A stretch of 64,000 bases of DNA, from contig WGLX01000006.1 of assembly GCA_016125355.1 (NCBI GenBank), positions 109,047 to 173,046 on the forward strand, read 5' to 3'. A program made the position numbers and the translations under genes. A model generated the notes under the pieces. It was not told the DNA's origin. It did not search any database and saw nothing but the letters and a program-made list of their open reading frames with translations. This stretch comes from Actinomycetales bacterium. GTDB taxonomy: Bacteria > Actinomycetota > Actinomycetes > S36-B12. Shown here piece after piece: positions 1 to 64,000 of this stretch. Within the stretch, counting starts at the first letter, position 1; each line of letters starts with the position of its first letter.

Positions 1-184
1 TGCGCATCAGGTCGGCGACATCCCAGGCGTACGACCGGATGATGCGCCGCCCAGTGGGGTCGTCCTCATTGGCGACCTCGGTACCGGTGATGCGGGCGAC
101 GAAGTGCGGTGTCTGCCACGTCCACAGCAGGATCCCGGGCTGGTCGGAGTACGTCCAGGGGATGGGCTCGGCGAGTTGAGTCAC
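1..184 (-). CDS. hypothetical protein, N-terminal part only (gene runs off the left edge)
   Basis: Not in the ORF track because it is truncated. GTG at 184-182 overlaps the TGA of the upstream gene (GTGA at 181-184). The frame VTQLAEPIPWTYSDQPGILLWTWQTPHFVARITGTEVANEDDPTGRRIIRSYAWDVADLMR stays open to position 1 with GC-rich third positions. No family recognised. Confidence 0.4.
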   Translation of the reverse strand, partial: MTQLAEPIPWTYSDQPGILLWTWQTPHFVARITGTEVANEDDPTGRRIIRSYAWDVADLMR

Positions 185-1341
185 TGCAGGCCCTGCGCGG
201 CGACCGAGTCCAGCACGCGGCTGACCGCGGCAGCCGCCGTCTTCGGCAGCACGTCCAGCTCGCGGGCGACCTCAGGGCGGCTGAGGTCCTCCCAGAAGGA
301 GAGGTACACGGCAGCCAAGGCTAGAGGATCCTGGGCCCGACGACCGGTGGACTCGGGGTTGTTCACCGCGGCCATGATGGCCCGGGTCAGCTGCGCGTTG
401 CGCTCGTGAGCGGTGGCGTCGAACTCGACGTCGACATCGTCGGCCACCTGCACCGTGTCGGTGAGCTCGCTGTCGGTCGAATCGCTCACCAGCGAGTGGT
501 AGTTGCGCATGCCCGACAGGGCGCGGATCGCCTGCTCGCGGCGACGCAGGTCGGTGACACTCGTCTTCAGGGCAGCGGCGAGCTCCGCCTCCGTGGCAGG
601 CCGCTGCTCCAGAGCCGCAATCTCGTCCGCCGCGCGGGTCAGGGCGATGCGGTCGCTGACCACTCCCCTGCCGTAGGCCGACCGCGCTGCGTCCTGGGGC
701 CAGGTGCGCAGCTTGCCGATCATGAACGCCAGGAAGTTCAGCATGCCGTTGCGCCCCTCGCGGCCCGCGTCGTACCGGTCTGCGTGGTCCGACACGAACA
801 GGTACATCATCGAGTGGACGTCCTGGTCGTCGACCAGATCGAGGTCGGCCACCAGCTTGCGCCGGATGGCGTAGAGCCTGGGGTAGAGCCAGTCCACCGC
901 CGCGGCGAGGAGATCCGGAAGGAGGGTGCCGGGGATGCGGTCGAGGTCGCGGAACGGCACGCCTGCCTCGACCCGGATGTTGACCGCCTCGACCTCGTGA
1001 TCCACGCACCACGCGCGGATCAGGTCACGTGCCTCGTGACCGAGTCCCTGCGGCACCCAGACACGGTGCTGCCCATCGCTCCACTGGCGCGTCCACGCGT
1101 CCATCGGCAGGTCGGCCAGCACCTGGCGGGCATCGAAGTCCCCGACCGCGTCCCAGTGGACGCGGTCGCACACCATCGGCGGCGCGAAGGCCAGGATCTC
1201 GGTCTCGTCCAGGCCTCCCACCGTGAGGTTGGGGACGCGCCGGCCCACCCGGTGCGTGGCCGTGATGATCGTGTCGTCGGGCCGTCCGGGCTCGTCATCA
1301 TTCAGGTCGATGCCCACGTCATCGACCTCGGGATCAGGCAC
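181..1341 (-). CDS. sigma-70-like protein with a long N-terminal extension (function unknown)
   Basis: 386-aa ORF. The C-terminus DPLALAAVYLSFWEDLSRPEVARELDVLPKTAAAAVSRVLDSV resembles a sigma region-4 HTH. The middle (MLNFLAFMIGKLRTW...ELAAALKTSVTDLRRREQAIRAL) resembles regions 2-3. The first ~170 aa are unrecognised. Confidence 0.45.
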   Translation of the reverse strand: MPDPEVDDVGIDLNDDEPGRPDDTIITATHRVGRRVPNLTVGGLDETEILAFAPPMVCDRVHWDAVGDFDARQVLADLPMDAWTRQWSDGQHRVWVPQGLGHEARDLIRAWCVDHEVEAVNIRVEAGVPFRDLDRIPGTLLPDLLAAAVDWLYPRLYAIRRKLVADLDLVDDQDVHSMMYLFVSDHADRYDAGREGRNGMLNFLAFMIGKLRTWPQDAARSAYGRGVVSDRIALTRAADEIAALEQRPATEAELAAALKTSVTDLRRREQAIRALSGMRNYHSLVSDSTDSELTDTVQVADDVDVEFDATAHERNAQLTRAIMAAVNNPESTGRRAQDPLALAAVYLSFWEDLSRPEVARELDVLPKTAAAAVSRVLDSVAAQGLQ

Positions 1342-1344
1342 CGC

Positions 1345-1782
1345 TCAGCCGACTCCGGCCAGGCGCTGGACCGCGAGCGCCATGGACATCTGCTCCGGGT
1401 GCGCCATCACGTGGGCTGCCAGCCGCGCCTCTGCGGAACTGGGGCGGGGCAGCGTCGCGAATGCCGGGTCGTAGCAGGCGAGCTCGTCGACGATCCGCTG
1501 GATGAGCTCAAGAGCGGCCCGCGCCTCCGGCGCGGCGACCTTGATGTCGTCGATGTCGCCCATGGTGACGGCGAGTGTGATGAGGACACGCGAATCGTCC
1601 GCCGCGAGCCCGGCGATGCGCACGGGAACAGCGGGCTCGGCGTCCAGGAACGCCGACAGCGCCTTCGCCGCAGCCGTCGCCGTCTGCCGCGTCGGCGCGA
1701 TTCGTACTCCGACGTCGAGTACCCGCCGGAGCCCGGCATAGGTATCGACGCTCTCCCTGATGGGTTGCGCAGTGCTAGCCAT
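1345..1782 (-). CDS. hypothetical protein
   Basis: 145-aa ORF with good GC3 bias. It ends 3 nt before the start of the sigma-like gene, so they are probably one operon. No motif recognised. Confidence 0.4.
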   Translation of the reverse strand: MASTAQPIRESVDTYAGLRRVLDVGVRIAPTRQTATAAAKALSAFLDAEPAVPVRIAGLAADDSRVLITLAVTMGDIDDIKVAAPEARAALELIQRIVDELACYDPAFATLPRPSSAEARLAAHVMAHPEQMSMALAVQRLAGVG

Positions 1783-1920
1783 CGGACAGCCACCTCCCCT
1801 TCAAGGTGCCTTTCCTACGTGGCCGACGGTAGGGGATCCGCAAGGGCTCCGAAAGAGGTCAGCGGGCCCGGAAGGGGATAGAGCCGGCTACATCTCCGCG
1901 CAGCGGGCCCGGACGTGCGA

Positions 1921-1951
1921 GGAGGGCGCGGTGCTGAGCACCGCGCCCTCC
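1921..1951 (-). terminator. stem-loop downstream of pilA (tail-less intrinsic terminator candidate)
   Basis: Perfect 14-bp inverted repeat GGAGGGCGCGGTGC-tga-GCACCGCGCCCTCC, 27 nt after the pilA stop. No U-tract follows on the minus strand. Confidence 0.5.
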
Positions 1952-1977
1952 CTCAGACCGTGTCTGACCTCAGATCA

Positions 1978-2460
1978 TCACCCGAAGCTGATGCCTGGCG
2001 CCGTCGCGGCGCACATGTCGGGATCGGTGGTCTGCAGCGTCACCGTCACGTCAGGGACGGAACCGAGGAAGCCGCCCTGTGCCGAGGAGTACACGTACTC
2101 CGGGCCGCCGGACTCGAGGTTGCAGCCGTAGATCTCGTAGGCGTTGTCCACCGTGGCGCCGTTCTCGGCGTACAGGTTGACGCTGATCGCGTTGTTGGGC
2201 GAGAGCACCGGGTTGGCCGGGTCGAGCGCGGAGACGTCGGCCGGGTAGGCGCCGTCCGTCGTGTACGCGGTCTCCATGACCGTGGCGAGGTTGCGGATGT
2301 CGGACTCCGCCGACGCGTTGCGCGCGGAGTTGCGCTGGTTGAGGAACACCGGAATGGCGATGGCGGCGAGGATGCCGATGATCACGACGACGACCAGCAA
2401 CTCGATGAGGGTGAAACCCGCCTCGCGGTCGTCACGTGGCTTCATGATGCGAGTGAGCAT
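1978..2460 (-). CDS. pilA: type IV major pilin (prepilin)
   Basis: ORF 1978..2553 trimmed to the ATG at 2460, which has AGGAGA 5-6 nt upstream. The N-terminus MLTRIMKPRDDREAG|FTLIELLVVVVIIGILAAIAIP is a class III signal (G-1, F+1, E+5) followed by a hydrophobic alpha-1 helix. Two C-terminal Cys (CNLESGG...DPDMC) could form a disulfide loop. Confidence 0.9.
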   Translation of the reverse strand: MLTRIMKPRDDREAGFTLIELLVVVVIIGILAAIAIPVFLNQRNSARNASAESDIRNLATVMETAYTTDGAYPADVSALDPANPVLSPNNAISVNLYAENGATVDNAYEIYGCNLESGGPEYVYSSAQGGFLGSVPDVTVTLQTTDPDMCAATAPGISFG

Positions 2461-2560
2461 GTCATTCTCCTGCTCGTTGGACCCCTCATGTGCTGCGGGG
2501 TGTCGTACCCGGATGGTTCCGACAACGAGGGTTTCGGACGGGAAGCCACCCACCTGAACC

Positions 2561-4600
2561 TCAGCGGGGAAGGAATTCGGCTATATCCGGGAGTGACGGA
2601 TCGGGAGCGCCGCCGGTCGCCTCCCACGCCGTGTCGACCCACCACTCCGGCGGCGTGATGACGACCTCCCAGCGTTGGGGTTGAACGACATCGGGCGGGC
2701 AGCCGCGCTCAACGAGCTCAGCATCGCCGCGCCGCGGACCCGTGATGCGGATCGCATCGGGATGCGCACGAAGCCAGTCACAGGCGGCATCGGCGTTGCG
2801 CCCCAACAGGATCTGTGCACCAGGCACGGGGGTGCCCCGGGCGCGCAGGAGTTGAGCGGCATGGGCGTCGTCATAGCGGAGCCACAGCTGCCAGCCCTGT
2901 GGGTTGATGAGGTACGGGATCGTGGGCACGTCCGGGTTGGCCCGAACGTCCGCCACGTCCAGGACGGCGAGCGGCACCTGGGGGGTGGGGCCGCCCGGGT
3001 CGAAGGCCCCTCGGATGTTCTGCCACAGGCTGTCCGACAGCACCCCCAACATCACGGCCGCCACGACGGCGACCGGCAGGATGCCCGCCGCCAGCCGCAC
3101 CGGCGAGGACGCGATCGCGGCTCGCGCCTGGGAGGTCCACCATGCTCGAACCGCGATCACGGTGGCCGCGGCGGCGGCCGGGAGAGCGACCACCTCGAGA
3201 TGCCACAGCGTCTTCGAGGCGTAGTAGGGCAGCGTCGTCAGCGATCCGCCGCCGAGCACGATCAGGGCGCCGGCGACCGCAACGAGTGCACCGATGAGGA
3301 CCGTGGTCGAGCAGGCGAGTGCGCTGGTTCGCATACGGGTGACCCACAACCCGATCAACGCCACCGCGATTAGGGCCACGACCCACGCCATCGATGCGGC
3401 AGGGACGACAGCGGCAGCACCTGCCTGTGCCCGTCCCTCCTCCCCGAAGGTGGTCGCGGCCAAGGGCGCCACGAGGATCATCGCGGCCACCACGGTCGCC
3501 ACCACGGGCCAGGGGTGACGGTGACCGCTGCGCAGCCACCGGACCATCCAGAAGGCCGTGACGGCTGCGGCGGCGAGGGCAAGCGGCTGCCAGAGGTAGA
3601 ACAGCACCAGCACGGCCGCGATCCCGGCCAGGAGCCGGCGCAGGTCCGCCGCAGGCCCGGAGGCGGCGTCACCGACGAGCAGCAGCACGGCCATGGTCGT
3701 GCAGGCCGCACTCGTGGTCAGGAAGCCGCTGCTCGGGAGGTTGTAGAGACCCTGGTCGGTCAGCAGGAATGCACCTGCGACCAGCGCGGCGACCGCGGCG
3801 GCCGACCCCGAGGCCCCGCCTCGCACCGCATAGCGGGTGGCGAGCAGGGAGACCGCCGCGACGCTCGCGACGGCGCTGACCGCCAGCGCCACCATGACCG
3901 CCGTGATGGCCGGCACCCACGCGTCCGCCGGGTCGCTCACCGGCCCGACCGTGCCGAGGATCGTGGCCAGCAGGGCGTGCGGGCCCCGCGGGTAGATCGT
4001 CAGCTGATCCGGCGCCGAGACGGAAGCCGGGTCGTAGGAGAGCCGTCCCGCCCGAAGGGCGTCCACGACCATGGCAGCGTGGTTGAGCGGGTCCGTGAGC
4101 CGCCATGTGGGCCGGCTCCAGTACGCCATGGGATGCGCGAACCGGAACACCTGGCCGGCCGCCAGCACGAGCGCGGGAGCCCAGGCCAGCAGTGACAGTC
4201 GTGACCACGTGGCGACCTCTCCGCCGCGTCGCCATGCGACGGAGCCCAGGATGACGGCCACCGCCACCAACGCCCAGAGGCCGTCGAACGGCCGCAGGCC
4301 CAGCGCGCTGGCGGGGACGACCACGATGATGCCCGCGAGCAGCGTCGCGACGAGGGACGAGGGAAGCCACGCCAGCGCATCCGTGAACCCACCCCGATGC
4401 CCGGCTGGCTGCGGGGCGACGGCGAGCAGGCCGAGGCCGCAGAGCAATAGCGCGACGACGGGCGTGAGCCCGAGGACGACGGCGATGAGCATGACCGCTG
4501 CGACACCGGCCGTGACCGGTCGACGCGGGATCCGCGCGTGCGGTGCGACCCAGTGCGGCTCCAGCCCGCGGCCCGCAAGCGCCTCCGCGCCCTCGGCCAT
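2561..4600 (-). CDS. large polytopic membrane protein with a C-terminal soluble domain (candidate GT-C-like pilin-modifying enzyme; function unproven)
   Basis: ORF 2561..5110 trimmed to the ATG at 4600 (MAEGAEALAG...), which overlaps the pilC stop as TAATG. It is 679 aa, with many hydrophobic segments over ~480 aa and then a ~190-aa hydrophilic tail. It sits between pilC and pilA. Confidence 0.7.
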   Translation of the reverse strand: MAEGAEALAGRGLEPHWVAPHARIPRRPVTAGVAAVMLIAVVLGLTPVVALLLCGLGLLAVAPQPAGHRGGFTDALAWLPSSLVATLLAGIIVVVPASALGLRPFDGLWALVAVAVILGSVAWRRGGEVATWSRLSLLAWAPALVLAAGQVFRFAHPMAYWSRPTWRLTDPLNHAAMVVDALRAGRLSYDPASVSAPDQLTIYPRGPHALLATILGTVGPVSDPADAWVPAITAVMVALAVSAVASVAAVSLLATRYAVRGGASGSAAAVAALVAGAFLLTDQGLYNLPSSGFLTTSAACTTMAVLLLVGDAASGPAADLRRLLAGIAAVLVLFYLWQPLALAAAAVTAFWMVRWLRSGHRHPWPVVATVVAAMILVAPLAATTFGEEGRAQAGAAAVVPAASMAWVVALIAVALIGLWVTRMRTSALACSTTVLIGALVAVAGALIVLGGGSLTTLPYYASKTLWHLEVVALPAAAAATVIAVRAWWTSQARAAIASSPVRLAAGILPVAVVAAVMLGVLSDSLWQNIRGAFDPGGPTPQVPLAVLDVADVRANPDVPTIPYLINPQGWQLWLRYDDAHAAQLLRARGTPVPGAQILLGRNADAACDWLRAHPDAIRITGPRRGDAELVERGCPPDVVQPQRWEVVITPPEWWVDTAWEATGGAPDPSLPDIAEFLPR

Positions 4601-5817
4601 TACTTGATCAGGTCGAAGATCATGAAGATCGGCATGTACATGGCGATGATCATGGCGCCGACGACCCCGCCGAGGACCATGATCATGATCGGCTCGAGGA
4701 GGGCCATCAGCGACTCCGTCGTGGCCTCGACCTCCTGGTCGTAGAAGTCCGCGATCTTGCTCAGCATCGCGTCGAGGGCACCGGTGTCCTCGCCGACCGC
4801 GATCATCTGAACGACCATCTCCGGGAAGATCGAGTGCTCGGTGAGCGGCTTCGCGATGCCCGTGCCGTCCCGCACGCTGTCCTTCACCTCGGCGACCGCG
4901 TCCATGATGATGACGTTGCCGGATGTCTCGCCGACGATGTCGAGGGTGGTGAGGATCGGCACCCCGGCCTTGAGCAGCGTCGAGAAGTTGCGGGTGAACC
5001 GCGCGAGCGCGACCTTCTGGAAGAGCTTCCCGAAGACGGGGATCCGGAAGCGCAGGGGGTCCATGACGCGCTTGACCCGAGGCTTGTTCTTGTTCTTCCG
5101 GTACCACCACGTGGCGCCGATGACGATGGTCAGGAACGGCACGAAGAACATCGGGTTCGTCACCAGGTGCGACGCCCCCACGAGGATCCGGGTCGGCAGG
5201 GGCAGCTCGCCGCCGAACTCGGCGAACAGGCCGGCGAAGACGGGGACGATGAAGATCAGCATGCCCGTGACGATGAGCACGGCGAGCACGGCGACCGCGA
5301 TCGGGTAGGTGAGCGCGGCCTTGATCTTGCCGCGCAGCTTGACGTCCGCCTCGATGGACTCGGCGATCTGCAGCATCGTCGAGTCGAGGAACCCGCCGAG
5401 CTCGCCGGCGCGGACCATGGCCACCATGAGCGGCGGGAAGTCCTCGTGGTCCGCCAGCGCACCCGAGAGCGAGTCGCCCTTCTCCACCTGGTCCCGCACC
5501 TCGAGCAGCAGGTCGCGGAGGCGGTCGCTCTCGGTCTGCTCCGACAGGATCGACAGGCAGCGCAGGATCGGCAGGCCCGATGCGAGCATCGTGGCGAACT
5601 GGCGAGTGAAGATCGCCATGTCCTTGAGCTTGACCCGCGGCTTGCGCAGGTGGAGCTCCTTGTTCATGCCGCGCCCGCTGACCTCCACGGCGATGGGGGT
5701 CATGCCCTGCTGGCGCACCCGGGCCAGGGCCTCAGCCTCGCTGATGACCTTCATCTTCGACTCGACCAGGGAGCCGTTGCGGGCCCTCGCCTTGACGAGG
5801 TACTCAGTCAGTGGCAT
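4600..5817 (-). CDS. pilC: type IV pilus platform protein PilC (GspF family)
   Basis: 405 aa with the duplicated GspF architecture, e.g. FTRQFATMLASGLPILRCL and FTRNFSTLLKAGVPILTTL, and three TM segments. It overlaps the pilT stop. Confidence 0.93.
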   Translation of the reverse strand: MPLTEYLVKARARNGSLVESKMKVISEAEALARVRQQGMTPIAVEVSGRGMNKELHLRKPRVKLKDMAIFTRQFATMLASGLPILRCLSILSEQTESDRLRDLLLEVRDQVEKGDSLSGALADHEDFPPLMVAMVRAGELGGFLDSTMLQIAESIEADVKLRGKIKAALTYPIAVAVLAVLIVTGMLIFIVPVFAGLFAEFGGELPLPTRILVGASHLVTNPMFFVPFLTIVIGATWWYRKNKNKPRVKRVMDPLRFRIPVFGKLFQKVALARFTRNFSTLLKAGVPILTTLDIVGETSGNVIIMDAVAEVKDSVRDGTGIAKPLTEHSIFPEMVVQMIAVGEDTGALDAMLSKIADFYDQEVEATTESLMALLEPIMIMVLGGVVGAMIIAMYMPIFMIFDLIK

Positions 5818-7207
5818 CGGCGCTCCTGCCCAGCAGCTGGTTCAGCTCGGAGAGGTCGGAGCACTTCTCGCGGGCCGTGTCCCAGGTGATGGTGCCCTCC
5901 TGGACGCGCTTCGCGAGGTCCTGGTTGAGGGTGTGCATGCCGAAGCGGGCGCCGGTCTGGAGGGCGGACGGGATGGACTGCAGCTTGCCCTCGCGGATCA
6001 GGTTGCGCACCGCCGGCGTGGCGATCATGACCTCCGTGGCCGCGACGCGCCCCTTGCCGTCGGCGGTCTTGCAGAGCGTCTGGCAGACCACGGCCTGGAT
6101 CGACGCCGCGAGCTGCGTGCGGATCTGGGACTGCTGCTCGGGCGGGAAAACGTCGATCACGCGGTCGATCGTCGTGGCGGCGGAGCTCGTGTGCAGCGTG
6201 CCGAAGACGAGGTGGCCGGTCTCCGCCGCGGTGAGGGCGATGGCGATCGTCTCGAGATCGCGCATCTCGCCGACGAGGATGATGTCGGGATCCTGGCGCA
6301 GGGCGTGCTTGAGCGCGTTCTGGAAGGACAGCGTGTCCTGCCCGACCTCGCGCTGGTTGACGACGCACTTCCGGTGCTGGTGCACGAACTCGATCGGGTC
6401 CTCGATGGTGATGATGTGCCCCTTGCGGGTGCGGTTCGCCTTGTCGATGATGGCGGCAAGGGTCGTGGACTTGCCGGAGCCGGTCGGCCCGGTCACCAGG
6501 ACGAGGCCACGCGGCAGGTCGGCGAAGTCGCCGAGCTCCATCGGCATGCGCAGCGCCTCGAGCGGCAGGATCTCCCAGGGGATCGCGCGGAGGACAGCAC
6601 CCATGTTGTTCTGCTGCTGCAGGATGTTGACGCGGAAGCGGGCGGCACCGGGCAGCTGGTAGGCGAGATCGAGCTCCTTGGTCTCCTCGAAGCGCTGCTT
6701 CTGCCGGTCCGTGAGGATGGCGTAGATGGACTCCTGCACCTGGTGTGCGGAGAGCGGACGGTAGCCCGGCACCGGTTCCAGGTCACCGTGCACCCGGATC
6801 ATGGGCGGCGAGTGGACCGACAGGTGCAGGTCCGATCCGCCCTGCTCGAGCAGGTACAGCAGGATCTCGTCGAGGGAGATCTCCGCCTCGGTCGCTCCTA
6901 CCGTCTGGCGCTCGATGGCGACGATGCCCTCGTCGGATGCCGACGGAGGCGCCGCCGGGATCAGGTCCTCCTCCGAGGCACGTGCCTGCCCGCCCAAGGA
7001 CGACGCGCGGCTGACCGCGATCGGGGGCGGCGGCGCCACGGGGATCGTGGCCGGGGCGGCCACCGGGATGGTCGCAGGCCGGGGCTCCGAGTCCGCTGCC
7101 GCGACCATCGCGGCGAAGGGGGGTCGCTCCGCGCTCCGGTCCGGCCCCCCGGCCGGCGGGCGGCCGTTCATCAGCGGGAGGGTGAACTCCTCGTCAGGCG
7201 ATGACAC
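5804..7207 (-). CDS. pilT: PilT-family retraction ATPase with a Pro/Ala-rich N-terminal extension
   Basis: Walker A VTGPTGSGKSTTLAA, the Asp box IITIEDPIEF, the His box HLVFGTLHT and the sequence GGSDLHL. The ~110-aa N-terminal extension contains PATIPVAAPATIPVAPPPP. Confidence 0.9.
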   Translation of the reverse strand: MSSPDEEFTLPLMNGRPPAGGPDRSAERPPFAAMVAAADSEPRPATIPVAAPATIPVAPPPPIAVSRASSLGGQARASEEDLIPAAPPSASDEGIVAIERQTVGATEAEISLDEILLYLLEQGGSDLHLSVHSPPMIRVHGDLEPVPGYRPLSAHQVQESIYAILTDRQKQRFEETKELDLAYQLPGAARFRVNILQQQNNMGAVLRAIPWEILPLEALRMPMELGDFADLPRGLVLVTGPTGSGKSTTLAAIIDKANRTRKGHIITIEDPIEFVHQHRKCVVNQREVGQDTLSFQNALKHALRQDPDIILVGEMRDLETIAIALTAAETGHLVFGTLHTSSAATTIDRVIDVFPPEQQSQIRTQLAASIQAVVCQTLCKTADGKGRVAATEVMIATPAVRNLIREGKLQSIPSALQTGARFGMHTLNQDLAKRVQEGTITWDTAREKCSDLSELNQLLGRSADATD

Positions 7208-8864
7208 GGAGCACCTCCCCGATCGTCGTCACGCCCTGCGCCACCTTGAGCCAGCCGTCCTGGCGCAGCGTGCGCATCCCCTGCTCGACGGCCACGGCAC
7301 GCACCTCCTCTGATGATGCGTTTCGGACCGCCAGCTTGCCGAGGTCCTCGGACATGGTCATGACCTCGTGCATCGCGAGGCGTCCTCGGTAGCCGGTGTT
7401 GGCGCAGCTGGTGCAGCCCACCGGCTCGAAGAAGGTCGGGGTGATGCCGGGTGGTGACTCGAACTGCACCGCCGCGAGCTCGGCGGCCGACTTCTCGACG
7501 GGCGCCTTGCACTTGGTGCACAGGCGTCGGGCGAGTCGCTGACCGGTGGCGCACTCGAGCGCGGAAGCGACCAGGAACGGCTCGATGCCCATCTCGGTGA
7601 GTCGGGTGATGACGCTGGGCGCGTCGTTGGTGTGGAGGGTCGTCAGCACGAGGTGGCCGGTGAGCGCCGACTCGATGGCGATCTGCGCCGTCTCGTGGTC
7701 GCGGATCTCGCCGATCAGGATGATGTCGGGGTCGGCACGCAGGATGGACCGCAGGGCGGCCGCGAACGTCAGGCCGGCCTTGGCGTGGGTCTGCACCTGG
7801 TTGATGCCGGGGATCCGGTACTCGACCGGGTCCTCGACCGTGACGATGTTGACCTCCGACCGCGCGACGGCGTTCAGAGTCGCGTACAGCGACGTCGACT
7901 TGCCCGATCCGGTCGGCCCGCTGACGATCAGCATGCCGTAGGGACGCTCGTAGGCAGTGCGCCACTTGCGCAGGTTCTCCGGCGAGTACCCCAGGTCCGG
8001 AAGCGCCATCTGCGCTGCCGAGTTGTCCAGGATGCGCATGACGATCTTCTCGCCCCACACGGTGGGCAGGCAGTTCACGCGGAGGTCGATCTTGCGCCCA
8101 CGGGAGACGACCGTGAGGCGCCCGTCCTGCGGCAGCCGGCGCTCCGCGATGTCCATGTCGCTCATGATCTTCAGCCGGGAGATGATCGCCGCCTGGATCT
8201 CCTTCGGCGCCGGGGCCATCTCCTTGAGGACGCCGTCGATGCGGAACCGGATGCGGATATTGCTCTCACTCGGCTCGACGTGGATGTCGGAGGCGTTGTC
8301 CGAGATCGCCTGGTTGAGCAGCAGGTTCACGTAGCGGACCAGGGGGGCGTCGGAGGTCGAGGCCACCGGCGCGAGGATGTCGATCGCCTGCTCGTCCTCG
8401 AGCATGTCGCGCACCAGCTCGCCGAGCTCGGCCTCCGCGCGGTACAGCAGGTTCAGCCGGGTCTGGATCTCCGTCTTCATGGCGCACGCGAAGCGCACCG
8501 GATGACGGGTGATCGCCTGGAGATCGTCGCGGACCTGCCAGTTCATCGCGGTCTGGGAGTCGGCCACCACCACGAGGACGTCGCCGTCGAATGCCATGGG
8601 GATGACGCCGTACTTGCGGGCCTGGTCGCCGGTGAGCAGCGTCATGGCCCCAGGGTCGACCGGCACGTCCATGATCTCGACGAAGTCGAGGCCGGCGGCC
8701 TGCACTGTGCAGCGGACGACGTCCTTCTTCGTGACGGCGCCCTGCTGCACCAGCACGTTGAGGACCGGCTCCCCCATGGCTCCGGCGGTGGCCTCGGCCG
8801 CGGCGAGCTGGTCCCCCGTGATCAGGCCCTCCGAGACCAGGACTCCGGCGACAGACGTGCTCAT
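7194..8864 (-). CDS. pilB: type IV pilus assembly ATPase PilB (GspE family)
   Basis: 556 aa with an N-terminal MshEN-like domain, Walker A SGPTGSGKSTSLYA and the tetracysteine motif CTKCK...CTSC. ATGA overlap with the upstream small ORF. Confidence 0.93.
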   Translation of the reverse strand: MSTSVAGVLVSEGLITGDQLAAAEATAGAMGEPVLNVLVQQGAVTKKDVVRCTVQAAGLDFVEIMDVPVDPGAMTLLTGDQARKYGVIPMAFDGDVLVVVADSQTAMNWQVRDDLQAITRHPVRFACAMKTEIQTRLNLLYRAEAELGELVRDMLEDEQAIDILAPVASTSDAPLVRYVNLLLNQAISDNASDIHVEPSESNIRIRFRIDGVLKEMAPAPKEIQAAIISRLKIMSDMDIAERRLPQDGRLTVVSRGRKIDLRVNCLPTVWGEKIVMRILDNSAAQMALPDLGYSPENLRKWRTAYERPYGMLIVSGPTGSGKSTSLYATLNAVARSEVNIVTVEDPVEYRIPGINQVQTHAKAGLTFAAALRSILRADPDIILIGEIRDHETAQIAIESALTGHLVLTTLHTNDAPSVITRLTEMGIEPFLVASALECATGQRLARRLCTKCKAPVEKSAAELAAVQFESPPGITPTFFEPVGCTSCANTGYRGRLAMHEVMTMSEDLGKLAVRNASSEEVRAVAVEQGMRTLRQDGWLKVAQGVTTIGEVLRVIA

Positions 8865-9136
8865 GGGGTACCCCTCCCCTCCACAGTCGCAGGATAGGTC
8901 GGATCGAGCAGGGAGTCGACGAGGGACAGATCCGCGCGATAGAGCCCGATCAACTCCTCCGTGAGCCGGGAGAGCTCGGATTCCGCGTCCGCGAGCCCCT
9001 CGGACAGGCCGCCCTGCTGGGCGCGCAGTCGTCGCACCTCGACCGAGCGGCGCATCTCGGCGCGGCGGGTCCGCACGCGACGCAGGTCCTCGACCCTGGT
9101 CGCATGCTGGTCCTCGACACGCTCAGCCATGGTCAC
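8861..9136 (-). CDS. small Arg-rich coiled-coil protein (unknown)
   Basis: 91-aa ORF wedged between the second PilT-like gene and pilB with 4-nt overlaps at both ends. Charged heptad-like sequence (RVEDLRRVRTRRAEMRRSVEVRRLRAQQ). Confidence 0.5.
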   Translation of the reverse strand: MTMAERVEDQHATRVEDLRRVRTRRAEMRRSVEVRRLRAQQGGLSEGLADAESELSRLTEELIGLYRADLSLVDSLLDPTYPATVEGRGTP

Positions 9137-10305
9137 GCCTGGTCGGGCTCGCGGTAGCCCGCGCGTCGGAGCGCGACGTGCAGGTCGGCCGCCCGCGGAA
9201 CGACCTTCTCGGCCTCGTGGATGGTGATCTGTCCCGACATGACCAGCCGGACCGCATCCTGCTCGAAGGTCCGCATGCCGTAGAACTGGCCCTCGCTGAC
9301 GATGTCCTGCAGCCGCCCGGTCTTCTCCGGATCGCCGATCGCCTCACGCACCCGCGGGGTCGCGACCCCCACCTCGAGGACGAGCGTGCGCCCCGAGCCG
9401 TCGGCGGACTTCACCAGGTGCTGGCACATGACGCCCTGCAGCGACTCGGCGATCGACAGGCGCGCCTGACGCTGCTCGTCGACGGGAAAGATGTCGATGA
9501 CGCGGTTGACCGCGTCCACGACCGTGCGCGCGTGGAGCGTGGCGAGCACGAGGTGGCCGGTCTCGGCCGCCTGCAGGGCCGTGCGGAGGGTGTCCACGTC
9601 GCGGATCTCGCCGACGAGGATCACGTCGGGGTCCTGGCGCATGCCCGAGCGCAGAGCACGGGAGAAGTCCTTGGTGTCGGTGTGCAGCTCGCGCTGGCTG
9701 ATGGTGGCGGCCTTGTTCGCGTGGAGGAACTCGATGGGGTCCTCGATAGTGAGGATGTGGCACCGACGCTCGGTGTTGACCGCGTCGATCATGGCAGCGA
9801 GCGTGGTGGTCTTGCCGGAGCCGGTCGGCCCGCAGACGAGGACCAGCCCGCTCGGCAGCAGCGCCATGTCATGCGCGACTCGGGGCAGACCCAGCTCCTC
9901 GAAGGTCGGGATCACCTCCTTGACGTGCCTGAGCACCATGGCCGCACCCCCGCGCGACCGGTAGGCGTTGGCGCGGAAGCGGCCGATGCCCGGGGCGAAG
10001 TAGGCGAAGTCGCACTCGAGGTCGTGGAGGAACTCCTCCCGCTCACGATCGGTGGCCATGGCGCTCAGCACGAGGGCCTGCGCCTGCTGCTCCGTCAGGG
10101 GCGGGATGTCGAGCGGCCAGAGGTCCCCCGCCACGCGGATGATCGGCGGGGCCCCCGCCCGGATGTGCACGTCCGAGGCGCCGTGCGTGATGGCGGTGTG
10201 CACGATGTCCCTCAGGCTCGGGACGTCGACGACTGCAGCGTCCGCTGAGGAATCCGGACCGTGGTCGGCCCCGGGGTCTCGTGGCGGCAGGGTGGGCAGT
10301 GCCAT
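9133..10305 (-). CDS. second PilT/PilU-family ATPase
   Basis: 390 aa with Walker [36 protein letters not shown] and GASDVHI. Paralogue of 5804..7207. Confidence 0.9.
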   Translation of the reverse strand: MALPTLPPRDPGADHGPDSSADAAVVDVPSLRDIVHTAITHGASDVHIRAGAPPIIRVAGDLWPLDIPPLTEQQAQALVLSAMATDREREEFLHDLECDFAYFAPGIGRFRANAYRSRGGAAMVLRHVKEVIPTFEELGLPRVAHDMALLPSGLVLVCGPTGSGKTTTLAAMIDAVNTERRCHILTIEDPIEFLHANKAATISQRELHTDTKDFSRALRSGMRQDPDVILVGEIRDVDTLRTALQAAETGHLVLATLHARTVVDAVNRVIDIFPVDEQRQARLSIAESLQGVMCQHLVKSADGSGRTLVLEVGVATPRVREAIGDPEKTGRLQDIVSEGQFYGMRTFEQDAVRLVMSGQITIHEAEKVVPRAADLHVALRRAGYREPDQA

Positions 10306-10409
10306 ATATCCAGTTTCGGCTCATCGTGGTGCTTTCACCCCAGGAAGGGACGAATTGACCGGACCCGGTCCGATATTCCCGACAGTCCGTGTGGGAGGGG
10401 AGGCGACAG

Positions 10410-11546
10410 ATGAGCGGTGGCGCGGGACTCGTGGGTCTCGACATCGGCACCAGCGGCATCCGCGCCGTCCAGGTAAGGCGCAAGGGCGACCGCACCGAGA
10501 TCGTCAAGGCCGCGTCCGTCGAACTGCCAAGGGGTGCGATCCGCAATGGTGCCGTGATCGACCAGAAGGCCGTCGTGAAGGCGTTGAAGCAGCTGTGGAA
10601 GCGGGGCCGCTTCAGCAGTCGCAAGGTCGTCTTCGGGCTCGCCGACAGCGGAGTGCTCACCCGTCAGGTCGAGCTTCCGTGGATGCCGCCGAAGGATTTC
10701 CGTGCAGCCCTGCGCTACCAGATCGGCGATGCCCTCCCGGTGGATCTCGACTCCGTGGAGATCGACTACCACCTCCTGGCCGAGGTGGACCGCGCCGACG
10801 ATCACGGGCAGACGAGCGAGTTCAATCGCATCCTCATCGTCGCGGCGAACAAGGAGGCGATCGCGACCGAGGCGACCCTGATGCGCAAGGCCGGACTGAC
10901 ACCCCTCGTAGCGGACTCGGCGGCCTTCGCCCTCATCCGCGCGGCCTGCCGAGGCATCGTCCCCGAGAACACCGGAAGTCACGCCATCGCCGACATCGGC
11001 GCCGAGCAGGTGACCGTAGTCATCCACGAGGACGGCCAGCCCCGATTCATCCGCACGATCGCCAATCTCGGTGGCGATACAGCGACGTTGGCCGTGGCCG
11101 AGCGGCTCGGCGTGGACCCCGAGAGCGCCGAGGGCATCAAGCGCGAGACCGGCCTCAACGGCCCCGTCCCGGTTATCGCGCCGATCGCAGAGTCGTCCGT
11201 CTTCGTGAGTGCCTCCGTCGAGGAGGTGGTTCCTCTGGATCCGCGCTCCGGCGCGACTGTCGACGTGCTCAATCCGTGGGCAGTGACGGTCATCTCCGAG
11301 ATCCGCAACTCCTTGGACTACTTCCAGGCCTCCTCTCCGGACACACCGGTCCAGACGCTCACCCTCGTGGGCCGCACATCCCAGCTCGATGGACTGCAGG
11401 AGCGGATTTCGACCCAGATCCCCGTCGCGGTGCACACCATGGACCCGCTCGTCGGCCTGACCGCCAGCAAGAAGGTCATGAAGGCACAGGTTCCGGACAC
11501 CCGGCTGGCCGTAGCGACCGGCCTGGCGCTGGGCAGTGCCTCATGA
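10410..11546 (+). CDS. pilM: type IV pilus assembly protein PilM (actin-like ATPase fold)
   Basis: ORF 10389..11546 trimmed to the ATG at 10410, which follows GGGAGGGGAGG. Has LVGLDIGTSGIRAVQV and PKDFRAALRYQIGDALP, typical of PilM. ATGA overlap with pilN. Confidence 0.88.
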   Translation: MSGGAGLVGLDIGTSGIRAVQVRRKGDRTEIVKAASVELPRGAIRNGAVIDQKAVVKALKQLWKRGRFSSRKVVFGLADSGVLTRQVELPWMPPKDFRAALRYQIGDALPVDLDSVEIDYHLLAEVDRADDHGQTSEFNRILIVAANKEAIATEATLMRKAGLTPLVADSAAFALIRAACRGIVPENTGSHAIADIGAEQVTVVIHEDGQPRFIRTIANLGGDTATLAVAERLGVDPESAEGIKRETGLNGPVPVIAPIAESSVFVSASVEEVVPLDPRSGATVDVLNPWAVTVISEIRNSLDYFQASSPDTPVQTLTLVGRTSQLDGLQERISTQIPVAVHTMDPLVGLTASKKVMKAQVPDTRLAVATGLALGSAS

Positions 11547-12445
11547 GCACGGAGAACCCCACCCCCGTCGCCCCGAGCCGACGTCGCCAGCGCAAGCAGG
11601 AGAAGAAGAGCCTCTGGCAGATGGACATCTCGTCCCTCGGCAAGAAGGACCAGGCCACCGGAGACGAGCGGCTCGACCGACCCGCGTTCCAGCCCACCCT
11701 GCCCCAGGTCAACCTGCTGCCCAAGAGCGTCATGGAGTCCATGGCCATGGCGCGGGTGCGGAAGTGGACCATCGTCGCAGTCCTCCTCGTCCTCGTCGCC
11801 GCGGGCGGGATCTGGTGGCTCCAGGGCAGCGCCATCGACCAGGCCCAGTCGGACCTGACCGCCGCTCAGGCCGAGAACACGAAGCTGCGCGCGCAGGTCA
11901 ACGCCCTGGCGCCGGTCAACCAGATGTACGAGCAGATCACCCGGCTGCAGGGAGTGGTCACCACCACCCTCGCCGCCCAGCCCCAGGCATCCGTCGTGAT
12001 GGATCGCCTCGTGCAGGCCGGACGGCAGGTCGATGGCAGCCCGATCGCCCTCACGAACATGGACATCACCTACACGGGCATCCCCCAGCCGGGCGGGCCG
12101 TTGAGCTCGTGCCCGAACCCGGATCCGTTCGGCAGCCAGATCACCATCGGGTGCCTCACCTTCACGGCCAACGCAACCAGCCGCGATCAGGTCTCGCAGC
12201 TCCTGCGGATCCTCGAGCAGGACCCGCTCTTCATCGGCCCCTACGTCACGAGCACGACCGCCAGCGAGGTGCAGGCCGGGGCGAATGGCAACCGCACCCA
12301 GTCGATCGTCGCCTTCTCCGGATCCGCTGGCGTGTCCCTTGACGGCCTGAAGACCCTGCTGACCCAAGAGCAGATCGACGCGATCCTCGCACCGCCGAAG
12401 CCCCAGCCGAGTCCGTCGGCGTCCGAGGGGGCGGTGGCGGAATGA
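11543..12445 (+). CDS. pilN: PilN-like bitopic pilus alignment protein
   Basis: The last 300 aa of ORF 10052..12445, starting at the ATG at 11543. Has the LPQVNLLPKSV motif, a single TM (WTIVAVLLVLVAAGGIWW) and then a coiled coil. Lies between pilM and pilO. Confidence 0.7.
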   Translation: MSTENPTPVAPSRRRQRKQEKKSLWQMDISSLGKKDQATGDERLDRPAFQPTLPQVNLLPKSVMESMAMARVRKWTIVAVLLVLVAAGGIWWLQGSAIDQAQSDLTAAQAENTKLRAQVNALAPVNQMYEQITRLQGVVTTTLAAQPQASVVMDRLVQAGRQVDGSPIALTNMDITYTGIPQPGGPLSSCPNPDPFGSQITIGCLTFTANATSRDQVSQLLRILEQDPLFIGPYVTSTTASEVQAGANGNRTQSIVAFSGSAGVSLDGLKTLLTQEQIDAILAPPKPQPSPSASEGAVAE

Positions 12446-13158
12446 GCCGGGTGAGACTGTCGATCATCGGAGGCGCGTTCGTCGTCCTTGTCATCGGCGC
12501 GGCCCTGTGGCTGCTCCTGCTGTCACCGCGCCTGTCGGAGGCGAACAAGCTGAGCACGCAGGCGGAGCAGCTGCAGAACGCGAACCTGCAGCTCCAGCAC
12601 GAGTACAAGGTCGCGGTCGATCAGGCCGCCGCGGCTCCGCAGGCCGCCGCAGAGGCGCAGGCGCTATTCGCCAGGATGCCGCAGACCGCAGAGCTCCCCG
12701 CCGTCCTCGACCAGATCACGCGCGCGGCGGTGGATGCCGGCATCAGCGCCGGATCGGTCTCGTCGCTGACCACCGGGATCCCGACACCAGTCTCCGGTAC
12801 GAAGAATGCGACGACCACGGAGAAGTCGGCCACCGGCGTCCAGCTCGCCCGCATGGAGATCGGCGTGACTGCCGAGGGCCAGTACCCGTCGGTCCTGGGC
12901 TTCCTCGACAACCTGCAGGGCCTCGACCGCGCCATGCTCGTGACGTCTACCCAGACGTCCCAGGTGAGCACGGCCGGAACGAGCACAGGGCCGGACCTGC
13001 AGAACGTCCAGGTCAACGGCTCGATGTTCGTCCTGCAGTCGCAGCTGCCGGATCTCGTGGCCGAGGTGGAGGCGCTCATCGCGAAGGCGGAACAGGATCA
13101 GGCAGCCCTGCCGGGCGCTGAGACGTCCGGCGACGCGACGACGGGGGCCTCGAGCTAG
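12442..13158 (+). CDS. pilO: PilO-like pilus assembly protein
   Basis: 238 aa with an N-terminal TM (LSIIGGAFVVLVIGAALWLLLL), a coiled coil and then a ferredoxin-like C-terminus. ATGA overlap with pilN. Confidence 0.7.
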   Translation: MSRVRLSIIGGAFVVLVIGAALWLLLLSPRLSEANKLSTQAEQLQNANLQLQHEYKVAVDQAAAAPQAAAEAQALFARMPQTAELPAVLDQITRAAVDAGISAGSVSSLTTGIPTPVSGTKNATTTEKSATGVQLARMEIGVTAEGQYPSVLGFLDNLQGLDRAMLVTSTQTSQVSTAGTSTGPDLQNVQVNGSMFVLQSQLPDLVAEVEALIAKAEQDQAALPGAETSGDATTGASS

Positions 13159-13940
13159 ATCGTCGAGAGGGTGGCCTGAAGGCGCGCACCTTCGGCGTCG
13201 CCGAGTCCCGCGGCCAGCGCCTCGCGGATGCGGGTGACGGCGGCCACGAACCCATCCGGGAGCCCCGGAAGCGCTGCCACCGCGGCCGTTGCGAGCTCCC
13301 AGCGGACCATGACCGTGAACAGCGCGTTGTCGCTCAGCGCCAGCGCCGACTCGACGAGGTAGGCCTCGAGCGCAAGCAGGTCGGCCTCGTACGCCCCCTG
13401 GATGGCCGCCACGGTGTCGCCCTTCACACGAACCGCCTGGGCGCCGGCCATGGCGTCGCTGGACTCCTTGCGGCGCTGCATCGCAAACGCCTCGGGACCG
13501 AGTCCTCCGGTCCTGGCGGCGATGCTGGCCACGAGGTCCTCGGTCGTCGGCGCCGGAAGGGCGTCGAGGTAGCTCGCATCGGCCCAGGCCGCCTGGACGT
13601 CGGCACGAAGGGAGGGCTCACACGCGTCAAGCATCCCGGCCCGCGTGGCTGCCAGTGCGTCGCTGGCCGACGTCGGCTCGTGGTCGGCCGGGAGGGCCGC
13701 CGCCAGGGCGCCCACGAGCGCCTCGGCCACCCGGAAGAACTGCCGCTGGGGGTAGCTCGACGCCACCAGGATGCGTTCCCACACGATCGCCTGCAGGGCG
13801 TAGGTGTCCGCTCCCCACGCAGCGGCCAGCGCACCGACGGCGTCGCCATCGTCGGCGAAGCGGCGCGCGGCATCGGTCAGCACAGAGACATTGCCGAGGC
13901 AGCGGCTGTAGAACTCCTCAGCTGTAGCGCGAGCTGCCAC
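13155..13940 (-). CDS. hypothetical Ala-rich helical protein
   Basis: 261-aa ORF with good coding bias, lying after the minor-pilin operon. Its stop shares the CTAG tetranucleotide with the pilO stop. Family not recognised with confidence. Confidence 0.5.
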   Translation of the reverse strand: MAARATAEEFYSRCLGNVSVLTDAARRFADDGDAVGALAAAWGADTYALQAIVWERILVASSYPQRQFFRVAEALVGALAAALPADHEPTSASDALAATRAGMLDACEPSLRADVQAAWADASYLDALPAPTTEDLVASIAARTGGLGPEAFAMQRRKESSDAMAGAQAVRVKGDTVAAIQGAYEADLLALEAYLVESALALSDNALFTVMVRWELATAAVAALPGLPDGFVAAVTRIREALAAGLGDAEGARLQATLSTI

Positions 13941-14048
13941 GTAGCTCGTTCCGCCTTCCCTAGTTCCCAGACCCGGTCCCCCGACCCGCGCACAGGATAG
14001 CCGCAGCGTGCTCCCATCGACCCGGCCAGCAGCTGCGAGGTCGCGGGA

Positions 14049-16253
14049 TCAGTTGACGAGGACCGCGACACGACGGACATCGCGCCAATCGGGCGTCTGC
14101 ACCTCGTAGACGACCACCACCAGCCCGGGACTCTGCGCCGTGATGGAGACCGTCGTACCGGTGCTGGTGACCGCCGTCGTCGCCGCTTCGGCCGCGGCCG
14201 CCAGGCGGACGTTCCGCACGACTGCCGTCCCCGGGTCCTGCGGGGAGAGGAGCGGGTAGGAGACCGTGTCGCCGACCGATTGGGTCGTGGAAGGGCGCTC
14301 CCCTGTGCGCTCGTCTCCCCACGGCTCATCCGACAGCTCCAGCATGTACGGAGGCGTGCGGAGCGTGAGCCGGTCGTCGTACTTGTAGACCTTGCCGTAC
14401 GCCGAGCCGCCCGAGATGCCGACGGCGCAGCGGAACTTCTGCGCGATCGAGCCCCAGAGGTAGATGTTGCCGTTGTCCATGGCCTTGTCGTAGTCCTGCG
14501 ACCCGAAGCAATGCTGGATGGCCAGCAGCGCGAAGTCGTAGATCGGGTCCGTCGCGTTCGACGATCGCCAGTCCCCTACCCACGACCCCGAGGACGTCAC
14601 CGGACGGTAGGGGTACGCGAACCGGGCGGCGGCGATGCCGAGCACACTCTGCGAGTTCGGGTCGGGCTTGCCGTAGTTGGCCGAACCGGCGACGGCGGAC
14701 GGGTCGTACAGGCGTGAGTCGCGCAGGCTGCTGGTGAGGATCACGTTGTTGTCCGACGTCAGCATGAGCGCTCCCTTGTAGGCACCCTGCGTGTACAGGT
14801 CTCCGCTGCCGCACGCGGTGCCGTACCACGGGGAGTTGGGATCGGCCTGCTCCGACGGGAAGCCCTTGTAGGTGCTTCCGGAGGCGAAGTACGACTGGTC
14901 CACCGGATCACTGGGGATGACGAACGGGTAGGTCTTGCCGGAGGGCTTGACCTCGCAGGTCGGCTCGGTGCCGAGCGGCCAGCGGTTCGCCTTCTCCCAG
15001 TAGTACTCCTGCAGCGGATCCGTGTAGTCGGCGAACGGCACATCCGCCTCGGTGGCCGACCGCACGTCCTGGACGTAGATGACCAGGTCGCTGAAGTTGT
15101 CCAGGTTGACCCGGCGGGTCACCTGCGACGTGGCCGCGCTCTGCAGCTGCGTCCCGTCGCCGCCATCGCCGTCGCAGCCGGCGCGGGTGAGCTTGGTGTC
15201 CGGGCTGGTCACGTACATGTAGCCCACACCGCCCTCCTCGGCGAAGCGGATCCGGGTCGGCCCGGTGTAGATGCAGCCGAACTCCGCGGCGCGCTGCTTG
15301 AGCAGGTCCGGGTTCTGCGGAAGGTCGAGCACGGTGTCATAGAGCGGATCGCGCTGCGTGACGTTGCTGCCGCTGGGCCGCCAGGAGTCTCCCTGGTAGC
15401 GATCAGGTGTGCTGGACGACGACACGGAACTGGCCGCTATGAACCTGTGGCCGGTGGGACAGCCGACCTCGCTGGCGCCCAAGCCCTCGACGGAGGTGCG
15501 GCAGGATGACGAGATCGCTCCTTCCTGCAGGGTGTTCGACAGGTTGGTGTTCTGCAGCCACCAGACGTCGTTGGTGTGCACGCGGCCCACGAGCTTCTCA
15601 CTGCTGAAGATGCCCGCCCACTTGCAGAACCTCAGGTTGCGCTGATTGCCGTTCGTCACGGTGCCCGAGCTGCTGATGGAGACGGGACCGGGTTCGACCC
15701 AGCGACGGGCGCACAGGAGCCGAGCGGCCTCCTGGTAGGTGTAGCCGGAGGACGAGTAGTTGCTCGTGCTGTACACGCCTGGCGTGTCCGGCGATGGGGT
15801 CTCGATATCGCTCATGTACACGTAGTCCAAGGTGGACCGCTTGGAGAGCACCGCCTCGAGGATGCGGACGACGTCTCCCGACCGCCCGGCGGAGTAGGCC
15901 CGAACCTCGCCTACGGCGCCGGACTTCGTCGCGTCGATCGCGTACGTGAATTCCGAGTCGGTGTTGCCACCGGGGACCGGCACCCAGCCGTTCAGCGCCG
16001 CGTTGGTCTCATCACCGACGACGGAGCTGATCGTGCCGACCTGCAGGCGCGCCTCGAGATCCGCAAGCCCCGCCTCTGCGGCACTGAGCGCGGCGAACGA
16101 GTGCTCGCTGCGATCCGACGGCTTGATCTGGCGTACGGCGGCCGTGGCGACGACCGCCACGAGACCCATCATCAGGGCCGCCCAGCCGATCACGAGGATG
16201 AGGGCGAATCCCTCGTCGTCGGCACGGCGGCATCGCAGGGCAATGGACTTCAT
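14049..16253 (-). CDS. large pilus-associated protein with a pilin-like hydrophobic N-terminus (PilX/PilY1-position, possible tip or adhesin component)
   Basis: 734 aa. The N-terminus RADDEGFALILVIGWAALMMGLVAVVATAAV resembles a pseudopilin anchor but lacks E+5. It overlaps the stop of the upstream minor pilin gene by 4 nt. Confidence 0.6.
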   Translation of the reverse strand: MKSIALRCRRADDEGFALILVIGWAALMMGLVAVVATAAVRQIKPSDRSEHSFAALSAAEAGLADLEARLQVGTISSVVGDETNAALNGWVPVPGGNTDSEFTYAIDATKSGAVGEVRAYSAGRSGDVVRILEAVLSKRSTLDYVYMSDIETPSPDTPGVYSTSNYSSSGYTYQEAARLLCARRWVEPGPVSISSSGTVTNGNQRNLRFCKWAGIFSSEKLVGRVHTNDVWWLQNTNLSNTLQEGAISSSCRTSVEGLGASEVGCPTGHRFIAASSVSSSSTPDRYQGDSWRPSGSNVTQRDPLYDTVLDLPQNPDLLKQRAAEFGCIYTGPTRIRFAEEGGVGYMYVTSPDTKLTRAGCDGDGGDGTQLQSAATSQVTRRVNLDNFSDLVIYVQDVRSATEADVPFADYTDPLQEYYWEKANRWPLGTEPTCEVKPSGKTYPFVIPSDPVDQSYFASGSTYKGFPSEQADPNSPWYGTACGSGDLYTQGAYKGALMLTSDNNVILTSSLRDSRLYDPSAVAGSANYGKPDPNSQSVLGIAAARFAYPYRPVTSSGSWVGDWRSSNATDPIYDFALLAIQHCFGSQDYDKAMDNGNIYLWGSIAQKFRCAVGISGGSAYGKVYKYDDRLTLRTPPYMLELSDEPWGDERTGERPSTTQSVGDTVSYPLLSPQDPGTAVVRNVRLAAAAEAATTAVTSTGTTVSITAQSPGLVVVVYEVQTPDWRDVRRVAVLVN

Positions 16254-16927
16254 GCCTCATTCACCAGCCTTATCGACTGGACCACGCGACTGGTCGGATA
16301 GTTGGGGTCCCCGAGTGTCACGAGAATCGCGGCAGGAACCTGGAGAGCGCCGATCGGCAGGGGGCCCGATGCGTTCGGCTGGACCTCCTGCGGGGAGTCG
16401 CACCCGACACTGGGCGTGCAGGCGAAGTACCGAAGCGACAGCGGAGCACCAGAGACGTCTGGCGCGATCGTGAGAAGCGTTCGTCGAGCAGGGACGCTGT
16501 TCCACGTCCAACTGCTGCCGGAGCGCACAGGGGCCCACACCTCGCTGAGGACCGACGTGCCCGCACTCGTGGTCTCGGTCCAGATCCGTACCTTCGATGG
16601 CTCGTCCACCTGTGCCCCGAGACCGGGATACGCGTAAAGGGTCAGCGACGTCGCGGTTGCCTCCGGCATGACGTTGGTCGAAACGTCCGGAGCGTCCGCA
16701 TGCTGTACGAGCCGGGCGATCCATTCCATGGCATTCTGCGTCTCGGTCTGCGCCTGCGAGCGCGCGTTCGCCTCTTGGATTGCCGAGAACAGCGTGAGGG
16801 TCGCGGTTCCGACGATTGCCATGAGCACGCTGAAGATGCCGATGCCCACGAGCAGCTCCACAAGGGTGGTGCCCTCGTCTCTCGACTCGGTTCGATGGGT
16901 GCACCGACCGGTCAGCCGCCGGATCAT
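16250..16927 (-). CDS. minor pilin (PilW-like, prepilin-type N-terminal cleavage/methylation domain)
   Basis: ORF 16250..16951 trimmed to the ATG at 16927 (ATGA overlap with the upstream gene). Class III signal SRDEG|TTLVELLVGIGIFSVLMAIV. Confidence 0.8.
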   Translation of the reverse strand: MIRRLTGRCTHRTESRDEGTTLVELLVGIGIFSVLMAIVGTATLTLFSAIQEANARSQAQTETQNAMEWIARLVQHADAPDVSTNVMPEATATSLTLYAYPGLGAQVDEPSKVRIWTETTSAGTSVLSEVWAPVRSGSSWTWNSVPARRTLLTIAPDVSGAPLSLRYFACTPSVGCDSPQEVQPNASGPLPIGALQVPAAILVTLGDPNYPTSRVVQSIRLVNEA

Positions 16928-18303
16928 GGCGGGAACACCGCGTCGTAGCACGTGGACTCGTCCAGGAGCGGGTCGTAGGGGTGGTCAAGTTGGATCTCCG
17001 GATGGTCCGAGTCGGCAGGGCAGAAGTTCAGGGCCCATGCAGTGAACTCGACCGGCACGACCGTGATGGGGTCCCCCGGTCCGGGAGGGAGGAGTTGGAG
17101 AGGCTGGAGTGTCTCCGTGGTGGTGCCGTCCGTCGCGGTGAACTCCCACGAGCCGAACGGCAGTGCGCCCCGCAGGATCCCCTTCGCGTTCGCCGTGCCG
17201 AGCGAGAACGGCCCCACCGTGCATCCGTTGCCGGCATGTCGAACCGACACGGAGACGCCCTGCTCGAGCCCGATGAACTCCACCGGCTGGGCATTGAGCC
17301 CGGCGCGCGTGACCTCGCCTGGATTGAGGTCGAACACCTGGCGCTGTCCACCGTTCGCCTGCGGATCCGCGTCGGTGCAGTCGCCCAGCCAGGCAGTGAA
17401 GCCGGCGGTGGACGGCCACAGGTCGGGGACTCGAGTACCGATGGCACCCACGTCGACGACCGCACCGGTCTCATTGACCTGCCACGTCACCGGCATGCCG
17501 TCCGGGAGCGGGAAGTCGGGCAACCCCGCTTCGAAGTCAATGGCCGCCGCTGCCGCAAGGTGGAAGGTGACTCGTGACAGGTTGTCTGCGTCCAGTTGGA
17601 CGGACTCCTGCGTTCCCGTGGGCGTCGACGGGACGAAGCCTGACCTGTCGGCGGTCAGCTGCACCATGGCGGGGGCCGTGAGCCCCGGAACGAACAGGCA
17701 GCCATCCGCCCCCGTGGTGTAGATGAAGCGGTTCTCGGGGTGGGACGAATCGGCCGCCGTGACCTGCACGCCGCTGACCGGCTCGCCGTTCTGGTCGATC
17801 ACCTCGATCGTGACGGCCCCGGTGCCCGGGTCGGATGGGGTGTTCCGCGGGGTCAGGATCGTGTCGATCTTCGAGGTCGTCGCGAAGTCCTTGCCGGATG
17901 CCTCCACATGGACCCGCAGGTAGGCCTGACCAGGTGAGGCGTCGCGGCACGAACTGGCCGCCTGCCCCAACCCGACCCACTCGGCGGACACCTCGAGCGT
18001 GGTACCTGCGGGCACACCCTCCGGGACGGCCGCCGCCGTCGATAGGCCGAGGGGAATGTCGCCGACGTCCATGCCGCGCAGGGCCTGCACCTCAGTACGA
18101 GCCACGTTGGCGGACTGGACGCGCTGGTTGTTCTCGTGGATGGTCTGCAGCGACGTGATCATGAGCGAGACCGTGGCGGTGGAGATCCCGGCGAACAGGA
18201 AGATGGCGACGAGGAGTTCGACCAGGCTGAAGCCATCGTCATCAACCGACGGCTCGGTGTGGCGCCATACCGGTACGGACCGCGTCCCGGTTCGCCTGGT
18301 CAT
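16924..18303 (-). CDS. minor pilin (PilV-like) with extended beta-rich C-terminal domains
   Basis: 459 aa with the class III signal VDDDG|FSLVELLVAIFLFAGIS. A carboxypeptidase-regulatory-like segment (VTIEVIDQNGEPVSGVQVTAADS...TTGADGCLFVPGL) follows. Confidence 0.8.
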   Translation of the reverse strand: MTRRTGTRSVPVWRHTEPSVDDDGFSLVELLVAIFLFAGISTATVSLMITSLQTIHENNQRVQSANVARTEVQALRGMDVGDIPLGLSTAAAVPEGVPAGTTLEVSAEWVGLGQAASSCRDASPGQAYLRVHVEASGKDFATTSKIDTILTPRNTPSDPGTGAVTIEVIDQNGEPVSGVQVTAADSSHPENRFIYTTGADGCLFVPGLTAPAMVQLTADRSGFVPSTPTGTQESVQLDADNLSRVTFHLAAAAAIDFEAGLPDFPLPDGMPVTWQVNETGAVVDVGAIGTRVPDLWPSTAGFTAWLGDCTDADPQANGGQRQVFDLNPGEVTRAGLNAQPVEFIGLEQGVSVSVRHAGNGCTVGPFSLGTANAKGILRGALPFGSWEFTATDGTTTETLQPLQLLPPGPGDPITVVPVEFTAWALNFCPADSDHPEIQLDHPYDPLLDESTCYDAVFPP

Positions 18304-18451
18304 GACGCTCTCCTAGGAAGGCGCGACCGCTGACCGGCTCGTGCCGATCAGTCCTGGTGAGGTGCCTCGCCACACCACACTTGTATTTTCGGCCCGTCCG
18401 CGCCTGTCGCAGCGGCTATGTCCGGCTCGATCCTCGGGAGGAGGGACCCGG

Positions 18452-20074
18452 TCAGGACGTCCGGGGGCGCCCCGTCTTCGACGTCTTCGCCTTCTTCTTC
18501 GCGACCTCGGCCGGGCTCTCGAAGGCGCCCTTCCTCGCGATGATCTTCTCGCCCAGGGCGGGGATGACGCGCCGCACGCCAAGGAAGTTCGCCACGTCCG
18601 TGCCGGTGAACGCCTCGACGTGCGCGACGTCGCCGCACGCGTTCGTGTGCGCCATGAGCGGCACCCCTCCCGGCTCCGCGGGTCCGAGGTACATGACCAC
18701 GTGCCGGTAGGGGCAGCTCTCCCCTGCCGGGCAGGTGTCGTACAGGACGAGGTCGCCCGGGCGGATCTTCTTCGGTGGGATCACCGCATAGTGCGGGTCG
18801 AGCGCGGCGCCATCCCACGGGACCATGTTGCGGGTCGACGGCGCCCAGCCGTCACCCGCCGTCTTCAGTCCCGCGCCCTCCGCGTAGGCGCGCGACACAT
18901 AGGAGGAGCAGTCGTAGCGCCAGGGGTCGAGGCGTCCGATTCCCTCGCAGGCGTACGGCGCTCCCAGCCGCACGAGGGCCCACTTGATCGCGAACGCCGC
19001 CTGGGGCGAGGCCGCGGTGCGCACCGCGAGATTGCACAGCTGCTTGACCTTGACGCCCTCGGGCACGGTGCCCTCGAGGACCGCCTTCGGGCAGCCATTG
19101 CCGCCCACCACGGTCTGCGGTGCGGCCGCCGCGATGAGTCGCTGCAGCTCCTTCTGGTCCTTCTTCAGCTGCTTCTTCGTCTTCGCAAGCGTCTTGCGGA
19201 TGATGTCGAGCCGGTTGCGGTCCTCGTCCACCTTCATCATCGTCGAGGACGCGGCGGAGTCCGCCACGAGCGCCGCGCGCTGAGCGAACTCGTAGTCCAC
19301 CTGCTCCATCCCGGTGGCCGACCGCAGGTAGACCAGCGAGTCGATGGTCCGCAGGAGGTCATCCGGCTTGCTGCCGAGGACGCCGAGGATGACGCCCACA
19401 TCCGTGCTGCCGGTGACGTACATGTCGCGCACGGCGAGCTCGAACTGCGCACCCGCATCGCTCAGCTGGAAGCTCGCACGGTTGCGCACACGCAGGGCGA
19501 GTGCGAGGTCGCTGTTCGTCGAGGAGAGGACGGTGCCAGCCGCGGCGAGGTCCTCACTGAGATTGCGGACCTTGAGCTTGCCGCGCTGCACCTTCTTCCA
19601 CAGCCGCGTGTAGTTGTCGACGAAGTTGGGATCGACGGGTGGCGCCGCGTCGGTGTAGGCGCTGGTCCCCGTGTCCTCGCCGGGCGCTGGCGGACGCTCC
19701 CCCGGCCGCGCTCCCCCGCCCGCGGCCGAGGGGCCCTGCGGCCGGCCGTCGGACGCGCCCGCGGTGCCGGGCCGGCCGTCGCTCTTGCCGGAACCGGTGT
19801 CCGGCCGGCCGTCGGGCTGCGGAGCCGGAACGCCGTAGGCCGGTGGCGGCACGACCGCGTCCGGAGCCGCCGGCCCGGGGTCGACGGGCGGCACCGCGGG
19901 CTCGGCCGGCTGGCCCTGCCCGGCCGGTTCGGCCGGCGCCACTGGTGCATCGTCGGCGGATGCGGGGCCCACCGCCCCGAGAAGGGCAGCACTCAGCGCG
20001 ACCGCGAGGGCGAACGGCACAAGCCGACCCCTCCGCGGCCCTGCGGCCGAGGCTCCTATGGACATCGCGCTCAT
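18452..20074 (-). CDS. secreted NlpC/P60 peptidoglycan endopeptidase with an N-terminal Pro-rich and coiled-coil region (RipA-like architecture)
   Basis: ORF 18452..20110 trimmed to MSAMSIGASAAGPRRGRLVPFALAVALSAALLGAVGPASA (signal peptide). The C-terminal domain has the catalytic Cys context WRYDCSSYVSRAY and the His context RHVVMYLG. Confidence 0.85.
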   Translation of the reverse strand: MSAMSIGASAAGPRRGRLVPFALAVALSAALLGAVGPASADDAPVAPAEPAGQGQPAEPAVPPVDPGPAAPDAVVPPPAYGVPAPQPDGRPDTGSGKSDGRPGTAGASDGRPQGPSAAGGGARPGERPPAPGEDTGTSAYTDAAPPVDPNFVDNYTRLWKKVQRGKLKVRNLSEDLAAAGTVLSSTNSDLALALRVRNRASFQLSDAGAQFELAVRDMYVTGSTDVGVILGVLGSKPDDLLRTIDSLVYLRSATGMEQVDYEFAQRAALVADSAASSTMMKVDEDRNRLDIIRKTLAKTKKQLKKDQKELQRLIAAAAPQTVVGGNGCPKAVLEGTVPEGVKVKQLCNLAVRTAASPQAAFAIKWALVRLGAPYACEGIGRLDPWRYDCSSYVSRAYAEGAGLKTAGDGWAPSTRNMVPWDGAALDPHYAVIPPKKIRPGDLVLYDTCPAGESCPYRHVVMYLGPAEPGGVPLMAHTNACGDVAHVEAFTGTDVANFLGVRRVIPALGEKIIARKGAFESPAEVAKKKAKTSKTGRPRTS

Positions 20075-20128
20075 TATGAGGCTCGCGTTGGTCCACGGTG
20101 ACCACGACATCCGGCGCTAGCATGAATC

Positions 20129-22843
20129 GTGGCCCGCTTCCCCGGCGAACACTCTCTCGTCCGCGCCTCCACCCAAGCGCTGGGCGCCTGGCTGCATCCT
20201 GTCTCCCCCTACCGTCGGCACAGCGAACCCGAGCGCCAGATCCAGCGCCGCGCCGGGGCGTTCGGGCTGGTCTGCCTGGTCACTGGCGCGATCGCGGTCG
20301 TCTGGGCGGTCGTCGTGGTCATCGTGAACGGCGGGGACCCCAGCGTCGTCGACCCGGCCTTCGGGCCCGCCACCCTGCAGGGCGCGGTCATCCTCGTGAC
20401 CATCAGCGTGTTCGCCCCGCAGGCCGTGTTCCGCACGCGCAACGCGGCGCTCACCCGCGAGGTGCTGAGCAACCCGTCCGCCCCGATCCGTCCCTGGCAG
20501 TCGACGACGATCACCTTCGACGCCGTGCTCGTCGGCGCGCTGCTCGCGGGCCTGTACTTCGAGGCGGCCCTGACCCTCGCGTTCTTCGGGATGGCATTCG
20601 GTCTGCGCATCCTGCTGCAGAGTCGTCGCGAGATCGCCATCGACCCGAACGCACGTTTCCACAGCCTCGTCATGGCGTGGACCACGGGAGCCACCGGCGC
20701 GGCGGCCTTCGTGATCGTCAAGCCGCTGTCCAAGTCCGTGGAGATCGGCGGGTCCATCCTCCCCCTGCTCTTCGCCGCGCTCGTCGCCATGTACGTCGGG
20801 CTGGTCTTCAACGCCCTCGAGCGCTGGGTGGCCGGCGATCGCAGCCGCTGGGCGTTCGCGCGCGATGCCGTCGACTCGCGCCGCATCATCGTGGCCCTCG
20901 TCAGCGCGGTGATCGCGTGGCTCGTCTCGGTCGTGGGCGTGCGCGTGGGCGACGCGTACGGCGACCAGGCCCTCCTCGCCGGCTCGCTTGCCGGCCTGGC
21001 GATCTTCCTCGCGGCGTGGCTGATCCTCTGGTACGCGTCGATCCGCATGTGGCACCGCGACGCCATCCGCACCCTGGCGCTCTGGTCCCGTCACCAGGCC
21101 GAGGTCGTCGGCCGGCTCGCGGACGGCTCCCTCAGCGCCGAGCTGGCGGCGCGGGCCGCCCTGCCGGTCACCGCTCGAATGGCGGTCTCCGTCTTCGGCG
21201 CCACGCGCGCCATGGCCATCCTCGACGACGGCCGCGGCCACGTCACCAGCCACCTCGCCGCGGTGGACCGGTTCGCCAATGCGCCGACTCCCGATCCCGC
21301 ATCGCTGGCCACGCTCCCCCACCTGCGCCTCCCGCTGTTCCCGGTGCCCGGCCACGCCAACACCAGCAGCATCACCGTGGCCGGGTGGCTGTGGCCCGGC
21401 TGGTTCCTCACCCGGTCGAACACGCTGATCCAGCGGTTCACCGACCTCGCCACGGAAACGCTTCTGACGCCGGTCGTGTCCGCCGACGACGACCGCATCG
21501 CGCGCGCCTTCGACACGATGTTCGACGACGTGAACCGCTGGCCGACGCTGACGGCCTTCGAGGAGGTCGTGGCGCGGATGCGGTCGCGCGCCGACGCGAA
21601 CCCGCACTCCGACTCCCTGCTCGTGGCCGTCTACGCCATCGATGAGTTCGGTGCCCTGGCGGGCGGGCGCTTCGAGCGGGCGGCCGTCGCCCAGGTGATG
21701 CGCCTGGCCGTGGGCAATCCCGACTTCGCGGGGCACGACGTGTTCGTCGCCTACGAGGATCCCGGGCGGCTCTGGGTCGCACTGGCCGGCGGGCCGATCA
21801 TCCGCAACGGCATCGCCCTGCTGCGCACCCTGCAGCAGTACATCAACGACCACGGGGCCGTGCCGAGTGCGCGCCTGGACGTCGACGTGCACGTGAGCGT
21901 CTCCTTCGGGTACGCCGCCCACCAGGTCGACGACTTCACCTTCGACGGACTCATGGCCATGGCCCGGCAGCGCCTCGCCGACGACCAGGGCGCTCGCGAT
22001 CCGTTCAACGTCGACAGCCTCATGACCTACGACATCCGGCCGGAGGACATCATCGGTGCGCCCGACGCGCCCGTGACGGCCGTGGACGTGCTCAACCTGA
22101 TGCGGGCCGACCGCAGCGAGATCGCGAGCGACGCCTTCACCACGCACTTCCGGCCGGTGATGAGCCTCGACTCCGGCGGAACCGTCGCCCTGGTCACGTC
22201 CGTCGCGTGGCACCGCACCTTCGGCACCCTCGACCTGGCCGACGAACGGCACCTGCACGCCCTGGTCAACCGGCAGGCCGAGCTGGCCGCCGAGACCGTC
22301 ACCATCACGCTGGAGCGGCTGAAGCCGGTCTTCGCCGAGGCCGACGCCCTCGGCCACCACGACCTGCCCGTCCTGGCATGGATGCCGTCCATCCTGCTGG
22401 CGCCCGAGGCCGGCGAGCTCGCACTGCCCAACCTGGTGCCGCCGGCTCTCGATCGCGCTGAGTGTGGCCGGTTGGTGATCCTCGTCGACGCCATCCCGAT
22501 GGGCTCGGGCCAGGCGCTGCGGCTGCTGGCCGACCGCGGCGTCCGGCTCGCCGTCACGGCGGGGGCGGCTACCGCGGCCGATCCCACCGACCTCTACGGC
22601 TGGCAGCGCTGGGCGATCGTGTTCCCGCAGCATGTCGTGCAGGGCCCAGCGGGCGTGGACGGCCTGACCATCCAGCAGACCGCCAGCGCGATCGCCACCC
22701 ACGACACCGTGCTCATCGCGGTGGCGGATGACGTCGCCGACGCGCGAGGGCTCGCCACCAACAACGTGCGCTGGGCCATCGACCCGCGTCATCAGCACGA
22801 GTCGGTGCGGGAGTCGGTGGGCACCGCACGCGAGCTGTCGTAG
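20129..22843 (+). CDS. polytopic membrane protein with degenerate GGDEF-like and EAL-like domains
   Basis: 904 aa. The N-terminal ~330 aa carry many TM helices. The GGDEF-like fold has AYEDPGRL in place of GGDEF, and the EAL-like fold (FRPVMSLDSGGTVALVTSVAW...) lacks the EAL triplet. The exact start is uncertain. Confidence 0.7.
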   Translation: MARFPGEHSLVRASTQALGAWLHPVSPYRRHSEPERQIQRRAGAFGLVCLVTGAIAVVWAVVVVIVNGGDPSVVDPAFGPATLQGAVILVTISVFAPQAVFRTRNAALTREVLSNPSAPIRPWQSTTITFDAVLVGALLAGLYFEAALTLAFFGMAFGLRILLQSRREIAIDPNARFHSLVMAWTTGATGAAAFVIVKPLSKSVEIGGSILPLLFAALVAMYVGLVFNALERWVAGDRSRWAFARDAVDSRRIIVALVSAVIAWLVSVVGVRVGDAYGDQALLAGSLAGLAIFLAAWLILWYASIRMWHRDAIRTLALWSRHQAEVVGRLADGSLSAELAARAALPVTARMAVSVFGATRAMAILDDGRGHVTSHLAAVDRFANAPTPDPASLATLPHLRLPLFPVPGHANTSSITVAGWLWPGWFLTRSNTLIQRFTDLATETLLTPVVSADDDRIARAFDTMFDDVNRWPTLTAFEEVVARMRSRADANPHSDSLLVAVYAIDEFGALAGGRFERAAVAQVMRLAVGNPDFAGHDVFVAYEDPGRLWVALAGGPIIRNGIALLRTLQQYINDHGAVPSARLDVDVHVSVSFGYAAHQVDDFTFDGLMAMARQRLADDQGARDPFNVDSLMTYDIRPEDIIGAPDAPVTAVDVLNLMRADRSEIASDAFTTHFRPVMSLDSGGTVALVTSVAWHRTFGTLDLADERHLHALVNRQAELAAETVTITLERLKPVFAEADALGHHDLPVLAWMPSILLAPEAGELALPNLVPPALDRAECGRLVILVDAIPMGSGQALRLLADRGVRLAVTAGAATAADPTDLYGWQRWAIVFPQHVVQGPAGVDGLTIQQTASAIATHDTVLIAVADDVADARGLATNNVRWAIDPRHQHESVRESVGTARELS

Positions 22844-22903
22844 ACAGGCGCGCGCAAGGCTCGGGTAGCCGTCGGTAACCGGGTGGGTGGCTCAACCAGG
22901 AGC

Positions 22904-22939
22904 GTCCGTGAGGCAGTTCAGGGATGCTGCCTCACGGAC
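22904..22939 (+). terminator. intrinsic terminator candidate after the GGDEF-EAL gene
   Basis: Perfect 13-bp stem GTCCGTGAGGCAG / CTGCCTCACGGAC with a 10-nt loop, followed by TCTTCTC. It lies 60 nt after the stop at 22843. Confidence 0.6.
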
Positions 22940-23060
22940 TCTTCTCGCTGGTAGTGGCCCGGAGGCCGCTCTGTGCCGGCTCGGTGGACTAGCCCCTCAG
23001 CAGCCCACCACGATCAACCGGCATCCGAACCAACACTCGAAGGATAGGTCCGAGGCGTGA

Positions 23061-23098
23061 CCGCAAATATCCGCAAAAGTGGATATACACGGATATAC
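23061..23098. promoter_or_regulatory. helically phased repeat block upstream of the GAF-LuxR gene (putative operator/promoter)
   Basis: CCGCAAATAT CCGCAAAAGT GGATATACAC GGATATAC. That is two CCGCAAA repeats followed by two GGATATAC repeats, all at 10-bp spacing, with ATATCC-N8-GGATAT dyad symmetry. It is an AT-rich island in GC-rich DNA, 50 nt before the ATG at 23148. Confidence 0.35.
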
Positions 23099-23147
23099 CT
23101 TTGGTCAAAGATCGGGGGTGCCACGGTCCTGAGAGAGAGTCACGCAC

Positions 23148-23924
23148 ATGGAGTTGGACCGCACGACAGGGCTCACGTACTTCCTGCGCTTCCTGGCCGG
23201 CAATCCGGACGGCGATGCGGCGGCCCGCGCCATGGTGCTCGGGGCTCTCGCGCCCCTCGAGATCGTCGCGGGCCACGTCTACGCGAGCGAGAAGCCGGAG
23301 ACCTTGGAGCTGGTCGGCAACTACGGCATGACCGATGAGGCGATGACCAGCTACCGGGTCATCACGACGACGATGCCCATGCCGGTGTGCGAGGCGTTCT
23401 CGACTCTCTCGCCCGTGACCGTGGCGGAGGCGGAGCTCGTCACGACCTACCCGATCCTCCAGGCCGACCCGGCGCTGGCGGACGGCAGTGCACGCGGCAA
23501 CGACAACAAGGGCCAGCTCGTGTACGCCCCGATGCTGAACTCCGGCGTCGCGATCGGCGTCGTGGGGCTGGTGCAGAAGGACCGCCGCGACTGGTCGGCC
23601 GCCGACTGGCAGTACCTCGACGGCGTGACCGCGGCGCTGTCCATGTGGCTGAACAACCAGCGCGACCTCCTCGTCGACCGCTGGCGTCGCGCGGCTCCCA
23701 CGCCGCAGCGCGAGGTGCGCATCTCCGAGCGGCAGCGCGAGATCCTCGAGCTCATCGGCCTCGACCGCACGAACGGCGAGATCGCCAAGTCGCTCGGCTA
23801 CTCGGTGCCGACGATCAAGAAGGACCTGCAGCACCTGATGAAGCTGCTCGGCACCCACGATCGTCGCTCCACCGCCGGCCGGGCCCGCGAGATCGGCCTG
23901 CTGCCGGAGCGCCGCCACACCTGA
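23148..23924 (+). CDS. GAF-domain LuxR-family transcriptional regulator
   Basis: 258 aa. The C-terminal HTH is ISERQREILELIGLDRTNGEIAKSLGYSVPTIKKDLQHLMKLLG (LuxR/GerE type). The N-terminal ~170 aa are GAF-like. Confidence 0.85.
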   Translation: MELDRTTGLTYFLRFLAGNPDGDAAARAMVLGALAPLEIVAGHVYASEKPETLELVGNYGMTDEAMTSYRVITTTMPMPVCEAFSTLSPVTVAEAELVTTYPILQADPALADGSARGNDNKGQLVYAPMLNSGVAIGVVGLVQKDRRDWSAADWQYLDGVTAALSMWLNNQRDLLVDRWRRAAPTPQREVRISERQREILELIGLDRTNGEIAKSLGYSVPTIKKDLQHLMKLLGTHDRRSTAGRAREIGLLPERRHT

Positions 23925-24019
23925 CCACTCAGCCGAGTGGCGGGTTGTGCAGCACTCGGAGCCCCGAACAGCCCGCACAAGTCGCCACTCGGCGGGCAGA
24001 CGGGGGGATGTACCCGGTA

Positions 24020-25327
<1,308 letters not shown>

Positions 25328-25567
25328 TCGCGTTCCTCTCGTGACCGGCCTGGCCTCTCGCCACACCGAGCCCGGCCCCTGACAGGGACGGACTACGCCG
25401 ACCGTACATCGGCTACCGGGCAGATGCAGCCTCACGGCGCGCCGGATCCACCACGGCGTGTCCAGTGACCGGTCAGCCACATGGTCAGGGATGCCCGGAC
25501 CAGCCGACCTGCCCGTGCGTCTGGCCGCGGGCCCGAATCTCGACCGCCCCACCCCTAGACTCCGGCC

Positions 25568-25843
25568 GTGGACGACAACCGACGGATTGCGCGCACGCCC
25601 GGCGTGCTGGAGGCCGAGGTCGACGGCGACCGAGTCCTCATGCATCCAGACGACTACACCTACTACGGCCTGACCGAGACCGGGGCCGCCGTGTGGAGCC
25701 TGATCGACGGCACGCGCTCCGTGGCCGACGTGGTCGCCGCACTGGCCGAGGAGTACGACGCGACGCCCGCGGTCATCCGAACGGACGTCGAGAGCTTCCT
25801 CAGCGGCATGGAGGCGGCCAAGCTGGTCACCTACGGGACCTGA
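25568..25843 (+). CDS. PqqD-family RiPP recognition element (lasso B1-type peptide chaperone)
   Basis: 91 aa with the typical PqqD pattern: [75 protein letters not shown]. It ends 4 nt before the ABC transporter start. Confidence 0.8.
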
Positions 25844-25847
25844 CCGC

Positions 25848-27632
25848 GTGGATCCGTCCGGGTCAGCGAACCAGACCGTGCCCTCGACGAGCACGGCAAC
25901 CCGCGATGCCCGAGAGCTCCTTGGCTTCGCATGGCGTTCGGAGCCCCGACGGCTGGCGTCTCAGTCCGTCCTCCTCGTGGCCACCGGCCTCACCGGAGGA
26001 ATCAGCATGCTCATGCTGGTGCCGGTCGTGAACTCCGTCGCCGGATCGTCCGGGGGAATGACGATCGACATCCCGATCCTGTCCAGCCTGGATCTGTCGG
26101 GGATCCCCCTCCCCGTCCTCCTCCTCATCGTGGTCGCACTGGTCGCCCTGCAGTCCGCACTGTCCTATGCATCGTCGGTGAGCGCCGTCCGGCTGCAGCA
26201 GCTCGTGGTCGACCGGCTCCGGTCGCGCGCCTTCGTGGCGATCCTGGCCGCCCGCTGGGAGTTCGTCCTGGACTCCCGCCGCAGCGACATCGCCGAGATC
26301 GCGACCACCGGCGCTAATCGATGCGGACAGGCCATGAGCGGACTGCTGCGAGCGGCCGTCGCCGCCGTCCTGTCGATCGCCACGGCCGTGGTGGCCCTCA
26401 TCGTGGCGCCCCTCCTCGCCGGGCTGACCATCGTGGCAGTGCTGGCCTTCTCGATCGGACTCATGCGGAGCCTGCGGCCCGCACACGAGATGGGGCAGGC
26501 GTACGGCCTCCGCAATCGAGTCCTGCAGTCCGTCATGCTGAACTCGCTGGACTCCCTCCGGCTGGTCCGGGCGCACGGGGCGGCCGACGTCTGGACGGAT
26601 CAACTGACGGTCGCCTTCGGGGACACCCGCGCCATCCAGCTGGCGAACGTGCGACGCACATCCCGCGTCGCGGCGGTCGCCGCGATCGGTCTGGCGGCGA
26701 GCGCTGCCCTCCTCGTCTTCGTCGCCGTCCAGCTGGACGTGCCGGCCGCGACGATCGTCGTGGTCCTCGTGCTCGCGGCCAGGCTCTCGGCGTCAGTACG
26801 CGGCGTACTGAGCAGCCTGCAGCAGGCGGCGAATGCGCTGCCCGCAGTCGCCGACGTGCGCGAACTGACCGAGCGTGCCGTGGCGGCCGCGGAGAACGGT
26901 GGCGGCCTGGCCGCCCTCCCCCCGCCCGATCCGTCACGCCCGACCGTCGCGCTGCGGAGAGTGACGTACCGCTACCCGGACAGCGATGAGGGCGTCCTCG
27001 ATCTCACTTTCGACATCCCGCGCGGTCGCATCACTGCCCTCGTGGGCCCCTCGGGCGCTGGCAAGTCGACCACCGCCGACATCGTCCTCGGACTCCTGCA
27101 CCCGCGGGAGGGCACCATCGAGGTCGATGGCACGCCGCTCACCCCAGAGCTGCTCGAGTCGTGGCGTCGGCGCGTTGCCTACGTTCCGCAGGACACGCTC
27201 CTGCTCCCGGGCACCCTGCGCTGGAACCTCGTCTGGTCCAGTGCTCGCGAGTCGGTGTCCGACGAGGAGTGCTGGGCGGCCCTCGATGCCGCCGCCGCAG
27301 GCTTCGTGCGCGCCCTTCCCCAAGGACTCGACACCGACCTCGGCGACCGGGGCGTACGGCTCAGCGGGGGCCAGCGGCAACGCCTGGCGATCGCCCGGGC
27401 GCTCGTCCGACGGCCCGAGGTGCTCGTGCTCGACGAGGCGACCAGCGCCCTCGACGACGCCACCGAGGCAGCCGTCCTGTCCGTGCTCTCCTCCCTGACA
27501 CCAGCGCTCACCGTGCTCGTGATCGCCCACCGCAGCACGACGATCGACGTGGCCGACACGGTCGTGACCCTCGAGAGCGGACGGGTGACGGGGATCGCCG
27601 CACGCACGGGTGCCCGCGGAGGCACTCCGTGA
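25848..27632 (+). CDS. ABC transporter, fused permease/ATPase (RiPP exporter or immunity type)
   Basis: 594 aa with an N-terminal 6-TM-like domain, Walker [10 protein letters not shown], the signature [15 protein letters not shown] and Walker [13 protein letters not shown]. Confidence 0.9.
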
Positions 27633-28420
27633 TCGCCCCCGCGGATCCGGGGCTCGCCACCCTCGACCGCTCCGGCGAGCCATGGCTGGGTCACGCACAC
27701 GGTCTGGGGACGGTCCGGGTGTATGCCGATGGCCGGTACGACGTGGAACCGGCCGAAGGCGCCGACGCACGCGCTGCAGAGACACTCGAGCACGGCTGGG
27801 CCGAGCTGCTCGGGCACATCCGTCTCGGCCGCCGGATCGTCGGCGGGACGGTCATGCTGGCACCGGACGCAGCGGATTCCCTGCTCGTGTCCGGCGGGAT
27901 GACGGAGCAGTCACAGGCATGCGTCCTGCTCGCCGAGCGCGGATGGCGCCGGGTGTCGGACGGCTTCACGCCGATCGACACCACCACTCCCCTGCGCGCC
28001 TACCGTCGGGGCGGACCGTGGCTGGTCCCACGGCGGCTGGGCCTGGACTCCGATCTCCTCGACGGCCGCCGGATCCGACCGGGTGCCACCGCACAGGAGG
28101 TCCCGACCCCACCGGTGCCGGAGTCGGTGCCGCTGCGGGCCCGCGTCCTCGTCTCCGAGCACGAGGCGACGACGGGCGAGCCGGTGCCCGTGCTTGCCGA
28201 GGTGTCCGGCCGCCGCCGTATGGGCGTCCAGTTCCAGGCATTCGCCGACCGGTTCGTGGGGGGCGCTGCGGATCCGGCACGCGTCATGGCCGACGACCTG
28301 GCCATCAGCAGTCTCCCCTTGTCGACCCTGCAATGGCCGGCGCTCTACCTCGCGCCGCGAGACGAGCGACTCGCCGCGGTCGACGCCCTGGTGGACTGGT
28401 GGAGGGGCCTCAACCCATGA
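27629..28420 (+). CDS. HPr-kinase-like protein with a degenerate P-loop (possible pseudokinase or scaffold)
   Basis: GTG at 27629 (GTGA overlap with the ABC stop), 263 aa. It aligns by eye to the other HprK-like proteins here (LLVSGGMTEQSQACVLLAERGWRRVSDGFTPID versus [32 protein letters not shown]), but GxGKST is replaced. Confidence 0.55.
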   Translation: MIAPADPGLATLDRSGEPWLGHAHGLGTVRVYADGRYDVEPAEGADARAAETLEHGWAELLGHIRLGRRIVGGTVMLAPDAADSLLVSGGMTEQSQACVLLAERGWRRVSDGFTPIDTTTPLRAYRRGGPWLVPRRLGLDSDLLDGRRIRPGATAQEVPTPPVPESVPLRARVLVSEHEATTGEPVPVLAEVSGRRRMGVQFQAFADRFVGGAADPARVMADDLAISSLPLSTLQWPALYLAPRDERLAAVDALVDWWRGLNP

Positions 28421-30198
28421 ACGATCCCACCGGCCCGATCGTCTGGCTCGCCTCGTACCCGAAGTCCGGCAATACCTGGTTCCGTGCGATCCTGTCGGCC
28501 GTCAAGCGCGGTACCGAGCTGTTCACCCTCGACGTACTCGCCTCGGGCGGCCAGCCGTTCGGTCTGGCCACCAGCGTCGACGTACTGGGGCTCGATCCCC
28601 GGTGGCTGACCCGCAGCGAGGCCGAGCGGTTGCGGTACACGTTGGTGTCGGGGGCCACCGGCGACGAGCCGCGATTCCGCAAGACCCACGAGCGCTACCG
28701 CACCACGCCGATCGAGTGGCCCGAGGCCGAAGGCGACCCGCCGCCACCATTTCCGGTCGAGGCGACGCGGGCGGCCGTGACGATCGTTCGGGATCCGCGA
28801 GCGGTCGCGGTGTCGCTCGCGCACCACTTCGGCAAGTCGCTCGAGGACTCCGTGGACCGGATGGCCCGTGACGACACCCAGCGCGCCGACCCCGCACGGC
28901 TCATCGGTGAGCAGCCCTGGGGGTCATGGTCCGGTCACGCCAGGGCGTGGCACCCGGCCCATCTGCCCTTCCCCGCCTACCGGATCCGCTACGAGGACAT
29001 GCTCGAGCGGCCGATCGAGACGCTCGTTCCGGTTCTGACCGGCGTGGGGATCGAGGTCGACGAGGCGACCCTCGTCGCGGCGCTGGAACGGGTCCGCATC
29101 GATCGTCTTCAGCAGGACGAGGCCGAGCAGGGCTTCCGTGAGACCCATGCCCGAGCACAGCGCTTCTTCCGATCAGGCTCGGCGGACGCGTGGCGCACGG
29201 AGTTGCCGGCCCACCTGATCCGAGCGATCGAGGCCGACCACCAGGACGTCATGGCGGAGTTGGACTACCCGCTCACCAGCGACGCGCCGACCCGCAGGGC
29301 GACGCTGCGCGCCCGCACATCGGCGCGGCGTCATCGCGTCATTCCGTGGAACCGCCTGCCCGACCACCTCGCCTTGGAGGTGAACGAGGGCGCTGTGCCC
29401 GACACCCTCGACGGCGCCCGCAGCGTCCGGCCCTGGCTCGACGTGGCACCGGGCCGGGCCCTCGTCAGGCTGACCGGCGGGACGCGCGTTCTCGTTGCCG
29501 ACGGCTGCCGAGCGACCGTCCACATCGACGCGGACCAGCGAACCAGCGGCGACTGGGCATGGCCGGTGCAGGGCTGGACGGTCGCTCTGGCGATGCTGCA
29601 GCGCGGTCATCTCGTGCTGCACGCGGCAGCTCTCGAACGCGACGGGCGGGCGGTGTGCGTGGCCGGCGCGACCCGAGCCGGGAAGTCGACGACCGCGGTC
29701 GGACTACTCGATCGCGGCTTCCGGCTGCTCGTGGACGACGTGGCCGTCATGGACCCCGAGGGGGATGGGTCGACCGTCCTCCCGTACCTCAGGGGCGTGC
29801 ATCTGACCCGCTCGGCAGCGGAGCGATTGGGCCTCGACTACGACAACCTGCCCGCCTTGTCCGCTGGCCGCGGCAAGGCGGTCTTCCTCGGCGATGACCC
29901 GGGCGGGATCCCGGTGCCGTTGGGAACGGTCGTCGTCCTTCGGCGCTCGGCGGCGATCGGGGCGGTCACCTCGCGTTGGCTGACCGGGACCGAGAAGCTC
30001 GCCGCCCTCCGGCAGCAGACAGACCGAGACGGTGCTGCGGCCGCGATCCTCGGGCAGGCACCGTACTTCGAGCGCCTGGCGAGGTTGGCCGCGTCGACGC
30101 CCGTCCTCGAACTGACCCGTCCGCCGCGAACGTGGTCACTGCAGGAGGTCGTGGAGGGCGTCATGGCGGCCGAGTCCCAGGTCCTTTCCTCTTCCTGA
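28417..30198 (+). CDS. sulfotransferase fused to an HPr-kinase-like domain
   Basis: ATG at 28417 (ATGA overlap), 593 aa. The N-terminal half has the PAPS 5'-PSB motif SYPKSGNTWFRAIL and the 3'-PB-like TIVRDPRAVAVSLAHH. The C-terminal half has LHAAALERDGRAVCVAGATRAGKSTTAVGLLDRGFRLLVDDVAVMD. There is no in-frame stop between the halves, but an internal start cannot be excluded. Confidence 0.8.
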   Translation: MNDPTGPIVWLASYPKSGNTWFRAILSAVKRGTELFTLDVLASGGQPFGLATSVDVLGLDPRWLTRSEAERLRYTLVSGATGDEPRFRKTHERYRTTPIEWPEAEGDPPPPFPVEATRAAVTIVRDPRAVAVSLAHHFGKSLEDSVDRMARDDTQRADPARLIGEQPWGSWSGHARAWHPAHLPFPAYRIRYEDMLERPIETLVPVLTGVGIEVDEATLVAALERVRIDRLQQDEAEQGFRETHARAQRFFRSGSADAWRTELPAHLIRAIEADHQDVMAELDYPLTSDAPTRRATLRARTSARRHRVIPWNRLPDHLALEVNEGAVPDTLDGARSVRPWLDVAPGRALVRLTGGTRVLVADGCRATVHIDADQRTSGDWAWPVQGWTVALAMLQRGHLVLHAAALERDGRAVCVAGATRAGKSTTAVGLLDRGFRLLVDDVAVMDPEGDGSTVLPYLRGVHLTRSAAERLGLDYDNLPALSAGRGKAVFLGDDPGGIPVPLGTVVVLRRSAAIGAVTSRWLTGTEKLAALRQQTDRDGAAAAILGQAPYFERLARLAASTPVLELTRPPRTWSLQEVVEGVMAAESQVLSSS

Positions 30199-30249
30199 CG
30201 CCATTCGCGGGGCCTTGAAGGCCGAATGGGGACCTGCTTCACTTTGCGG

Positions 30250-30378
30250 ATGAATCGATCATTTCGCCCATGGACGCCGCCGCGGATCGAGATGCTGAGG
30301 AGCGCGGCCTCGGCCGAGAGCGGCAACTCCTCCAGCTCGACGGAGAACACGACGTCCAACCCGTCGGCACCCCGGTAG
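30250..30378 (+). CDS. lasso-type RiPP precursor peptide A-a (42 aa)
   Basis: Not in the ORF track (<60 aa). MNRSFRPWTPPRIEMLRSAASAES|GNSSSSTENTTSNPSAPR. It shares W-x-x-P-x-(I/L/V/M)...A-E-S-G with four other small ORFs. The predicted core is Gly1...Glu8. Confidence 0.75.
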   Translation: MNRSFRPWTPPRIEMLRSAASAESGNSSSSTENTTSNPSAPR

Positions 30379-30448
30379 TCCTTACCGCAGGCCCGCGCAC
30401 CGGCAGAGAACCGTTGCGCGGCATGCGAGGACGTGCTTGACTCCAGGG

Positions 30449-30577
30449 ATGAATACGACAAATCGCCCGTGGTCAGCTCCGCAGATGGAGGTCCTGAGCC
30501 ACGTCCTGTCGGCGGAGAGCGGCAACACCTCATTGATCAGCGAGTCGTCCGTTTCCGGCCCTTCGTCACCGAACTAG
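30449..30577 (+). CDS. lasso-type RiPP precursor peptide A-b (42 aa)
   Basis: Not in the ORF track. MNTTNRPWSAPQMEVLSHVLSAES|GNTSLISESSVSGPSSPN. It has the same length and register as A-a, and conserved codons (ATGAAT...CGCCC(A/G)TGG, GAGAGCGGCAAC). Confidence 0.75.
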   Translation: MNTTNRPWSAPQMEVLSHVLSAESGNTSLISESSVSGPSSPN

Positions 30578-30630
30578 GTCCGAGCTCCGGGGGCTTGTCC
30601 CTTCTGCCCCCCCTGTGCTTCGCTCAGCCC

Positions 30631-30768
30631 ATGACAAACTCATTGCGGATCTGGTCCACCCCTCAGATCCTCGTCCTGCGCTCGACCGCCTCGGCCGAGT
30701 CCGGCACGCACACCACCATCACCGAGGCGACCGCAACCACGTACAGCTCCCCGTCCGGCGGCCGCTAG
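30631..30768 (+). CDS. lasso-type RiPP precursor peptide A-c (45 aa)
   Basis: C-terminal part of track ORF 30433..30768, starting at the ATG at 30631. MTNSLRIWSTPQILVLRSTASAES|GTHTTITEATATTYSSPSGGR. Core Gly1...Glu8. Confidence 0.75.
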   Translation: MTNSLRIWSTPQILVLRSTASAESGTHTTITEATATTYSSPSGGR

Positions 30769-30774
30769 GCCGAT

Positions 30775-30795
30775 ACCGGGTGTCCCGGGCGGTTT
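30775..30795 (+). terminator. weak hairpin plus T-run after the third tandem precursor gene
   Basis: CCGGG-tgt-CCCGG followed by GCGGTTTT, in the 43-nt gap between the convergent A-c and A-PCP-TE genes. The stem is short, so support is weak. Confidence 0.3.
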
Positions 30796-30811
30796 TCCGC
30801 GACCTGTCCGA

Positions 30812-33358
30812 TCAGCCCGTGACGTCGTCCATCGCGTCGAGGGCCTCGCGAATCGCGGTCGCCGTGTGCAGCCCTGCGGAGCCCGCGATCATCCCGTTGT
30901 GGGTCGCCTCGACGACCACCTGCGTCAGACGGACGCCGGGAATCGCGCTCCAGCCGAGGTCCGAGCGGTCCTGACGACCGCCACCAGCGCCCACCGCCCT
31001 CACGAGAACCACATCCCCCTCATAAGGACCGTCCTCGTGGTTCCTGCTGGCCACCTTGGCGAGGGCTTCGAAAGCCGCATGCTGACGTTCTCCGCGACGG
31101 GCCACGACCCCTGCGGTGAGGGCAAGCCATCGGCGACGAGCCCGACGCATCGGCAGCCGGGCCGCCCAGAACGCCTTGCGGGTGAGCGACGATGCCTTCC
31201 CCTGCGCGGCGCGCACCGCCTCCGCCTGCCGGAGCGCAGGACGTAGATCCGATCGCAGCCGTCGGGCCCGGTTCACCTGCTCCGTGACGGCCAGCGTGTC
31301 CAGCAGCACCACGAGGGGCACCGTCACCCCACGGGTGGTGAGCACGCGCGCGGTCTGCATGGCCACCGTGCCCCCGATGGAGTGGCCGATCAGCACGACC
31401 GGCCCGGTGCCCGCCACCTCGACGATGTCCGACGCGGCCGTCGTCGCCATGGCCTCGATGGTGCGGTCAGGGCGCTCGCGTCGGTCGAAGCCGCGTGGCA
31501 CAGCGACCCAGGCGGTACGGCCGCCGATCGTCCGTGCCAGCGTGGCCATCCCGGAGGTGTGGCCACCGCCACCGCCCGGGAAGAGCACCATCGGCACCGC
31601 ATCGCTCGGACCGGTCGCCGCGCGCACGAGGCGCTGCCGGTCCGGGGCGGCCGACACCCAGGCCTCGGCGAGGAGGGCGGGCGTTGGGTGGCGAAGGAGC
31701 AACCCCTCGGACACCGGACGTCCCCATACCGCCTCCAGTCGGGCGCAGACCTCCGACAGCGCGAGCGAGTCCGCGCCCAGGGCCAGCAGGTCGTCGTCGC
31801 GGCCGATGGCCGGATCACCGAGCACGGACCCGAACACCTCGGCAGCCTGCTGCTCGAAGGGGGATCGCGGTGGTGAGAACGCCGGCCTTCCGGTCGCCGA
31901 AGCCATGGCGGTGAGCGCCGCTCGGTCCACCTTGCCCCGGTCCGTGGAGGGCAGCGCGTCCAGCACCTCAACGCGGGCGGGAACATGCGTTCGGGGCAGG
32001 CGATCCGCGAGTGCCGCGCGCACCTGCCACCCGCGGAGGTCCTGGCCCACGACGAACGCCACAGGACGGGGGCGACCTGCCTGGTCGACGGCGATCACCA
32101 CGGCCGCCTCGTCCACGCCAGGCACGCGGCGCACGACGGCCTCGACCTGAACCGGGTCCACGAGCGCTCCCGAGACCTTGACGACATCGTCGGAGCGTCC
32201 CCGCAGGATCAGGGCGCCTGAGACGTCCCACGTGGCCCGGTCGCCGGTCCGGTACGACCGCCCTGTCGGGAGGTCGAGAAACCTCTCGGCGGTTCGCTCG
32301 GGGTCGTCGAGGTAGCCCAAGGCCAGCCATTCGCTCGACACGACAACCTCGCCGACGTCCTCCGGCCCGACGTCCCCACCATCCGGCCCGACCACCCGCA
32401 CCGTGAGCCACGGCACGACCTCGGTCAGCGGAATGGGATCGGTCGGGACGGGCTCCCCCGGGGGGATGCGAACGCCGGCGATCCAGTTGGTCTCGGAGGT
32501 GCTGTACCGGTGGAGCAGGGTTGCCTCGGGGAACAGCGCCCGTGCGCGATCGATCTGGGCAGCGGTCAGCCGGTCGCCGCCGAGGCTGACCAGGCGGACC
32601 CCCGGCAGGGGCGGCATGTCAGCGGACGCCAGCGCAGTGAGGGCTGCCGGCGCCAGGTGCGCGACGGTGACGCCCTCATCGGCGAGGCGATCGAGCACCG
32701 TGTGCGGACCCTCGGCGCTCAGGTCGGCCGTGATCAGGCGTGCGCCGTGCACCAGTGCGGTCCACGTGGGCGTGCCCGCCGCCACGGCGGAGAACGGGCT
32801 GGACACGAGCACCACGTCGTCTTCCGTGATCCCGACGGAACGGCCGTACGACTCGGCGTTGTGCACGATGCTCCGATGGGCGTGCACAACCGCCTTCGGG
32901 CGGCCCGCGGTCCCCGATGTCATCGAGACGGACGCAGGCAGCCCAGCCGCGGGCCAGCTCGGCGAAGTGATGGTCCGCGGGGGCGCTTCGACAGGAATCA
33001 CCTGCGGCCCCAGATCCAGAGCGGCTCGGCGGTGCAGGATGTCGGCAACCACCGCGCCCACGGAGTGCCGCGCCAGGACCTCCGCGTGGAACGCCGGCGG
33101 AGCATGGGGATCGAGCACGAGGTAGGCACGTCCCGACCAGGCGACACCGAGCATGGCCGCAACCATGTCGAGCCCGTCAGTGCACAGCACCGCCACGGGC
33201 CGGTCGGGCAGGGGGGCATCGCCCACCGCGGCGGCGAGCGCGGCGGATCGGACCGCGAGCTCGCGATAGGACAGAGCGCCGTGACGGGACAGGACGGCGA
33301 CCTTGTCGCAGTCCTCGCGGCCGGCGAGGACAGACTCGGGGAGGCTGCGGTCAGCCAT
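30812..33358 (-). CDS. stand-alone NRPS-like protein: adenylation - PCP - thioesterase
   Basis: 848 aa. A-domain cores: SMTSGTAGRPKAV, YSTSET, YRTGD, GRSDDVVKVSG and PSTDRGKVDR. PCP: LGADSLALSE. TE: GHSIGG. Its start overlaps the cyclase stop by 8 nt. Confidence 0.88.
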   Translation of the reverse strand: MADRSLPESVLAGREDCDKVAVLSRHGALSYRELAVRSAALAAAVGDAPLPDRPVAVLCTDGLDMVAAMLGVAWSGRAYLVLDPHAPPAFHAEVLARHSVGAVVADILHRRAALDLGPQVIPVEAPPRTITSPSWPAAGLPASVSMTSGTAGRPKAVVHAHRSIVHNAESYGRSVGITEDDVVLVSSPFSAVAAGTPTWTALVHGARLITADLSAEGPHTVLDRLADEGVTVAHLAPAALTALASADMPPLPGVRLVSLGGDRLTAAQIDRARALFPEATLLHRYSTSETNWIAGVRIPPGEPVPTDPIPLTEVVPWLTVRVVGPDGGDVGPEDVGEVVVSSEWLALGYLDDPERTAERFLDLPTGRSYRTGDRATWDVSGALILRGRSDDVVKVSGALVDPVQVEAVVRRVPGVDEAAVVIAVDQAGRPRPVAFVVGQDLRGWQVRAALADRLPRTHVPARVEVLDALPSTDRGKVDRAALTAMASATGRPAFSPPRSPFEQQAAEVFGSVLGDPAIGRDDDLLALGADSLALSEVCARLEAVWGRPVSEGLLLRHPTPALLAEAWVSAAPDRQRLVRAATGPSDAVPMVLFPGGGGGHTSGMATLARTIGGRTAWVAVPRGFDRRERPDRTIEAMATTAASDIVEVAGTGPVVLIGHSIGGTVAMQTARVLTTRGVTVPLVVLLDTLAVTEQVNRARRLRSDLRPALRQAEAVRAAQGKASSLTRKAFWAARLPMRRARRRWLALTAGVVARRGERQHAAFEALAKVASRNHEDGPYEGDVVLVRAVGAGGGRQDRSDLGWSAIPGVRLTQVVVEATHNGMIAGSAGLHTATAIREALDAMDDVTG

Positions 33359-34940
33359 CGCCCGTGCCGTCCCGGTCTGCTCGGGTCCGGCGGACGAGCT
33401 CCAGCAGCACGGGGTCGTCCTTCGACGTCATGCGGATGTGGTCGGGCACGAGGCCGTCCAGGGCCTTGCGGAACACCAGGCGAGTGTGCCCGCCCAGGCG
33501 GAACACCTCCGGCGGCATGGCCAGCGCCCACTCGACGAGCCGCACGTCCAGTAGGGGGTAGCGGTACTCGACCCCGAAGAGGAGCCCGGCCTCCCGCCAC
33601 GACTCGATCCGGCGCGCCAGGTGGTCGTTGGCGATGAGCGCCTCCTGCACGCCGCGGGGCGAACCCGCCGACCGCAGCCGCACCCGGTGCGCGCGCTGCG
33701 CAGCCACCAGCTCGGGGTGCTCGTGGCCGGTGCTCGCCATGAACTTCTCGCTCGTGCGGGGCTCTTGACGCCTCCCGCCGCGAAGTCGATCCCAGGGATC
33801 CCCGCCCGGCAGCGCCTCCAGCGCCAAGTCCGAGGCCGCCTGTGCACGGGACCGCCCGCGCGACCGGAGTTCCCGATAAGCGGCGCGAACCGGACCGACC
33901 TTGATGGAGCGCACCAGGGCCCGATTCGTCATGCGTCCGTTGAAGCTGGCGAACTCATCGCCGCCCCACCCGCTGAAGATCTGGCGGACGCCGAACTCCG
34001 CATACCGCGGGAGGATCGTGGACTCCCGATTGAGGGTGGAACGAGGCAGCCGGACCGGATCGATCCGCGCCAGCCACTCGGCTTCTCCCAGTTCGTGATG
34101 CCCGAAGATGACCGGCAGGTCGTGCTCAGCGGCCAGCTCCTGGACCAGGGCCCGTTCGTCATAGGCGATGTCGGCACTGTCGAGCGAAGGCAGCGATACC
34201 GGATCGGGGGACCAGGACACGACGGCCGCCAGCGTGCGCCCGCGGGAAGCCAGCTCGCGTTGGACGAGCAGTGCCACGGCCGTGGAATCGAGGCCGCCGG
34301 ACAGGTGTGCGGCGATCGCGTTGACGTCGTCGTGAGGTTCGCCGCGGAGCGCCGCCTCGACGTGGTCTGCCACGACGCCGAGCAGCAGCGCGCGCAGGCA
34401 GTCGGCGGCCTGGTCCACGGAGATGCCGCGCGCCTTCGGCACCTTCTCGGGGAGCCACCACCGGGTGACCGCTGCCTCGCGTCCTTGAATGCGCACCGCA
34501 CAGCCGGGAGGCACGCGATGGACGCCTGCCGCAGGCGTGCGGGTCGGCACCGTCGCGAGCGCGCGGGCCTTGGTCGCCCATGCGAATTCGGCGTCCGCTG
34601 CGATGCCTCCCGGCCGCGCAGCGAGAACCTCGGCGAGGGAGTCGGCGACCACCACGCCGTCGTCCGTTCGGGACCAGTACACGGGCATCAGGCCGAGTTG
34701 GTCCCGGACGATGAGGAGCCCGTCGCCGTCATCGACGGCGTATCCCCACGCACCGCGGAGGCGGGGGCCGGCGGCCCCTCCCCACCGCGTGGCGGCGGCT
34801 GACACGACCTCGCCATCCGAGGCAGAGGCGGATAGCCCCAACCCCGTCTCGAGCTCGGCCCGGTTCGTCAGCCAGCCAGCACTCCACACCACCTCGGCAG
34901 CGGGAGGGTCGGCCAGCACGTGGACATTGTGCCGCGTCAT
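33351..34940 (-). CDS. asparagine-synthetase-like lasso peptide cyclase (C protein)
   Basis: 529 aa. An N-terminal Ntn-like region is followed by the PP-loop AHLSGGLDSTAVA and the AsnB-type C-terminus (GVEYRYPLLDVRLVEWAL). It is divergent from precursor A-d, 54 nt away. Confidence 0.85.
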   Translation of the reverse strand: MTRHNVHVLADPPAAEVVWSAGWLTNRAELETGLGLSASASDGEVVSAAATRWGGAAGPRLRGAWGYAVDDGDGLLIVRDQLGLMPVYWSRTDDGVVVADSLAEVLAARPGGIAADAEFAWATKARALATVPTRTPAAGVHRVPPGCAVRIQGREAAVTRWWLPEKVPKARGISVDQAADCLRALLLGVVADHVEAALRGEPHDDVNAIAAHLSGGLDSTAVALLVQRELASRGRTLAAVVSWSPDPVSLPSLDSADIAYDERALVQELAAEHDLPVIFGHHELGEAEWLARIDPVRLPRSTLNRESTILPRYAEFGVRQIFSGWGGDEFASFNGRMTNRALVRSIKVGPVRAAYRELRSRGRSRAQAASDLALEALPGGDPWDRLRGGRRQEPRTSEKFMASTGHEHPELVAAQRAHRVRLRSAGSPRGVQEALIANDHLARRIESWREAGLLFGVEYRYPLLDVRLVEWALAMPPEVFRLGGHTRLVFRKALDGLVPDHIRMTSKDDPVLLELVRRTRADRDGTGDG

Positions 34941-34959
34941 GGTCCCCGTGAAATGGCTC

Positions 34960-34973
34960 TATCCGAGCGGATA
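34960..34973. promoter_or_regulatory. perfect 14-bp palindrome in the cyclase / precursor A-d divergent promoter (putative operator)
   Basis: TATCCGAGCGGATA lies centrally in the 54-nt intergenic region 34941-34994. The half-site TATCC/GGATA recurs in the repeat block upstream of the GAF-LuxR gene (23061-23098). Confidence 0.4.
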
Positions 34974-34994
34974 CGGAGTCGCTAGCATCCGGCC

Positions 34995-35132
34995 ATGACT
35001 TCGAAGATGCCATGGGGGACCCCCGAGCTGACCCTCCTGCGTTCCGCGGTGGACGCAGAGTCGGGCACGAGGTACTCCGACAGTTCCGAGGGCCAGAGCC
35101 AGTTGACCTTCGTGCCGTCCGGCCAGGCCTAA
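34995..35132 (+). CDS. lasso-type RiPP precursor peptide A-d (45 aa)
   Basis: Not in the ORF track. MTSKMPWGTPELTLLRSAVDAES|GTRYSDSSEGQSQLTFVPSGQA. Core Gly1...Glu9, with Asp6 too close to close a ring. Confidence 0.78.
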   Translation: MTSKMPWGTPELTLLRSAVDAESGTRYSDSSEGQSQLTFVPSGQA

Positions 35133-35147
35133 CGCCGGTCCTCGACC

Positions 35148-35172
35148 GACAGCCGAGGGCCGCTCGGCCGTC
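35148..35172 (+). other. stem-loop between precursor A-d and the downstream kinase-like gene (possible attenuator or RNA-stability element)
   Basis: GACAGCCGAG-ggccg-CTCGGCCGTC, a 10-bp stem with one mismatch. It lies 16 nt after the A-d stop and 35 nt before the ATG at 35207. Confidence 0.35.
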
Positions 35173-35206
35173 CTCATGCAGGGGCGACTGCCGACCCGCT
35201 GATCTC

Positions 35207-36049
35207 ATGACGACGCGTGTGCACTCTCTGCCTGCCCACCTCGGCATCGCTGTCCGCCGCGGCGTCGTACCGACGTCGCTCTCGGGTGGCCGACGCCTCC
35301 CGGGCGGCGTCACTGTCGCCGACGGCACCACCCTGGTGCGGTTTCCCCAAGGTGCCCTCCTCGTCGAGGACGGCACCACAGCCACGGTCGACTGGCCCGG
35401 CGGCAGCGACGTCCCGTCCTGGGTCATCGAGTCTTGGGCCGTGAGCCTGGCCATGGTGCAGCGCGGGAACCTCTGTCTGCACGCGTCCGTGGTTGCCGTG
35501 GGCGACCGGGTCGTCGCCATCGCCGGTGACTCGGGGGCCGGCAAGTCGACCACGGTGCTGGCCCTCGAGGCGCGGGGCCACCGCCTCCTGACCGACGACG
35601 TGGCCATCGTCGACCTGCGACCCGATGGACCGTGGGTGCTGCCGTACCAGCGCAGCGTCCATCTGCTCCCGGACGCGGCGGCCGCGCTCGACGTTGACTT
35701 CGCGGATCTGGCTCCCCTCGCCGACTTCCCCGAAAAGTCCGCCTACCATCCCGCGGCACCGCCGACCGATCCTCTGCCGATCCACGCCGTGGTGCTGCTC
35801 GTGCCGAATGAGGGCATTGAGATGCCCCGCGTGAGGGAACTGCGGGGCGTCGAGAAGGTGCAGTCGACGATGGTCCACGCGGGCCGACCGGTCACGTCTC
35901 CCGCGATCATGGGCGAGGAACGCTACTTCGCGGCCCTGACCGAGCTGGCCGCGCGGACCCCGGTCTACCTCCTCGAGCGGCCGGAAGGCGCGTGGACCCT
36001 CGACGAGGTCTGCACGGCCATCGAGTCGGTGGCCGCCGAGAAACGCTGA
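35207..36049 (+). CDS. HPr-kinase-like protein (candidate RiPP Ser/Thr kinase)
   Basis: ORF 35012..36049 trimmed to the ATG at 35207, giving 280 aa. [46 protein letters not shown] has an intact P-loop. Confidence 0.8.
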   Translation: MTTRVHSLPAHLGIAVRRGVVPTSLSGGRRLPGGVTVADGTTLVRFPQGALLVEDGTTATVDWPGGSDVPSWVIESWAVSLAMVQRGNLCLHASVVAVGDRVVAIAGDSGAGKSTTVLALEARGHRLLTDDVAIVDLRPDGPWVLPYQRSVHLLPDAAAALDVDFADLAPLADFPEKSAYHPAAPPTDPLPIHAVVLLVPNEGIEMPRVRELRGVEKVQSTMVHAGRPVTSPAIMGEERYFAALTELAARTPVYLLERPEGAWTLDEVCTAIESVAAEKR

Positions 36050-36092
36050 CGAGACGATGTACTTCGGCGTGGATGACCACTACCGTCCTCCC

Positions 36093-36233
36093 ATGCGCAC
36101 ACAGAAGCCCTGGGCCGCGCCCGAGGTAGCACTCCTGCGCGCAGCAGGGGACGCCCAAGGCGGTACTTACTCGTGGTCGACGGAGAACTCCGAGACGGCC
36201 ACCGGGTGCGTCGTTCCCTCAGGCAACGTCTGA
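36093..36233 (+). CDS. lasso-type RiPP precursor peptide A-e (46 aa; possible longer form from the ATG at 36057)
   Basis: Not in the ORF track. MRTQKPWAAPEVALLRAAGDAQG|GTYSWSTENSETATGCVVPSGNV. Core Gly1...Glu8. It ends 10 nt from the convergent A-PCP-TE stop. Confidence 0.75.
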   Translation: MRTQKPWAAPEVALLRAAGDAQGGTYSWSTENSETATGCVVPSGNV

Positions 36234-36243
36234 GCCCGATCCC

Positions 36244-38862
36244 CTAGGCCGACACTCGATTCAAGGCCTCCCGAACGAGACGTGCGGTCTCCGCCACGTA
36301 CGGTTCGTCCACCAACGTCTCGTGCGTGCTCGGGACCGTGCGGATCTGCACGGATCCCCGAACGAAATCTCCCCAGCGCAGGTCCGGCGGAGCGGATCCC
36401 AGATTGCGCGGATCCGACACGGCGGCGCAGATGAGCAGCAGGTCGCCCTCGAACGGCTTCTCCCGGTAGCGGGCCAGCGCGACCGCGACCACGGACTGGA
36501 ATGCCGCATCCCGGCGCTCGCTTCCGACGGGCAGCCAGCGGGCTGACGCCGCTCGGGCCCGGATGGCGACCCGCTCCCCCACGACGCGTCCCGACCAGAA
36601 GGCTCGCCGGGCCCAGCCCGTCCGCTGACCCCGTCGGGCACGCTCCGCCTCGCCGACGCGCACGTGCCGCGGGATGGCTGCACGTAGGGATCGCGACAGG
36701 CGCAGCTGCGGCGATCGCGGTGGCGAGTCCAGGACGACGACGAGCGGGACCTCGACGCCCGCGGCCCGCAGCTGGCGTGCGGCCTCCACCGCGATGTTCC
36801 CTCCCGAGGACATGCCGACCAAGGCGACCGGGCCGGGGGTGCCCTCGGCCAGCCAGTCCGACACGGCGGATCCCGCGATGCCCGTCACCGACCGATCGAT
36901 CCGCCCCCGGTACTGGTACCCCCGGGGGACCACGAGGAAGCACGGCCGACCCGCGACATGTCGAGCCAGCCGGGCGATGCCGGCCAGGCGCGTTCCGCCG
37001 CCGCCACCGAACAGGAGCAGCGGAACCCCTGTCCCGTCCACCGACGACAGCCGGATCAGGCGCGAGTCCCGCGAGGACCCCGGGCGGGCAGGCGCCCTCA
37101 GCGACTCGGCCAGACGGGCCGCCGTCGAGTGCCGAAGGAGCGTCGCCGCCGGCACGTCCCGCCCCAGCCTGGCCGACAGCGCCGATGCCGCCTCCTCGAG
37201 TCCCAGCGAGTCGGCGCCGAGGGCGAGGATGTCGTCGTCCCGGCCAAGGTCGTCCCGCCCGACCACCATGCCGAACTCCGCGAGGATCACAGCCTCGAGG
37301 TCGTCCCGGGCCGGAGCGAACTCCGGTCTCCCGGCGGCCACGGCACGGGTCGCGAGGGCATCGGCGTCCACCTTCCCCATGGGAGTGAGCGGCAGCTCGT
37401 CGACGATCTCGACCACGGCAGGCACCATCGCCGCAGGCAGGGCCGCGGCCACGGCACCGCGCAGGTCGACGGCCCGCACGCCGTCGGCGACGGCGAAAGC
37501 CGCGAGCCGCCGCTCTCCTGACTCGGTGTCGAAGGGCACGACCGCAGCGGCCTCGACACCCTCGACTGTTTCGAGCACGGCCTCGATGCGCACCGGGTCG
37601 ACGAGCACGTCGTGGATCTTCACGGTGGCATCGGCACGACCCGCGAACTCGAGCATCCCGTCCGGGCCACGTCGCATGCGATCGAGGGTCCGGTACCGCT
37701 GCTCGGCTCCGGCAGCCGAGAAGCGCGTGTCGGTGAGCTCCGCATCGTCGAGGTAGCCCAGGGCGAGATGGTCGCCGCGCACCTCCGCCTCGCCCTCACC
37801 CTCGCCGACGGCGACGGCACCATCGGGACCGACCAGGTCGAGGGCCAGCCACGGCACCGGCCAGCCGATGGGCACCGTACCTGTGCCGGGAAGCACAGCC
37901 ACATCGATCTCGAGCCCAGCGGTCCAGTTCGTCTCCGAGGTGTTGTAGCGGTGCAGGAGCCGCGCCTCGGGGAACATCCGATGCGCGGTGCGCACCTGGT
38001 CGACCGTGAGGCGATCGCCGCCCGTCAGGACCCAGCGGACGGTGTCGCAGGTGCGTGAGCCAGCACGCGACCCCAGCGCGGTGAGCAGGCCGGCCGTCAG
38101 GAACACCACCGAGCCGCGACGCTCGTCGAGCGTCGCCACCAGGTCGTCGACACCGGACGACAGGTCGTGGACGAGAGCGGTCGCTCCGCTCAGCAGCGCC
38201 GTGAACACCGGGGTGGCTCCGGCGACGAACGGGAACGGCAGGGTGGCCGCCAGGACGTCGCCGTCGCCCACTTCGAGTGCGCGAGAGACGCGCAGGGCGT
38301 TGTGCACGACGGACCGGTGGGCATGGACCACGGCCTTCGGCCGTCCGGACGTGCCCGAGGTGGACGAGACCGCCACCGGCGCGCCCGGATCGACGGCACG
38401 GTCAAGGGCCGCGCGGCCAGCCGGGGCGTCGAAGGACACGACGGGCGCTCCGCCGGACAGGCGCTCCGCCAGCACCGACTGGCCGGTGTCTCCGATCACC
38501 GCCGAGAGCCGGTGCCGGGAGCTGACCCGCTCGAGGTGCGCCACGGGTGCCTTCGCGTCGAGCACGAGGTACGCCCCGCCGGCGCGCGCCACAGCCAGCA
38601 TGGCCACGACCGCGCGGACATCGTGCCCGGCAAGTACTCCGACCGGGCGCCAGGGGTCCAGTCCCTCCGGCAGTGCCGCAGCGAGGGCTTCGGCTCGGTC
38701 ATCCAGTTCCGCATAGGTGAGGGACTGCTGCCGATCGACCACCGCCGTGCGCCCCGGCCAGCTCCGGACGGCCTCACGGAACGCCACGTCGAGTGTCCGC
38801 TCAGCCCTGTCGGGGTCGTCCAGATCGGCGGCCGGCGGCAGCAGCCACGGTCCGCTGTTCAC
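36244..38862 (-). CDS. second stand-alone NRPS-like protein: adenylation - PCP - thioesterase
   Basis: 872 aa and a paralogue of 30812..33358. Motifs: SSTSGTSGRPKAV, YNTSET, GRADATVKIHD, PLTPMGKVD, the PCP LGADSLGLEE and the TE GMSSGG. Confidence 0.88.
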   Translation of the reverse strand: MNSGPWLLPPAADLDDPDRAERTLDVAFREAVRSWPGRTAVVDRQQSLTYAELDDRAEALAAALPEGLDPWRPVGVLAGHDVRAVVAMLAVARAGGAYLVLDAKAPVAHLERVSSRHRLSAVIGDTGQSVLAERLSGGAPVVSFDAPAGRAALDRAVDPGAPVAVSSTSGTSGRPKAVVHAHRSVVHNALRVSRALEVGDGDVLAATLPFPFVAGATPVFTALLSGATALVHDLSSGVDDLVATLDERRGSVVFLTAGLLTALGSRAGSRTCDTVRWVLTGGDRLTVDQVRTAHRMFPEARLLHRYNTSETNWTAGLEIDVAVLPGTGTVPIGWPVPWLALDLVGPDGAVAVGEGEGEAEVRGDHLALGYLDDAELTDTRFSAAGAEQRYRTLDRMRRGPDGMLEFAGRADATVKIHDVLVDPVRIEAVLETVEGVEAAAVVPFDTESGERRLAAFAVADGVRAVDLRGAVAAALPAAMVPAVVEIVDELPLTPMGKVDADALATRAVAAGRPEFAPARDDLEAVILAEFGMVVGRDDLGRDDDILALGADSLGLEEAASALSARLGRDVPAATLLRHSTAARLAESLRAPARPGSSRDSRLIRLSSVDGTGVPLLLFGGGGGTRLAGIARLARHVAGRPCFLVVPRGYQYRGRIDRSVTGIAGSAVSDWLAEGTPGPVALVGMSSGGNIAVEAARQLRAAGVEVPLVVVLDSPPRSPQLRLSRSLRAAIPRHVRVGEAERARRGQRTGWARRAFWSGRVVGERVAIRARAASARWLPVGSERRDAAFQSVVAVALARYREKPFEGDLLLICAAVSDPRNLGSAPPDLRWGDFVRGSVQIRTVPSTHETLVDEPYVAETARLVREALNRVSA

Positions 38863-39815
38863 GCGGGTTCCCGGGATTCACGACTCACCCCGTGCGTGGA
38901 TCCGGCGGCCAGCACGCGCTCGGATCCACCCTCCGCAGCGCCCCAGGAACGCATGCGAAGCGCGTGGTCCGCATCGTCCGCTGAGCGCCACTCCCAGCTG
39001 ATGTGCCAGAGGCGCGCCTTTGCGGTCGCGCGCGCCCCGAGCGCCTCGATGGCCTCGGCGAGCCTCCGGCGCTCGTCGCCGTCGAGGTACATCAGCAGGG
39101 CGCTGTGCCAGATCACCGTGTCCGTGCCGGGTTGCAGCGTGAGGGACGCGGCGTAGTCCGCGGCCGAGCGCCGCACCACCGCCGCCGGCATGTCCGCCGC
39201 CCACGCGAGCGCACGATCCAGGGCCTCGCGTCGCCGCGGGTTGTCGATCCACACATAGCTGCGGAGCAGGGCCACGTCGTCGGGGTCCCTCGGGTCCAGC
39301 GGGTCGAGGTCGCACCCACCGCGCTCGACGATCTCCGGCAGGCGTGCGGCGTCGTGCGCATCAGTCCACTGCTCCGGATGCAGGTTGAGACCCGCGGACG
39401 CCCCGAGCTCGAACAGGCGGACCGGCCCGGGGATCTCGGCCAGGGCCCGACGCAGCTGCCGACCCCGTCCGATCTCGTTCGTCTGCGGCACCCGGGCGAG
39501 ATAGTGCGCGAGCACCTCGGGATGCTGCCGGAGGGCGTCCGCCACGGCGGACCTCTGCGCGGGGCCGGGCTCCCGGGGCAGGTCGGCATCGCCGTCGAGA
39601 ATGAGCCGGTGCAGTGCCGCGAGGATGCGCAGCCCCACCCGGTCCCCCGAGCGCACCCGGGGCGGAAGGAGCGTAGACGTGGGGCCGGTCAGGCCGTCGA
39701 CCACGGCACCGAGCAGGGCGGCGGAGACCGGCGCGTCCATCGCGAGGCAGAACTCCTGCTGCCAGCGAAGCGCATCCACCAGGTCGACGATCGCATCGTC
39801 AGGGGGTCGGTGCAC
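38859..39815 (-). CDS. DUF2332-like protein
   Basis: 318 aa. YLARVPQTNEIGRGRQLRRALAEIPGPVRLFELGASAGLNLHPEQW matches my recollection of the DUF2332 signature (QTNE..R ... E.GaSAGLNL). It overlaps the downstream A-PCP-TE start by 4 nt. Confidence 0.6.
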   Translation of the reverse strand: MHRPPDDAIVDLVDALRWQQEFCLAMDAPVSAALLGAVVDGLTGPTSTLLPPRVRSGDRVGLRILAALHRLILDGDADLPREPGPAQRSAVADALRQHPEVLAHYLARVPQTNEIGRGRQLRRALAEIPGPVRLFELGASAGLNLHPEQWTDAHDAARLPEIVERGGCDLDPLDPRDPDDVALLRSYVWIDNPRRREALDRALAWAADMPAAVVRRSAADYAASLTLQPGTDTVIWHSALLMYLDGDERRRLAEAIEALGARATAKARLWHISWEWRSADDADHALRMRSWGAAEGGSERVLAAGSTHGVSRESREPA

Positions 39816-39877
39816 CCCGTCAGTATCGTCGCCCCGCGCGGCACGCGGGACGGGTCCCTCGCGGTACGTTACGGAGC

Positions 39878-40993
39878 GTGACTGCCGGGGTGCCGCCGCT
39901 GCGAGACATCGTGCCGGGCTGGCGTCCCCCCGCCCCCGGGCGCGCGATCGCCGTGGTCGAGGGCGAGGGCATCGGGGCCGAGGTCGTGGGCGCGGCCCTC
40001 ACGGTGCTGTCGGCCGCCTGCGATGCCTGGCAGACCGAGGTCCTCGTCGACCGGTCGGGCCCGATCGGCAGCGTCGGTCCGGCCGGTTTCGGCCTCGACC
40101 AGGCCGCGGTCGACTTCTACGATTCCGCCTTCGAGCGTGGGCTGCCGGTGCTCACCGGGCCGGCCGGTGGGCGCTTCGTCTATGAGCTGCGGGCCCGCTA
40201 CGAACTGTTCGTCAAACTCGTCCCGACCCGGCCGGACGCCGGCCTCGCCGACGCCTCGGTCATCCGCCCCGAGCGGCTGCGCGAGGTGGATGTGCTCATC
40301 GTGCGGGACAACATCGGCGGGCTCTACCAGGGTGCCTTCAGCGTGTCCGCGGATGGGCGGTCGGCGTTCCAGGAGGCCCGCTACGACCTCGACACCGTCG
40401 AGGTGCTCATGCAGGTCGCGGTCGCCGCGGCTCGCGCACGCGGCGGCCGTCTCGCCGTGGTCACCAAGCCCGGTGGCATCCCGACCATCAGCGCGCTGTG
40501 GCGTCGAGTGGCCGAGGAGCACGCCGGCGATGACGTGGTGATCGACGTCATCGAGGTGGACAACGCGTGCTTCCAGCTGGTCGCCGACCCCCATCGCTTC
40601 GACGTTGTCGCTGCTCCGAACATGCTCGGCGACGTCGTGGCGGACACCGCCGCCCTCGTGCTCGGCTCGCGCGGGCTGTCCTACTCGGCGAACTTCGGTC
40701 TCCCAGGACGGGCGGTCTACCAGACCGGCCACGGAGCGGCACACGATCTGGCCGGACTCGACCGCGCCAATCCCATTGCCCAGATCAGGTCCCTGGCATG
40801 GCTGATCCGAGAGAGCCTGGAGCTGCCGCACATGGCGGAGTCCATCGAGATGGCGGTGGACTCGGTCCTGGCCGATGGTTTCCGCACCGCCGACATCGCC
40901 AGCCCAGGGTCCACCGTGCTGGGCACCCGGGGGCTCGCGACGCGCATCGCCGAGCGTGTCAAGCAGGCCGCGCTGGACCGCGCTTCACCGTGA
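39878..40993 (+). CDS. isocitrate/isopropylmalate dehydrogenase-family oxidoreductase
   Basis: 371 aa. IAVVEGEGIGAEVV, LIVRDNIGGLY and NMLGDVVADTAA (the NxxGD(I/V)xSD-type motif) are typical of beta-decarboxylating dehydrogenases. Confidence 0.75.
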   Translation: MTAGVPPLRDIVPGWRPPAPGRAIAVVEGEGIGAEVVGAALTVLSAACDAWQTEVLVDRSGPIGSVGPAGFGLDQAAVDFYDSAFERGLPVLTGPAGGRFVYELRARYELFVKLVPTRPDAGLADASVIRPERLREVDVLIVRDNIGGLYQGAFSVSADGRSAFQEARYDLDTVEVLMQVAVAAARARGGRLAVVTKPGGIPTISALWRRVAEEHAGDDVVIDVIEVDNACFQLVADPHRFDVVAAPNMLGDVVADTAALVLGSRGLSYSANFGLPGRAVYQTGHGAAHDLAGLDRANPIAQIRSLAWLIRESLELPHMAESIEMAVDSVLADGFRTADIASPGSTVLGTRGLATRIAERVKQAALDRASP

Positions 40994-42891
40994 CGCCGGT
41001 CCCCACCGCCCTGCTGGTGGTCGACATGCAGGCCGACTACCTCGCGCGGCCCGGCCTTCAGCCGTCTCCCGACCTCCTCGTGGCATCCGTGTCCGAGCTG
41101 CTGGCCGCGTTCCGGTTGGCAGGCGCACCCATCGCCCACGTACGCACGCTCGTGCGCCCGGACGGTTCCGATGCCATGCCGCATTGGCGGGCATCGGGTG
41201 AGCTGGCCTGCATCGCCGGAACGCCGGGGGCACGTCCTCCGGAGATGCTCGTCGAACGTCCGGGCGAACTCATCGCCGCCAAGCAGCACTACCGCGGCTT
41301 CGCCGACCCTCGTCTCGAGCCGTGGCTGCGACAGCGCGGCGTCGAACGCGTCGTGATCGCGGGCCTGTACCTCCACGCGTGCGTGCGCGAGACCGCCCTC
41401 GACGCCTACGAGCGGGGCTTCGCGGTGGTCATTGCCGAGGACGCGGTCGGGATGGCCGATCCCGATCACGGCCGACTCACGCGCGAGTGGCTCGCCGACC
41501 GGGCGGCCGCGTTCCGGTCGACGGCCGACATCCTCGCGGAGCTCCCCCAGGCCACCGCGTTGAGCGGGGACGCCGTCGACGCCGCCATCACCCGGGTCGC
41601 CGCGGCCCAGCCGGACTGGGCGACCGCCGACCCGTCGATGCGGGCTGACGTCCTCGCACGCTGCGCCGACGTTCTCGAGCGTTCCCCGGACGTGGTCCGG
41701 ACGATCGTGGCCGAGGTCGGGAAGCCGGTGGCAGCGGCCCGGGAGGAAGTCTCACGGGCCGTGGGACACCTCCGGACCTCCGCTCGTCTGGCCCGAGAGG
41801 AGGGCCGGGACACGGTGATCGCGGACGGCGTCGAGGTGCGTCGCGTGCCGCTGGGCGTGGTGGCGGCGATCATGCCGTGGAACAACCCGATCGCCCTCCC
41901 CTGCGGCAAGATCGGCCCAGCCCTCGCCCTCGGTAACGGCGTGGTCCTCAAGCCGGCGCCCGAGGCCCAAGGCTGCGCCGAACTCCTTCTGACGATCCTC
42001 CGCTCCGCCGGGCTTCCCGAGGGGCTTGTGGAGGTGGTCCCCGGAGGCGCCACGGTGGGCGCTGCCGTCGCAGCACATCCCGGAATCGACGCCGTCACCC
42101 TGACCGGGTCGATCGCCGCGGGCCGAGCCGTCGCCGACATCTGCGGCCGCCGAGCAGTCCCGCTGCAGGCGGAACTGGGGGGCAACAATGCAGCGGTCGT
42201 CCTGGCCGATGCCGATCTCACCCGTGATGTACCCGACCTGCTGCGCAATGCGTTCGCGTTCGCGGGACAACGGTGCACCGCGGTGCGTCGATTCGTCGTG
42301 CTCGAGGAGGGCCTCAGGGAGTTCGAGGACGCCGTCATCCGCCTCCTGGATGGCGTGCGCGTCGGCGATCCCGCTGACGAGGGCGTCCTAGCCGGGCCCA
42401 TGATCACGCCCGAAGCGCGGACCCGGGTCGAGGACGCGGTGGCGGAGGCGGTCGCCGCGGGGGCGCAGGTCGTCGCGCGAGCAGCCATCGGCCCCGATCA
42501 CGACCCCCGCTACCTGGCTCCCGTCGTGCTGCGGACGGAGGACCCGTCCAGCGCGATCGTCCAGCAGGAGACGTTCGGACCCGTGGCGGTGATCCAGCCG
42601 GCGCGGGACGTCGACGAGGCGATCGCGCTGGCGAACGGAGTCGAACAGGGCCTCGTGCAGTTCGTCTGCACGCGCGACCCGCAGCTCGCACAGGCAGTGA
42701 TGCACCGGGCCGAGGCCGGCATCGTGCAGTGGGGTGGCGGGTCCGTTCCCGTCCATGCCGAGGCGCCCTTCGGCGGCTGGAAGGCCTCGGGGTTCGGACC
42801 GCCCGAGCACGGTCGGTGGGACGCGGAGTTCTACACGCGCCCGCAGGCGGTCTACGCCCCGTCGGACGGCCCACGCGGGTCCGACAGCTAG
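40990..42891 (+). CDS. fusion protein: isochorismatase-family (cysteine hydrolase) domain + aldehyde dehydrogenase domain
   Basis: GTG at 40990 (GTGA overlap), 633 aa. N-terminal domain: ALLVVDMQADY ... VVIAGLYLHACVRETALDA. C-terminal domain: IMPWNNP, ELGGNNA, FAFAGQRCTA and QETFGPV. Confidence 0.8.
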   Translation: MTPVPTALLVVDMQADYLARPGLQPSPDLLVASVSELLAAFRLAGAPIAHVRTLVRPDGSDAMPHWRASGELACIAGTPGARPPEMLVERPGELIAAKQHYRGFADPRLEPWLRQRGVERVVIAGLYLHACVRETALDAYERGFAVVIAEDAVGMADPDHGRLTREWLADRAAAFRSTADILAELPQATALSGDAVDAAITRVAAAQPDWATADPSMRADVLARCADVLERSPDVVRTIVAEVGKPVAAAREEVSRAVGHLRTSARLAREEGRDTVIADGVEVRRVPLGVVAAIMPWNNPIALPCGKIGPALALGNGVVLKPAPEAQGCAELLLTILRSAGLPEGLVEVVPGGATVGAAVAAHPGIDAVTLTGSIAAGRAVADICGRRAVPLQAELGGNNAAVVLADADLTRDVPDLLRNAFAFAGQRCTAVRRFVVLEEGLREFEDAVIRLLDGVRVGDPADEGVLAGPMITPEARTRVEDAVAEAVAAGAQVVARAAIGPDHDPRYLAPVVLRTEDPSSAIVQQETFGPVAVIQPARDVDEAIALANGVEQGLVQFVCTRDPQLAQAVMHRAEAGIVQWGGGSVPVHAEAPFGGWKASGFGPPEHGRWDAEFYTRPQAVYAPSDGPRGSDS

Positions 42892-43337
42892 CCCACCAGG
42901 CCGGAGGCGGCGATCTGCTCGCCCGTGACGGCGCCCGGAACCTCGAACACTCCGGTCGCGGTGAATCCCCGCGCCGCCGGGCCACCCGTCAGTACCCCGG
43001 AAGGCACCATCAGCCAGGCGTGCGCGGCCCAGTCTCCGCCCGTATCCGGACGTCGCAACCCGATCACCACGACCCCGGCGCTGTGCCGGCGCCGCAGCAT
43101 CGCCTGCGCCGCGATCGCCTGGGCCAGGCAGCTGGGCGTCCACGGCAGGTGCCGCGAACCCGACTCGATGGCCGCCTTCACCTGCGTGTCCACCGGCCGT
43201 GGCTGCGTGCGCACCATCCGCTGGACGGCGGTGCCTCGCCACGGCTGTGGCACGGGCACGGACTCGCCGAGCCAACTGGCCCAGTGACGGATCGGCACCC
43301 ACCGCTGCACCGCGGAGCCGACCGTGAGAAGAGCCAT
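42888..43337 (-). CDS. transglutaminase-like lasso leader peptidase (B2 protein)
   Basis: ORF 42888..43703 trimmed to the ATG at 43337, giving 149 aa. TPSCLAQAIAAQAMLRRRHSAGVVVIGLRRPDTGGDWAAHAWLMV carries the Cys...His pattern of lasso B2 proteins. Confidence 0.8.
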   Translation of the reverse strand: MALLTVGSAVQRWVPIRHWASWLGESVPVPQPWRGTAVQRMVRTQPRPVDTQVKAAIESGSRHLPWTPSCLAQAIAAQAMLRRRHSAGVVVIGLRRPDTGGDWAAHAWLMVPSGVLTGGPAARGFTATGVFEVPGAVTGEQIAASGLVG

Positions 43338-43448
43338 CGCCTCCGACGTGCGCGCCCAGCCGGCCACGCGTGCCCGGGGCGATGTCGTCACGAGGCCGAG
43401 TGTAGGCGCGGGCCCCACCGCCGCGCGGCTCTCGGCTACCGTCGACGC

Positions 43449-44576
43449 GTGCCGGTCGACCGCGTCGTGGTGATCACCACGAACCCGGCTGCACTCGCCC
43501 GCCTGGCGGGTCCCCTGTCGCAGGCGGGGCTCAGGATCGTGGACTGGTCGCCTCGGGGCAGCTGCACCGGCTACAGCCGCCACGTCGACGAGCACCACGA
43601 CCTCGCCGATGATCCCGCGGCCCGCGGCAGGCAGCTCGCCGCCATCGCCCGGTCGATCAGTCCCTCGGACTGGGTGGTCCTCGGCACGGATGCCGACATC
43701 CACGACGTGATGGATCGACGGCGAGCAGACTCATCCCTGACCCGACTGCTCCCCACGGCGCGGCACCACAAGACGCTCGGCTCCAAGATCGCCATGGCCG
43801 CCGCGCTCGCCGACCTCGGGGTCGAGCAGCCGGCGTGGACGAGCGCGAGCACGGCCGAGGCCGTGCCGGCCGCCGTCGCCGAACTGGGTGGGGAGGTCGC
43901 GGTGAAGGGTGACCGCGGGTGGGGCGGCCTCGCCGTGACTCGGGTTCCCGCAGGTTCCGCGCCGACCGGTCTCGCGGGGGATGCTCCGTTCCTCGTGCAG
44001 CGTTGGGAGCCGGGAACCCTCGTCTCGATCGACCTGCTCGTCGTACGCGGCGAGGTCGCCCTGGCCCCCTACTCAGTCGTGCTCGGCGAGATCAGGGAGC
44101 GGGGAGCCAGCTACCACCGCGTGTACCTCCCGATTCCCGATGACGGCCTGCGCGAATCCCTGCGGCGCCTGGCCTCAGGGCTGGGCGGGACCTGGTTCGG
44201 CAACGTCTCAGCGATCGCGCGACCGGACGGATCGCACGCCATCATCGAGCTCGACCCACGGCCGAATGCCTGGCATGCCTATCTGGGACGACTCGGGTAC
44301 CCGCTCGTGGCCGCACTCCGGTCGGTGGCGACCGGCACCGATGTCCCCGCGGAGGCCGCCTTGCCCCGCTCCGGCCGGCCCGTCGTCAACCTCACCCGAG
44401 TCGTCCAGGGGAGCCTTGCCGGGAACTCGGTGCGTGCGCGCGCCCTCTTCTATCCCCGGGCGACATGGCGCCATGTGCACCGGGGGGACCTGGCGCTGAC
44501 CTACCGCGAGGCCAGGGACCTCGCGAGGTGGGTTGTCCTGACGCGGGCCGGGCGTCGACGGGTCGAGGACACCTGA
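43449..44576 (+). CDS. ATP-grasp domain protein
   Basis: C-terminal ~375 aa of ORF 42729..44576, with a provisional GTG start at 43449. KTLGSKIAMAAALADLGVEQPAW...GGEVAVKGDRGWGGLAV...FLVQRWEPGTLVSIDLLVVRGEV follows the ATP-grasp pattern. Confidence 0.6.
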   Translation: MPVDRVVVITTNPAALARLAGPLSQAGLRIVDWSPRGSCTGYSRHVDEHHDLADDPAARGRQLAAIARSISPSDWVVLGTDADIHDVMDRRRADSSLTRLLPTARHHKTLGSKIAMAAALADLGVEQPAWTSASTAEAVPAAVAELGGEVAVKGDRGWGGLAVTRVPAGSAPTGLAGDAPFLVQRWEPGTLVSIDLLVVRGEVALAPYSVVLGEIRERGASYHRVYLPIPDDGLRESLRRLASGLGGTWFGNVSAIARPDGSHAIIELDPRPNAWHAYLGRLGYPLVAALRSVATGTDVPAEAALPRSGRPVVNLTRVVQGSLAGNSVRARALFYPRATWRHVHRGDLALTYREARDLARWVVLTRAGRRRVEDT

Positions 44577-44601
44577 TGGTCTGCGCCGAGCGGCGGCCGG
44601 G

Positions 44602-44694
44602 CTAGACCTGCGAGATGGCCCGGGCGTCCTCGACGAGGGCGACTTCATCCACGGTCGGCGGCTGCCAGGGCTCGAGGGGGGTGTGCTCCATCAT
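44602..44694 (-). CDS. 30-aa leader-like small peptide (type II, possibly truncated or a decoy)
   Basis: Not in the ORF track. MMEHTPLEPWQPPTVDEVALVEDARA|ISQV. It begins 9 nt after the dioxygenase stop, and has the W-x-x-P-x-V motif and Ala at W+14 like the other seven peptides. Only 4 residues follow the shared register point. Confidence 0.35.
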   Translation of the reverse strand: MMEHTPLEPWQPPTVDEVALVEDARAISQV

Positions 44695-44703
44695 GATGCC
44701 ACC

Positions 44704-45723
44704 CTAGCCGCGAACGGCGTCACGATCGCGGAAGAACATCAGCTCCGGTGTCTGCATCTCCAGGTCACGCACGAATCCCGGGTGCCGCGGTCGCACGGCG
44801 CGGGGGCGCAGCTGGTAGCCGGCGAAGCCCGATGCCTGGATCGGCATGACGAGGAAGAGTCGGTCACGGTTGACCGCATCCGTCCCGGAATGCAGCCCCT
44901 GCGAGTCGCTGACGAACATCGTGCCCGCCGGTCCGGTGATCGTGCGCACCGCACTCCTCGGGAAGGCCGACCACAGGGCGTCGTCGGGCACACCCATATC
45001 GCCGGCGCGCAGGGCACTCGACCCGAGCGACCCCACGCGGTGACTGCCCGAGACGTAGGACATCGGCGCCGCGCCCGCATCGACGTCGGTGAGGTAGACG
45101 TGGACGCGCAGCCCGCCGAGCCCGTCATAGTCCCAGTGGAACTGGCGCGCGCCGCGGCGCCGCTCATCATCCGTCACCTGTGCGCCCGCACATGTCCAGT
45201 ACAGGCTCGGCGGGTGGATGACCGGGCGCGCGGAGAAATGGGCCGCGGCGAGGCGCCGGAGGTCATGATCGGCGATGAGGCCCTGGATGTCGGGCTGGTC
45301 CAGGACGAACGACTCGACCACGTGCACCGCGGCCGTGTGCTCGTCGCGGTCCTGCAGCGTGCCACGCCCCGAGCTGCCGGTTACGGATCGCAGTACCGCT
45401 GGCGCGGTGGCGGCGAACTCCCGGATTCGGGCGACGGCGTCGGCGTCCAGTGCGGGGGGAACGATGGCGATGCCGTCAGCATCGAGCTCGGCGAGAGCCT
45501 GCGCCCATGACGGTTGCAGATCGGCCGCCGTCAACCGAGGAGCCCGCTCCCGCAACGTCGTGACCATGCGCAAGCCCACGCGGCTGGACAGCCCCGCGGT
45601 ACGGCCGTGCAGGGTGCGCGCGACCCGGTAGGTGTTCTCTCTCGTCGGCTGACCGGGCGTCCACGTGACCGCGTCGACGGCGACGTCCCGGGCCGCCTCG
45701 AGATAGCGGCGGACGGTCGGCAT
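44704..45723 (-). CDS. PhyH-family Fe(II)/2-oxoglutarate dioxygenase
   Basis: 339 aa with the facial-triad-like HWDYD ... GLHSG and a double-stranded beta-helix-type sequence. It is divergent from peptides 45796 and 45958. Confidence 0.7.
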   Translation of the reverse strand: MPTVRRYLEAARDVAVDAVTWTPGQPTRENTYRVARTLHGRTAGLSSRVGLRMVTTLRERAPRLTAADLQPSWAQALAELDADGIAIVPPALDADAVARIREFAATAPAVLRSVTGSSGRGTLQDRDEHTAAVHVVESFVLDQPDIQGLIADHDLRRLAAAHFSARPVIHPPSLYWTCAGAQVTDDERRRGARQFHWDYDGLGGLRVHVYLTDVDAGAAPMSYVSGSHRVGSLGSSALRAGDMGVPDDALWSAFPRSAVRTITGPAGTMFVSDSQGLHSGTDAVNRDRLFLVMPIQASGFAGYQLRPRAVRPRHPGFVRDLEMQTPELMFFRDRDAVRG

Positions 45724-45795
45724 GCGGCGACCCTAGCGCCGCGGCGCCCGGCGGCGGGCCTTGATCCCGCCCACCGATGGCCCTACCCTCACCCC

Positions 45796-45912
45796 ATGGC
45801 TGACGACATGAACACGTGGCAGGCCCCCGAGGTCACGCAGATCACCGACGCTGGCGGCGCCACCCCCGACGCCACGGCGAACATCCGCAACGGGACCTCG
45901 CAGCAGGTCTGA
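45796..45912 (+). CDS. type II RiPP precursor-like peptide (38 aa)
   Basis: C-terminal part of track ORF 45514..45912. MADDMNTWQAPEVTQITDAGGATP|DATANIRNGTSQQV. It has the leader motif W-Q-A-P-E-V, and Thr at position -2 as in canonical lasso leaders. Confidence 0.6.
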   Translation: MADDMNTWQAPEVTQITDAGGATPDATANIRNGTSQQV

Positions 45913-45957
45913 CGCGAATCCGCCCCCTCTCGGCGACGCACGCCGTACGCTCTGCGC

Positions 45958-46080
45958 ATGCCAGAGAGCCCTGACGACTGGCAGGCGCCAGAGGTCACAC
46001 CGCTGACCGACCCGGACGGCGCCTCCCAGTATCCGCACGCCCGAATCCGCAACCTCGAGTCCCCCAGCCCGCCGCCCTGA
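45958..46080 (+). CDS. type II RiPP precursor-like peptide (40 aa)
   Basis: Not in the ORF track. MPESPDDWQAPEVTPLTDPDGASQ|YPHARIRNLESPSPPP. It shares WQAPEVT and A-x-I-R-N with the preceding peptide. Confidence 0.6.
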   Translation: MPESPDDWQAPEVTPLTDPDGASQYPHARIRNLESPSPPP

Positions 46081-46097
46081 CCACCGAGATCTCCGAG

Positions 46098-46958
46098 ATG
46101 CCGAACGCCCTGTCCTCGTCGATCGCCTTCCTCGAGGACCGCTGGGGCGTCGAGGTCGTCGTGGGGAACGCGCCACGCGCGCTGGCGAAGCCCACCCGCG
46201 ACGAGGGCTTCATGCAGATGGCACCCGGTGAGTTCCTCGCCCTCATTGACGACCTCGGGCGCATGCACGTGACCACCGACCGCGTCGTCCTCGACCCCGA
46301 CCCGGGCGTCGACCTGGCCGACATGGACTACCTCGTCTACGGCTGGGCACCACGGTGGATCCGGGTCCTGCGCAGCCAGTTCACGCTCCACGCCTCGGCC
46401 GTCCTCCATCGCGGACGGGCTATCGCCGTCATGGGATTCTCGGGCGCCGGCAAGTCCACCACGGTCACGGCACTCGACCGTCGCGGCTACCCGCTGGTCA
46501 TCGACGATGTACTGCCGGTCGACATCGACGGTGAGGTGCCGTCGGTGCACGGCTGGGAACGACCGGTCCACCTGACCGATGAGGCCGCCGCCCACCTCCG
46601 TGTGGATGAGACCGCCCGCGTCGGCACGGGCGAGCTGAGCAAGATCGCCGCCACCGTCCCTTCCGTGGAGGGGTCATGGCCGCTGGCCATCGCGATCGAG
46701 CTGCGACCCGACGAGTCGGCATCGGCCGTTCAGGTCACCCGGCTGACCGCAGCGACCAAGCTCCAGGCGGTGGTGAACCACTCGAACGGGGCAGGCTTCT
46801 CGGCGGCCGACGGCCGAGCCCACGACTTCTTCGCCTGGGCGACCCGCGTGACGCGGGCCATCGATGTCGTCCGGGTGGTCCGACCCACGGAGGGGTGGCA
46901 CCTCGAGGGCGTTGTCGACGCGATCGTGTCCACCATCGAATCAGAAGGGAACCCATGA
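46098..46958 (+). CDS. HPr-kinase-like protein
   Basis: 286 aa. [46 protein letters not shown]. It lies 17 nt after the second type II peptide gene. Confidence 0.8.
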   Translation: MPNALSSSIAFLEDRWGVEVVVGNAPRALAKPTRDEGFMQMAPGEFLALIDDLGRMHVTTDRVVLDPDPGVDLADMDYLVYGWAPRWIRVLRSQFTLHASAVLHRGRAIAVMGFSGAGKSTTVTALDRRGYPLVIDDVLPVDIDGEVPSVHGWERPVHLTDEAAAHLRVDETARVGTGELSKIAATVPSVEGSWPLAIAIELRPDESASAVQVTRLTAATKLQAVVNHSNGAGFSAADGRAHDFFAWATRVTRAIDVVRVVRPTEGWHLEGVVDAIVSTIESEGNP

Positions 46959-47230
46959 CCGACGCGCTCTACCGCCGGGCCCCCGGCGCCGTCGACGCGG
47001 TGGTCGACGGACAGGTGGTCCTGCTCGCCCCGGTGGACTTCAGCTACCAGTCCCTCGACCGGGTCGGCGGCCGGGTCTGGGAGCTCCTCGCCGAGCCGAG
47101 GACCGTGGACGATCTCGTCGGCATGCTGCGATCGCAGTTCGACGTCGACGAGGCCCGCTGCCGCGCCGACCTGCTGCCGTTCCTCGACCGCATGACGTCG
47201 CTCGGCATCCTCGAGCGGGACGCGTCCTAG
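46955..47230 (+). CDS. PqqD-family RiPP recognition element (second copy)
   Basis: ATG at 46955 (ATGA overlap), 91 aa. AVDAVVDGQVVLLAPVDFSYQSLDRVGGRVWELLAEPRTVDDLVGMLRSQFDVDEARCRADLLPFLDRMTSLGIL. Confidence 0.8.
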   Translation: MTDALYRRAPGAVDAVVDGQVVLLAPVDFSYQSLDRVGGRVWELLAEPRTVDDLVGMLRSQFDVDEARCRADLLPFLDRMTSLGILERDAS

Positions 47231-48405
47231 TCGGATTCAGACGGACGGACGAGCACGCGGCGCCGGAACAGGTCCCCCAGCTCACCGCCCATGGCCGCCA
47301 CGGTGCCCGCGAACCCGGTTCCCGGGGGCAGCCGCTCCGGGGGGAACAGGCCGTCCACCACGGCCATGCCGATCGCCGCCGGTGCACCGGCGTACCGACC
47401 GGACTCCCGGTAGATCCCGACGATCTCCCCGAGCGGGATGTCGTCGTCGATCCACGGGCGCCGCACACTGGCATGGGCGTACGTGCTCCGCAGCCGGTCG
47501 AGGTCGACGCTGCCCTCCGGCACGAAGGCACGCCGCCGCTCCTCTGGGATACCGCCCAGCAGGTCGTCCGCGAGGGCGACCGCCTCGCCAATGACCCTCC
47601 TCAGCCGCCAGTGCGCATCCACGGGCAGTCGGACGTCGTCACGTCGCGCGAGACGGACGATGTCCACGATGCTGCGGAGCCGGTTGTAGCGGTCGATGGC
47701 GGCGCTGTAGCAGACCACCGCGAAGGCATCGGGCAGCGACAGCGTTGGGACCTCGGCATCGGCGATCCGCACGCTGGCCGGACGCGCGAGCAGCACCTCC
47801 GCGCCGGGCAGGGGTCGCTCGTGCCAGCCGATCCGCCAGTGCAGGTCGATGGCGCTGTCGGCGCCGACGTACGACCGTTCCCGTCGCACGCGCAGGTAAT
47901 GACCCCACCAGCGCGGCGCATCCGGGATGGCCTCACCGGCCCACCCCGCCGATTCGAGGGCCTCGTGGGCGCGCGGCACGTCCGCCGGCCGCACGAGGAT
48001 GTCGATGTCGCCGAACCCGCGGGCGGCGAGTCCGCCGGTGGTCTGCAGGCTCAGGGCGATGCCCTTGTAGACCAGTGCTGGGACGTCGGCGTCGGCAAGG
48101 ACCTGCAGCGCACGACTCGTCTCCACGGACAGGCGCAGCGCCCGGACGGCATCCCCGCGGGCGCGGGCGCGGAGCGCGCTCGCGATGGGGTCGGGCGCGG
48201 CCAGGGCCGTCAACTGCGAGGTGAGCAGCGGGGCGACGCGGTGCAGGGTCACGGCGTGCAGCAATCCGCTGGGGTGCACGGCACTCCAGTCGACGGACGG
48301 GACGCCGTCCAGGCGACTTCCGCCGGCGACTTCGGCGGCTAGGGCCACCCGGCAGGCGCGCTGGACCTGGGCGACGTCCCCGGCGTCGATGATGGGATCG
48401 GTCAC
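47227..48405 (-). CDS. uncharacterised nucleotidyltransferase-family protein (PF14907-like)
   Basis: 392 aa. LVYKGIALSLQTTGGLAARGFGDIDILVRPADVPRAHEALESAGW is the typical signature of this family, which commonly neighbours PqqD/HprK-like genes. Confidence 0.7.
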   Translation of the reverse strand: MTDPIIDAGDVAQVQRACRVALAAEVAGGSRLDGVPSVDWSAVHPSGLLHAVTLHRVAPLLTSQLTALAAPDPIASALRARARGDAVRALRLSVETSRALQVLADADVPALVYKGIALSLQTTGGLAARGFGDIDILVRPADVPRAHEALESAGWAGEAIPDAPRWWGHYLRVRRERSYVGADSAIDLHWRIGWHERPLPGAEVLLARPASVRIADAEVPTLSLPDAFAVVCYSAAIDRYNRLRSIVDIVRLARRDDVRLPVDAHWRLRRVIGEAVALADDLLGGIPEERRRAFVPEGSVDLDRLRSTYAHASVRRPWIDDDIPLGEIVGIYRESGRYAGAPAAIGMAVVDGLFPPERLPPGTGFAGTVAAMGGELGDLFRRRVLVRPSESD

Positions 48406-48423
48406 GGCAGGAGCGGGTCGGCG

Positions 48424-48777
48424 TCAGCGCGGCGAGCCCGCGGCCTCCCACGCCTTGCGCACATCGGGCGCGACGCGACCACGTTCGGTGACCGGCATCC
48501 CGACCGACCGCGCCCAGGCGCGGATGATCGCGGCCTCCGTCGGACCCTTGCTGCGGCTGCGCGACGGAGTCGAGGAGCGGGCGCGACGCGAGCCGGCGAC
48601 GACCGGGCCACCGACCTGGCGGGCCGCGCGAAGGTACGGCTTGAGGGCGGCCTTGAGCTCGGCGTACGAGGCGTCCGTCAGGTCGATCTCGTAGTCGACG
48701 CCGTCGACGCGGAACGTGCGCGTCTTGGCCCCCGTGTCGCCGGTGAGGTCATCGATGATCAGCGTCTTCTTGGCCAT
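48424..48777 (-). CDS. lsr2: Lsr2-family nucleoid-associated protein
   Basis: ORF 48424..49029 trimmed to the ATG at 48777, giving 117 aa. Lsr2 dimerisation N-terminus MAKKTLIIDDLTGDTGAKTRTFRVDGVDYEIDLTDASYAELKAALKPYL. C-terminal DNA-binding domain IRAWARSVGMPVTERGRVAPDVRKAWEAA (RGR clamp). Confidence 0.85.
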   Translation of the reverse strand: MAKKTLIIDDLTGDTGAKTRTFRVDGVDYEIDLTDASYAELKAALKPYLRAARQVGGPVVAGSRRARSSTPSRSRSKGPTEAAIIRAWARSVGMPVTERGRVAPDVRKAWEAAGSPR

Positions 48778-48784
48778 GCGCTGA

Positions 48785-49687
48785 TCATGCCGGATCCGGT
48801 GCGCTCCCACCCCGTCTGTGGCGGAGCCGGTGACCAGTCTGCTTGGCGCGTTCGATGAGCGGGTCCTGCACCATCGGTGGCACCGACGGCGCCACGCCTG
48901 CGCGGTGGGCCGCTCGCCAGGAGTCGGCGATTGACTGCGAGCGCACCAGGTCGCGCGCCCGCGCCGGCACCTGCTCCCACACCGAAGGATGGGCCGACGC
49001 CACGAGGGAGAGGTCGAGCAGCCAGCCATCGGTGCCCGGCGCCCCGCGCGAGGCGAGGATCCGAGCCGCCTCCCAGTCGGCCCTCATCACGACCAGGCTG
49101 CCACCTTCTCGGGACACCTCCGCCCTGCCCGGTACCAGCGCTCGACGGAGCGATCCGCTCTCCCAGTGCGTCCAGCCCCTCACCAGCCGGACGGTCGTCG
49201 CCTCGCTCGACGCGGCCACGGCGATGCCCTCATCCCGCCACGCCGCACGTGGGATTGCGGTCGCGAGCGCGTCCACCAGGTCGTCGCGGCTCTTTGCCGG
49301 GTCGACCCAGATCCGCACGGCACTGACGGGCACGGTGCCCGCGTCGGCCTCGTAGGTCACGGCGAGCGTCAGCTCACCGGTGACCGCGTGGTCGATGCCC
49401 CCGGACGACAGCAGCGCGCTCACCTCCGACCCCCGCCGGACCGCGAGTTCGGTGGCGTAGTGGTTGCGCCGCCTCAGGCCCTGAACCCGGGCATGCCACG
49501 GCGAGTCCTCCCGCAGCTCGGCCTGGAGCATCGTCAGGCCCCGCCAGCACACGAGCGGCGTCGTGTCGGGATCCAACGACGCCAGCACCGCGGCGATCCG
49601 ATCCCGCAGGTCCGCTGGCCGGCTCTCCACCGGCATCGCCGCCCACGCGATGATCGGCCACCACGACGGGGATCGCTCCGCCGTCAC
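48785..49687 (-). CDS. hypothetical protein
   Basis: 300-aa ORF with good coding bias, overlapping the upstream gene's stop (49684) by 4 nt and ending 7 nt before lsr2. No motif recognised. Confidence 0.5.
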   Translation of the reverse strand: MTAERSPSWWPIIAWAAMPVESRPADLRDRIAAVLASLDPDTTPLVCWRGLTMLQAELREDSPWHARVQGLRRRNHYATELAVRRGSEVSALLSSGGIDHAVTGELTLAVTYEADAGTVPVSAVRIWVDPAKSRDDLVDALATAIPRAAWRDEGIAVAASSEATTVRLVRGWTHWESGSLRRALVPGRAEVSREGGSLVVMRADWEAARILASRGAPGTDGWLLDLSLVASAHPSVWEQVPARARDLVRSQSIADSWRAAHRAGVAPSVPPMVQDPLIERAKQTGHRLRHRRGGSAPDPA

Positions 49688-52095
49688 TGCGACCGGTTCC
49701 GCTGCCGGGCTCGCGCGACCACCTGGAGGTAGTCCAAGCGGGACTCGCCCATCTCAGCCGTCATGTTGCGGCCATGCGCCCGTCGCAGGAGCACCACGTC
49801 GTCGACGGCCCGCTCCGCGATCCCCAGGGCGCGGGCCCGCTCCACCCAGTCGATGCCCTCCCCGACGCGCAGGTCCTCCTCGAAAGGCCCGACCACCTTG
49901 AAGGCCCGACGCGTCACGAGCAGTGCCCCCGGCAGCGGGACCGGCGGCGACGGATCGACGGGCCATGGTTGGTCCTCGTCCGGAACCTCGGCACCGGCGA
50001 ACCGCACCTGGCGGCCGTACGCGATGCCGCGCTCGATCCCGTCCAAGGCTTCGATGAGCGCCCGGCTGCGTCCGCGGGGCCAGGCGTCGTCCGCGTCGAG
50101 GAAGGCCACCCACGCAGCGGACCCGACGGCGACTCCGGAGTTCCGGGCCGCCCCGGCGCCCCGCCGCTCCCCATGCTCGACGATCCGGACGCGATCGATG
50201 TGCCCGGAGGGCACGTGGGCGACAAGGTCCTCGTCCAGGCCGTCGTTCACGAGGATGACCTGAACGTCCACACCCTCCTGCGCCAGGGCGGACTCGACCG
50301 CGGTGCGGAGATAGGCGGTCTCGCCGCCGACCGGGATGACGACGTCCAGCCTCGGCCGGGCCTGCGACCCCACGCGAGCGTGGTGGGCGCGCACGATGGC
50401 GAGCAGCCTGCTGGCCATGCCGACCGATGTCTTGGACTGGTTCGCATCGTGCATCTGCCGCACGAGCACGACGTCGTCGACCTCGCAGCAGGGCTGCCCG
50501 GAGTCGCGCAGGCGCATGAGCCAGTCGACGTCGTCGGTACCGGAGCCGTCGTCCTCGTCGAAAGGCCCCACGTCGGTGAACAGGGCTCGCGAGAACAGCC
50601 CGGCACCGACCACGCGACCCGGGTGGGAGCCCTCGAACCACTCACGGCGCATCCATGCCTGTGCGCTCTCGGGCACGATCGCGACGAACTCCATGCGCCC
50701 GAAGGCAGCGGCGGCGCGCTCCCGTCGCACAGCCGCAAGGAGCACCTCGACGTGGTCGACTGACCACAGGTCGTCCTGGTCCACGAAGGCGATGAACTCC
50801 GACGTCGCGGCCGCGATGCCGCTGTTGCGAGCCGCAGCAACCCCGCGGTTCCCGTCGTGCTCGACGATGCGCAGGTCGTGACCGCGCTTCCGGGCCTCGT
50901 CGACCAGCCCGTGAAGGACCTCGCGGGAGTCATCAGTGGACCCATCGTCGACGGCGACGATCTCGAGGCGACCGGAGGTCTGCTGCAGGACGGCTGCGAT
51001 CGTGCGGGCGAGGAAGCGCGCCCCGTTGTAGACCGGCAGGATCACGCTGACTCGGGGGCGCACGTCGTCGACGATCTCGCCCAGGTCGCGCAGGGTGTCG
51101 TCCAGGCTCTGCCGACGCGGCAGCACCCGGGCCGGCAGCTCGCTGCACGCCTGCCCGAACCGGGAGAGAACGGCGGCGCGGTCGAACGGCAGCGGCATGA
51201 CGGTGTTGGGAGCCCCCACCCGCCGGGCAGCCGCCGGATCGATCGTGGCCCACGGACGATCGGCCGGTGCCCAGGGATCGAGGGCCAGCAGTCCGTCGAT
51301 CCGCATGCTCGGGGTGAGCAGCCGATCGTCCGTAGCCGTCAGCAGGTGCGCCCGCTTGTGCCCGTGGATGTCCCACGTGACGACGTCCGGTCCCGCGGGA
51401 GCCTCCTGTCCCGGCTGCAGCTTCGTCTTGACCGCCGCGTAGACGGCGTACGCGGCCCACCCCCGCGCATCGGGCCGAACGAGGACGGCGTCGTCCCCGC
51501 AGGTGACCCACCCGTGGTTCAGCGCGGCGAGCGTCGTCGTCGACTTGCCGTATCCCGCATCGCCGAGGAGCAGCAGGCCACGGGGCTCCTCGCCGTGCCC
51601 CCCGCGCCCGACGGTGGCGGCGTGGGCGAGGAAGCCGCCCGAGGCGGCGGCCGTCCAGTGCACGAGGAAGCGGAGGGGGCTGACCTGGTCGTACCCGCTC
51701 GGCTCGGCGGCGGTGAGGAGCACGGCCTGGCCGGTCGCCGGGTCCCATCCGAGCACATGGCCCGCAGCCTCCTGCCAGACGAGACGCACGTCCGTCTCCT
51801 CGAGCCCGACGACCTCACCGCGCGGGCCCAGGTCCCCACGGCGCAGCGGCGGTGGGGACACGGATGAGGGCAGGTCGGCGAACGAGGCGGACACCAGGGA
51901 GACGTCCGGGTCGGAGCCCTGCCACGGACGCGCCCACGCGCGGTCGAAGGAAGAGAACCACTCCGGTCGCGCCGTCGCGTGCGCCATCGTGACCGGCCCC
52001 CACTGGGCGCCCGACAATGGGCGGGACACCGGTCGCAGGGCCTCATGGACCTCGTCGATCCAGGCGGCCACCAGCGTCGAGACGTCGGCAACCAT
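49684..52095 (-). CDS. tri-domain protein: HPr-kinase-like domain + two family-2 glycosyltransferase domains
   Basis: 803 aa. N-terminal LLLLGDAGYGKSTTTLAALNHGWVTCGDDAVLV. GT2 number 1: VSVILPVYNGARFLARTIAAVLQQ...VAVDDGSTDDS...FVDQDDLW. GT2 number 2: LDVVIPVGGETAYLRTAVESALAQ...ILVNDG...FLDADDAW. Confidence 0.85.
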   Translation of the reverse strand: MVADVSTLVAAWIDEVHEALRPVSRPLSGAQWGPVTMAHATARPEWFSSFDRAWARPWQGSDPDVSLVSASFADLPSSVSPPPLRRGDLGPRGEVVGLEETDVRLVWQEAAGHVLGWDPATGQAVLLTAAEPSGYDQVSPLRFLVHWTAAASGGFLAHAATVGRGGHGEEPRGLLLLGDAGYGKSTTTLAALNHGWVTCGDDAVLVRPDARGWAAYAVYAAVKTKLQPGQEAPAGPDVVTWDIHGHKRAHLLTATDDRLLTPSMRIDGLLALDPWAPADRPWATIDPAAARRVGAPNTVMPLPFDRAAVLSRFGQACSELPARVLPRRQSLDDTLRDLGEIVDDVRPRVSVILPVYNGARFLARTIAAVLQQTSGRLEIVAVDDGSTDDSREVLHGLVDEARKRGHDLRIVEHDGNRGVAAARNSGIAAATSEFIAFVDQDDLWSVDHVEVLLAAVRRERAAAAFGRMEFVAIVPESAQAWMRREWFEGSHPGRVVGAGLFSRALFTDVGPFDEDDGSGTDDVDWLMRLRDSGQPCCEVDDVVLVRQMHDANQSKTSVGMASRLLAIVRAHHARVGSQARPRLDVVIPVGGETAYLRTAVESALAQEGVDVQVILVNDGLDEDLVAHVPSGHIDRVRIVEHGERRGAGAARNSGVAVGSAAWVAFLDADDAWPRGRSRALIEALDGIERGIAYGRQVRFAGAEVPDEDQPWPVDPSPPVPLPGALLVTRRAFKVVGPFEEDLRVGEGIDWVERARALGIAERAVDDVVLLRRAHGRNMTAEMGESRLDYLQVVARARQRNRSQ

Positions 52096-52106
52096 GGCCG
52101 GTCCGG

Positions 52107-52514
52107 CTACGAGGCGTCCGGGCGCACCGGCCAGCCCACGGCTTCATCCACGTCGTGGATCGGGTCCAGGCCGAGGAGGTCAGCCATGTCGGTGTGCTCG
52201 GAGATCGCCAGGTCGGCGGCCGTCCAGGCCTCCGCGTCGACGGGCGCCGGCTTCGCCATCGTCGCCTCGCGCACGAGGCCGGCCTCCTGCAGCGACGTCA
52301 CGTACTGTGCCAGCGCGGCCTCGCGGTCGTCTTCGCCGGACAGCAGGGCTCGTCCGGGCACTCCGGCGGTGACGGCGCGCCACACCCACAGGCTCTCGGG
52401 AGGCACGACGTAGTAGGCACCGGTGTTCAGATTGATGGCAAGCGTCTCTCCCCCGACCTCGTCGCTGATGACCGAGGGCGAGTCGAGTTCGAAGGGCTTG
52501 TCGAGGATCGACAT
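52107..52514 (-). CDS. PqqD-like protein with a C-terminal extension (third RRE candidate)
   Basis: 135 aa. VISDEVGGETLAINLNTGAYYVVPPESLWVWRAVTAG follows the PqqD beta-strand/helix pattern. It is first in the operon with the HprK-GT2-GT2 gene. Confidence 0.6.
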   Translation of the reverse strand: MSILDKPFELDSPSVISDEVGGETLAINLNTGAYYVVPPESLWVWRAVTAGVPGRALLSGEDDREAALAQYVTSLQEAGLVREATMAKPAPVDAEAWTAADLAISEHTDMADLLGLDPIHDVDEAVGWPVRPDAS

Positions 52515-52554
52515 GCAGGCTCCCTGAGCGCCGAGGACAGTTGGTCGATGCTAC

Positions 52555-53727
52555 TCAGGAGGGTCGATGCCGGTGCGCGGCGAGGGACAGCGTGGACCGG
52601 ACCGCATCGACGAACTCCGCGCGCCCGTAGACATCGCGCGCCGCCGACGCCACTCGCGCTGACGCGGTCCCCCACCGGGCATCGTCCCGGATCAGTCGGA
52701 GGGCCTCCGCGGCGAACTCCTCCGCCTCGTCGGCGATGGCCAGACCGTCCTGCCAGCCGCGGCCGTCGCGAACCAGGACGCCTTCCTGCCCCTCGTGGGT
52801 CGTGACGACCGGAAGCCCCAGAGCCATGGCGGCGACGAGCTTGCGCCGGGCACCGGAGCCGAACCGCAGCGGCGCCACCAGCGCCACGGAGCGGTGGTGC
52901 AGTGCGATCAGTTCGGACTCCGAGACACGGCCGGCGAAGCGCAGCCCGGGCCGCTCGAGGGTGCGGACCAGCTCGGCCGGCCACTCTCCGACGACGGTCA
53001 CCTCCAGGGAGGCGTCCTTCCGGAGCAGCTCCGGGAGGATCGCCGCCGCCAGCCACTCCACCGCATCTCGGTTGGGCGCGTGGGCTGCTCCCCCGACCAT
53101 GAGCAGGCCGCGGCGGCCGGACCGAGGCGGGATCTCGCCTGGGAGCTCGGGGCCGTCGAGGAGGTAGTAGGGAATCCCCACCGCCCGCGCTCCGGGCAGC
53201 GCCGCGTCGACTGCGGTCGCCTCGTGCTCCGTCGGGTAGACGGTCAGGTCGAAGGCCGACCAGCACCGTCGCTCCGCCAACGTGGCCACGCGGGCGTCGC
53301 CTGAGAGCCGCCCGCCCAGGCGGGCCTCGGCGGCGAGGCGCCGCGCGTAGATGTCGTGGCCCCAGTAGATGCCGACCACGTCGGGGGCCTCCTCGAGCGC
53401 GGCCGCGGCGATGGCACCGGGTCCGGGGCGATGCGCGATGACCGTGGAGAACTCCCCCGACCGGAGCAACGCGGGCAGCGCCACGGTCCCCGCGCGGTGC
53501 GCCCGGACGCCCATGCGGCGAAGGGCCTCCAGCTCAGCATCGTCCGCCGGACCCTTGACGCCGAGGGGGAGGAACTCCACGTCCCTGCCGAGGTCCAGGA
53601 GCGCGACGAGCAGGTCGTAGGTGGCGCGCGCGCCCGCGCTGGTCCCGGGGTCGAAGGCAGCACCGTCGACGACGAGCACGCGACCCGGACGGGCGTCAGC
53701 AGACAACGGGCGCTCCACGGGAACCAT
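52555..53727 (-). CDS. GT-B (family 4-like) glycosyltransferase
   Basis: 390 aa. LLMVGGAAHAPNRDAVEWL...LRFAGRVSESELIALHHRSVALVAPLRFGSGARRKLVAAMALGLPVVTTHEG. Confidence 0.75.
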   Translation of the reverse strand: MVPVERPLSADARPGRVLVVDGAAFDPGTSAGARATYDLLVALLDLGRDVEFLPLGVKGPADDAELEALRRMGVRAHRAGTVALPALLRSGEFSTVIAHRPGPGAIAAAALEEAPDVVGIYWGHDIYARRLAAEARLGGRLSGDARVATLAERRCWSAFDLTVYPTEHEATAVDAALPGARAVGIPYYLLDGPELPGEIPPRSGRRGLLMVGGAAHAPNRDAVEWLAAAILPELLRKDASLEVTVVGEWPAELVRTLERPGLRFAGRVSESELIALHHRSVALVAPLRFGSGARRKLVAAMALGLPVVTTHEGQEGVLVRDGRGWQDGLAIADEAEEFAAEALRLIRDDARWGTASARVASAARDVYGRAEFVDAVRSTLSLAAHRHRPS

Positions 53728-53738
53728 GGCGTCAGAGC

Positions 53739-54772
53739 CTAGGTGGCCATCTCGCCGAGGACTTCCCGGCAGGCCTCCACCGCGTCCTTCAGACCTGCGG
53801 CATCCAGGCCGATGACGTGGGTCAGGGGGCTGCTCCCGCGCACCATGACGGCCAGCCGTTCGCGCGCAGCGGCTACGGCAGCGCTCTGGACGGAATCGAG
53901 GGGGAAGGCCTCATCCACCGCGGCGGCGACATCCGCGCGCAGAGCGAAGGCGGCTCGCGACCACTCCCGAGCCGGTGCCGAGAAGGCGATCTCCGAGATC
54001 TCGCGGATGTGGCGGGAGCGCTTGGGACCCCACCCCCGTTCGCGGCGCCACTGCTGCCAGGCGAGCACCCATGCGGCCGGGACGCGCCGGTTGGCCTGCG
54101 GCAGGAGGGGCGGGGCCAGCACCCCGTCGAGATCGAGTGCGCGCAGGATGCGCTCGTCCATGCTGCCCGCCTCGACGCTACCCATGCGGACCTCTCGGCG
54201 GTCCCGCACCGAGGACCAGGCCGACCGCAGCCAGCCGGCGTCCAGCCAGAGCGAGTCTCCGCGCGTGGCGTCGGGATGCAGGAGCACCCACAGCCGGAGC
54301 CGGACCCACGTCTCGAAGGCGGCAGGGGGTCGGCAAGCGCCGCTTGGGAGTAGTCCGACGGGAGGTGCTCGGAGACCCGGCGAAGGACCATCAACACCGC
54401 CGCATCGTCAGGTCGTCCGTCCGTGAGCGAGTCGATCGCGGAGGCGGCCAGGCCGGGCCCCAGCCCCGACAGCAGCTCGGAGGAGATGATCACGCGATCT
54501 GCCGATGTCACGGCAGCGAGCAGCTCCCGCCAGGCCCCGGGCTCCCCGCGACGCTCCCGCGTGGGGTCGGCCGCTGACGTGCGCGTCGGGGCTGGCGTCG
54601 CGCCCGACTCGACGATGAAGTCGGCCACGGCGGCGTTGTGGTCGGGGCGCCCACGGATGATCGGGTAGACGATGCCTGCCTCGCCGAGCTGATCCGCCGC
54701 CTGCGCGAGCGCCTGCTGGAGGGAGGTGCTCATGGCCTTCGGCTGGCCCACGTGCACGACGATGCGCGGCAC
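53739..54772 (-). pseudogene. sulfotransferase-like gene interrupted by a frameshift (or a sequencing error)
   Basis: Track ORFs 53873..54772 and 53739..54287 lie in different frames. The N-terminus (VPRIVVHVGQPKAMSTSLQQAL, P-loop-like) reads sensibly up to ...HLPSDYSQAALADP and then turns into R/S/P/C-rich nonsense. Meaningful sequence resumes in the other frame (FETWVRLRLWVLLHPDATRGDSLWLDAGWL...). A G5/C5 run lies at 54325-54329. Confidence 0.5.
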
Positions 54773-54846
54773 CCGTCACCTCTCCTTCCCTGCCACAGTC
54801 GCCCAGCGCCCGCCGCTTCGGCCGGCGCCAGCACTAGCCTGACGAC

Positions 54847-55641
54847 GTGCCGCCGACCCTGCTTCCCGGCCCCGGCCATGGATCGGTGGAGCACTTCTAC
54901 CACTTCCTCATCGGCTACTTCGCGCCCGTGGCCTGCTGGCTGGCGGATCACCATGAGCCCGAGGTGATCGTCCGCGAGTGCGGTCCGCTGTCGCCCTGGT
55001 TCTCGCTGCTCGAGCCGCTCGCCACGGTCACCGTCCGCTCGGTCGAGGAGGTCGATCGGGCGGACGACCCGGTGGTGCTGCCGCGGACCGACCGGGCCTC
55101 CGAGTTCCCCGGCGCGGTGGTCCAGCGCTTCGCCCGCCTCGTGCTCGACGTTCGTCACCAGCGTTCCGCTGGGGGGCCGGGCGCGTCCGAGCCTCAGATC
55201 ACCGTGGTGGATCGCGGCGCGCCGGATCCGTTCTATGCGTCGGGCGCTGCAGAGATCGCGACGGCGGCGGCGGAACGGCGCTCGATCCCGAACATCGTCG
55301 ACGTCGCTGAGCCGCTCAAGGAGCTCGGCACCCTCGATGTCGTCGACTTCGGGGCGCTGCCCCCGACTGACCAGGTCGACCTCGCCGCACGCACGACAGT
55401 GCTGGTCGGCCAGCACGGTGCAGGCCTGGCGAACATGGTCTGGATGCCGGCGGGGAGCGCGGTCATCGAGATCCTCCCGCCCGTCGGGACCCGCAGCATC
55501 CCGCTGTTCCGGGCCCTGAGCCTTGCCCTGGGTCTCGAGCATCGCGCCGTGCTCCAGGCCGGACCCCATGCCCCGGTAGACCCCGCCCGGGTGCGCTCCG
55601 CGGTCGAGGATGCGCTCCCCGTCATCGGATCGACGGGCTAG
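54847..55641 (+). CDS. GT61/DUF563-like glycosyltransferase
   Basis: 264 aa from a GTG start. HFYHFLIGYF ... TTVLVGQHGAGLANMVWMPAGSAVIEI matches the DUF563 signature. Confidence 0.6.
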   Translation: MPPTLLPGPGHGSVEHFYHFLIGYFAPVACWLADHHEPEVIVRECGPLSPWFSLLEPLATVTVRSVEEVDRADDPVVLPRTDRASEFPGAVVQRFARLVLDVRHQRSAGGPGASEPQITVVDRGAPDPFYASGAAEIATAAAERRSIPNIVDVAEPLKELGTLDVVDFGALPPTDQVDLAARTTVLVGQHGAGLANMVWMPAGSAVIEILPPVGTRSIPLFRALSLALGLEHRAVLQAGPHAPVDPARVRSAVEDALPVIGSTG

Positions 55642-56276
55642 CGCCGGGTGGCGGTGACGTCGAACGACTCCGAGGGCCCGCGGTCGAGGCCGTTGACGGG
55701 GCTGTAGAACCACCGGTTCGACGTCCCGATGCAGGGGAGCTCGGCGGCCGTGGGCGAGCCCGTGCAGGTGAAGGACCACGGGTCCTCGAACGTGTAGCCG
55801 TCCTCCATGGTGAGGGTGCGGGCGAACGCGAGGGTGAGCGTGGTGCCGGACCACGCGTACGTCCCGGTCGCCGTGGCATCCTCGACGACCGTCAGCGGTC
55901 CGGTGGCGGCATCCCCCACCTCGATGGTGTACATCGCCGTGCCCCCCGAGGACAGCTGCCAGAGCACGGTTCCATCGCCCTGCGTCGCGGCCGTCTCCGG
56001 GGCGGAGGGATCGTTCAAGTTCGCGAAGAGGTCTTCCTCCGCGACGGCGTCCGGGGCTCCCGTCTCGCGGTCACGCACGCCACCGATCAGCCCGAACAGC
56101 CACCCGAACGCTGCGAAGAGGAGGAACAGGACCACGAAGGCGGCCGCGAGGATGAGCCAGCGCGCACGTCGCGGTGACCGACGCGCCCGGGTCGTCCCGT
56201 GTCGTGCGCTCCGGCCCAGCCACGCCTTCAGCGTAGAAGCGCGGGGACGGGGAGTCCTGCCGCGCGTGCCGCGCAT
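55638..56276 (-). CDS. membrane-anchored hypothetical protein
   Basis: 212 aa: an Arg-rich N-terminus, one TM (WLILAAAFVVLFLLFAAFGWLFGLIGG) and an extracytoplasmic domain with 2 Cys. Confidence 0.55.
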   Translation of the reverse strand: MRGTRGRTPRPRASTLKAWLGRSARHGTTRARRSPRRARWLILAAAFVVLFLLFAAFGWLFGLIGGVRDRETGAPDAVAEEDLFANLNDPSAPETAATQGDGTVLWQLSSGGTAMYTIEVGDAATGPLTVVEDATATGTYAWSGTTLTLAFARTLTMEDGYTFEDPWSFTCTGSPTAAELPCIGTSNRWFYSPVNGLDRGPSESFDVTATRR

Positions 56277-56338
56277 CCCGCGCCAGCGGTGGCTAGCGTG
56301 GCGGTGGAGCCGCGGTGTCGCGGCAGTTGGGGGTGGAG

Positions 56339-56785
56339 ATGAAGCGCATCATCGCCATGGCCGGGGCACTGGCCGTCGTCGCCGGGGGGATCGCCGGCTG
56401 CTCGAGCAGCTCGAGCTCGTCTGAGGCCGCCGCCAGCCCGGCCGCGTCGCCCGCGGAGTCGATGGTCGGCGGCATGGCCGCCTGCGACGAGGCCGCGTTC
56501 ACGAAGGCCGTCGAGGACCAGCTGGCCGCGGAGGGCAGTGGGGAGAAGCTGTTCTCCATCGACTCGTTCCAGTGCAAGGACGGCTGGGCGGTGGTATTCC
56601 CGACCGTCGGGGCGTCGGAGGAGAACGCGTACACGATCACGTCCGTCCTCCAGGCGGAGGGCCAGTTCTGGGTCCCGCAGGACCGCATGAAGGTCTGCGG
56701 CACGCAGGACGGCTCGTCGACGGCGCGGCCGAGCGATGCGCAGGTGCCCGAGTCGATCTACCAGCCGGCCTGCAACACCAACTGA
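56339..56785 (+). CDS. lipoprotein (unknown function)
   Basis: ORF 56315..56785 trimmed to the ATG at 56339, which follows GGGGGTGGAG. Signal peptide and lipobox MKRIIAMAGALAVVAGGIAG|CSSSSSSS. Four further Cys. Confidence 0.7.
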   Translation: MKRIIAMAGALAVVAGGIAGCSSSSSSSEAAASPAASPAESMVGGMAACDEAAFTKAVEDQLAAEGSGEKLFSIDSFQCKDGWAVVFPTVGASEENAYTITSVLQAEGQFWVPQDRMKVCGTQDGSSTARPSDAQVPESIYQPACNTN

Positions 56786-56865
56786 CCCGAGGCCTGTCGT
56801 TTCCATACGCCGGCGTCACACAACTGGCCGCGTGTGACGCCGACGCACGGAACTGAGCACATGGG

Positions 56866-57534
56866 CTAGAGGGTGACGGTGCAGGTCTCGCCGTTGTACG
56901 TGGCCGTGAACACCAGGTCGCCTCCGCCGGTGTTGGCGATCCAGGTGCGGAACTTGACCTCTCCGACGTGGTTGCTCGAGCTCGACGAGGACGACGATGA
57001 ACTGTCGTCGTTCGAGTCATCGTGCGAACTGTCGTGCGAGTCCTCCATGCCGTTCGAGTCGTCGTCGAACGCGTCGTGGTTCGGGCCGTCGTCGGCGGAG
57101 TCGTCCATCCCGGACGAGTCGTCCATCCCGGTGACTCGGTCGTCGGTCGAGTCGTGGTCCGGGCCGTCGTCCTCGCCGCGATCGCGGAAGGCAATCCGGG
57201 CGACGCTGGTGGATGTGCTCGACGAGTCGGAGGAACTGTCGTCCGACGCCACCGTCGCCTTGGTGTCCTCCGTGAGCAGCGTCTGGGTGCCGCCATCGTC
57301 ACGGACGAGACGGAAGTCCCACGTCTGGCCGACGCCATCGGTCTTGACCCAGAAATCGGTGCGCAGCTGTGCCTTCTTGTTCTTGACCTTGACGGTCCAC
57401 GTGGACGTCGACGGGGCGTCGCAGGCGCCGCTCATCCTGATCTGATCGTTCTTCGCCTGTGCGGCTGGGGCGCCGAGGACGATCCCAGCGAGCGCGAGGC
57501 TCGAGGCTGATGCGAGGGCGAGTGCCTTCTTCAT
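56866..57534 (-). CDS. secreted protein, paralogue of 57649..58020 carrying a ~100-aa Asp/Ser-rich insertion
   Basis: ORF 56866..57636 trimmed to the ATG at 57534. Signal peptide MKKALALASASSLALAGIVLGAPAAQA. It shares QLRTDFWV...WDF.L.R.DGG...FRTW...GG.LVF.AT.NGETCTVTL with its neighbour. Confidence 0.75.
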   Translation of the reverse strand: MKKALALASASSLALAGIVLGAPAAQAKNDQIRMSGACDAPSTSTWTVKVKNKKAQLRTDFWVKTDGVGQTWDFRLVRDDGGTQTLLTEDTKATVASDDSSSDSSSTSTSVARIAFRDRGEDDGPDHDSTDDRVTGMDDSSGMDDSADDGPNHDAFDDDSNGMEDSHDSSHDDSNDDSSSSSSSSSSNHVGEVKFRTWIANTGGGDLVFTATYNGETCTVTL

Positions 57535-57648
57535 GAGTGCTCCTTGGTCTGGCCTGGGTGGTGGAACCACCCTCGCGACCCCGGGGTAAAACCCACCACC
57601 CCGGTAGGTAAGGGCCCGGTAAGGGAGATCTGACATGGTCAGGGAGCA

Positions 57649-58020
57649 CTACAGGGTGACCGTGCAGGTCTCCCCGTTGTGGGTGGCCCGGAAGACGAGG
57701 CCGCCGACGTCGGTCGACGACACCCACGTGCGGAACCGCACCTGCGCCGCATCGTCCGCCTGCACCGTCGCGCCGAGCTGCTCGGCCAGCACCGTCTCCT
57801 GCCCGCCGTCGACGCGCAGCAGCGTGAAGTCCCACACCTGCCCCTCCGCCGCCGTCGTGACCCAGAAGTCGGTGCGCAGCTGCGAGTCCTTCGGCGTGAC
57901 CTTGACGCCCCACGCCGACGCGGACTCCGCATCGGTGCTGGCGTCGGCCGCGGGCGCACCGGCCAGCAGGCTGGCGACGGCGAGTCCGGATGCGGTCGTG
58001 AGCGCGAGGGTCTTCTTCAT
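57649..58020 (-). CDS. small secreted protein (unknown family)
   Basis: 123 aa. Signal peptide MKKTLALTTASGLAVASLLAGAPAADA. It is the compact paralogue of 56866..57534. Confidence 0.75.
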   Translation of the reverse strand: MKKTLALTTASGLAVASLLAGAPAADASTDAESASAWGVKVTPKDSQLRTDFWVTTAAEGQVWDFTLLRVDGGQETVLAEQLGATVQADDAAQVRFRTWVSSTDVGGLVFRATHNGETCTVTL

Positions 58021-58100
58021 GCCCCCAGCCTTTCCAGCCGGGATTCGGGGCGCACCCGCGCGCGGTAAGGGTCAGGTAATTCCGAGGCCCGGAGAAATCT

Positions 58101-58142
58101 GAGGGTGGTGGTCCCGGCTAGGGGTCCGGGGCCACCACCCTC
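58101..58142. terminator. stem-loop in the 58021-58285 intergenic region (terminator candidate for 58286..58627)
   Basis: GAGGGTGGTGG-N20-CCACCACCCTC, an 11-bp perfect stem whose loop has its own small CCGG-containing dyad. Confidence 0.35.
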
Positions 58143-58285
58143 AGCGCTGGCGGGAAGGGGGAATTCCACCAGCTGTCGCAGTCCGCGCGTCAGGGATTCG
58201 CGCTGACGGAGTCACCTTGGCCCAGATGGGGGAAAGTCCGCATCCCAATAAGGCAAAGGTCAGGTAAGGAGCGACGTGTGACCGG

Positions 58286-58627
58286 TCAACCGGACGCCGT
58301 CGGCGACGGCGAGACCGACGCCGCCTCCTCCCCCACCGCCGTGACCTGCCATCGGATGTCGCCCTCGGCGTCGGTCTGGGTCACGGTCACCGTCGCCTGG
58401 AACCCGTCGGCCGACGACAGCTCGCAGGTGAAGATGCCGCCCGCCTCCGCGGGGATGTCGGCCGGGCAGGTGGCTGTGTAGTCGCGCTTGGGGAACTGCG
58501 CCTTGAGCCCGGCGACGATCGCCGACTCCACCTCGTCCGAGCGCAGCGTGGCCGTCGACGAGCAGCCCGCCAACAGGCCGCTCACCAGCAGCAGCACGGC
58601 GACGACGGCACCTCCCCCAGCTCTCAC
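58286..58627 (-). CDS. DUF4333-like lipoprotein
   Basis: 113 aa. Lipobox LLVSGLLAG|CSS. SDEVESAIVAGLKAQFPKRDYTATCPADIPAEAGGIFTCEL matches the DUF4333 pattern. Confidence 0.7.
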   Translation of the reverse strand: MRAGGGAVVAVLLLVSGLLAGCSSTATLRSDEVESAIVAGLKAQFPKRDYTATCPADIPAEAGGIFTCELSSADGFQATVTVTQTDAEGDIRWQVTAVGEEAASVSPSPTASG

Positions 58628-58688
58628 CCGGCCAGTCTTCGTCGGCGCCGGGCGTAGGGCAAGGAGCCCCGCCGTCTACGGTTACGAC

Positions 58689-59264
58689 GTGAAGCGCCTT
58701 CCCCTCGCTGCCGCGTCGCTGCTGAGCGCCGCCGCCCTCATGTCCCTGTCCGCCTGCAGCTCGTCCAACTCGAGCTCGTCCAGCTCGAGCTCGGCCGACA
58801 CCCCCGCCGCCAGCGCCCCCGCTGCCAGTGCCCCCGCCGGCGATCCCTCCGCCTCCGCGTACGCCACTGCCATCACCAGCACCCTGCAGTGGTGCACCGA
58901 CTACCTGGCCATCACGGACGCCATCTCGGCGGCGAGCGTGGACCAGTCCGGCGCGCAGACCGCGATGGTCGCGCTGTCCAACTTCGACAAGCTGTGGACG
59001 TCGGCGGCCGACCTGGGCTTGCTGACCACAGACGAGGCCGACGCCAACCGCCGCGCCGTCGACCAGTACCTGGTGGTCACCAGGCTGATCGCCGAGGGCA
59101 AGGCCATCGACTCCCAGGAGGTCAAGGACGCCCAGCAGGCCCTGGTCACCACGACGAACGCGGACCAGGCCCTGCTGGACTCCTCGGTGGGCAAGGTGAG
59201 CGCAGCGTGCGCGCCCCTGTTCGCTCAGCGCCAGTCAGGCGCGCCGAGCCCCGCAGCGTCCTAG
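58689..59264 (+). CDS. lipoprotein (unknown function)
   Basis: ORF 58488..59264 trimmed to the GTG at 58689. VKRLPLAAASLLSAAALMSLSA|CSSSNSSSSSSSS is followed by a helical domain. Confidence 0.65.
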   Translation: MKRLPLAAASLLSAAALMSLSACSSSNSSSSSSSSADTPAASAPAASAPAGDPSASAYATAITSTLQWCTDYLAITDAISAASVDQSGAQTAMVALSNFDKLWTSAADLGLLTTDEADANRRAVDQYLVVTRLIAEGKAIDSQEVKDAQQALVTTTNADQALLDSSVGKVSAACAPLFAQRQSGAPSPAAS

Positions 59265-60784
59265 CGGACGACCTTGTACTTGTAGATCTTCTTGTAGCGC
59301 AGCCACTGGCCGGCGACCGGCGGCGAGTATGCGCGGACGCGGCACCAGCCAAGCCGCTTGGTGCGCAGGTAGGTGCTGCCGTCCGACGCGTTGATGATCG
59401 CGCAGCGCCAGCGGCCCTTCAGCACGCGCCACGTGACCGTGTTGCCGGACGTGGACTTCGTCCCGGGGTTGGCGAGCCGGTAGGTGCGGTACCTCTTCAG
59501 GTGCGACTTGGTGGTCGGCGCCACGACGGCCGCCGTCTGCCTGCCACGAGCCAGCACGATGGTGTTGACCTGCCGGTCGGCCTGGTACTGGGCCGTGGCC
59601 GGGGAGGTCGAGACCAGCGTGCAGGTGCCCGCGCCCGCGTTCGGCACGATGGTCGCGCCGTCGAGGTGGCAGGAGCCCGAGATCGCCAGATTGACCGGCG
59701 CCTTGGAGAGCGTCCCGCCGCCGAGCGGGATCGTCGACATGTAGCGCAGGGCGATGGTCTGCCCGTCCTTCCACGGCGTCTGGCCCACCGGCCCGATCGT
59801 CAGGGTGTTGACCGGCAGGTTCGCCGCGATGGTGATCTTCTGCGTGTCCGTGCCGAGCACCTTCGTGGACCCGGACGGGATGAAGGACGCGGTCAGGGTG
59901 ATGGCGCCACCGGCGGTCGGCTTCCACGCGAGCACGGCCTTGCCGTTCGAGACGCCCACCGCGCCGATGACGACGTTGTTGGCGCGGAAGGACACGGAGC
60001 CCTTCGAGCTCGACGGCGTGATGGCCGCGGTCAGGGTGATGGCCTTGCCGATCGCGTACGGGCCGGCGGAGAGGCTGAGCGCGATGACCGAGCCGCTCGT
60101 GGTGACCTGGATGGACTCCGTGCCGCTGGTGGAAGCCTTGGCGTTGTCGTCGCCGTTGTAGGTGGCCTTCACCTGGTAGTTCGTCGGGCTGGCAGGCATC
60201 TGCACGCTGAGCTTCGCGATGCCCTTGCTGTCGAGGTTCGCCGACGCCAGCACGGCGCCGTTGCTCAGCTGGAAGGTCACGGTGCCGGTCGGCACGTATG
60301 ACCCGTCCGAGGGCACGACCGTGGCCGTCAATGTCACCGCGGTGCTGATCTTGGCGGTGTTGGGAACAGCGAGGTCCGTCTTGGTGCTGACCTGCGCGAA
60401 CGTCACGGTCGTGACGGCGGACGTGGCGCTGATGGTGCCGTCGTCCGAGCGGAACTGCGCGAACATCGGCACGTCGCCGGCCTTCGTCGGTGTCCACTTC
60501 GCGGCCGCGACGGTGCCGACGTTGTCGACCGTCGCCGTGGCGATCTGCACGCCGTCCGCGTAGTAGGTGACGGTGCCGGTGGCGACGCCCGCCTCACCGC
60601 TGCTGACGCTCGAGCTGAGGTCCATGCTGACGCCGACCGTGCCGTTCTTCGGCGAGAACGTGACGGTGTAGGTGGCCGCCTGCGCGGGGAGTGCGCCCAC
60701 AAGCGTGGACATCAACACCGCCAGGGCAGCCAGGGCAACGGTCGCGAGCCGGGAGAGACGAGCAGGGGAAGACGTCGGATTCAT
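59261..60784 (-). CDS. secreted Ig-like domain repeat protein with a basic C-terminal domain
   Basis: 507 aa with the signal peptide ...LVGALPAQA. Repeated about 90-aa beta modules (GTVTYYADGVQIATATV..., GTVTFQLSNGAVLASANLDSKGIAKL..., GSVSFRANNVVIGAVGVSNGKAVL...). Confidence 0.75.
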   Translation of the reverse strand: MNPTSSPARLSRLATVALAALAVLMSTLVGALPAQAATYTVTFSPKNGTVGVSMDLSSSVSSGEAGVATGTVTYYADGVQIATATVDNVGTVAAAKWTPTKAGDVPMFAQFRSDDGTISATSAVTTVTFAQVSTKTDLAVPNTAKISTAVTLTATVVPSDGSYVPTGTVTFQLSNGAVLASANLDSKGIAKLSVQMPASPTNYQVKATYNGDDNAKASTSGTESIQVTTSGSVIALSLSAGPYAIGKAITLTAAITPSSSKGSVSFRANNVVIGAVGVSNGKAVLAWKPTAGGAITLTASFIPSGSTKVLGTDTQKITIAANLPVNTLTIGPVGQTPWKDGQTIALRYMSTIPLGGGTLSKAPVNLAISGSCHLDGATIVPNAGAGTCTLVSTSPATAQYQADRQVNTIVLARGRQTAAVVAPTTKSHLKRYRTYRLANPGTKSTSGNTVTWRVLKGRWRCAIINASDGSTYLRTKRLGWCRVRAYSPPVAGQWLRYKKIYKYKVVR

Positions 60785-60873
60785 GTAGTTACCTCCGTGC
60801 TCGACCGTACGTCAGCCCTTGCGCTGGTCTGTCCGGCCGACGCGCGAACCTTGGGGATCGACTACAGAGCCGG

Positions 60874-60900
60874 GACATTTCTGCGACATTTCTGCGACAT
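60874..60900. repeat. 11-bp tandem direct repeat (2.5 copies) upstream of 60982..61623
   Basis: GACATTTCTGC GACATTTCTGC GACAT, relatively AT-rich. It lies 82 nt before the ATG at 60982, in the divergent region shared with 59261..60784. Confidence 0.6.
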
Positions 60901-60981
60901 CAGAGCGCGTCGCCCGAGGGTGTCCCACCTGCCAACTTCCGGCAGCAACCGGCGGGGAGACTGCCGGATCAGGGAACGGGG

Positions 60982-61623
60982 ATGCGCATGCAGACGAGAC
61001 GTTGGGTCGCGGCCGCCGCGACGGCAGGGCTAGTGGTGGGGCTGGCCGTCGCCGGATCGGCCTCGGCGTCGGCCGACATCCTGATGGGGAACGTGGTCGA
61101 CGAGTTCAGCACCGACTACGGCAGTGGCTACCCCCTCGACAACTGCACCTGGGAAACCTTCGGGGACGGCCCCTTGGGCAATGCGGTCACCTACACCGCC
61201 CCATCGTCAGGCAACGTCACCTTCGCCCTGACGGCGCAGTCGTGGGACAACGGCTCCGTCGTGGCGGTCTTCGACACCTCCTACGCGCAGGCCAACTGCA
61301 TCACCTCGACGCTGGCCCTCGCGCCCAGCCTGCCGTCCGTCACCCTGCCCGTGACCGCGGGGCACGACTACGTCGTCCTGGTCTGGGGGTGCAGCGGGTC
61401 GTGCGCTGCCGCCACCGACAACTACGGCACCTACACGCTCGAGGCCACGGGCTTGGCCACGGGCGGCTCCCCCATGGACCTCACGCCGTGGCTGAAGGCC
61501 TATGCCCGCGGCGGCCAGGACGTGACGTGCGAGGACGGCTGGTCGCCGTCGTGGGCGCAGTGGCCCAACGACGGACAGGGCGGTTGGGTCTGCGAGAAGT
61601 CCGAGCGCGCCTACCTGTCGTAG
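60982..61623 (+). CDS. secreted Cys-containing protein (unknown)
   Basis: ORF 60691..61623 trimmed to the ATG at 60982. MRMQTRRWVAAAATAGLVVGLAVAGSASASA is a Tat/Sec-like signal. The mature part has 6 Cys. Confidence 0.65.
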   Translation: MRMQTRRWVAAAATAGLVVGLAVAGSASASADILMGNVVDEFSTDYGSGYPLDNCTWETFGDGPLGNAVTYTAPSSGNVTFALTAQSWDNGSVVAVFDTSYAQANCITSTLALAPSLPSVTLPVTAGHDYVVLVWGCSGSCAAATDNYGTYTLEATGLATGGSPMDLTPWLKAYARGGQDVTCEDGWSPSWAQWPNDGQGGWVCEKSERAYLS

Positions 61624-61651
61624 CGACCCGAGACCACCTCGCAGGCGGGCG

Positions 61652-61959
61652 TCAGGCGTCGGCGGGGTTCACCCAGGTGAGTTCGCGGAAGCGGGCGACG
61701 CCGCGGTCGAAGGACACCCACGTGGCGCCCAGGTCGAGCGCGGCTGGTACTGATCGGCCAGCACGCCCGACGGCTCGGCCGGGGCGGTGAAGATGCGGCG
61801 GTCGGTCATCACGCGCAGCAGTCCGGACACGACCTCCGGGAGCAGGAGGGTCAACTCCGAGGCGGAGCGCTGCCGTTCGAGGAGGTCACGGGCCTGCTCA
61901 TGACGACGCGAGGAGGCGTCGAGGCCGTAGACGAGGACGTTGACGTCAACGCAGAGCAT
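61652..61959 (-). pseudogene. vapC: decayed PIN-domain toxin gene (vapC remnant)
   Basis: The N-terminal frame reads MLCVDVNVLVYGLDASSRRHEQARDLLE...RIFTAPAEPSGVLADQ (PIN start). The typical C-terminus AALDLGATWVSFDRGVARFRELTWVNPADA* is in another frame and ends at 61652. The total length is about 40 aa short of a normal PIN domain. Confidence 0.55.
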
Positions 61960-62179
61960 CGACCGGCCGGCCCTCGTCGAGGACCTCGTACACCGCGGAC
62001 ATGTCGTCGAGGTCGATGCCGGGTCGCGTCCCCCCGGTGGAGATGGTCGGCAGGGCCGCCAGCGACGCCGCCCCGGTCGCGACGCTGCGCAACAGGTGCG
62101 CGCGCAGGGCCTCCTCGATCACCGAGCCCACGGATGCGCCGGTCTCGGCAGCCCGCACCTTGGCGCGCGCGTCGTGCAC
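61946..62179 (-). CDS. vapB: VapB-like antitoxin (possibly N-terminally damaged)
   Basis: 77 aa from a GTG start. DARAKVRAAETGASVGSVIEEALRAHLL is RHH/antitoxin-like. It overlaps the vapC start by 14 nt. Confidence 0.45.
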   Translation of the reverse strand: MHDARAKVRAAETGASVGSVIEEALRAHLLRSVATGAASLAALPTISTGGTRPGIDLDDMSAVYEVLDEGRPVDALR

Positions 62180-62308
62180 ACGCCTCTGCCGCCACCACCA
62201 TCACGCCCGAGCGCACCGACCCGGTGACCTTCAGCGGACCGATCGGCGCGGAGAACGAGGTTGACATCCGGACCGGCTTCACCAGCAGGCCAGGCCCATC
62301 CGCTGGCG

Positions 62309-63238
62309 CTACTCCGCCTCGTCGGCGTCCTCGTCCTCGTCGGTGCGACCGCGTCGACCGCCCCCACGGGAGTTGCGGCTCCACCACCAGCCGAGCCGGG
62401 CGCCTGCGGTGACGGTGGCGAGCAGCGCCTGCAGCCAGGCCAAGAGGATGAGCAGGCTGCTGGCATGACCCTGGTCGGACGTGAACCACAGCGGGCCGAC
62501 CACGCCGCCGAGCACCAGCAGGGCGAGGACGCCGAGCTCGGGCATGGGCAGCCGGTTGACGTAGGCGTCGCGCGCGTAGATCTGGTCGACGAACGCGTCC
62601 TTCGCCGCGTCCGACCGCGACGTCCGCCACGTGCGCGAGGCCTTCTCGAACCCGCGCTCGATGGTCACGCCCCGAGACCACCGGTGATAGCTGAGCCAGC
62701 CCGCTACCGCCATCACCACGACGACGCTCAGCGCCGAGGCGACGGGCAGGGCGATCATCAGGCTCACCGCGAATGCCGCCGAACGGGCCGCCGTCGCGAG
62801 GATGCCCAGGTACGTCTCGATGAGCTCCCGGTCGGCGACCAGGTTCCGCACCCTGCCCTGGTGGTCCCGCGCCCCCAGGGCTGCGAGGTACGAGCGGACC
62901 GACCTGACGACCACGAGATGGGACAACGACAGCAGCGCCAGCCACGCGCCGATGCTCAGGGCGAGCAGCCAGTAGCTCGGGCCCAGGATGCTCTCGGCCG
63001 TGTTGGCCGCGAGTGACGCGAACGGAAGCCCGGCAGCGCCGCCGCCCGCACCCATCGCCTGGTGCGCGAGGGCGAGCGCCATGACGGCGAGCACGCTGAG
63101 CATCAGCGAGAGCGCCGACACGCGGATCGCGAAGGTGCGGCTCTCCCGGGCCCACGCGAGGAACTCCCGTGCCGCCGCCCGCGTTCCGGGAGAGGCGTCA
63201 TCCCTGCCGGCCGGGGTGGCCCTGGGGTGACCCGTCAC
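62309..63238 (-). CDS. polytopic membrane protein with an acidic C-terminal tail (unknown)
   Basis: ORF 62309..63886 trimmed to the GTG at 63238 (GTGA overlap with the upstream glycosyltransferase stop), giving 309 aa and about 6 hydrophobic segments. It ends ...GRTDEDEDADEAE. Confidence 0.6.
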   Translation of the reverse strand: MTGHPRATPAGRDDASPGTRAAAREFLAWARESRTFAIRVSALSLMLSVLAVMALALAHQAMGAGGGAAGLPFASLAANTAESILGPSYWLLALSIGAWLALLSLSHLVVVRSVRSYLAALGARDHQGRVRNLVADRELIETYLGILATAARSAAFAVSLMIALPVASALSVVVVMAVAGWLSYHRWSRGVTIERGFEKASRTWRTSRSDAAKDAFVDQIYARDAYVNRLPMPELGVLALLVLGGVVGPLWFTSDQGHASSLLILLAWLQALLATVTAGARLGWWWSRNSRGGGRRGRTDEDEDADEAE

Positions 63239-64000
63239 TGGACCACGGCTCCCATCGCCTCGCGTGGCTGTGCGATGAGCAACGCCGCCTGCCGCTGCTG
63301 CCAGTCCTCCCGGCGGGCACGGGTGCGGCTGACGTCGATGCCGCGCGTCAGCTCGTCGTGGAACGCATCGTCGACGAGCACGCGCGTCAGGGCCTCGGCG
63401 AGCGCGAGCTCGTCCCGCGGATCGACCGCAACGCACCCGCCGAGGGGAAGGAACTCCGTGAGCGGCGGCACGTTGCTGAGGATCACCGGGCGTCCGACGG
63501 AGAGCGCCTCGATGACCGGGAGCCCGTATCCCTCGGCCAGCGACATGTAGACCACGCCGCGGCTGGCCCTGATGAGCCCCTCGAGCTCGGCGTCGGAGGG
63601 ACGGAAGCGCACGTCGATGTACGTTCCCGCCTTGGCCACCGCCCGGATCTCGTCGACCAGCTGCGGGTCGTCGCGCACGGACCCGATGACCATCACCAGT
63701 CCGAGGCCGGCGTCGTCGGAGAGGGCCCGGGCCGCGGCCCGGAGGACGATGCCGTTGTTCTTGCGCCGGTCGATGCCGCCCATCACGACGAGGTACCGCG
63801 CGGGAGCCGGGAGCTCGACGGTGGAGGTCGCCATCGCACCGAAGTCGGACGGCAGCGGGTCCACGACGATCAGCGGCTCCTCCCACTGCCGGAGCGCACA
63901 GTAGGCGCGGACGTCGGTCGCCACCGCCTGGGAGGCGGCGATCACCACGTCGGTCTCCGACAGCAGTGATCCGAAGCGCGCGTAGGTGGTCACCTCGTCA
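63235..64000 (-). CDS. GT-B glycosyltransferase, C-terminal part (gene continues past the right edge)
   Basis: YLVVMGGIDRRKNNGIVL...VYMSLAEGYGLPVIEALSVGRPVILSNVPPLTEF carries the E(x7)E-type GT4 motif. The frame is still open at 64000. Confidence 0.75.
   Translation of the reverse strand, partial: DEVTTYARFGSLLSETDVVIAASQAVATDVRAYCALRQWEEPLIVVDPLPSDFGAMATSTVELPAPARYLVVMGGIDRRKNNGIVLRAAARALSDDAGLGLVMVIGSVRDDPQLVDEIRAVAKAGTYIDVRFRPSDAELEGLIRASRGVVYMSLAEGYGLPVIEALSVGRPVILSNVPPLTEFLPLGGCVAVDPRDELALAEALTRVLVDDAFHDELTRGIDVSRTRARREDWQQRQAALLIAQPREAMGAVVQ

What the first reader, a model, noticed from the sequence alone, without database searches (positions are those of the whole stretch)
25568..55641. 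About 30 kb dispersed, multi-precursor lasso-type RiPP super-cluster with an exceptional tailoring complement
All four lasso hallmarks are present but spread over 18 kb: a PqqD/RRE (25568-25843), an ABC exporter (25848-27632), an Asn-synthetase-like cyclase with an SGGLDS PP-loop (33351-34940) and a Cys/His transglutaminase-like peptidase (42888-43337). Interleaved with them are 8 small peptide genes, 5 HPr-kinase-like domains, 3 PqqD proteins and 2 sulfotransferase-like genes. There are also a PF14907-type nucleotidyltransferase, 5 glycosyltransferase domains, 2 A-PCP-TE proteins, an ATP-grasp, a PhyH dioxygenase, a dehydrogenase/isochorismatase-ALDH cassette and lsr2. Kinases, sulfo-, nucleotidyl- and glycosyl-transferases are each known neighbours of lasso clusters. 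I am not aware of a characterised system that combines them with carrier-protein modules and two distinct peptide families.
Basis: partly seen in the sequence, partly recalled or inferred. Interest (0 to 1): 0.95.

Follow-up and report, generated by a model that had tools for sequence, protein, structure and literature searches.

The report
Lasso peptide cluster plus two neighbours
This 30 kb stretch of an uncultured actinobacterium is a real island of peptide natural-product genes, but it is three separately conserved gene sets side by side rather than one giant cluster; the most unusual part is a knotted ("lasso") peptide pathway whose ring-forming enzyme is coupled to a carrier-protein enzyme not reported in any lasso pathway I could find.

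Summary
The interpretation, one 30 kb lasso super-cluster, is only partly supported.

Comparative genomics splits the region into three modules:
- **Module A (25.6–44.6 kb)** is a kinase-associated, paeninodin-type lasso cluster. It has five precursors with a WxxP leader, Gly1–Glu8 ring residues and a conserved Pro-Ser near the C-terminus. It also has a split B1/B2 pair, a cyclase, an ABC exporter, a sulfotransferase–kinase fusion, a kinase and a pseudokinase. Specific to its small clade are two A-PCP-TE enzymes, one translationally coupled to the cyclase, and an IsoDH/isochorismatase-ALDH pair.
- **Module B (44.6–47.2 kb)** has a second peptide family with an invariant Arg-Asn motif and no conserved ring acceptor. 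With it come a PhyH-like dioxygenase, a kinase and a PqqD protein. It occurs alone in freshwater metagenomes with up to seven precursors.
- **Module C (47.2–55.6 kb)** has an HprK-GT2-GT2 fusion, a PqqD-like protein and a GT1. It occurs alone elsewhere.

Lasso clusters sitting next to a second linear kinase/RRE peptide family in glycosyltransferase-rich loci were described for Bacillota in 2026. The A-PCP-TE coupling, the module B family and the kinase–glycosyltransferase fusion appear undescribed. All functions are inferred from sequence.

The parts
25568..25843 (+). PqqD1: discrete RRE (lasso B1) of module A
   Evidence: Pfam PqqD 73.5 bits. The best NCBIfam hit is lasso_PqqD_Bac at 54 bits, below its cutoff of 80. 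It is 62% identical in L003 and L004 at the same position.
25848..27632 (+). ABC exporter (TMD+NBD, MsbA/HepA-like)
   Evidence: ABC_tran 114 bits and ABC_membrane. NCBIfam places it nearest HepA/MsbA. It is 64-66% identical in L003, L004 and L089.
27629..28420 (+). g3: degenerate HprK-like protein (pseudokinase), 4-nt overlaps with both neighbours
   Evidence: No Pfam hit. hhalign against the HprK-like alignment gives 95.6%, E 1.3e-8, with the P-loop replaced. It is conserved in L003, L004, L013 and L026.
28417..30198 (+). Sulfotransferase-HprK-like kinase fusion
   Evidence: Sulfotransfer_1 67.9 bits; weak Hpr_kinase_C; TIGR04352 HprK_rel_A E 3e-15. PKSGNTW and GAxxAGKST motifs are present.
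30250..30378 (+). Family-1 precursor pA1 (core GNSSSSTENTTSNPSAPR)
30449..30577 (+). Family-1 precursor pA2 (core GNTSLISESSVSGPSSPN)
30631..30768 (+). Family-1 precursor pA3 (core GTHTTITEATATTYSSPSGGR)
30812..33358 (-). A-PCP-TE 1, start overlaps the cyclase stop by 8 nt
   Evidence: AMP-binding 156 bits, PP-binding, Thioesterase 65.5 bits. All catalytic motifs are conserved. Pocket code VATHSGRWIK: no Asp235, Arg322 invariant in the clade.
33351..34940 (-). Lasso-type macrolactam cyclase (Asn-synthetase-like)
   Evidence: Asn_synthase 83 bits; SGGLDS present; no N-terminal Cys in any of 13 clade members. Among 37 long loci with relatives, 31 carry HprK-like and 31 carry PqqD.
34995..35132 (+). 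Family-1 precursor pA4 (core GTRYSDSSEGQSQLTFVPSGQA; Glu at 9)
35207..36049 (+). HprK-like kinase 2
   Evidence: Hpr_kinase_C E 4e-7; TIGR04352 E 2e-12; GDSGAGKST loop. It is 45-55% identical in L003 and L004, divergent from the cyclase.
36093..36233 (+). Family-1 precursor pA5 (core GTYSWSTENSETATGCVVPSGNV)
36244..38862 (-). A-PCP-TE 2 (paralog, 42% identical to A-PCP-TE 1)
   Evidence: Pocket code VATFLGRWTK. The ortholog in L004 is 49% identical.
38859..39815 (-). DUF2332 protein, 4-nt overlap with A-PCP-TE 2
   Evidence: PF10094 178 bits. The same pairing occurs in L004.
39878..40993 (+). Iso_dh family dehydrogenase (LeuB-like, not an equivalog)
   Evidence: Iso_dh 194 bits; TIGR00169 178 bits against a cutoff of 353. 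It recurs with the cluster in L003, L004, L089 and L104.
40990..42891 (+). Isochorismatase-aldehyde dehydrogenase fusion
   Evidence: Aldedh 399 bits, Isochorismatase 112 bits. The nearest NCBIfam model is succinic semialdehyde dehydrogenase, below its cutoff.
42888..43391 (-). Lasso leader peptidase B2
   Evidence: NF033537 55.2 bits against a cutoff of 33; Transglut_core3 51.9 bits; Cys and His present.
43455..44576 (+). ATP-grasp family enzyme
   Evidence: Homolog profile against PDB E 1e-12 (CPSase, cyanophycin synthetase, PurD). 16 of 36 homologs hit Pfam ATP-grasp. It lies next to B2 and a family-3 peptide in L103 as well.
44602..44691 (-). Family-3 short peptide (MEHTPLEPWQPPTVDEVALVEDARAISQV)
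   Evidence: The homolog in L103 lies between the ATP-grasp gene and B2.
44704..45723 (-). Probable Fe(II)/2-oxoglutarate dioxygenase (PhyH-like) of module B
   Evidence: PhyH E 0.024 in the window and 0.0018 in the L091 ortholog. Invariant H196, D198, H278 and R288. It is 47-63% identical in L091-L101.
45796..45912 (+). Family-2 precursor pB1
45958..46080 (+). Family-2 precursor pB2
46098..46958 (+). HprK-like kinase 3 (module B)
   Evidence: TIGR04355 and TIGR04352 hits; GFSGAGKST loop. It is 45-71% identical in 11 metagenome contigs.
46955..47230 (+). PqqD2: RRE of module B, 4-nt overlap with kinase 3
   Evidence: PqqD 56 bits. It is 55-67% identical in L091-L099.
47227..48405 (-). PF14907 nucleotidyltransferase
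   Evidence: NTP_transf_5 126 bits. It is 49-53% identical to the module-A copies in L003, L004 and L089, and 30-40% identical to the copies in module B and C relatives.
48424..48777 (-). Cluster-situated Lsr2 paralog
   Evidence: Lsr2 61 bits and Lsr2_DNA-bd 39 bits. It is also adjacent to these genes in L003, L089 and L103.
48785..49687 (-). g19, unknown; conserved partner of the HprK-GT2-GT2 fusion
   Evidence: No Pfam hit. It is 29-42% identical to the gene downstream of the fusion in L006, L007 and L008.
49684..52095 (-). HprK-like-GT2-GT2 fusion
   Evidence: Glycos_transf_2 184 bits in two stretches; weak Hpr_kinase_C; GDAGYGKST loop. About 21 relatives exist at 43-51% identity.
52107..52514 (-). 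PqqD-like protein with an invariant C-terminal tail
   Evidence: hhalign against PqqD 83%, E 9e-6. It is 52-62% identical in L006-L008, with the tail motif DMADLLGLDPIHD.
52555..53727 (-). GT1/GT4 glycosyltransferase
   Evidence: Glyco_trans_1_4 78.8 bits. It is 42-50% identical in L006-L008.
53739..54772 (-). g23: two half-ORFs in different frames; the sulfotransferase-like call is unverified
   Evidence: No HMM hit. The L103 homolog is a single 388-aa protein.
54847..55641 (+). GT61/DUF563 glycosyltransferase; membership of module C not shown
   Evidence: Glyco_transf_61 49.5 bits. It is absent from L006-L009.

Best explanation
The region is an island of three adjacent, separately inherited peptide-modification modules. 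Each is built on the same logic: a PqqD-type recognition protein plus an HprK-like kinase acting on peptides with a W-x-x-P-x-(V/L/I) leader.

**Module A (25.6 to about 44.6 kb)** is a kinase-associated (paeninodin-type) lasso peptide pathway.
- PqqD1 binds the leader of five precursors.
- The kinases, and probably the sulfotransferase fusion, modify the linear peptide. The most likely site is the invariant Ser of the C-terminal Pro-Ser(-Gly) motif.
- B2 removes the leader.
- The cyclase joins Gly1 to Glu8 (Glu9 in one precursor).
- The PF14907 enzyme may decorate the phosphate.
- The ABC pump exports the product.
- Specific to this small actinobacterial clade, an A-PCP-TE enzyme is co-translated with the cyclase. 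It activates a non-amino, probably anionic, acid, perhaps made by the IsoDH and isochorismatase-ALDH enzymes, and most likely transfers it to the peptide.

**Module B** makes linear peptides with an invariant Arg-Asn motif. These are probably hydroxylated and phosphorylated.

**Module C** is a glycosylation unit (HprK-GT2-GT2, PqqD-like, GT1) whose substrate is unknown.

Shown: gene content, motifs and synteny. Inferred: every chemical step, the threaded topology, the acceptor residues and the A-domain substrate.
For: Module A synteny:
- It recurs in L003, L004/5 and the P0004 contig, and partly in L104, with cyclases only 45-54% identical.

Family-1 precursors, 14 from four loci:
- The W-to-Gly1 spacing is 17 in 13 of 14.
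- Glu is at core position 8 in 13 of 14.
- The Pro-Ser serine is the 4th or 5th residue from the C-terminus in 14 of 14.

Core enzymes:
- B2 passes its curated cutoff.
- The cyclase lacks the glutaminase Cys and keeps SGGLDS.
- Of 37 long loci with cyclase relatives across phyla, 31 carry HprK-like and 31 carry PqqD.

A-PCP-TE:
- Its start overlaps the cyclase stop in the window, L003 and L004.
- All A, PCP and TE catalytic motifs are conserved. The pocket lacks Asp235 and has an invariant Arg322.

Other modules:
- Module B stands alone in L091-L101, with up to 7 precursors.
- Module C stands alone in L006-L009.

Precedent: phosphorylation by HprK homologs and glycosylation by PF14907 enzymes in lasso pathways are experimentally established (PMC8498205). 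Co-localised lasso and linear kinase/RRE peptide clusters are characterised in PMC13381572.
Against: - No product is known, and the source is an uncultured MAG.
- The leader lacks the usual Thr at position -2 (it is E, Q, M, L or N).
- The cyclase scores far below the curated lasso-cyclase cutoff (94.8 against 525) and about the same as AsnB.
- No curated precursor model matches.
- Several cores have few bulky residues to act as lasso plugs.
- The phospho-acceptor is not C-terminal, unlike in paeninodin.
- L089 keeps ABC, A-PCP-TE, NT5, IsoDH and IsoALDH without any lasso core gene.
- In L104 the cyclase is not followed by an A-PCP-TE. The carrier-protein enzyme may therefore not act on the peptide.
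- All three modules share one leader motif, and the window has only one cyclase, one B2, one ABC exporter and one NT5. Cross-talk between modules cannot be excluded.
Confidence: 0.68

Rival explanations
1. One reading: the whole 25.6-55.6 kb is one integrated super-cluster. The single cyclase, B2, exporter and nucleotidyltransferase serve all eight peptides, and every tailoring enzyme acts on lasso products.
For: - All eight peptides share the WxxPx(V/L/I) leader motif.
- The window has only one cyclase, one B2, one ABC exporter and one PF14907 gene.
- The PF14907 gene sits in the module C operon yet is most similar to the module A copies of relatives.
- B2, the ATP-grasp gene and a family-3 peptide lie between modules A and B.
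Against: - Modules B and C each occur alone in other genomes and contigs with no cyclase or B2 within reach.
- Module A relatives lack B and C genes within 10 kb.
- Family-2 peptides have E, Q, T or H at the only candidate acceptor position.
- Each module has its own PqqD and kinase. PMC13381572 shows that such paired systems can discriminate between their cognate leaders.
Confidence: 0.12
2. The A-PCP-TE enzymes, with IsoDH, isochorismatase-ALDH, PF14907 and the ABC pump, form a separate small-molecule (NRPS-like) pathway anchored next to clpX. It is merely interleaved or co-regulated with the lasso genes, and no peptide acylation occurs.
For: - L089 has clpX-ABC-A-PCP-TE-NT5-IsoDH-IsoALDH-Lsr2, all intact, and no lasso core gene or WxxP peptide.
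- The A-domain pocket lacks Asp235. From memory, this is also true of stand-alone A-T-TE enzymes that use keto or aryl acids.
Against: - The A-PCP-TE start overlaps the cyclase stop in three loci and lies 4 nt from it in a fourth that lacks IsoDH and ALDH.
- In L104, IsoDH and IsoALDH sit directly upstream of the precursors and cyclase.
- The A-PCP-TE clade is nearly confined to contigs that also carry the cyclase clade.
- The rest of the L089 MAG was not seen.
Confidence: 0.25
3. Module C (and GT61, g23) is ordinary cell-envelope polysaccharide or glycoconjugate biosynthesis that happens to lie next to the peptide clusters. It is not peptide tailoring.
For: - Relatives lie beside polysaccharide genes: Polysacc_synt_C, Epimerase_2, dTDP_sugar_isom, Acyltransferase and DUF2142.
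- No WxxP peptide lies near the stand-alone copies.
- PMC13381572 notes that such peptide clusters are often embedded in capsule loci.
Against: - The GT2 domains are fused to an HprK-like P-loop domain and always paired with a PqqD-like protein and a PF14907 enzyme. This is the same trio that marks peptide-modifying systems.
Confidence: 0.3

Closest known systems
Paeninodin / pseudomycoidin-type lasso peptide clusters (Zhu et al. 2016; Zyubko et al. 2019, as reviewed in PMC8498205)
   Same: - Split B1 (PqqD) and B2, Asn-synthetase-like cyclase and ABC exporter.
- HprK-like kinase, optional sulfotransferase and PF14907 nucleotidyltransferase.
- WxxP leader.
   Different: - The source is an actinobacterial MAG rather than Bacillota or Proteobacteria.
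- The conserved Ser is the 4th or 5th residue from the C-terminus, not the last.
- The leader has no Thr at -2.
- There are five precursors, a sulfotransferase-kinase fusion and a pseudokinase.
- It has A-PCP-TE, DUF2332, IsoDH and isochorismatase-ALDH genes, which are absent from 36 of 37 long loci with cyclase relatives.
Linear polyphosphorylated peptides (LPP) co-localised with lasso clusters in Paenibacillus (Popov et al. 2026, PMC13381572)
   Same: - A second, cyclase-independent peptide family with its own discrete RRE, HprK-like kinase and NTP transferase.
- It sits next to a lasso cluster in a glycosyltransferase-rich locus.
- Its leader carries a closely related [Y/W]xxP motif.
   Different: - No SpI-type signal peptidase was found among the ORFs scanned at 25.5-55.6 kb.
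- The leader is WQAPEVTPLTEAEG, not YxxPxVLxHQxIxFETxxS.
- The peptides are short (34-40 aa) with an invariant Arg-Asn(-Gly).
- A PhyH-like dioxygenase is the conserved partner.
- The paper states that LPPs are restricted to Bacillota.
Carrier-protein-dependent tailoring of ribosomal peptides, e.g. lipolanthines (PMC7540663, listed but not read); details from my own knowledge
   Same: Ribosomal peptide genes are clustered with adenylation and carrier-protein enzymes, which suggests attachment of a non-ribosomal acyl unit.
   Different: Those systems are lanthipeptide-type and use PKS/NRPS or GNAT transfer. Here a single A-PCP-TE tridomain is coupled to a lasso cyclase, and no transfer has been shown.
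Stand-alone A-T-TE NRPS-like enzymes acting on non-amino acids (from my own knowledge; not tested here)
   Same: The A-PCP-TE tridomain architecture is the same, the pocket lacks Asp235, and all catalytic motifs are intact.
   Different: The pocket has an invariant Arg322 and Trp/Gln330. The genomic coupling is to a lasso cyclase, and no sequence comparison with those enzymes was made.

Membership tests
Lasso peptide biosynthetic cluster (split-B type) | Precursor with a [Y/W]xxPx[L/V/I] leader and a core starting with Gly/Ala/Ser/Cys and carrying Asp/Glu at position 7-9 | tested here: met
   Five window precursors and nine in relatives: WxxP leader, Gly1, Glu8 in 13 of 14 and Glu9 in 1 of 14.
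Lasso peptide biosynthetic cluster (split-B type) | Thr at the penultimate leader position | tested here: not met
   Position -2 is E, Q, M, L or N in all 14 precursors. The title of PMC10368454 (listed, not read) indicates that a non-Thr penultimate residue (Ile) occurs.
Lasso peptide biosynthetic cluster (split-B type) | Discrete PqqD-type RRE (B1) | tested here: met
   Pfam PqqD 73.5 bits. The best NCBIfam hit is the lasso PqqD chaperone model, below its cutoff (54 against 80).
Lasso peptide biosynthetic cluster (split-B type) | Transglutaminase-like Cys protease B2 | tested here: met
   NF033537 55.2 bits against a cutoff of 33; Cys and His present.
Lasso peptide biosynthetic cluster (split-B type) | Asn-synthetase-like cyclase distinct from housekeeping AsnB | tested here: inconclusive
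   By HMM score it is equidistant from AsnB (97.6) and the lasso cyclase model (94.8), both far below their cutoffs. Against AsnB: no Cys2 in 13 clade members. In genomic context, 31 of 37 long loci with relatives carry HprK-like and PqqD.
Lasso peptide biosynthetic cluster (split-B type) | Threaded lariat product | not testable with these tools
   This needs MS/NMR or protease and heat stability tests on an isolated product.
Paeninodin-type (kinase-associated) lasso subfamily | HprK-like kinase in the cluster, WxxP rather than YxxP leader | tested here: met
   The WxxP rule is from PMC13381572.
Paeninodin-type (kinase-associated) lasso subfamily | C-terminal Ser as phosphate acceptor | tested here: not met
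   None of the five window cores ends in Ser. The conserved Ser is followed by 3-4 residues.
LPP family (PMC13381572) | SpI-like signal peptidase as leader peptidase | tested here: not met
   None of the ORFs scanned at 25.5-55.6 kb, or in L091, hits a signal-peptidase family.
LPP family (PMC13381572) | Discrete RRE + HprK-like kinase + NTP transferase, no cyclase, linear product | tested here: met
   Module B relatives L091-L101 carry kinase, PqqD and often a PF14907-like gene with no cyclase. Linearity is inferred from the lack of a conserved acceptor.
LPP family (PMC13381572) | Leader consensus YxxPxVLxHQxIxFETxxS | tested here: not met
   The family-2 consensus is WQAPEVTPLTEA(D/E)G.
NRPS amino-acid adenylation module | Asp235 in the substrate pocket, which binds the alpha-amino group | tested here: not met
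The A3, A7, A8 and A10 motifs, the PCP Ser and the TE Ser and His are all present.
ATP-grasp ligases | Sequence-profile match to the ATP-grasp fold | tested here: met
   The profile of 36 homologs matches PDB ATP-grasp enzymes at E 1e-12, and 16 of 36 homologs hit Pfam ATP-grasp. The window protein alone gives no hit.
PhyH-type Fe(II)/2OG dioxygenases | Family HMM match and an HxD...H iron triad | tested here: inconclusive
   Pfam E is 0.024 and 0.0018, below threshold. PDB profile hits to GriE (E 0.25) and EctD (E 1.4) are not significant. H196, D198 and H278 are invariant.

The most novel reading that the evidence does not exclude
The A-PCP-TE enzyme co-translated with the cyclase loads an anionic non-amino acid and esterifies or otherwise attaches it to the lasso peptide. 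This would be the first carrier-protein-dependent tailoring of a lasso peptide, a ribosomal/non-ribosomal hybrid. In addition, the family-2 'Arg-Asn' peptides with their dioxygenase, kinase and PqqD would form a previously unrecognised linear peptide class, widespread in freshwater Actinobacteria.
Probability: 0.3. Interest if true: 0.8.

Novelty: new variant of a known kind. Interest (0 to 1): 0.6.

Why it matters
Lasso peptides are valued as stable scaffolds, and few tailoring reactions are known for them. A conserved coupling of the cyclase to an adenylation/carrier/thioesterase enzyme would add acyl chemistry to that set, and it gives a concrete pair of genes to test.

The window also shows that the Bacillota pattern also occurs in Actinobacteria, with different partner enzymes. 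That pattern is a lasso cluster beside a second linear peptide family that uses a near-identical leader. Here both families use Trp in the leader motif. This makes the window a natural test case for how recognition proteins avoid cross-talk.

Practically, cluster-calling tools would merge these three units into one region. The comparative data give boundaries for cloning.

Tried and rejected
- **Structure prediction.** AlphaFold2 single-sequence models of the PhyH-like protein (mean pLDDT 33.9) and the ATP-grasp protein (38.3) were unusable, so no fold search was run. Alignments with locus-derived homologs could not be submitted to that tool.
- **Single-sequence PDB searches.** Searches with the same two proteins found nothing.
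- **Precursor models.** NCBIfam scans of the eight peptides gave no hit at E up to 10.
- **First PqqD1 scan.** The first Pfam scan of the PqqD1 region used the wrong frame and gave a false negative. This was corrected.
- **Second sulfotransferase.** It found no HMM support.
- **Housekeeping AsnB for the cyclase.** I considered this and rejected it. No clade member has Cys2, and the genomic context argues against it.
- **Family 2 as a second lasso family.** Rejected, because no acidic residue is conserved at ring positions 7-9.
- **Literature.** Searches for lasso clusters with AMP-binding, carrier-protein or thioesterase enzymes found no description of such a system. The library is limited to open-access papers, so this is not proof of absence.
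- **L090.** This A-PCP-TE homolog (36% identical) lies in an unrelated metabolic context and marks the edge of the clade.

Full report
**Source and gene map**

The window is 70% G+C. Its proteins match an NCBI MAG labelled Actinomycetales bacterium exactly: MBI1350208, MBI1350209 and MBI1350223, locus tags GC156_037xx, on a contig of 177,889 bp. NCBI annotates the cyclase as a hypothetical protein.

I called genes from codon-position GC and checked them with Pfam and NCBIfam. The flanks are unrelated:
- On the left are clpX (24020-25327), a LuxR-type regulator and pilus-like genes.
- On the right are Ig-domain surface proteins.

**Check of the observation**

Three calls needed profile methods rather than a direct HMM hit:
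- The fifth HprK-like domain (27629-28420) is a degenerate homolog without a P-loop (hhalign 95.6%).
- The third PqqD (52107-52514) matches the PqqD profile at 83% probability.
- The ATP-grasp (43455-44576) is recognised only through a profile of its homologs (PDB E 1e-12).

Two calls are weaker:
- The PhyH call is weak, but an invariant HxD...H triad supports it.
- The second sulfotransferase is unverified. Its two halves lie in different frames, whereas the homolog in L103 is a single 388-aa protein.

The eight small peptide genes are real. The leader motif in short ORFs occurs nine times against 1.0 expected, and eight of those lie inside the finding. All three peptide families recur in other loci.

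**Module A: a lasso cluster with clade-specific additions (25.6 to about 44.6 kb)**

Close homologs of the cyclase are rare: about a dozen at 42-54% identity, after which identity drops to 36% or less. Their contexts (L003, L004/L005, the P0004 contig, L104) repeat the window's arrangement: PqqD, ABC, pseudokinase, (sulfotransferase-)kinase, 2-4 small ORFs, A-PCP-TE, cyclase, a divergent kinase, then PF14907 and B2 nearby.

Fourteen precursors from four loci form one family:
- The leader is P-W-x-x-P-x-h-x-x-L.
- Gly1 lies 17 residues after the Trp in 13 of 14.
- Glu is at core position 8 in 13 of 14 (position 9 in pA4).
- A Pro-Ser(-Gly) motif places its Ser 4th or 5th from the C-terminus in all 14.

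The window's cores are up to 50% Ser and Thr.

The core enzymes fit a lasso pathway:
- B2 passes the curated lasso B2 cutoff.
- The cyclase scores equally poorly against the AsnB and lasso-cyclase models. It lacks the glutaminase Cys and keeps SGGLDS.
- In one genome per species of GTDB, 31 of 37 long loci with relatives carry an HprK-like gene and 31 carry PqqD.

This places it in the kinase-associated lasso group. The biochemistry of that group is established for paeninodin and pseudomycoidin: phosphorylation of a Ser in the linear precursor, then hexose addition by the PF14907 enzyme (PMC8498205). Trp in the leader motif is typical of that group (PMC13381572).

**The carrier-protein enzymes**

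The two A-PCP-TE proteins are 42% identical paralogs. Their clade has about 14 members at 39% identity or more. Beyond that, matches are ordinary C-A-PCP synthetases.

Evidence linking the clade to the cyclase:
- In the window, L003 and L004 the A-PCP-TE start overlaps the cyclase stop (8-14 nt). In the P0004 contig the gap is 4 nt.
- Matching contig lengths pair further cyclase and A-PCP-TE homologs: P0005/P0150, P0006/P0152 and P0011/P0151.
- Only 1 of 37 long loci with more distant cyclase relatives has such a gene.

All adenylation, carrier and thioesterase catalytic motifs are conserved. The substrate pocket lacks Asp235 and has an invariant Arg322: VATHSGRWIK for A-PCP-TE 1 and VATFLGRWTK for A-PCP-TE 2. 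This points to a non-amino, possibly anionic, acid.

IsoDH (LeuB-like) and the isochorismatase-ALDH fusion (nearest model: succinic semialdehyde dehydrogenase) recur in L003, L004, L089 and L104. In L104 they lie directly upstream of the precursors and cyclase.

My preferred reading is that these enzymes supply and attach an acyl unit to the peptide. This is inference, and there is evidence against it:
- L089 keeps clpX, ABC, A-PCP-TE, PF14907, IsoDH, IsoALDH and Lsr2 with no lasso core gene or WxxP peptide.
- In L104 no A-PCP-TE follows the cyclase.

**B2, ATP-grasp and a third short peptide (42.9-44.7 kb)**

The ATP-grasp gene and the 29-aa peptide at 44602-44691 are also adjacent to B2 in L103. 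That locus is rich in glycosyltransferases and also carries an Lsr2 paralog. The role of this trio is open.

**Module B (44.6-47.2 kb)**

A metagenome scan with kinase 3 found 11 contigs at 45-71% identity. They carry the same set: the PhyH-like gene divergent from 1-6 tandem family-2 peptide genes, then the kinase and PqqD, and often a PF14907-like gene. In L091 the flanks are a CoA ligase, an enoyl-CoA hydratase and a GntR regulator.

Nineteen peptides share W-Q-A-P-E-V-T-P-L-T-E-A-(D/E)-G-A-S-x-x-P-x-A-R-I-R-N-G followed by 1-8 variable residues. W, A, P, V, T9, G13, R23 and N24 are invariant. The only candidate ring acceptor is E, Q, T or H, so these peptides are not lasso substrates.

The closest known analogue is the LPP family of Bacillota (PMC13381572). 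Module B lacks that family's signal peptidase and leader consensus, and has a dioxygenase instead.

**Module C (47.2-55.6 kb)**

The minus-strand run g23, GT1, PqqD-like, HprK-GT2-GT2, g19, Lsr2, PF14907 has gaps of 40 nt or less.

The fusion protein has about 21 relatives at 43-51% identity. In L006, L007 and L008/L009 it keeps GT1, the PqqD-like protein, a g19-like gene and a PF14907 gene (with an ABC gene in two of them). It has no cyclase, B2 or WxxP peptide nearby, and lies next to housekeeping or polysaccharide genes.

The PqqD-like protein carries an invariant C-terminal tail, DMADLLGLDPIHD, whose role is unexplained.

**Comparison with what is known, and verdict**

Already described:
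- Kinase, sulfotransferase and nucleotidyltransferase neighbours of lasso clusters (PMC8498205).
- A lasso cluster beside a second linear kinase/RRE peptide family inside glycosyltransferase-rich loci (PMC13381572).

I found no description of the following, in a library limited to open-access papers:
- an A-PCP-TE coupled to a lasso cyclase;
- the internal Pro-Ser motif of family 1;
- the family-2 peptides with their dioxygenase;
- the HprK-GT2-GT2 fusion.

I therefore file the finding as a new variant of a known kind. The single-super-cluster reading fails the synteny test, and every chemical step is still inferred.

Noticed in passing
window 52107-52514 (-); L006 9640-10050, L007 9589-9996, L008 9609-10025: After its PqqD-like N-terminal ~85 residues, this protein has a C-terminal tail with an invariant motif H-x-DMADLLGLDPIHD-x-D-x-x-GWP in all four homologs. 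It could be a docking element or even the substrate of the HprK-GT2-GT2 fusion.
   Followed up: partly
window 53739-54287 and 54421-54772 (-): The two halves of one gene lie in different frames. The N-terminal half carries an HVGQPKxxSTSLQ motif. The L103 homolog is a single 388-aa protein, so this is a frameshift: either a pseudogene or a MAG assembly error.
   Followed up: partly
window 48424-48777 (-); L003 2936-3304; L089 3875-4252; L103 7907-8281: An Lsr2 paralog (nucleoid-associated silencer family) sits next to these peptide and glycosyltransferase genes in four independent contexts, which suggests a cluster-situated regulator.
   Followed up: partly
L003 18031-21629: In this relative clpX lies inside the cluster. 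A pseudokinase-like gene, a sulfotransferase and an HprK-like gene are on its far side. clpX also flanks the cluster in the window, L004 and L089, so the island has a conserved chromosomal address.
   Followed up: partly
L089 1-14834: This MAG contig keeps ABC, A-PCP-TE, PF14907, IsoDH, isochorismatase-ALDH and Lsr2 next to clpX. It has no cyclase, kinase, PqqD, B2 or WxxP peptide.
   Followed up: partly
L091 7423-9781 and L100 2583-3633: Six tandem family-2 precursor genes lie upstream of the kinase, plus a seventh on the opposite strand after PqqD. They differ mainly in the last 1-8 residues after the invariant Arg-Asn-Gly.
   Followed up: yes
window 56866-57636 and 57649-58020 (-): Two neighbouring ORFs end in the same ...(F/V)(T/R)AT(Y/H)NGETCTVTL sequence. 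One has a long Ser/Asp-rich tract. Neither has a Pfam hit.
   Followed up: no
window 20129-22843 (+): A 904-aa ORF with strong coding signal (GC3 0.94) has no Pfam hit at E 0.01. It lies between pilus-like genes and a LuxR-type regulator.
   Followed up: no
window 59667 (+): The ninth match to the leader motif (WQEPEIARL...) lies antisense to the Ig-domain gene 59261-60784. It is probably chance.
   Followed up: no
L104 726-7905: A compact co-directional arrangement: TauD-type dioxygenase, TetR, IsoDH, isochorismatase-ALDH, two family-1 precursors and the cyclase. The contig ends upstream, so the rest of that cluster was not seen.
   Followed up: partly

Follow-up and report, generated by a model that had tools for sequence, protein, structure and literature searches.

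HprK-like kinases are already known from RiPP gene clusters, where they phosphorylate or polyphosphorylate serines of the precursor peptide, after which an NTP-transferase adds a hexose to the phosphate (PMC8498205; PMC13381572). The HprK-like proteins characterised from such clusters are all active serine kinases (PMC8498205; PMC13381572). The paeninodin and pseudomycoidin kinases PadeK, ThcoK and PsmK (Zhu et al. 2016 and Zyubko et al. 2019, as summarised in PMC8498205) are P-loop kinases of lasso-peptide clusters with split B1 and B2 proteins, a cyclase and an ABC exporter. Trp-x-x-Pro leaders are found in these systems, a putative sulfotransferase and an NTP_transf_5 nucleotidyltransferase co-occur with them, and the terminal serine is the phosphorylation site of PadeK-type kinases (PMC8498205). 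In the LPP RiPPs of Bacillota, often co-localised with lasso clusters, LppK phosphorylates an internal serine repeatedly (PMC13381572), and its module also comprises an NTP-transferase, an exporter and an RRE encoded as a discrete protein. HprK/P (PDB 1kkm, 1jb1, 1ko7, 3tqf) provides the catalytic-domain fold with its His...GxSGxGKS...DD segment, but functions in carbon catabolite control and has an Hpr_kinase_N domain. Computational families defined by Haft, HprK_rel_A (TIGR04352), HprK_rel_B (TIGR04355) and ScmC (TIGR04249 / PF27840), are HprK-like and accompany PqqD-family proteins.

The locus considered here lies in a stretch of 64,000 nucleotides (the window) with a GC content of about 70%, and gene calling therefore relied on frame plots of third-position GC. 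Scanned with HMMs in all six frames, the full window yielded five HprK-like domains and no others. They reside in the ORFs A to E (Table 1), all of which, including the stand-alone A, C and D, agree exactly with the earlier note and are backed by the frame plots. An ATG at 35012, upstream of C, falls in a region taken up by a precursor ORF. The locus is most likely an actinobacterial lasso-peptide supercluster of the paeninodin type (Trp-x-x-Pro leader) with an unusually large tailoring set. The B2 protein exceeds the NCBIfam cutoff (lasso_biosyn_B2, 54.2 bits, cutoff 33), while the PqqD protein (lasso_PqqD, 1.2e-14) and the cyclase (NF033535, 4.7e-27) match their NCBIfam lasso models under cutoff. 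Adenylation-carrier-thioesterase proteins accompany the cluster in related loci, and the first of the two is syntenic in L001, L002, L007 and one JGI contig.

The locus differs from the PadeK-type systems in its actinobacterial host and in combining four intact kinases with a pseudokinase. Of the kinases, one is joined to a sulfotransferase and another to two GT2 domains, and the NCBIfam HprK_rel_A score is 56 against a cutoff of 200 bits. Compared with the LPP systems, the phylum differs, an SpI-like signal peptidase is missing, E is fused to GT2, and the presumed RRE, U3, escapes Pfam.

Table 1. Features of the locus, with positions in the window and the evidence or peptide sequence for each.
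Feature	Position	Strand	Evidence or sequence
PqqD-family leader-binding protein (lasso B1)	25568..25843	+	Pfam PqqD 1.7e-20, above cutoff
ABC exporter, transmembrane and ATPase domains, lasso D-like	25848..27632	+	Pfam ABC_tran 8e-33, ABC_membrane
A: predicted HprK-like pseudokinase, 263 aa	27629..28420	+	phmmer family, hhalign, AF2 fold
B: PAPS-type sulfotransferase-HprK-like kinase fusion	28417..30198	+	Sulfotransfer_1; HprK_rel_A 3e-15
B, sulfotransferase part	~28438-29316	+	
B, HprK-like kinase domain	~29350-30180	+	
Precursor 1	30250..30378	+	MNRSFRPWTPPRIEMLRSAASAE / SGNSSSSTENTTSNPSAPR
Precursor 2	30449..30577	+	MNTTNRPWSAPQMEVLSHVLSAE / SGNTSLISESSVSGPSSPN
Precursor 3	30631..30768	+	MTNSLRIWSTPQILVLRSTASAE / SGTHTTITEATATTYSSPSGGR
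Adenylation-carrier-thioesterase protein 1	30812..33358	-	Pfam AMP-binding, PP-binding, Thioesterase
Asn-synthase-like macrolactam (lasso) cyclase	33351..34940	-	Pfam Asn_synthase 4e-23
Precursor 4, immediately 5' of C	34995..35132	+	MTSKMPWGTPELTLLRSAVDAE / SGTRYSDSSEGQSQLTFVPSGQA
C: stand-alone HprK-like kinase, 280 aa, catalytic triad intact	35207..36049	+	Hpr_kinase_C 4e-7, HprK_rel_A 3e-12
Precursor 5	36093..36233	+	MRTQKPWAAPEVALLRAAGDAQ / GGTYSWSTENSETATGCVVPSGNV
Adenylation-carrier-thioesterase protein 2	36244..38862	-	Pfam domains; synteny
Lasso leader peptidase B2, transglutaminase-like	42888..43370	-	Pfam Transglut_core3 8e-14
Precursor-like ORF 8	44602..44694	-	MMEHTPLEPWQPPTVDEVALVEDARAISQV; WxxP leader motif
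Precursor-like ORF 6	45796..45912	+	MADDMNTWQAPEVTQITDAGGATPDATANIRNGTSQQV
Precursor-like ORF 7, immediately 5' of D	45958..46080	+	MPESPDDWQAPEVTPLTDPDGASQYPHARIRNLESPSPPP
D: stand-alone HprK-like kinase, 286 aa, triad intact	46098..46958	+	HprK_rel_B 5e-8, HprK_rel_A 1.6e-7
NTP_transf_5 protein, PsmN/LppN-type tailoring enzyme	47227..48405	-	PF14907 2.3e-36; PMC8498205, PMC13381572
E: HprK/PEPCK-like kinase domain and two GT2 glycosyltransferase domains	49684..52095	-	Pfam GT2, Hpr_kinase_C
E, kinase domain	51061-52095	-	
E, GT2 domains	49684-51060	-	
U3: probable PqqD-like recognition protein	52107..52514	-	hhalign to PqqD; immediately upstream of E
GT1/GT4-type glycosyltransferase of E module	52555..53727	-	Pfam Glyco_trans_1_4 6.5e-22

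All five domains fall within the superfamily of HprK/PEP-carboxykinase-like P-loop kinases, in keeping with the HprK-like assignment of the earlier note; profile-profile comparison and AF2 structure prediction with fold search agree on this, and the homology far exceeds chance. The C-terminal domain of B, C and D form a set of paralogues that align along some 275 residues (blastp 2.5e-49 to 2.6e-21; 4.7e-25 for D against C), and C matches HprK/P structures in the PDB at 4e-5 with its H..GDSGAGKS..DD segment aligned. The B-family and E-family profiles match HprK/P at 1e-7 and 5e-4, respectively. With hhalign, the A-family profile aligns to the RiPP HprK-like family over 217-240 columns (probability 95-98.6%, E 3e-8 to 1e-15), and the E-family profile to the same family over 180 columns (93.5%, E 2e-7). 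Only 40-55 residues align with HprK/P itself, Hpr_kinase_N is absent, and for none of the five domains does a Pfam or NCBIfam (TIGR) HprK match, including those to Haft's families, reach the curated cutoff. Among database families, B, C, D and E come closest to HprK_rel_A, HprK_rel_B and ScmC, many proteins of the B and E families carry a precomputed PF27840 'ScmC' match, and we lean towards placing all five domains in this RiPP-associated branch.

Alignment of the five domains reveals that the His, Walker A and Asp-Asp triad is retained in the C-terminal domain of B, in C, in D and in the N-terminal domain of E. The P-loops read GATRAGKS (B, departing from the family pattern G-x-R/S-G-A-GKS), GDSGAGKS (C), GFSGAGKS (D) and GDAGYGKS (E). 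A, with SGGMTEQSQ at this position, lacks the His, Walker A and the second Asp, which bears out the division into four kept motifs and one dead one that had been read from the DNA. The motif pattern of the four intact domains is the one expected of active phosphotransferases; they are likely active, and we suggest that they would act as ATP-dependent serine kinases on precursor peptides.

In B, a Sulfotransfer_1 domain (69.5 bits, cutoff 22) precedes the HprK-like domain. The family profile matches StaL, Teg12, Teg14 and SULT1A at 1e-19 to 1e-15, but these enzymes stand alone and their substrates are glycopeptides or small phenols. B retains intact 5'-PSB and 3'-PB motifs and the catalytic His motif (PKSGNTW, KTH, RDPRxxxxS; PKSG.TW, KTH and RDPR..S are family-invariant). 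More than 115 protein clusters share the full-length architecture, which shows that B is one ORF and not two genes split by sequence error. A kinase gene followed by an adjacent sulfotransferase gene was found in 57 loci, with GKS/T intact in all but L017, and outside Actinomycetota the pair occurs as adjacent genes in more than 50 loci from many phyla. The pairing of kinase and sulfotransferase is, judged from gene neighbourhoods, pan-phylum, and fusion is its standard actinobacterial form. The description of the fusions as unusual is therefore overstated for B, although both B and E are genuine fusions.

The earlier note took the fused HprK-like modules for recruitment domains, which would bind the precursor and deliver it to the transferase without phosphorylating it. 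PadeK-type kinases do bind precursor peptides (PMC8498205), A keeps the fold without a P-loop, and the pairing with a sulfotransferase persists in loci whose upstream kinase has degenerated, namely those of the A family and L017. However, the catalytic positions are invariant in the B family (H402, G417, G422-K423-S424, D440-D441) and in the E family (H158, G178/G181/G183-K184-S185-T186, G200-D201-D202), and an invariant His, GxxxxGKS(T) and DD would be hard to explain without nucleotide-dependent chemistry. The characterised relatives cited above are all active kinases, and the cluster already contains dedicated recognition proteins, the PqqD-family protein and probably U3. We consider recruitment without phosphorylation quite unlikely for the fused modules; A is the only domain that could plausibly serve in recruitment or as a scaffold.

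The absence of any Pfam, NCBIfam or PDB sequence match for A could mean that it is a functionless relic of a duplicated kinase, and the fusions might likewise be assembly or frameshift artefacts, full-length E being on record in no other assembly. Yet an exhaustive phmmer search gave an A family of 86 representatives at 50% clustering, which are full length with conserved Trp and Gly positions, and a P-loop occurs in none of 51 aligned members. The AF2 model of A has a pLDDT of 92 and its best PDB fold matches are HprK/P (1kkm, 1kkl, 3tqf). The operon order is PqqD-ABC-A-B, with a -10-like hexamer 6 nt upstream of the first start. A starts at a GTGA in which the ABC gene also terminates. An ATGA overlap couples its translation to that of B, a coupling that had been noted before. 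An A-like gene lies immediately 5' of the sulfotransferase gene in all 10 related actinobacterial loci, in most of which the sulfotransferase is fused to a kinase domain, and an independent Logan contig yields identical A and B calls. Together with the recurrence of B and the stop-free frames around the E junction, this largely refutes a relic or artefact, which we regard as highly improbable. A is thus best described as a predicted family-wide pseudokinase that has kept the fold and lost the catalytic motifs. Its gene directly precedes that of the sulfotransferase, a place taken in other phyla by a kinase gene with an intact P-loop, and A most likely would be a non-catalytic partner of B, either a scaffold or a peptide-presenting subunit.

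E consists of an HprK-like N-terminal domain (Hpr_kinase_C 3e-3) and two GT2 stretches (Pfam 184 bits), both with intact DxD motifs. The 20 homologues of the N-terminal domain are stand-alone or fused to one GT2, and in the related locus L083 two proteins together match E, a kinase-GT2 protein and the separate GT2 encoded downstream of it. No stops occur near the junction in any frame, the reading frame runs through without a break and with high third-position GC, and E is a genuine single ORF, although the final GT2 junction was seen in this window only. The fusion steps can be traced from Synechococcus via L083 to this window: E was put together step by step from what are individual neighbouring genes elsewhere. 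U3 has no Pfam match and aligns to PqqD with a probability of 64% (hhalign, E 7e-5, only 3 sequences on each side). Its C-terminal tail is conserved and its gene also precedes the E homologues in L083 and L084. The GT1/GT4-type glycosyltransferase gene is kept near E homologues as well.

The N-terminal domain of E above all could instead be a small-molecule kinase, acting on a sugar or nucleotide sugar or otherwise forming a donor for the fused transferases. Its AF2 model (pLDDT 91) has PEP carboxykinases as best structural matches (E 2e-8, TMq 0.59), and in Synechococcus sp. CBW1004 the module (NTP_transf_5, U3-like, kinase, GT2, GT1, GT2) occurs in a locus without cyclase, B2, other lasso genes or a recognisable precursor. 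However, HprK and PEPCK are one fold and the PEPCK match discriminates nothing, whereas the E-family profile finds HprK/P through the segment with the His, P-loop and DD motifs and can also be aligned to the HprK-like family of RiPP clusters. The gene immediately upstream of E always encodes a PqqD-like protein, and NTP_transf_5 proteins are known as tailoring enzymes of RiPPs (PMC13381572). A small-molecule substrate therefore seems unlikely to us.

The window contains eight precursor-like ORFs with a WxxP leader, five of them with an X1-G2-x6-E9 core. Precursor 1 combines a WxxPxhxxL leader, an S1-G2-x6-E9 core and a PS-tail with a leaderless-type -10 hexamer, and ORF 8 has a -10 hexamer 6 nt upstream. 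Such ORFs adjoin kinases B, C and D, a layout that is repeated in L001, whose C homologue is likewise preceded by a corresponding ORF. Among 86 distinct ORFs with the leader motif in related loci, 57 have Ser as their last residue (background 9%), whereas the precursors of the window end in PS(G)xx(x) and the paeninodin rule does not hold literally.

In view of the above, we favour, at a probability of roughly 55%, a lasso supercluster with four precursor serine kinases, two of them in fusions that couple them to other enzymes, and with pseudokinase A as a partner. The likely target would be the conserved Ser of the P-S-G/x tail at the precursor C-terminus, and each of B, C and D has precursor genes of its own next to it. 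The fusions would hard-wire partnerships that elsewhere exist as adjacent genes, kinase with PAPS sulfotransferase and kinase with two GT2 proteins. Phosphorylation could in this way be linked directly to the modification that comes next on that peptide, a sulfation or glycosylation that may take place at or beside the phosphoserine, as in phosphoglycosylated pseudomycoidin. No sulfated lasso peptide was found described in the literature searched. What the locus adds to the known RiPP kinases are the kinase fusions, the putative pseudokinase partner and the pan-phylum kinase-sulfotransferase pair, a twist on a known type of peptide-tailoring enzyme.

Because spurious ORFs are abundant at the GC content of the window (~70%), genes were called from third-position GC. 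The coding phase changes exactly at 27629-27632 (GTGA, stop of the ABC exporter gene and start of A, an HprK-like protein lacking the P-loop) and exactly at 28417-28420 (ATGA, stop of A and start of B, a sulfotransferase with an HprK-like C-terminal domain), which makes A and B separate, translationally coupled genes. The single 862-aa A+B ORF of a mechanical ORF list was rejected on the phase changes at 28417-28420, and a frameshift artefact was discarded because third-position GC passes through three distinct phases, with the switches falling precisely on the two overlaps (GTGA and ATGA). An independent Logan contig bears an identical A, B gene pair and the two-domain architecture of B recurs in >115 protein clusters of ~600 aa at 39-58% identity, most of them derived from MAGs of Actinomycetota, so the sulfotransferase-kinase fusion described in the earlier note is a genuine gene. 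C, a stand-alone HprK-like kinase, starts at 35207 and not at the ATG at 35012, which overlies a small precursor gene. The coordinates of the other stand-alone kinase, D, and of E, a kinase-GT2-GT2 protein, agree with the earlier note, as does the number of HprK-like domains: a six-frame HMM scan of the 64 kb detected exactly five.

Features of the locus in window coordinates, with supporting matches or remarks
Feature	Position	Strand	Support or remark
PqqD (B1)	25568-25843	+	Pfam 1.7e-20; 73.5 bits vs cutoff 23.4
ABC exporter	25848-27632	+	lasso-type core gene
A	27629-28420	+	HprK-like, P-loop-less
B	28417-30198	+	sulfotransferase with HprK-like C-terminal domain
A-T-TE/DUF2332 region gene	30812-33358	-	
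Asn-synthase-like cyclase	33351-34940	-	Pfam Asn_synthase 83 bits, above cutoff; NF033535 94.8 vs cutoff 525
C	35207-36049	+	stand-alone HprK-like kinase
A-T-TE/DUF2332 region gene	36244-38862	-	
A-T-TE/DUF2332 region gene	38859-39815	-	
A-T-TE/DUF2332 region gene	39878-40993	+	
A-T-TE/DUF2332 region gene	~41005-42891	+	
Lasso B2 leader peptidase	42888-43370	-	NF033537 54.2 bits vs cutoff 33
U1	43449-44576	+	~375 aa
Eighth precursor-like ORF	44602-44694	-	MMEHTPLEPWQPPTVDEVALVEDARAISQV
D	46098-46958	+	stand-alone HprK-like kinase
NTP_transf_5 protein	47227-48405	-	Pfam
U2	48785-49687	-	300 aa
E	49684-52095	-	kinase-GT2-GT2
U3	52107-52514	-	directly upstream of E

Pfam assigns Sulfotransfer_1 to B and two GT2 stretches to E. 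The Hpr_kinase_C model (PF07475) gives sub-threshold matches spanning the P-loop region only in B, C, D and E (19.4, 30.1, 18.4 and 17.5 bits, cutoff 33.3), and A has no PF07475 match in Pfam. Scores against TIGR00679 are 16-28 bits (cutoff 240). The MurE-like Hpr_kinase_N domain (PF02603) was found in none of the five, the N-terminal parts of which are short beta-rich domains. With this domain absent and the scores below cutoff, the five domains are by their sequences not members of HprK/P proper. The nearest NCBIfam models are HprK_rel_A, HprK_rel_B and ScmC, all far under cutoff; for HprK_rel_A (TIGR04352) B scores 56, C 46.3 and D 30.7 bits and none reaches the cutoff of 200.

Relatedness is nevertheless clear at the level of sequence, profile and fold. 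Blastp identifies the C-terminal domain of B (aa 312-588), C and D as paralogous over ~275 residues (2.5e-49, 2.6e-21 and 4.7e-25), and C aligns with L. casei HprK/P at E 4e-5 across His ... GDSGxGKS ... DD. HprK/P is matched by the B-family profile at 1e-7 and by the E-family profile at 5e-4, while the family of the E N-domain matches the HprK-like family in hhalign with 93.5% (E 2e-7). Sequence and profile evidence place the C-terminal domain of B, C and D; A and the E N-terminus were placed with Foldseek on AlphaFold2 models (pLDDT 92 and 91). Against the PDB, A retrieves HprK/P first (E 4e-5, probability 1.0, TMt 0.5-0.64) and PEP carboxykinases next, and PEP carboxykinases rank first for the E N-terminus (E 2e-8). 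Since HprK/P and PEP carboxykinases form one fold class, all five domains belong to the HprK/PEPCK-like superfamily, and the relationship to HprK claimed earlier thus held in fold prediction.

Alignment to the family model upheld the claim that four domains have an intact P-loop and that the first, in A, carries GGMTEQSQ instead. The B C-terminus, C, D and the E N-terminus keep LxxHA ... G(x)4GKST ... (D/G)DD. Among 35 homologues of B, H402, G417, G422-K423-S424 and D440-D441 are invariant, as are H158, G178, G181, G183-K184-S185-T186 and G200-D201-D202 among 20 homologues of E. In A, Gly replaces the His, GGMTEQSQ the Walker A motif and DG the DD. The Walker A motif of B itself reads GATRAGKS, with Arg for the canonical Gly at the fourth position; the pattern G..G.GK[ST] fits 111 of the 120 listed B homologues, most commonly as G-H/N/R-R-G-A-G-K-S, and to judge from the motif this Arg may alter nucleotide handling. 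The transferase parts are also well preserved. The sulfotransferase domain of B scores 69.5 bits against PF00685 (cutoff 22) and has the 5'-PSB (PKSGxTW), catalytic His and 3'-PB (RDPxDxxxS) motifs; across 35 homologues K16, S17, G18, T20, W21, H91, R125-R128 and S133 do not vary. The GT2 part of E scores 184 bits against PF00535 in two stretches, above cutoff, with the DxD motifs DQDD and DADD.

A word-index homologue search with A returned only A itself, and an exhaustive HMMER search returned 86 representative proteins of 250-290 aa. No match to A was obtained in Pfam, NCBIfam or PDB sequence searches, and pairwise blastp of A with C gives only 0.017; its homology to the HprK-like domains is founded on profiles and predicted structure. 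In hhalign the profile of the A family aligns with the HprK-like family over 217-240 columns (95-98.6%, E 3e-8 to 1e-15), and the A-family HMM scores C, D and the B C-terminus at 1e-10 to 1e-11. The whole HprK-like fold is kept in A, including the N-terminal beta domain (hhalign aa 12-237). None of 51 aligned family members has a P-loop, and the consensus is ALLxxGxxxxxAxVxxxLxxRGWxxLADRxTP. As the catalytic positions are unconserved across the family, A is a pseudokinase as a family trait and not through a one-off mutation. To trace the ancestry of A, either to the kinase that precedes the sulfotransferase or to a different paralogue, three positional sets were compared by hhalign; all gave 98%, which did not discriminate. 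A-like genes are invariably coupled to a sulfotransferase gene, which they directly precede in 10 actinobacterial loci. The kept fold, the lost catalytic residues and the coupling to the sulfotransferase gene make a non-catalytic partner of the sulfotransferase-kinase fusion the best inference for the role of A.

A scan with the B alignment, using one genome per species, found >510 relatives, which occur in Pseudomonadota, Bacteroidota, Chloroflexota, Gemmatimonadota, Verrucomicrobiota and Acidobacteriota and in an archaeon. The arrangement of kinase and sulfotransferase was mapped in 80 loci. Outside Actinomycetota they are encoded by two neighbouring genes, the kinase first and the sulfotransferase second (>50 loci). 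This gene pair occurs in 57 loci overall, with GKS/T intact in all but an actinobacterial one, L017 (Thermoleophilaceae), where the upstream copy is independently degenerate. Within the actinobacterial clade A takes the upstream position and most sulfotransferases have an intact kinase domain at the C-terminus; a locus with unfused kinase, sulfotransferase and kinase genes (L008) looks like an intermediate. A simple pattern (G....GK[ST]) had marked L008, L042 and L072 as lacking the P-loop, which was rejected when alignment showed that xxGKST is kept; among the mapped loci degenerate upstream copies are limited, by alignment, to L017 and the A family. Two loci (L009, 8057-10088; L010, 1448-3455) hold an A-like pseudokinase with a sulfotransferase of ~410 aa without a fused kinase domain. 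Lasso genes are absent within their 10-kb flanks, and the pair may also work outside lasso clusters.

A stepwise history can likewise be followed for E. In Synechococcus sp. CBW1004 the E-type kinase and GT2 are separate adjacent genes, and in another related locus, L083, one GT2 is joined to the kinase and a second, unfused GT2 gene comes next; E is 47% identical to the L083 fusion protein over aa 6-575 and 43% identical to the unfused GT2 over aa 581-797. No stop codon occurs in any frame near the junction of E. Full-length E is not on record in any other assembly, and its last fusion junction is therefore without independent assembly support. The earlier proposal of a kinase-glycosyltransferase fusion thus stands as regards the stepwise fusion of neighbours and the stop-free junction, with the last junction seen in the window only; on the sequence comparison, E is a fusion of genes that are neighbours elsewhere. 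The genes GT1, U3, E, U2 and NTP_transf_5 form a unit that is also present without lasso genes and looks like a second, portable tailoring module. In Synechococcus sp. CBW1004 (L084; CP060397.1, 2.469-2.491 Mb) it sits among housekeeping genes as NTP_transf_5, U3-like, kinase, GT2, a 313-aa protein, GT1 and GT2, with 50% identity to an actinobacterial protein, and reflects either horizontal transfer or a wider non-lasso role.

Assignment of U3 as a PqqD has no Pfam or NCBIfam support; given a weak profile match only, its N-domain is probably PqqD-like. Homologues lie in L083 (1-345) and in L084 of Synechococcus sp. CBW1004 (9585-10004). After the N-domain, U3 and these homologues have an almost unvarying C-terminal tail in common, W..(A/E)DL.I.E(H/F)TDMADLLGLDPIHD.D..GWP, which starts in a leader-like way (W-x-x-x-D-L) and could serve as a pseudo-leader within the molecule or be a substrate in its own right. 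Neither Pfam nor NCBIfam gives a match for U1, which adjoins B2, or for U2, which lies between E and NTP_transf_5. Both are conserved, with genes of similar size at matching positions (378 aa after B2 in a JGI contig and 313 aa after GT2 in L084).

The five domains lie in a lasso-type setting. B1, B2, an Asn-synthase-like cyclase and an ABC exporter are all in the cluster, as for PadeK-like kinases, and the gene order PqqD-(B2)-ABC-A-B-precursors-ATTE-cyclase-precursor-C-ATTE-DUF2332 is conserved in L001, L002 and the JGI contig. Eight small ORFs, of which three follow B, two flank C, two precede D and one is encoded on the minus strand, all have the W-x-x-P-x-h-x-x-L leader typical of paeninodin-type precursors. 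The core X1-G2-x6-E9 of precursors 1-3 and 5 would fit a macrolactam ring of 9 residues; in precursor 4 the acidic residues are Asp7 and Glu10 instead. Position -2 is Ala in the window precursors, as opposed to the Thr of the lasso rule. Precursors 1-5 have Ser/Thr-rich tails ending PS(G)xx(x). A C-terminal Ser, the site phosphorylated by PadeK-type kinases (PMC8498205), is present in 57 of 86 distinct leader-motif ORFs of related loci (background 9%) and in none of the window's precursors, which end PSAPR, PSSPN, PSGGR, PSGQA, PSGNV, SQQV, SPPP and SQV. For the cleavage sites tried, core positions 7-9 of ORFs 6-8 contain neither Asp nor Glu. ORFs 6 and 7 (tails SQQV and SPPP) together with ORF 8, which lies directly downstream of a PhyH-like gene, form a second precursor class without the X-G-x6-E core and may represent linear, not lasso, substrates.

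A -10-like hexamer, T[AT]NNNT, stands exactly 6 nt before the ATG of each precursor-like ORF (starts at 30250, 30449, 30631, 34995, 36093, 45796 and 45958 on the plus and 44694 on the minus strand), against a background of 11/1354 ATGs (0.8%). The same hexamer precedes the PqqD, U1, GT61 and PhyH-like starts (25568, 43449 and 54847 on the plus and 45723 on the minus strand), and several of the hexamer-bearing starts have a TTGA/TTGT element near -35. From these elements, each precursor looks like a separate leaderless transcription unit. Two A-T-TE (adenylation-carrier-thioesterase) proteins, encoded in the window at 30812-33358 and 36244-38862, and DUF2332 accompany the lasso core in L001 and L002, and in the JGI contig two A-T-TE proteins occur with an isocitrate/isopropylmalate-dehydrogenase-like gene and an isochorismatase-aldehyde dehydrogenase fusion. 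Precursors that close with PSG and 2-3 extra residues, and not with a C-terminal Ser, characterize the same sub-clade that has the A-T-TE genes, a co-occurrence that hints at NRPS-like modification of the peptide tail.

The characterized relatives suggest how the intact domains could act. In paeninodin-like clusters HprK-like kinases transfer one or several phosphates to a Ser of the linear precursor, and in pseudomycoidin biosynthesis an NTP-transferase then adds a hexose to the phosphate.(PMC8498205) LppK of Bacillota, whose module also includes an RRE and an NTP-transferase, polyphosphorylates an internal Ser.(PMC13381572) Because characterized HprK-like RiPP kinases phosphorylate precursor Ser, the B C-terminus, C, D and the E N-terminus are most likely active precursor Ser kinases; the window domains would be RiPP-associated HprK-fold kinases, most likely resembling PadeK, PsmK and LppK in action. 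The earlier note had read the fused modules as substrate-recruitment domains. This was not borne out, since the catalytic residues are invariant and the cluster encodes dedicated proteins of the PqqD type for recognition, and the idea survives for A only. A role of the B kinase in making PAPS, like an APS kinase, was also rejected, as the fold is HprK/PEPCK-like and the same kinases adjoin precursors without sulfotransferases.

In the mechanism that we propose, the intact kinases would phosphorylate precursor Ser, and the fusions would make permanent those pairings of kinase and transferase that are of ancient standing as neighbouring genes. B would couple phosphorylation to sulfation, and E phosphorylation to glycosylation, in each case on the same peptide, with A as a non-catalytic partner beside B. 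A bolder form, to which we give about one chance in five, is that the kinase-sulfotransferase pair is an obligate two-enzyme machine which installs a composite modification on one conserved lasso-precursor Ser, the actinobacterial form being a heteromer of the fusion and a peptide-presenting A. The modification could be sulfation of, or beside, a phospho- or polyphospho-Ser. The literature searched contained no characterized lasso-associated sulfotransferase, sulfotransferase-kinase fusion, kinase-GT2 fusion or HprK-fold pseudokinase, and a 2021 review names a sulfotransferase only as a putative flanking gene.(PMC8498205) The bolder form, if true, would provide the first HprK/PEPCK-fold pseudokinase and would bring sulfation into lasso-peptide chemistry for the first time.

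Among RiPP tailoring enzymes, HprK-like kinases are established as a class but have been little explored. In this locus and its relatives such a kinase is tied to a PAPS sulfotransferase, the genes being adjacent in >50 loci of many phyla and fused in Actinomycetota, and a whole family of P-loop-less HprK-fold proteins retained as the upstream partner of the sulfotransferase offers a natural test of catalysis versus scaffolding. The second kinase lineage, fused stepwise to glycosyltransferases, suggests routes to phospho-glycosylation beyond pseudomycoidin, and a single cluster can hold eight precursors matched to separate kinases. The locus and its relatives provide clonable targets for sulfated, phosphorylated and glycosylated lasso peptides and portable peptide-tailoring enzymes.

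Follow-up and report, generated by a model that had tools for sequence, protein, structure and literature searches.

What is encoded in the apparently empty interval behind a sulfotransferase-kinase gene of an uncultured actinomycete? The first-pass annotation of this DNA (the window, by which we mean the whole analysed stretch of 64,000 nucleotides) placed three tandem, previously uncalled lasso peptide precursor genes there, each with a leader of invariant register and a core containing Gly1 and Glu8. We consider below whether pepA, pepB and pepC are genuine genes, to which peptide family they belong, and what the surrounding enzymes might do with their products.

Results

Five paralogous precursor genes

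The window contains five short paralogous ORFs, whose products share 41-48% amino-acid identity:

30250-30378, + strand: pepA, 42-amino-acid precursor, leader 1-24; ORF MNRSFRPWTPPRIEMLRSAASAESGNSSSSTENTTSNPSAPR; predicted core GNSSSSTENTTSNPSAPR
30449-30577, + strand: pepB, 42-amino-acid precursor; ORF MNTTNRPWSAPQMEVLSHVLSAESGNTSLISESSVSGPSSPN; predicted core GNTSLISESSVSGPSSPN
30631-30768, + strand: pepC, 45-amino-acid precursor; ORF MTNSLRIWSTPQILVLRSTASAESGTHTTITEATATTYSSPSGGR; predicted core GTHTTITEATATTYSSPSGGR
34995-35132, + strand: pepD, 45 amino acids, fourth paralogous precursor
36093-36233, + strand: pepE, 46 amino acids, fifth paralogous precursor

The last two complete the set of five peptides to which the first-pass annotation had referred. 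Its description of the upstream neighbour was also accurate: this is a sulfotransferase-HPrK-like fusion, which ends at 30198. The gap was given as 430 nt, which is the length of the stretch before pepC; the complete gap, 30199-30811, measures 613 nt.

Aligning the peptides and building an HMM had been proposed as a check. We trained the model solely on 11 peptides from outside the window and searched the 1,113 stop-to-stop six-frame segments of the window with it. It recovers exactly the five window peptides (E = 9.7e-12 to 3.5e-16; pepA 3.2e-14, pepB 9.7e-12, pepC 1.1e-12), with the next match at E = 0.003. Because it selects exactly these five of 1,113 segments, the pattern is far beyond chance. 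The third codon positions have GC contents (GC3) like those of real genes, 0.79-0.91 across the pep genes (0.86 in pepA, 0.79 in pepB and 0.91 in pepC). The motifs TGCTTCACT, TGCTTGACT and TGCTTCGCT lie 6 nt 5' of the ATG of pepA, pepB and pepC, respectively, and the resulting pattern, TGCTTSRCT-N6-ATG, has no other occurrence in the 64 kb. Scans for a sigma-70 promoter and an intrinsic terminator gave no match.

Conservation in related clusters

At least five other uncultured actinobacteria have syntenic clusters with 2-5 copies in tandem at this position. Between the fusion/kinase gene and an A-PCP-TE gene there are two family members in loci L082-85, five in L169, four in L170 and three in the JGI 3300075153 contig, while the short contigs L167 and L168 contain four and two; pepC matches the first peptide gene of L082 (tblastn). 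When we scanned metagenomes with an alignment of the fusion protein, the one fairly close relative among the matches listed, L086, was without such peptides, which we call the P-S-G-x-x type after their C-terminal motif.

Selection could be followed most directly for pepD and pepE, which are under purifying selection relative to the close relative L001: pepD differs from its ortholog by five synonymous changes and one non-synonymous change (dN/dS 0.06), and pepE by seven and four (dN/dS 0.18). The proposed dN/dS check thus came out low for these two. For pepA-C, a close ortholog spanning the region was sought and none was retrieved, so their dN/dS comes only from the paralogs. These give 0.66-0.89, which is uninformative because dS is saturated; third codon positions of the paralogs are near saturation.

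A family that annotation has passed over

The claim that these genes were previously uncalled is borne out: we tried 14 versions of the pepA-C ORFs with different start codons, and a collection of 15 billion proteins contains none of them. The GenBank proteins of this metagenome-assembled genome are numbered consecutively at the gap (MBI1350207.1 [GC156_03730], MBI1350208.1 and MBI1350209.1 [GC156_03740]), and therefore pepA-C were never annotated. Of the five peptides, this collection contains only pepD, which comes from Logan assemblies alone, and a word-indexed profile search with all five recovered nothing beyond pepD's own cluster. Searches of Pfam and NCBIfam returned no match to any of them; therefore, no curated model exists. 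Relatives show the same gap: annotation of L169 called only two of its five family genes, and a set of 1.84 billion representative proteins contains only about nine members. The family thus escapes standard pipelines.

The interval could be imagined to hold no genes on this strand, being instead non-coding spacer, a regulatory RNA or the 5' portion of a gene read from the other strand, where a long ORF does exist as described:

29838-30533, - strand: antisense ORF of 231 amino acids, a non-coding shadow with no Pfam match and absent from the protein collection

Such a reading would suit the silence of the annotation pipelines and the absence of Shine-Dalgarno sequences, which we looked for ahead of all pep genes. 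It would also suit the log-odds scores of codon usage from a model trained on 14 genes of the window, in which pepA (-0.08) and pepB (0.01) fall between coding and non-coding distributions and the antisense -1 frame scores similarly; yet pepD and pepE, which are demonstrably constrained and likewise rich in Ser, Thr and Asn, occupy the same intermediate range. The strong matches to the external HMM argue against it, as do tandem ORFs with start and stop positions kept in at least six other clusters. A regulatory RNA finds no Rfam family in the pep region, which is also free of DNA repeats and tandem repeats in our searches, and the intergenic spacer folds no better than shuffled sequences (z -0.3 to -1.5), with no significant RNA structure. 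Relative to the antisense ORF, pepA and pepB lie in two different frames. A tblastn search of 165 related loci with the intergenic part of this ORF gave no match (best E = 4), and the matches to its part over the fusion gene are all weaker than those of the sense frame. The first-pass annotation had staked its case on two points, that the opposite-strand ORF is not a conserved gene and that the small ORFs are not lost from orthologous clusters. The former holds because the antisense ORF is not conserved, and the small ORFs are kept at the same position. The non-gene explanation is effectively refuted, and the three tandem paralogous genes in the gap are genuine, as both the external HMM and synteny support.

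The precursors lie in a probable lasso peptide cluster

Genes for the recognition protein B1, the leader peptidase B2, the cyclase C and an ABC exporter are all present in the window, in a probable lasso cluster which spans about 25.5-52 kb:

25568-25843 (start 25568 or 25604), + strand: B1, PqqD-family RiPP recognition element (Pfam PqqD, 73.4 bits against a cutoff of 23.4)
25848-27632, + strand: D, ABC exporter (Pfam ABC_tran, ABC_membrane), syntenic in L081, L082 and L170
33351-34940, - strand: C, Asn-synthetase-like macrolactam (lasso) cyclase, MBI1350209.1 (Pfam Asn_synthase, 83 bits, and GATase_7)
42888-43418 (start between 43337 and 43418), - strand: B2, transglutaminase-like leader peptidase (NF033537 lasso_biosyn_B2, 53.8 bits against a cutoff of 33; Pfam Transglut_core3)

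B1, B2 and C recur together in syntenic clusters. B1 is homologous to TbiB1 (5v1u, E = 4e-9), LppB (9x8z) and PbaB1 (9x90), and syntenic with the PqqD gene of L081 and L082. The cyclase resembles the NCBIfam lasso cyclase models NF033535 and NF033561, yet scores under their narrow cutoffs. B2, which lies 12 kb from pepA-C, is 49% identical to B2 of L082/L083. PDB sequence searches with the cyclase and B2 gave no informative match. The ORF at 52107-52550 (- strand) has only a weak pairwise match to an RRE (E = 0.013) and no Pfam match.

Leader motif and position -2

Trp8, Pro11 and Gly25 are aligned in pepA, pepB and pepC, as had been reported, and Glu32 likewise. For family statistics we used 29 peptides, numbered with the Gly as core residue 1. 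W(-17), P(-14), a hydrophobic residue at -12 and L/I(-9) are each present in all 29, and the leader motifs read W8-T-P-P11-R-I13 in pepA, W-S-A-P-Q-M in pepB and W-S-T-P-Q-I in pepC. pepA-C and the whole family therefore carry the RRE-binding motif [Y/W]-x-x-P-x-[L/V/I/F/A] (PMC13381572, PMC10368454), and the proposed match to canonical leader spacing is exact, with W(-17)/P(-14)/hydrophobic(-12) equal to the published B1 recognition element Y(-17)/P(-14)/L(-12) (PMC10368454). The replacement of Tyr by Trp is real but not novel: it is a known hallmark of kinase-associated lasso peptides, Trp being nearly invariant in paeninodin-like precursors (PMC13381572).

Position -2 is more unusual. In nearly all lasso precursors, a Thr at this position is described as critical for recognition. 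The Glu noted there in pepA-C is shared by pepD, and pepE has Gln; it is not specific to the family, in which the residue varies (E in 13 peptides, Q in eight, M in three, then N, L and V) and is Thr in none of 29. Ala occupies the conserved slot at -3 in 26 of 29, a residue that becomes -2 if the core starts one residue earlier (see below). Ile/Val at -2 is a precedent for a non-Thr residue (PMC10368454).

Core and C-terminal motif

Gly1 (26/29) and Glu8 (23/29) are both present in pepA, pepB and pepC. A small first residue followed by D/E at 7-9 is likewise found in pepA-C, and such a ring is feasible in 27/29. The tails of 10, 10 and 13 residues (pepA, pepB and pepC) are long enough for threading. 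Bulky residues usually serve as steric plugs in lasso peptides. The tails of pepA (NTTSNPSAPR) and pepB (SSVSGPSSPN) have no aromatic residue, while pepC has Tyr14 and Arg21. Threaded topology is uncertain because the pepA and pepB cores are without bulky plug residues; tailoring groups could act as plugs.

All 29 peptides end in [P/A]-S-[G/A/S] followed by two to three more residues (the P-S-G-x-x motif; ...PSAPR in pepA, ...PSSPN in pepB, ...PSGGR in pepC). Neither pepA-C nor the rest of the family thus has the terminal Ser that is the phospho-acceptor in the paeninodin-like subfamily. The first-pass annotation overlooked this motif and its association with A-PCP-TE genes.

Candidate tailoring and accessory genes

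The precursor genes are surrounded by candidate tailoring genes and a further conserved gene:

27629-28420, + strand: conserved gene of 263 amino acids, found by GC3 frame analysis and hidden by an over-extended GenBank model of the next gene
28417-30198, + strand: sulfotransferase-HPrK-like kinase fusion, 593 amino acids, directly upstream of pepA (Pfam Sulfotransfer_1, Hpr_kinase_C; NCBIfam HprK_rel_A)
30812-33358, - strand: A-PCP-TE #1, stand-alone NRPS-like adenylation/carrier/thioesterase protein, MBI1350208.1 (Pfam AMP-binding, PP-binding, Thioesterase)
35207-36049, + strand: HPrK-like kinase #2, between pepD and pepE (Pfam Hpr_kinase_C, NCBIfam HprK_rel_A; start from L001 homology)
36244-38862, - strand: A-PCP-TE #2 (Pfam), with an ortholog fragment 89% identical in L001 and 49% in L082
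47227-48423, - strand: NTP_transf_5 nucleotidyltransferase (Pfam PF14907, 126 bits), typical of paeninodin-like clusters and present in syntenic clusters

The 263-amino-acid protein has homologs in L081, L082-85, L003, L005, L086 and L002 and no match in Pfam or NCBIfam. The fusion has about 70 full-length homologs in which the PKSGNTW and GAGKS loops are invariant, the Walker-type GAGKS loop in 30 homologs. The cluster has four or five HPrK-like domains, at 28417-30198 (the fusion), 35207-36049, 45975-46958 and 49684-52143, and a GT2 glycosyltransferase; it thus combines HprK-like kinase and NTP transferase as paeninodin-like clusters do. The best PDB matches of A-PCP-TE #1 are NRPS A domains (LgrA, 2.8e-92), and among the related loci compared, only P-S-G-x-x-type clusters have A-PCP-TE homologs. 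An Asp-to-Val change at the FDxS position of the A domains predicts a substrate other than an alpha-amino acid. The cluster further has DUF2332, IDH-like and isochorismatase-ALDH genes, the latter two co-conserved, and a ClpX paralog flanks four independent clusters.

Comparison with known systems

The closest described relatives are kinase-associated. Paeninodin (Paenibacillus dendritiformis) and PbaA/PbaB1 (P. alginolyticus) share the WxxPx-hydrophobic leader with Trp, and this Trp, nearly invariant in the paeninodin-like subfamily (PMC13381572), is found in all 29 window-family peptides. Paeninodin-like systems likewise have split B1/B2, cyclase, ABC exporter, HprK-like kinase and NTP transferase, and some of their clusters are noted to include a sulfotransferase gene (PMC8498205). 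They differ from the window cluster in several ways: PbaA has W(-15)/P(-12) spacing rather than W(-17)/P(-14), and the window family lacks Thr(-2) and has its conserved Ser within P-S-G-x-x, not at the C-terminus. The window cluster also has at least five precursors, a fused sulfotransferase and kinase, and additional genes (two A-PCP-TE, DUF2332, IDH-like and isochorismatase-ALDH), and its host is an uncultured actinomycete, not one of the Bacillota.

BsfA/BsfK from Bradymonas sediminis (PMC10368454), a kinase-containing lasso cluster, also has a leader without Thr(-2) (Ile(-2)), and BsfA shares the -17/-14/-12 register, the Gly1 core and an acidic residue at 8. Its kinase acts on an internal Ser, Ser3, and not on a terminal one (PMC10368454). 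BsfA, however, has Tyr and a conserved Ile/Val(-2) where the window family has Trp, a variable -2 (E, Q, M, N, L, V) and a conserved Ala(-3), and its cluster encodes one precursor, without A-PCP-TE proteins or a sulfotransferase fusion. The same enzyme families as in the window cluster serve SyanA/SyanK (polyphosphorylated, proteobacterial) and pseudomycoidin (phosphoglycosylated), in which an HprK-like kinase tailors a Ser side chain on the linear precursor before a nucleotidyltransferase acts (PMC8498205). Those peptides end in Ser, whereas the window family has two to three residues beyond the Ser of P-S-G. Apparently uncharacterised W-x-x-P peptides ending in ...P-S from other phyla (L020, L026, L028, L030, L054 and L072) are encoded with a homologous fusion gene (28-45% identity). 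They resemble the window family in leader motif, in Gly/Ser-initiated cores with D/E at 7-9 and in tandem arrays (up to 13), but have the Ser end, usually Thr/Asn-Glu before the core, and no A-PCP-TE or DUF2332 genes in 8-10 kb flanks.

What sets the window family apart is thus the lack of Thr(-2), the P-S-G-x-x motif in place of a terminal Ser, and the exclusive co-occurrence with A-PCP-TE genes. On its sequence features, the pepA-C family appears to belong to a little-known actinobacterial lasso subfamily with unusual tailoring enzymes. pepA, pepB and pepC are very probably three different precursors of one multi-precursor lasso cluster of the kinase-associated, paeninodin-like branch.

Discussion

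The genes, their conservation in sequence and position, and the machinery beside them can be read directly from the DNA; from these we infer how the precursors may be processed, closed into a ring, threaded and tailored. B1 (25568-25843) would bind the leader through Trp(-17)-x-x-Pro(-14)-x-hydrophobic(-12) and pass the peptide to the cysteine protease B2 (42888 to about 43400), which would most likely cut before the invariant Gly. The cyclase (33351-34940) would then link the Gly1 amine to the Glu8 side chain, giving an 8-residue macrolactam around a tail of 10-13 residues. The Ser/Thr-rich cores, and above all the P-S-G-x-x motif, are probable targets of tailoring, for which the candidates are the sulfotransferase-kinase fusion, the further HPrK-like kinases, the nucleotidyltransferase, the glycosyltransferase and the two A-PCP-TE proteins. 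The ABC transporter presumably exports the products.

Two other fates of the same precursors deserve consideration. The lasso pathway might act on a core that starts one residue earlier (A-E/S-G-N..., with a slash at the cut), giving a nine-residue Ser1-Glu9 ring and placing the near-invariant Ala at -2 in place of the canonical Thr. The resulting order of invariant residue, variable residue and core mimics canonical T-x/core, with Ala (26/29) in the conserved slot; the actinobacterial relative L004 (D-A-A/G-K) has Ala(-2) and Pro(-13), and L169_e (S-S-E-A-K-T...) works only if its core begins at Pro+13. Distant relatives, moreover, must be cut directly after Glu (L020, ...D-T-E/G-K-T-S-Y-S-I-N-E; L072, ...N-E/G-K-M-D-Q-P-I-E). 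This ring, however, is feasible in only 22 of the 29 peptides. The ring-forming residue would become Thr, Ile or Val in L082_1, L082_2, P0097 and P0099, the last of which would then be without an acidic residue at 7-9. Gly, furthermore, is the most conserved core residue, and counting from it gives the canonical -17/-14/-12 spacing (PMC10368454). We therefore consider the Ser1-Glu9 ring rather unlikely. The Gly1-Glu8 register proposed at the outset is favoured, not proven, while the residues it calls for are present.

A larger departure would be that real precursors yield no lassos, but linear phosphorylated, glycosylated or sulfated peptides like LPP, or unthreaded branched-cyclic ones. LPP precursors have a similar RRE-bound [Y/W]xxP leader, their clusters share the HprK-like kinase, NTP transferase and exporter, and they co-localise with lasso clusters (PMC13381572). 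The wealth of HPrK-like domains beside a sulfotransferase, NTP_transf_5 and the GT2 enzyme would suit such products, as would the missing Thr(-2), the Ser/Thr/Asn-rich cores and the want of bulky plugs in pepA and pepB. LPP clusters, however, have no cyclase or B2, and every syntenic cluster examined here has both. They have a SipW-like peptidase, and no signal-peptidase family, SipW-type included, appears among the ORFs scanned at 24-52.5 kb, which include part of the small ORFs; their leader consensus, YxxPxVLxHQxIxFETxxS, is also absent. No feature of the core is better conserved than the acidic residue at its constant spacing from Gly (Glu8 in 23/29, D/E at 7-9 in 27/29), as would be expected of a macrolactam acceptor. 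Non-lasso products are improbable, and lasso peptides are the reading that we prefer.

If so, leader removal in this subfamily departs from the Thr(-2) rule, position -2 being variable and Ala(-3) conserved, and an internal P-S-G motif stands in for the terminal Ser that is the acceptor in kinase-type lasso peptides. The subfamily is found exclusively with NRPS-like A-PCP-TE proteins, alongside the sulfotransferase-kinase fusion; the lasso reviews that we searched describe neither sulfated lasso peptides nor any whose tailoring depends on a carrier protein. A tentative proposal, which we regard as rather doubtful, is that P-S-G-x-x precursors form a lasso subfamily tailored by stand-alone A-PCP-TE proteins. 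These proteins would use a carrier-bound acid, whose precursor may come from the IDH-like and isochorismatase-ALDH enzymes, to acylate or remodel the conserved Ser or the x-x tail at the C-terminus, with sulfation and phosphorylation on top; by analogy with lassomycin and ClpC1, the ClpX paralog might confer self-resistance as a second copy of the protein that the product targets.

The public annotation of this genome lacks five natural-product genes. Their multi-copy, hypervariable cores on a constant leader amount to natural combinatorial libraries, and tailoring by A-PCP-TE proteins, if true, would make these peptides the first hybrid of ribosomal lasso and non-ribosomal biosynthesis.

Five small open reading frames encode predicted lasso precursors

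In this actinomycete DNA (GC ~72%), which exact protein matches assign to an uncultured Actinomycetales bacterium MAG with GC156_ locus tags, three tandem small ORFs, pepA, pepB and pepC, lie exactly where the first-pass annotation placed them, in the gap 30199-30811 that follows the sulfotransferase-HPrK-like kinase fusion gene (28417-30198(+)). Their products are 41-48% identical, and Trp8, Pro11 and Gly25, for which a fixed register had been claimed, align in all three, as do Met1, Leu16 and Glu32. Two more paralogs, pepD and pepE, bring the set to the five peptides of that annotation:

30250-30378: pepA, small ORF
30449-30577: pepB, small ORF
30631-30768: pepC, small ORF
34995-35132: pepD, further paralog of pepA-C
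36093-36233: pepE, further paralog of pepA-C

The pepA, pepB and pepC units have no direct repeat, tandem repeat or Rfam family in common, third codon positions of the paralogs are near saturation, and the GC3 of the pep genes (0.79-0.91) is usual for genes of this genome; the similarity is thus kept at the protein level. As an independent test, an HMM was trained on 11 peptides, all from outside the window: among 1,113 six-frame segments it recovered exactly the five window peptides (E 1e-12 to 3.5e-16; next-best match, E 0.003). Comparison with orthologs in the close relative L001 indicates that purifying selection acts on pepD (5 synonymous and 1 non-synonymous changes, dN/dS 0.06) and pepE (7 and 4, dN/dS 0.18). 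Owing to the odd amino-acid composition of the peptides, codon-usage log-odds did not separate coding from non-coding sequence here.

No Shine-Dalgarno sequence was found upstream of the pep genes, nor any sigma-70 promoter, terminator or significant hairpin around them. The pattern TGCTT[C/G][A/G]CT, defined post hoc, occurs only three times in the 64-kb window (30235-30243, 30434-30442 and 30616-30624), each time exactly 6 nt 5' of the ATG of pepA, pepB or pepC, and in the related locus L082 the ATG-proximal sequence of the first peptide gene includes a similar TGCTTCCCT, 7 nt upstream. The pattern supports the start codons chosen for pepA-C; the motif could serve in translation initiation or processing, or as a promoter element.

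Annotation of the gap

The three genes had been described as previously uncalled, and none of pepA-C, in 14 start variants, occurs in a 15-billion-protein collection. The GenBank proteins flanking the gap have consecutive accessions, so no CDS is annotated in 30199-30811:

MBI1350207.1: fusion gene, locus tag GC156_03730
MBI1350208.1: A-PCP-TE (adenylation-carrier-thioesterase protein)
MBI1350209.1: cyclase, locus tag GC156_03740

The antisense 231-aa ORF (29838-30533) does exist, and had been named as a possible conserved gene in place of the small ORFs. It has no Pfam match and is missing from the same collection; a search of 165 related loci matched nothing to its intergenic part (best E = 4), and the remaining part gives shadow matches only, weaker than those of the fusion gene's sense frame. 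We therefore rejected it as a real gene and regard it as a shadow.

The GenBank fusion-gene model (MBI1350207.1, 838 aa, implied start 27682; 27682-30198(+)) looks over-extended by ~245 aa, judging from a GC3 frame switch at ~28390 and homologs of ~590-610 aa. Hidden under this extension is a conserved 263-aa gene (27629-28420(+)). Nine related loci carry homologs of it, and it belongs to no Pfam or NCBIfam family.

Lasso machinery and leader conservation

Homology searches indicate that the window holds a whole lasso gene set:

25568-25843: B1 (PqqD/RRE), 73.4 bits; homologous to TbiB1 and PbaB1, two lasso RREs of solved structure
25848-27632: ABC exporter
33351-34940: Asn-synthetase-like cyclase (C)
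42888-~43400: B2 (leader peptidase), NF033537, above cutoff

Table. Conservation among 29 distinct family peptides (+1, first core residue in the Gly register; negative, leader).
-17: Trp, 29/29
-14: Pro, 29/29
-12: V/I/L/M/F, 29/29
-9: Leu/Ile, 29/29
-8: Arg, 20/29
-3: Ala, 26/29
+1: Gly, 26/29
+8: Glu, 23/29

The -17/-14/-12 spacing is that of the published B1 recognition element (PMC10368454, citing Chekan 2019 and Sumida 2019), as the first-pass annotation had seen, and its lasso reading was essentially right. On this basis the pep peptides are assigned, from sequence, as precursors of the kinase-associated lasso branch, which fits the HPrK-like kinases and NTP_transf_5 gene of the cluster. 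The subfamily is poorly sampled, with ~9 members in 1.84 billion representative proteins.

Directly upstream of an HPrK-GT2 fusion (49684-52143), a 147-aa ORF (52107-52550(-)) has a PqqD-like N-terminal pattern, a weak match to B1 (BLASTP E 0.013) and no Pfam match; this ORF may encode another RRE, of divergent sequence. Three other small ORFs, 45797-45912(+) MADDMNTWQAPEVTQITDAGGATPDATANIRNGTSQQV, 45959-46080(+) MPESPDDWQAPEVTPLTDPDGASQYPHARIRNLESPSPPP and 44602-44703(-) MMEHTPLEPWQPPTVDEVALVEDARAISQV, adjoin a PhyH-like gene and the third of the HPrK-like genes, and combine a W-Q-x-P-x-V leader motif with a differing short C-terminal part. Leader-only matches (E 0.003-0.02) and poor codon-usage scores make them weak candidates, either for another type of precursor or for leader-like decoys.

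Synteny

The fusion gene has ~70 full-length homologs, the closest of them in clusters of identical gene order: ClpX, PqqD, ABC, ~265-aa gene, fusion, small ORFs, A-PCP-TE, Asn-synthase, small ORF, HPrK and second A-PCP-TE. Family ORFs recur as follows:

L082-85 (via fusion gene, 55% identical): two after the fusion, one after the cyclase
JGI 3300075153 contig (via fusion gene, 50% identical): three after the fusion, the first being P0097
L169 (via A-PCP-TE, 60% identical): five in tandem, two of them called
L170 (3.7-Mb contig, via A-PCP-TE homolog): four in tandem
L167 (short contig, via peptide search): four in tandem
L168 (short contig, via peptide search): two in tandem

Since all of these loci carry them, the small ORFs are neither missing nor frame-broken in orthologous clusters, either of which would have spoken against the first-pass reading.

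The ClpX-type AAA+ unfoldase gene (24020-25327(-)), which encodes a zinc finger, adjoins the PqqD gene with no neighbouring clpP, and three further independent loci also have a ClpX gene beside the cluster (L082 1-117, L170 16410-17729, L171 14687-14833). The gene could encode a copy of the target or confer resistance, or could simply be a conserved neighbour. Homologous sulfotransferase-HPrK loci with large tandem arrays of W-x-x-P peptides also occur in other phyla: in Aquirufa nivalisilvae (L030 14938-19088, 13 peptides), an Anaerolineales MAG (L054 12226-14623, five) and a contig whose bin is classed as a Thermoplasmatota archaeon (L028 9684-15646, four). Lasso peptides in an archaeal host would be unusual, provided that the contig was binned correctly.

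Core register and proposed maturation

The proposed Gly1-Glu8 core is feasible in 27 of the 29 peptides and is probably the right register. The core might instead start one residue earlier and form a Ser1-Glu9 ring, as suggested by the distant relatives L020 and L072, which are evidently cut directly after Glu, and by one peptide of a close relative, L169_e, which fits this register alone; for these reasons we hold our preference to no more than probable. The Ser1-Glu9 ring is nonetheless less likely for the family, being feasible in 22/29 peptides and needing Thr, Ile or Val as residue 1 in four.

With the favoured Gly1-Glu8 register, B1 would bind the W-x-x-P-x-hydrophobic leader, B2 would remove it and C would form the macrolactam; the Ser of the C-terminal P-S-G motif and the Ser/Thr-rich core may be phosphorylated, sulfated, glycosylated or acylated, and the ABC transporter would export the product. 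The pepA and pepB cores offer no bulky residues as plugs, so it is uncertain whether they thread, unless tailoring groups take on that role.

Unusual features of the family

Thr(-2) is reported to be present in all earlier lasso precursors except Ile/Val(-2) cases (PMC10368454). In this family position -2 varies (E, Q, M, N, L, V; no Thr), and conservation falls on the adjacent Ala(-3). Kinase-type lasso peptides end in Ser (PMC8498205), as do the more distant W-x-x-P relatives, whereas in all 29 family members 2-3 residues follow a [P/A]-S-[G/A/S] motif at the C-terminus, which makes the conserved Ser internal.

Two stand-alone NRPS-like A-PCP-TE proteins (30812-33358(-) and 36244-38862(-)) are encoded inside the lasso cluster. 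A-PCP-TE and DUF2332 genes are confined to clusters with the P-S-G-x-x peptide type and were not found in ~160 other fusion-gene loci; independently found A-PCP-TE homologs lead back to P-S-G-x-x clusters. The A domains are NRPS-type, and in a single pairwise alignment with LgrA the FDxS Asp, the residue that contacts the alpha-amino group, is matched by Val, hinting at a substrate other than an alpha-amino acid. Between the second A-PCP-TE and B2 (38859-42891) lie genes for DUF2332, an isocitrate/isopropylmalate-dehydrogenase-like protein and an isochorismatase-aldehyde dehydrogenase fusion, which are also present in L170, L171 and the JGI contig and may supply this substrate. Sulfotransferase and kinase are fused in one protein with both nucleotide-binding loops invariant; a 2026 review of interlocked peptides names neither a sulfotransferase nor a thioesterase.

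This kind of lasso precursor is itself known. The Thr(-2)-free leader, the internal P-S-G motif and the link with A-PCP-TE genes are new as far as the literature consulted shows, and the finding would be of greater interest if the NRPS-like tailoring is real.
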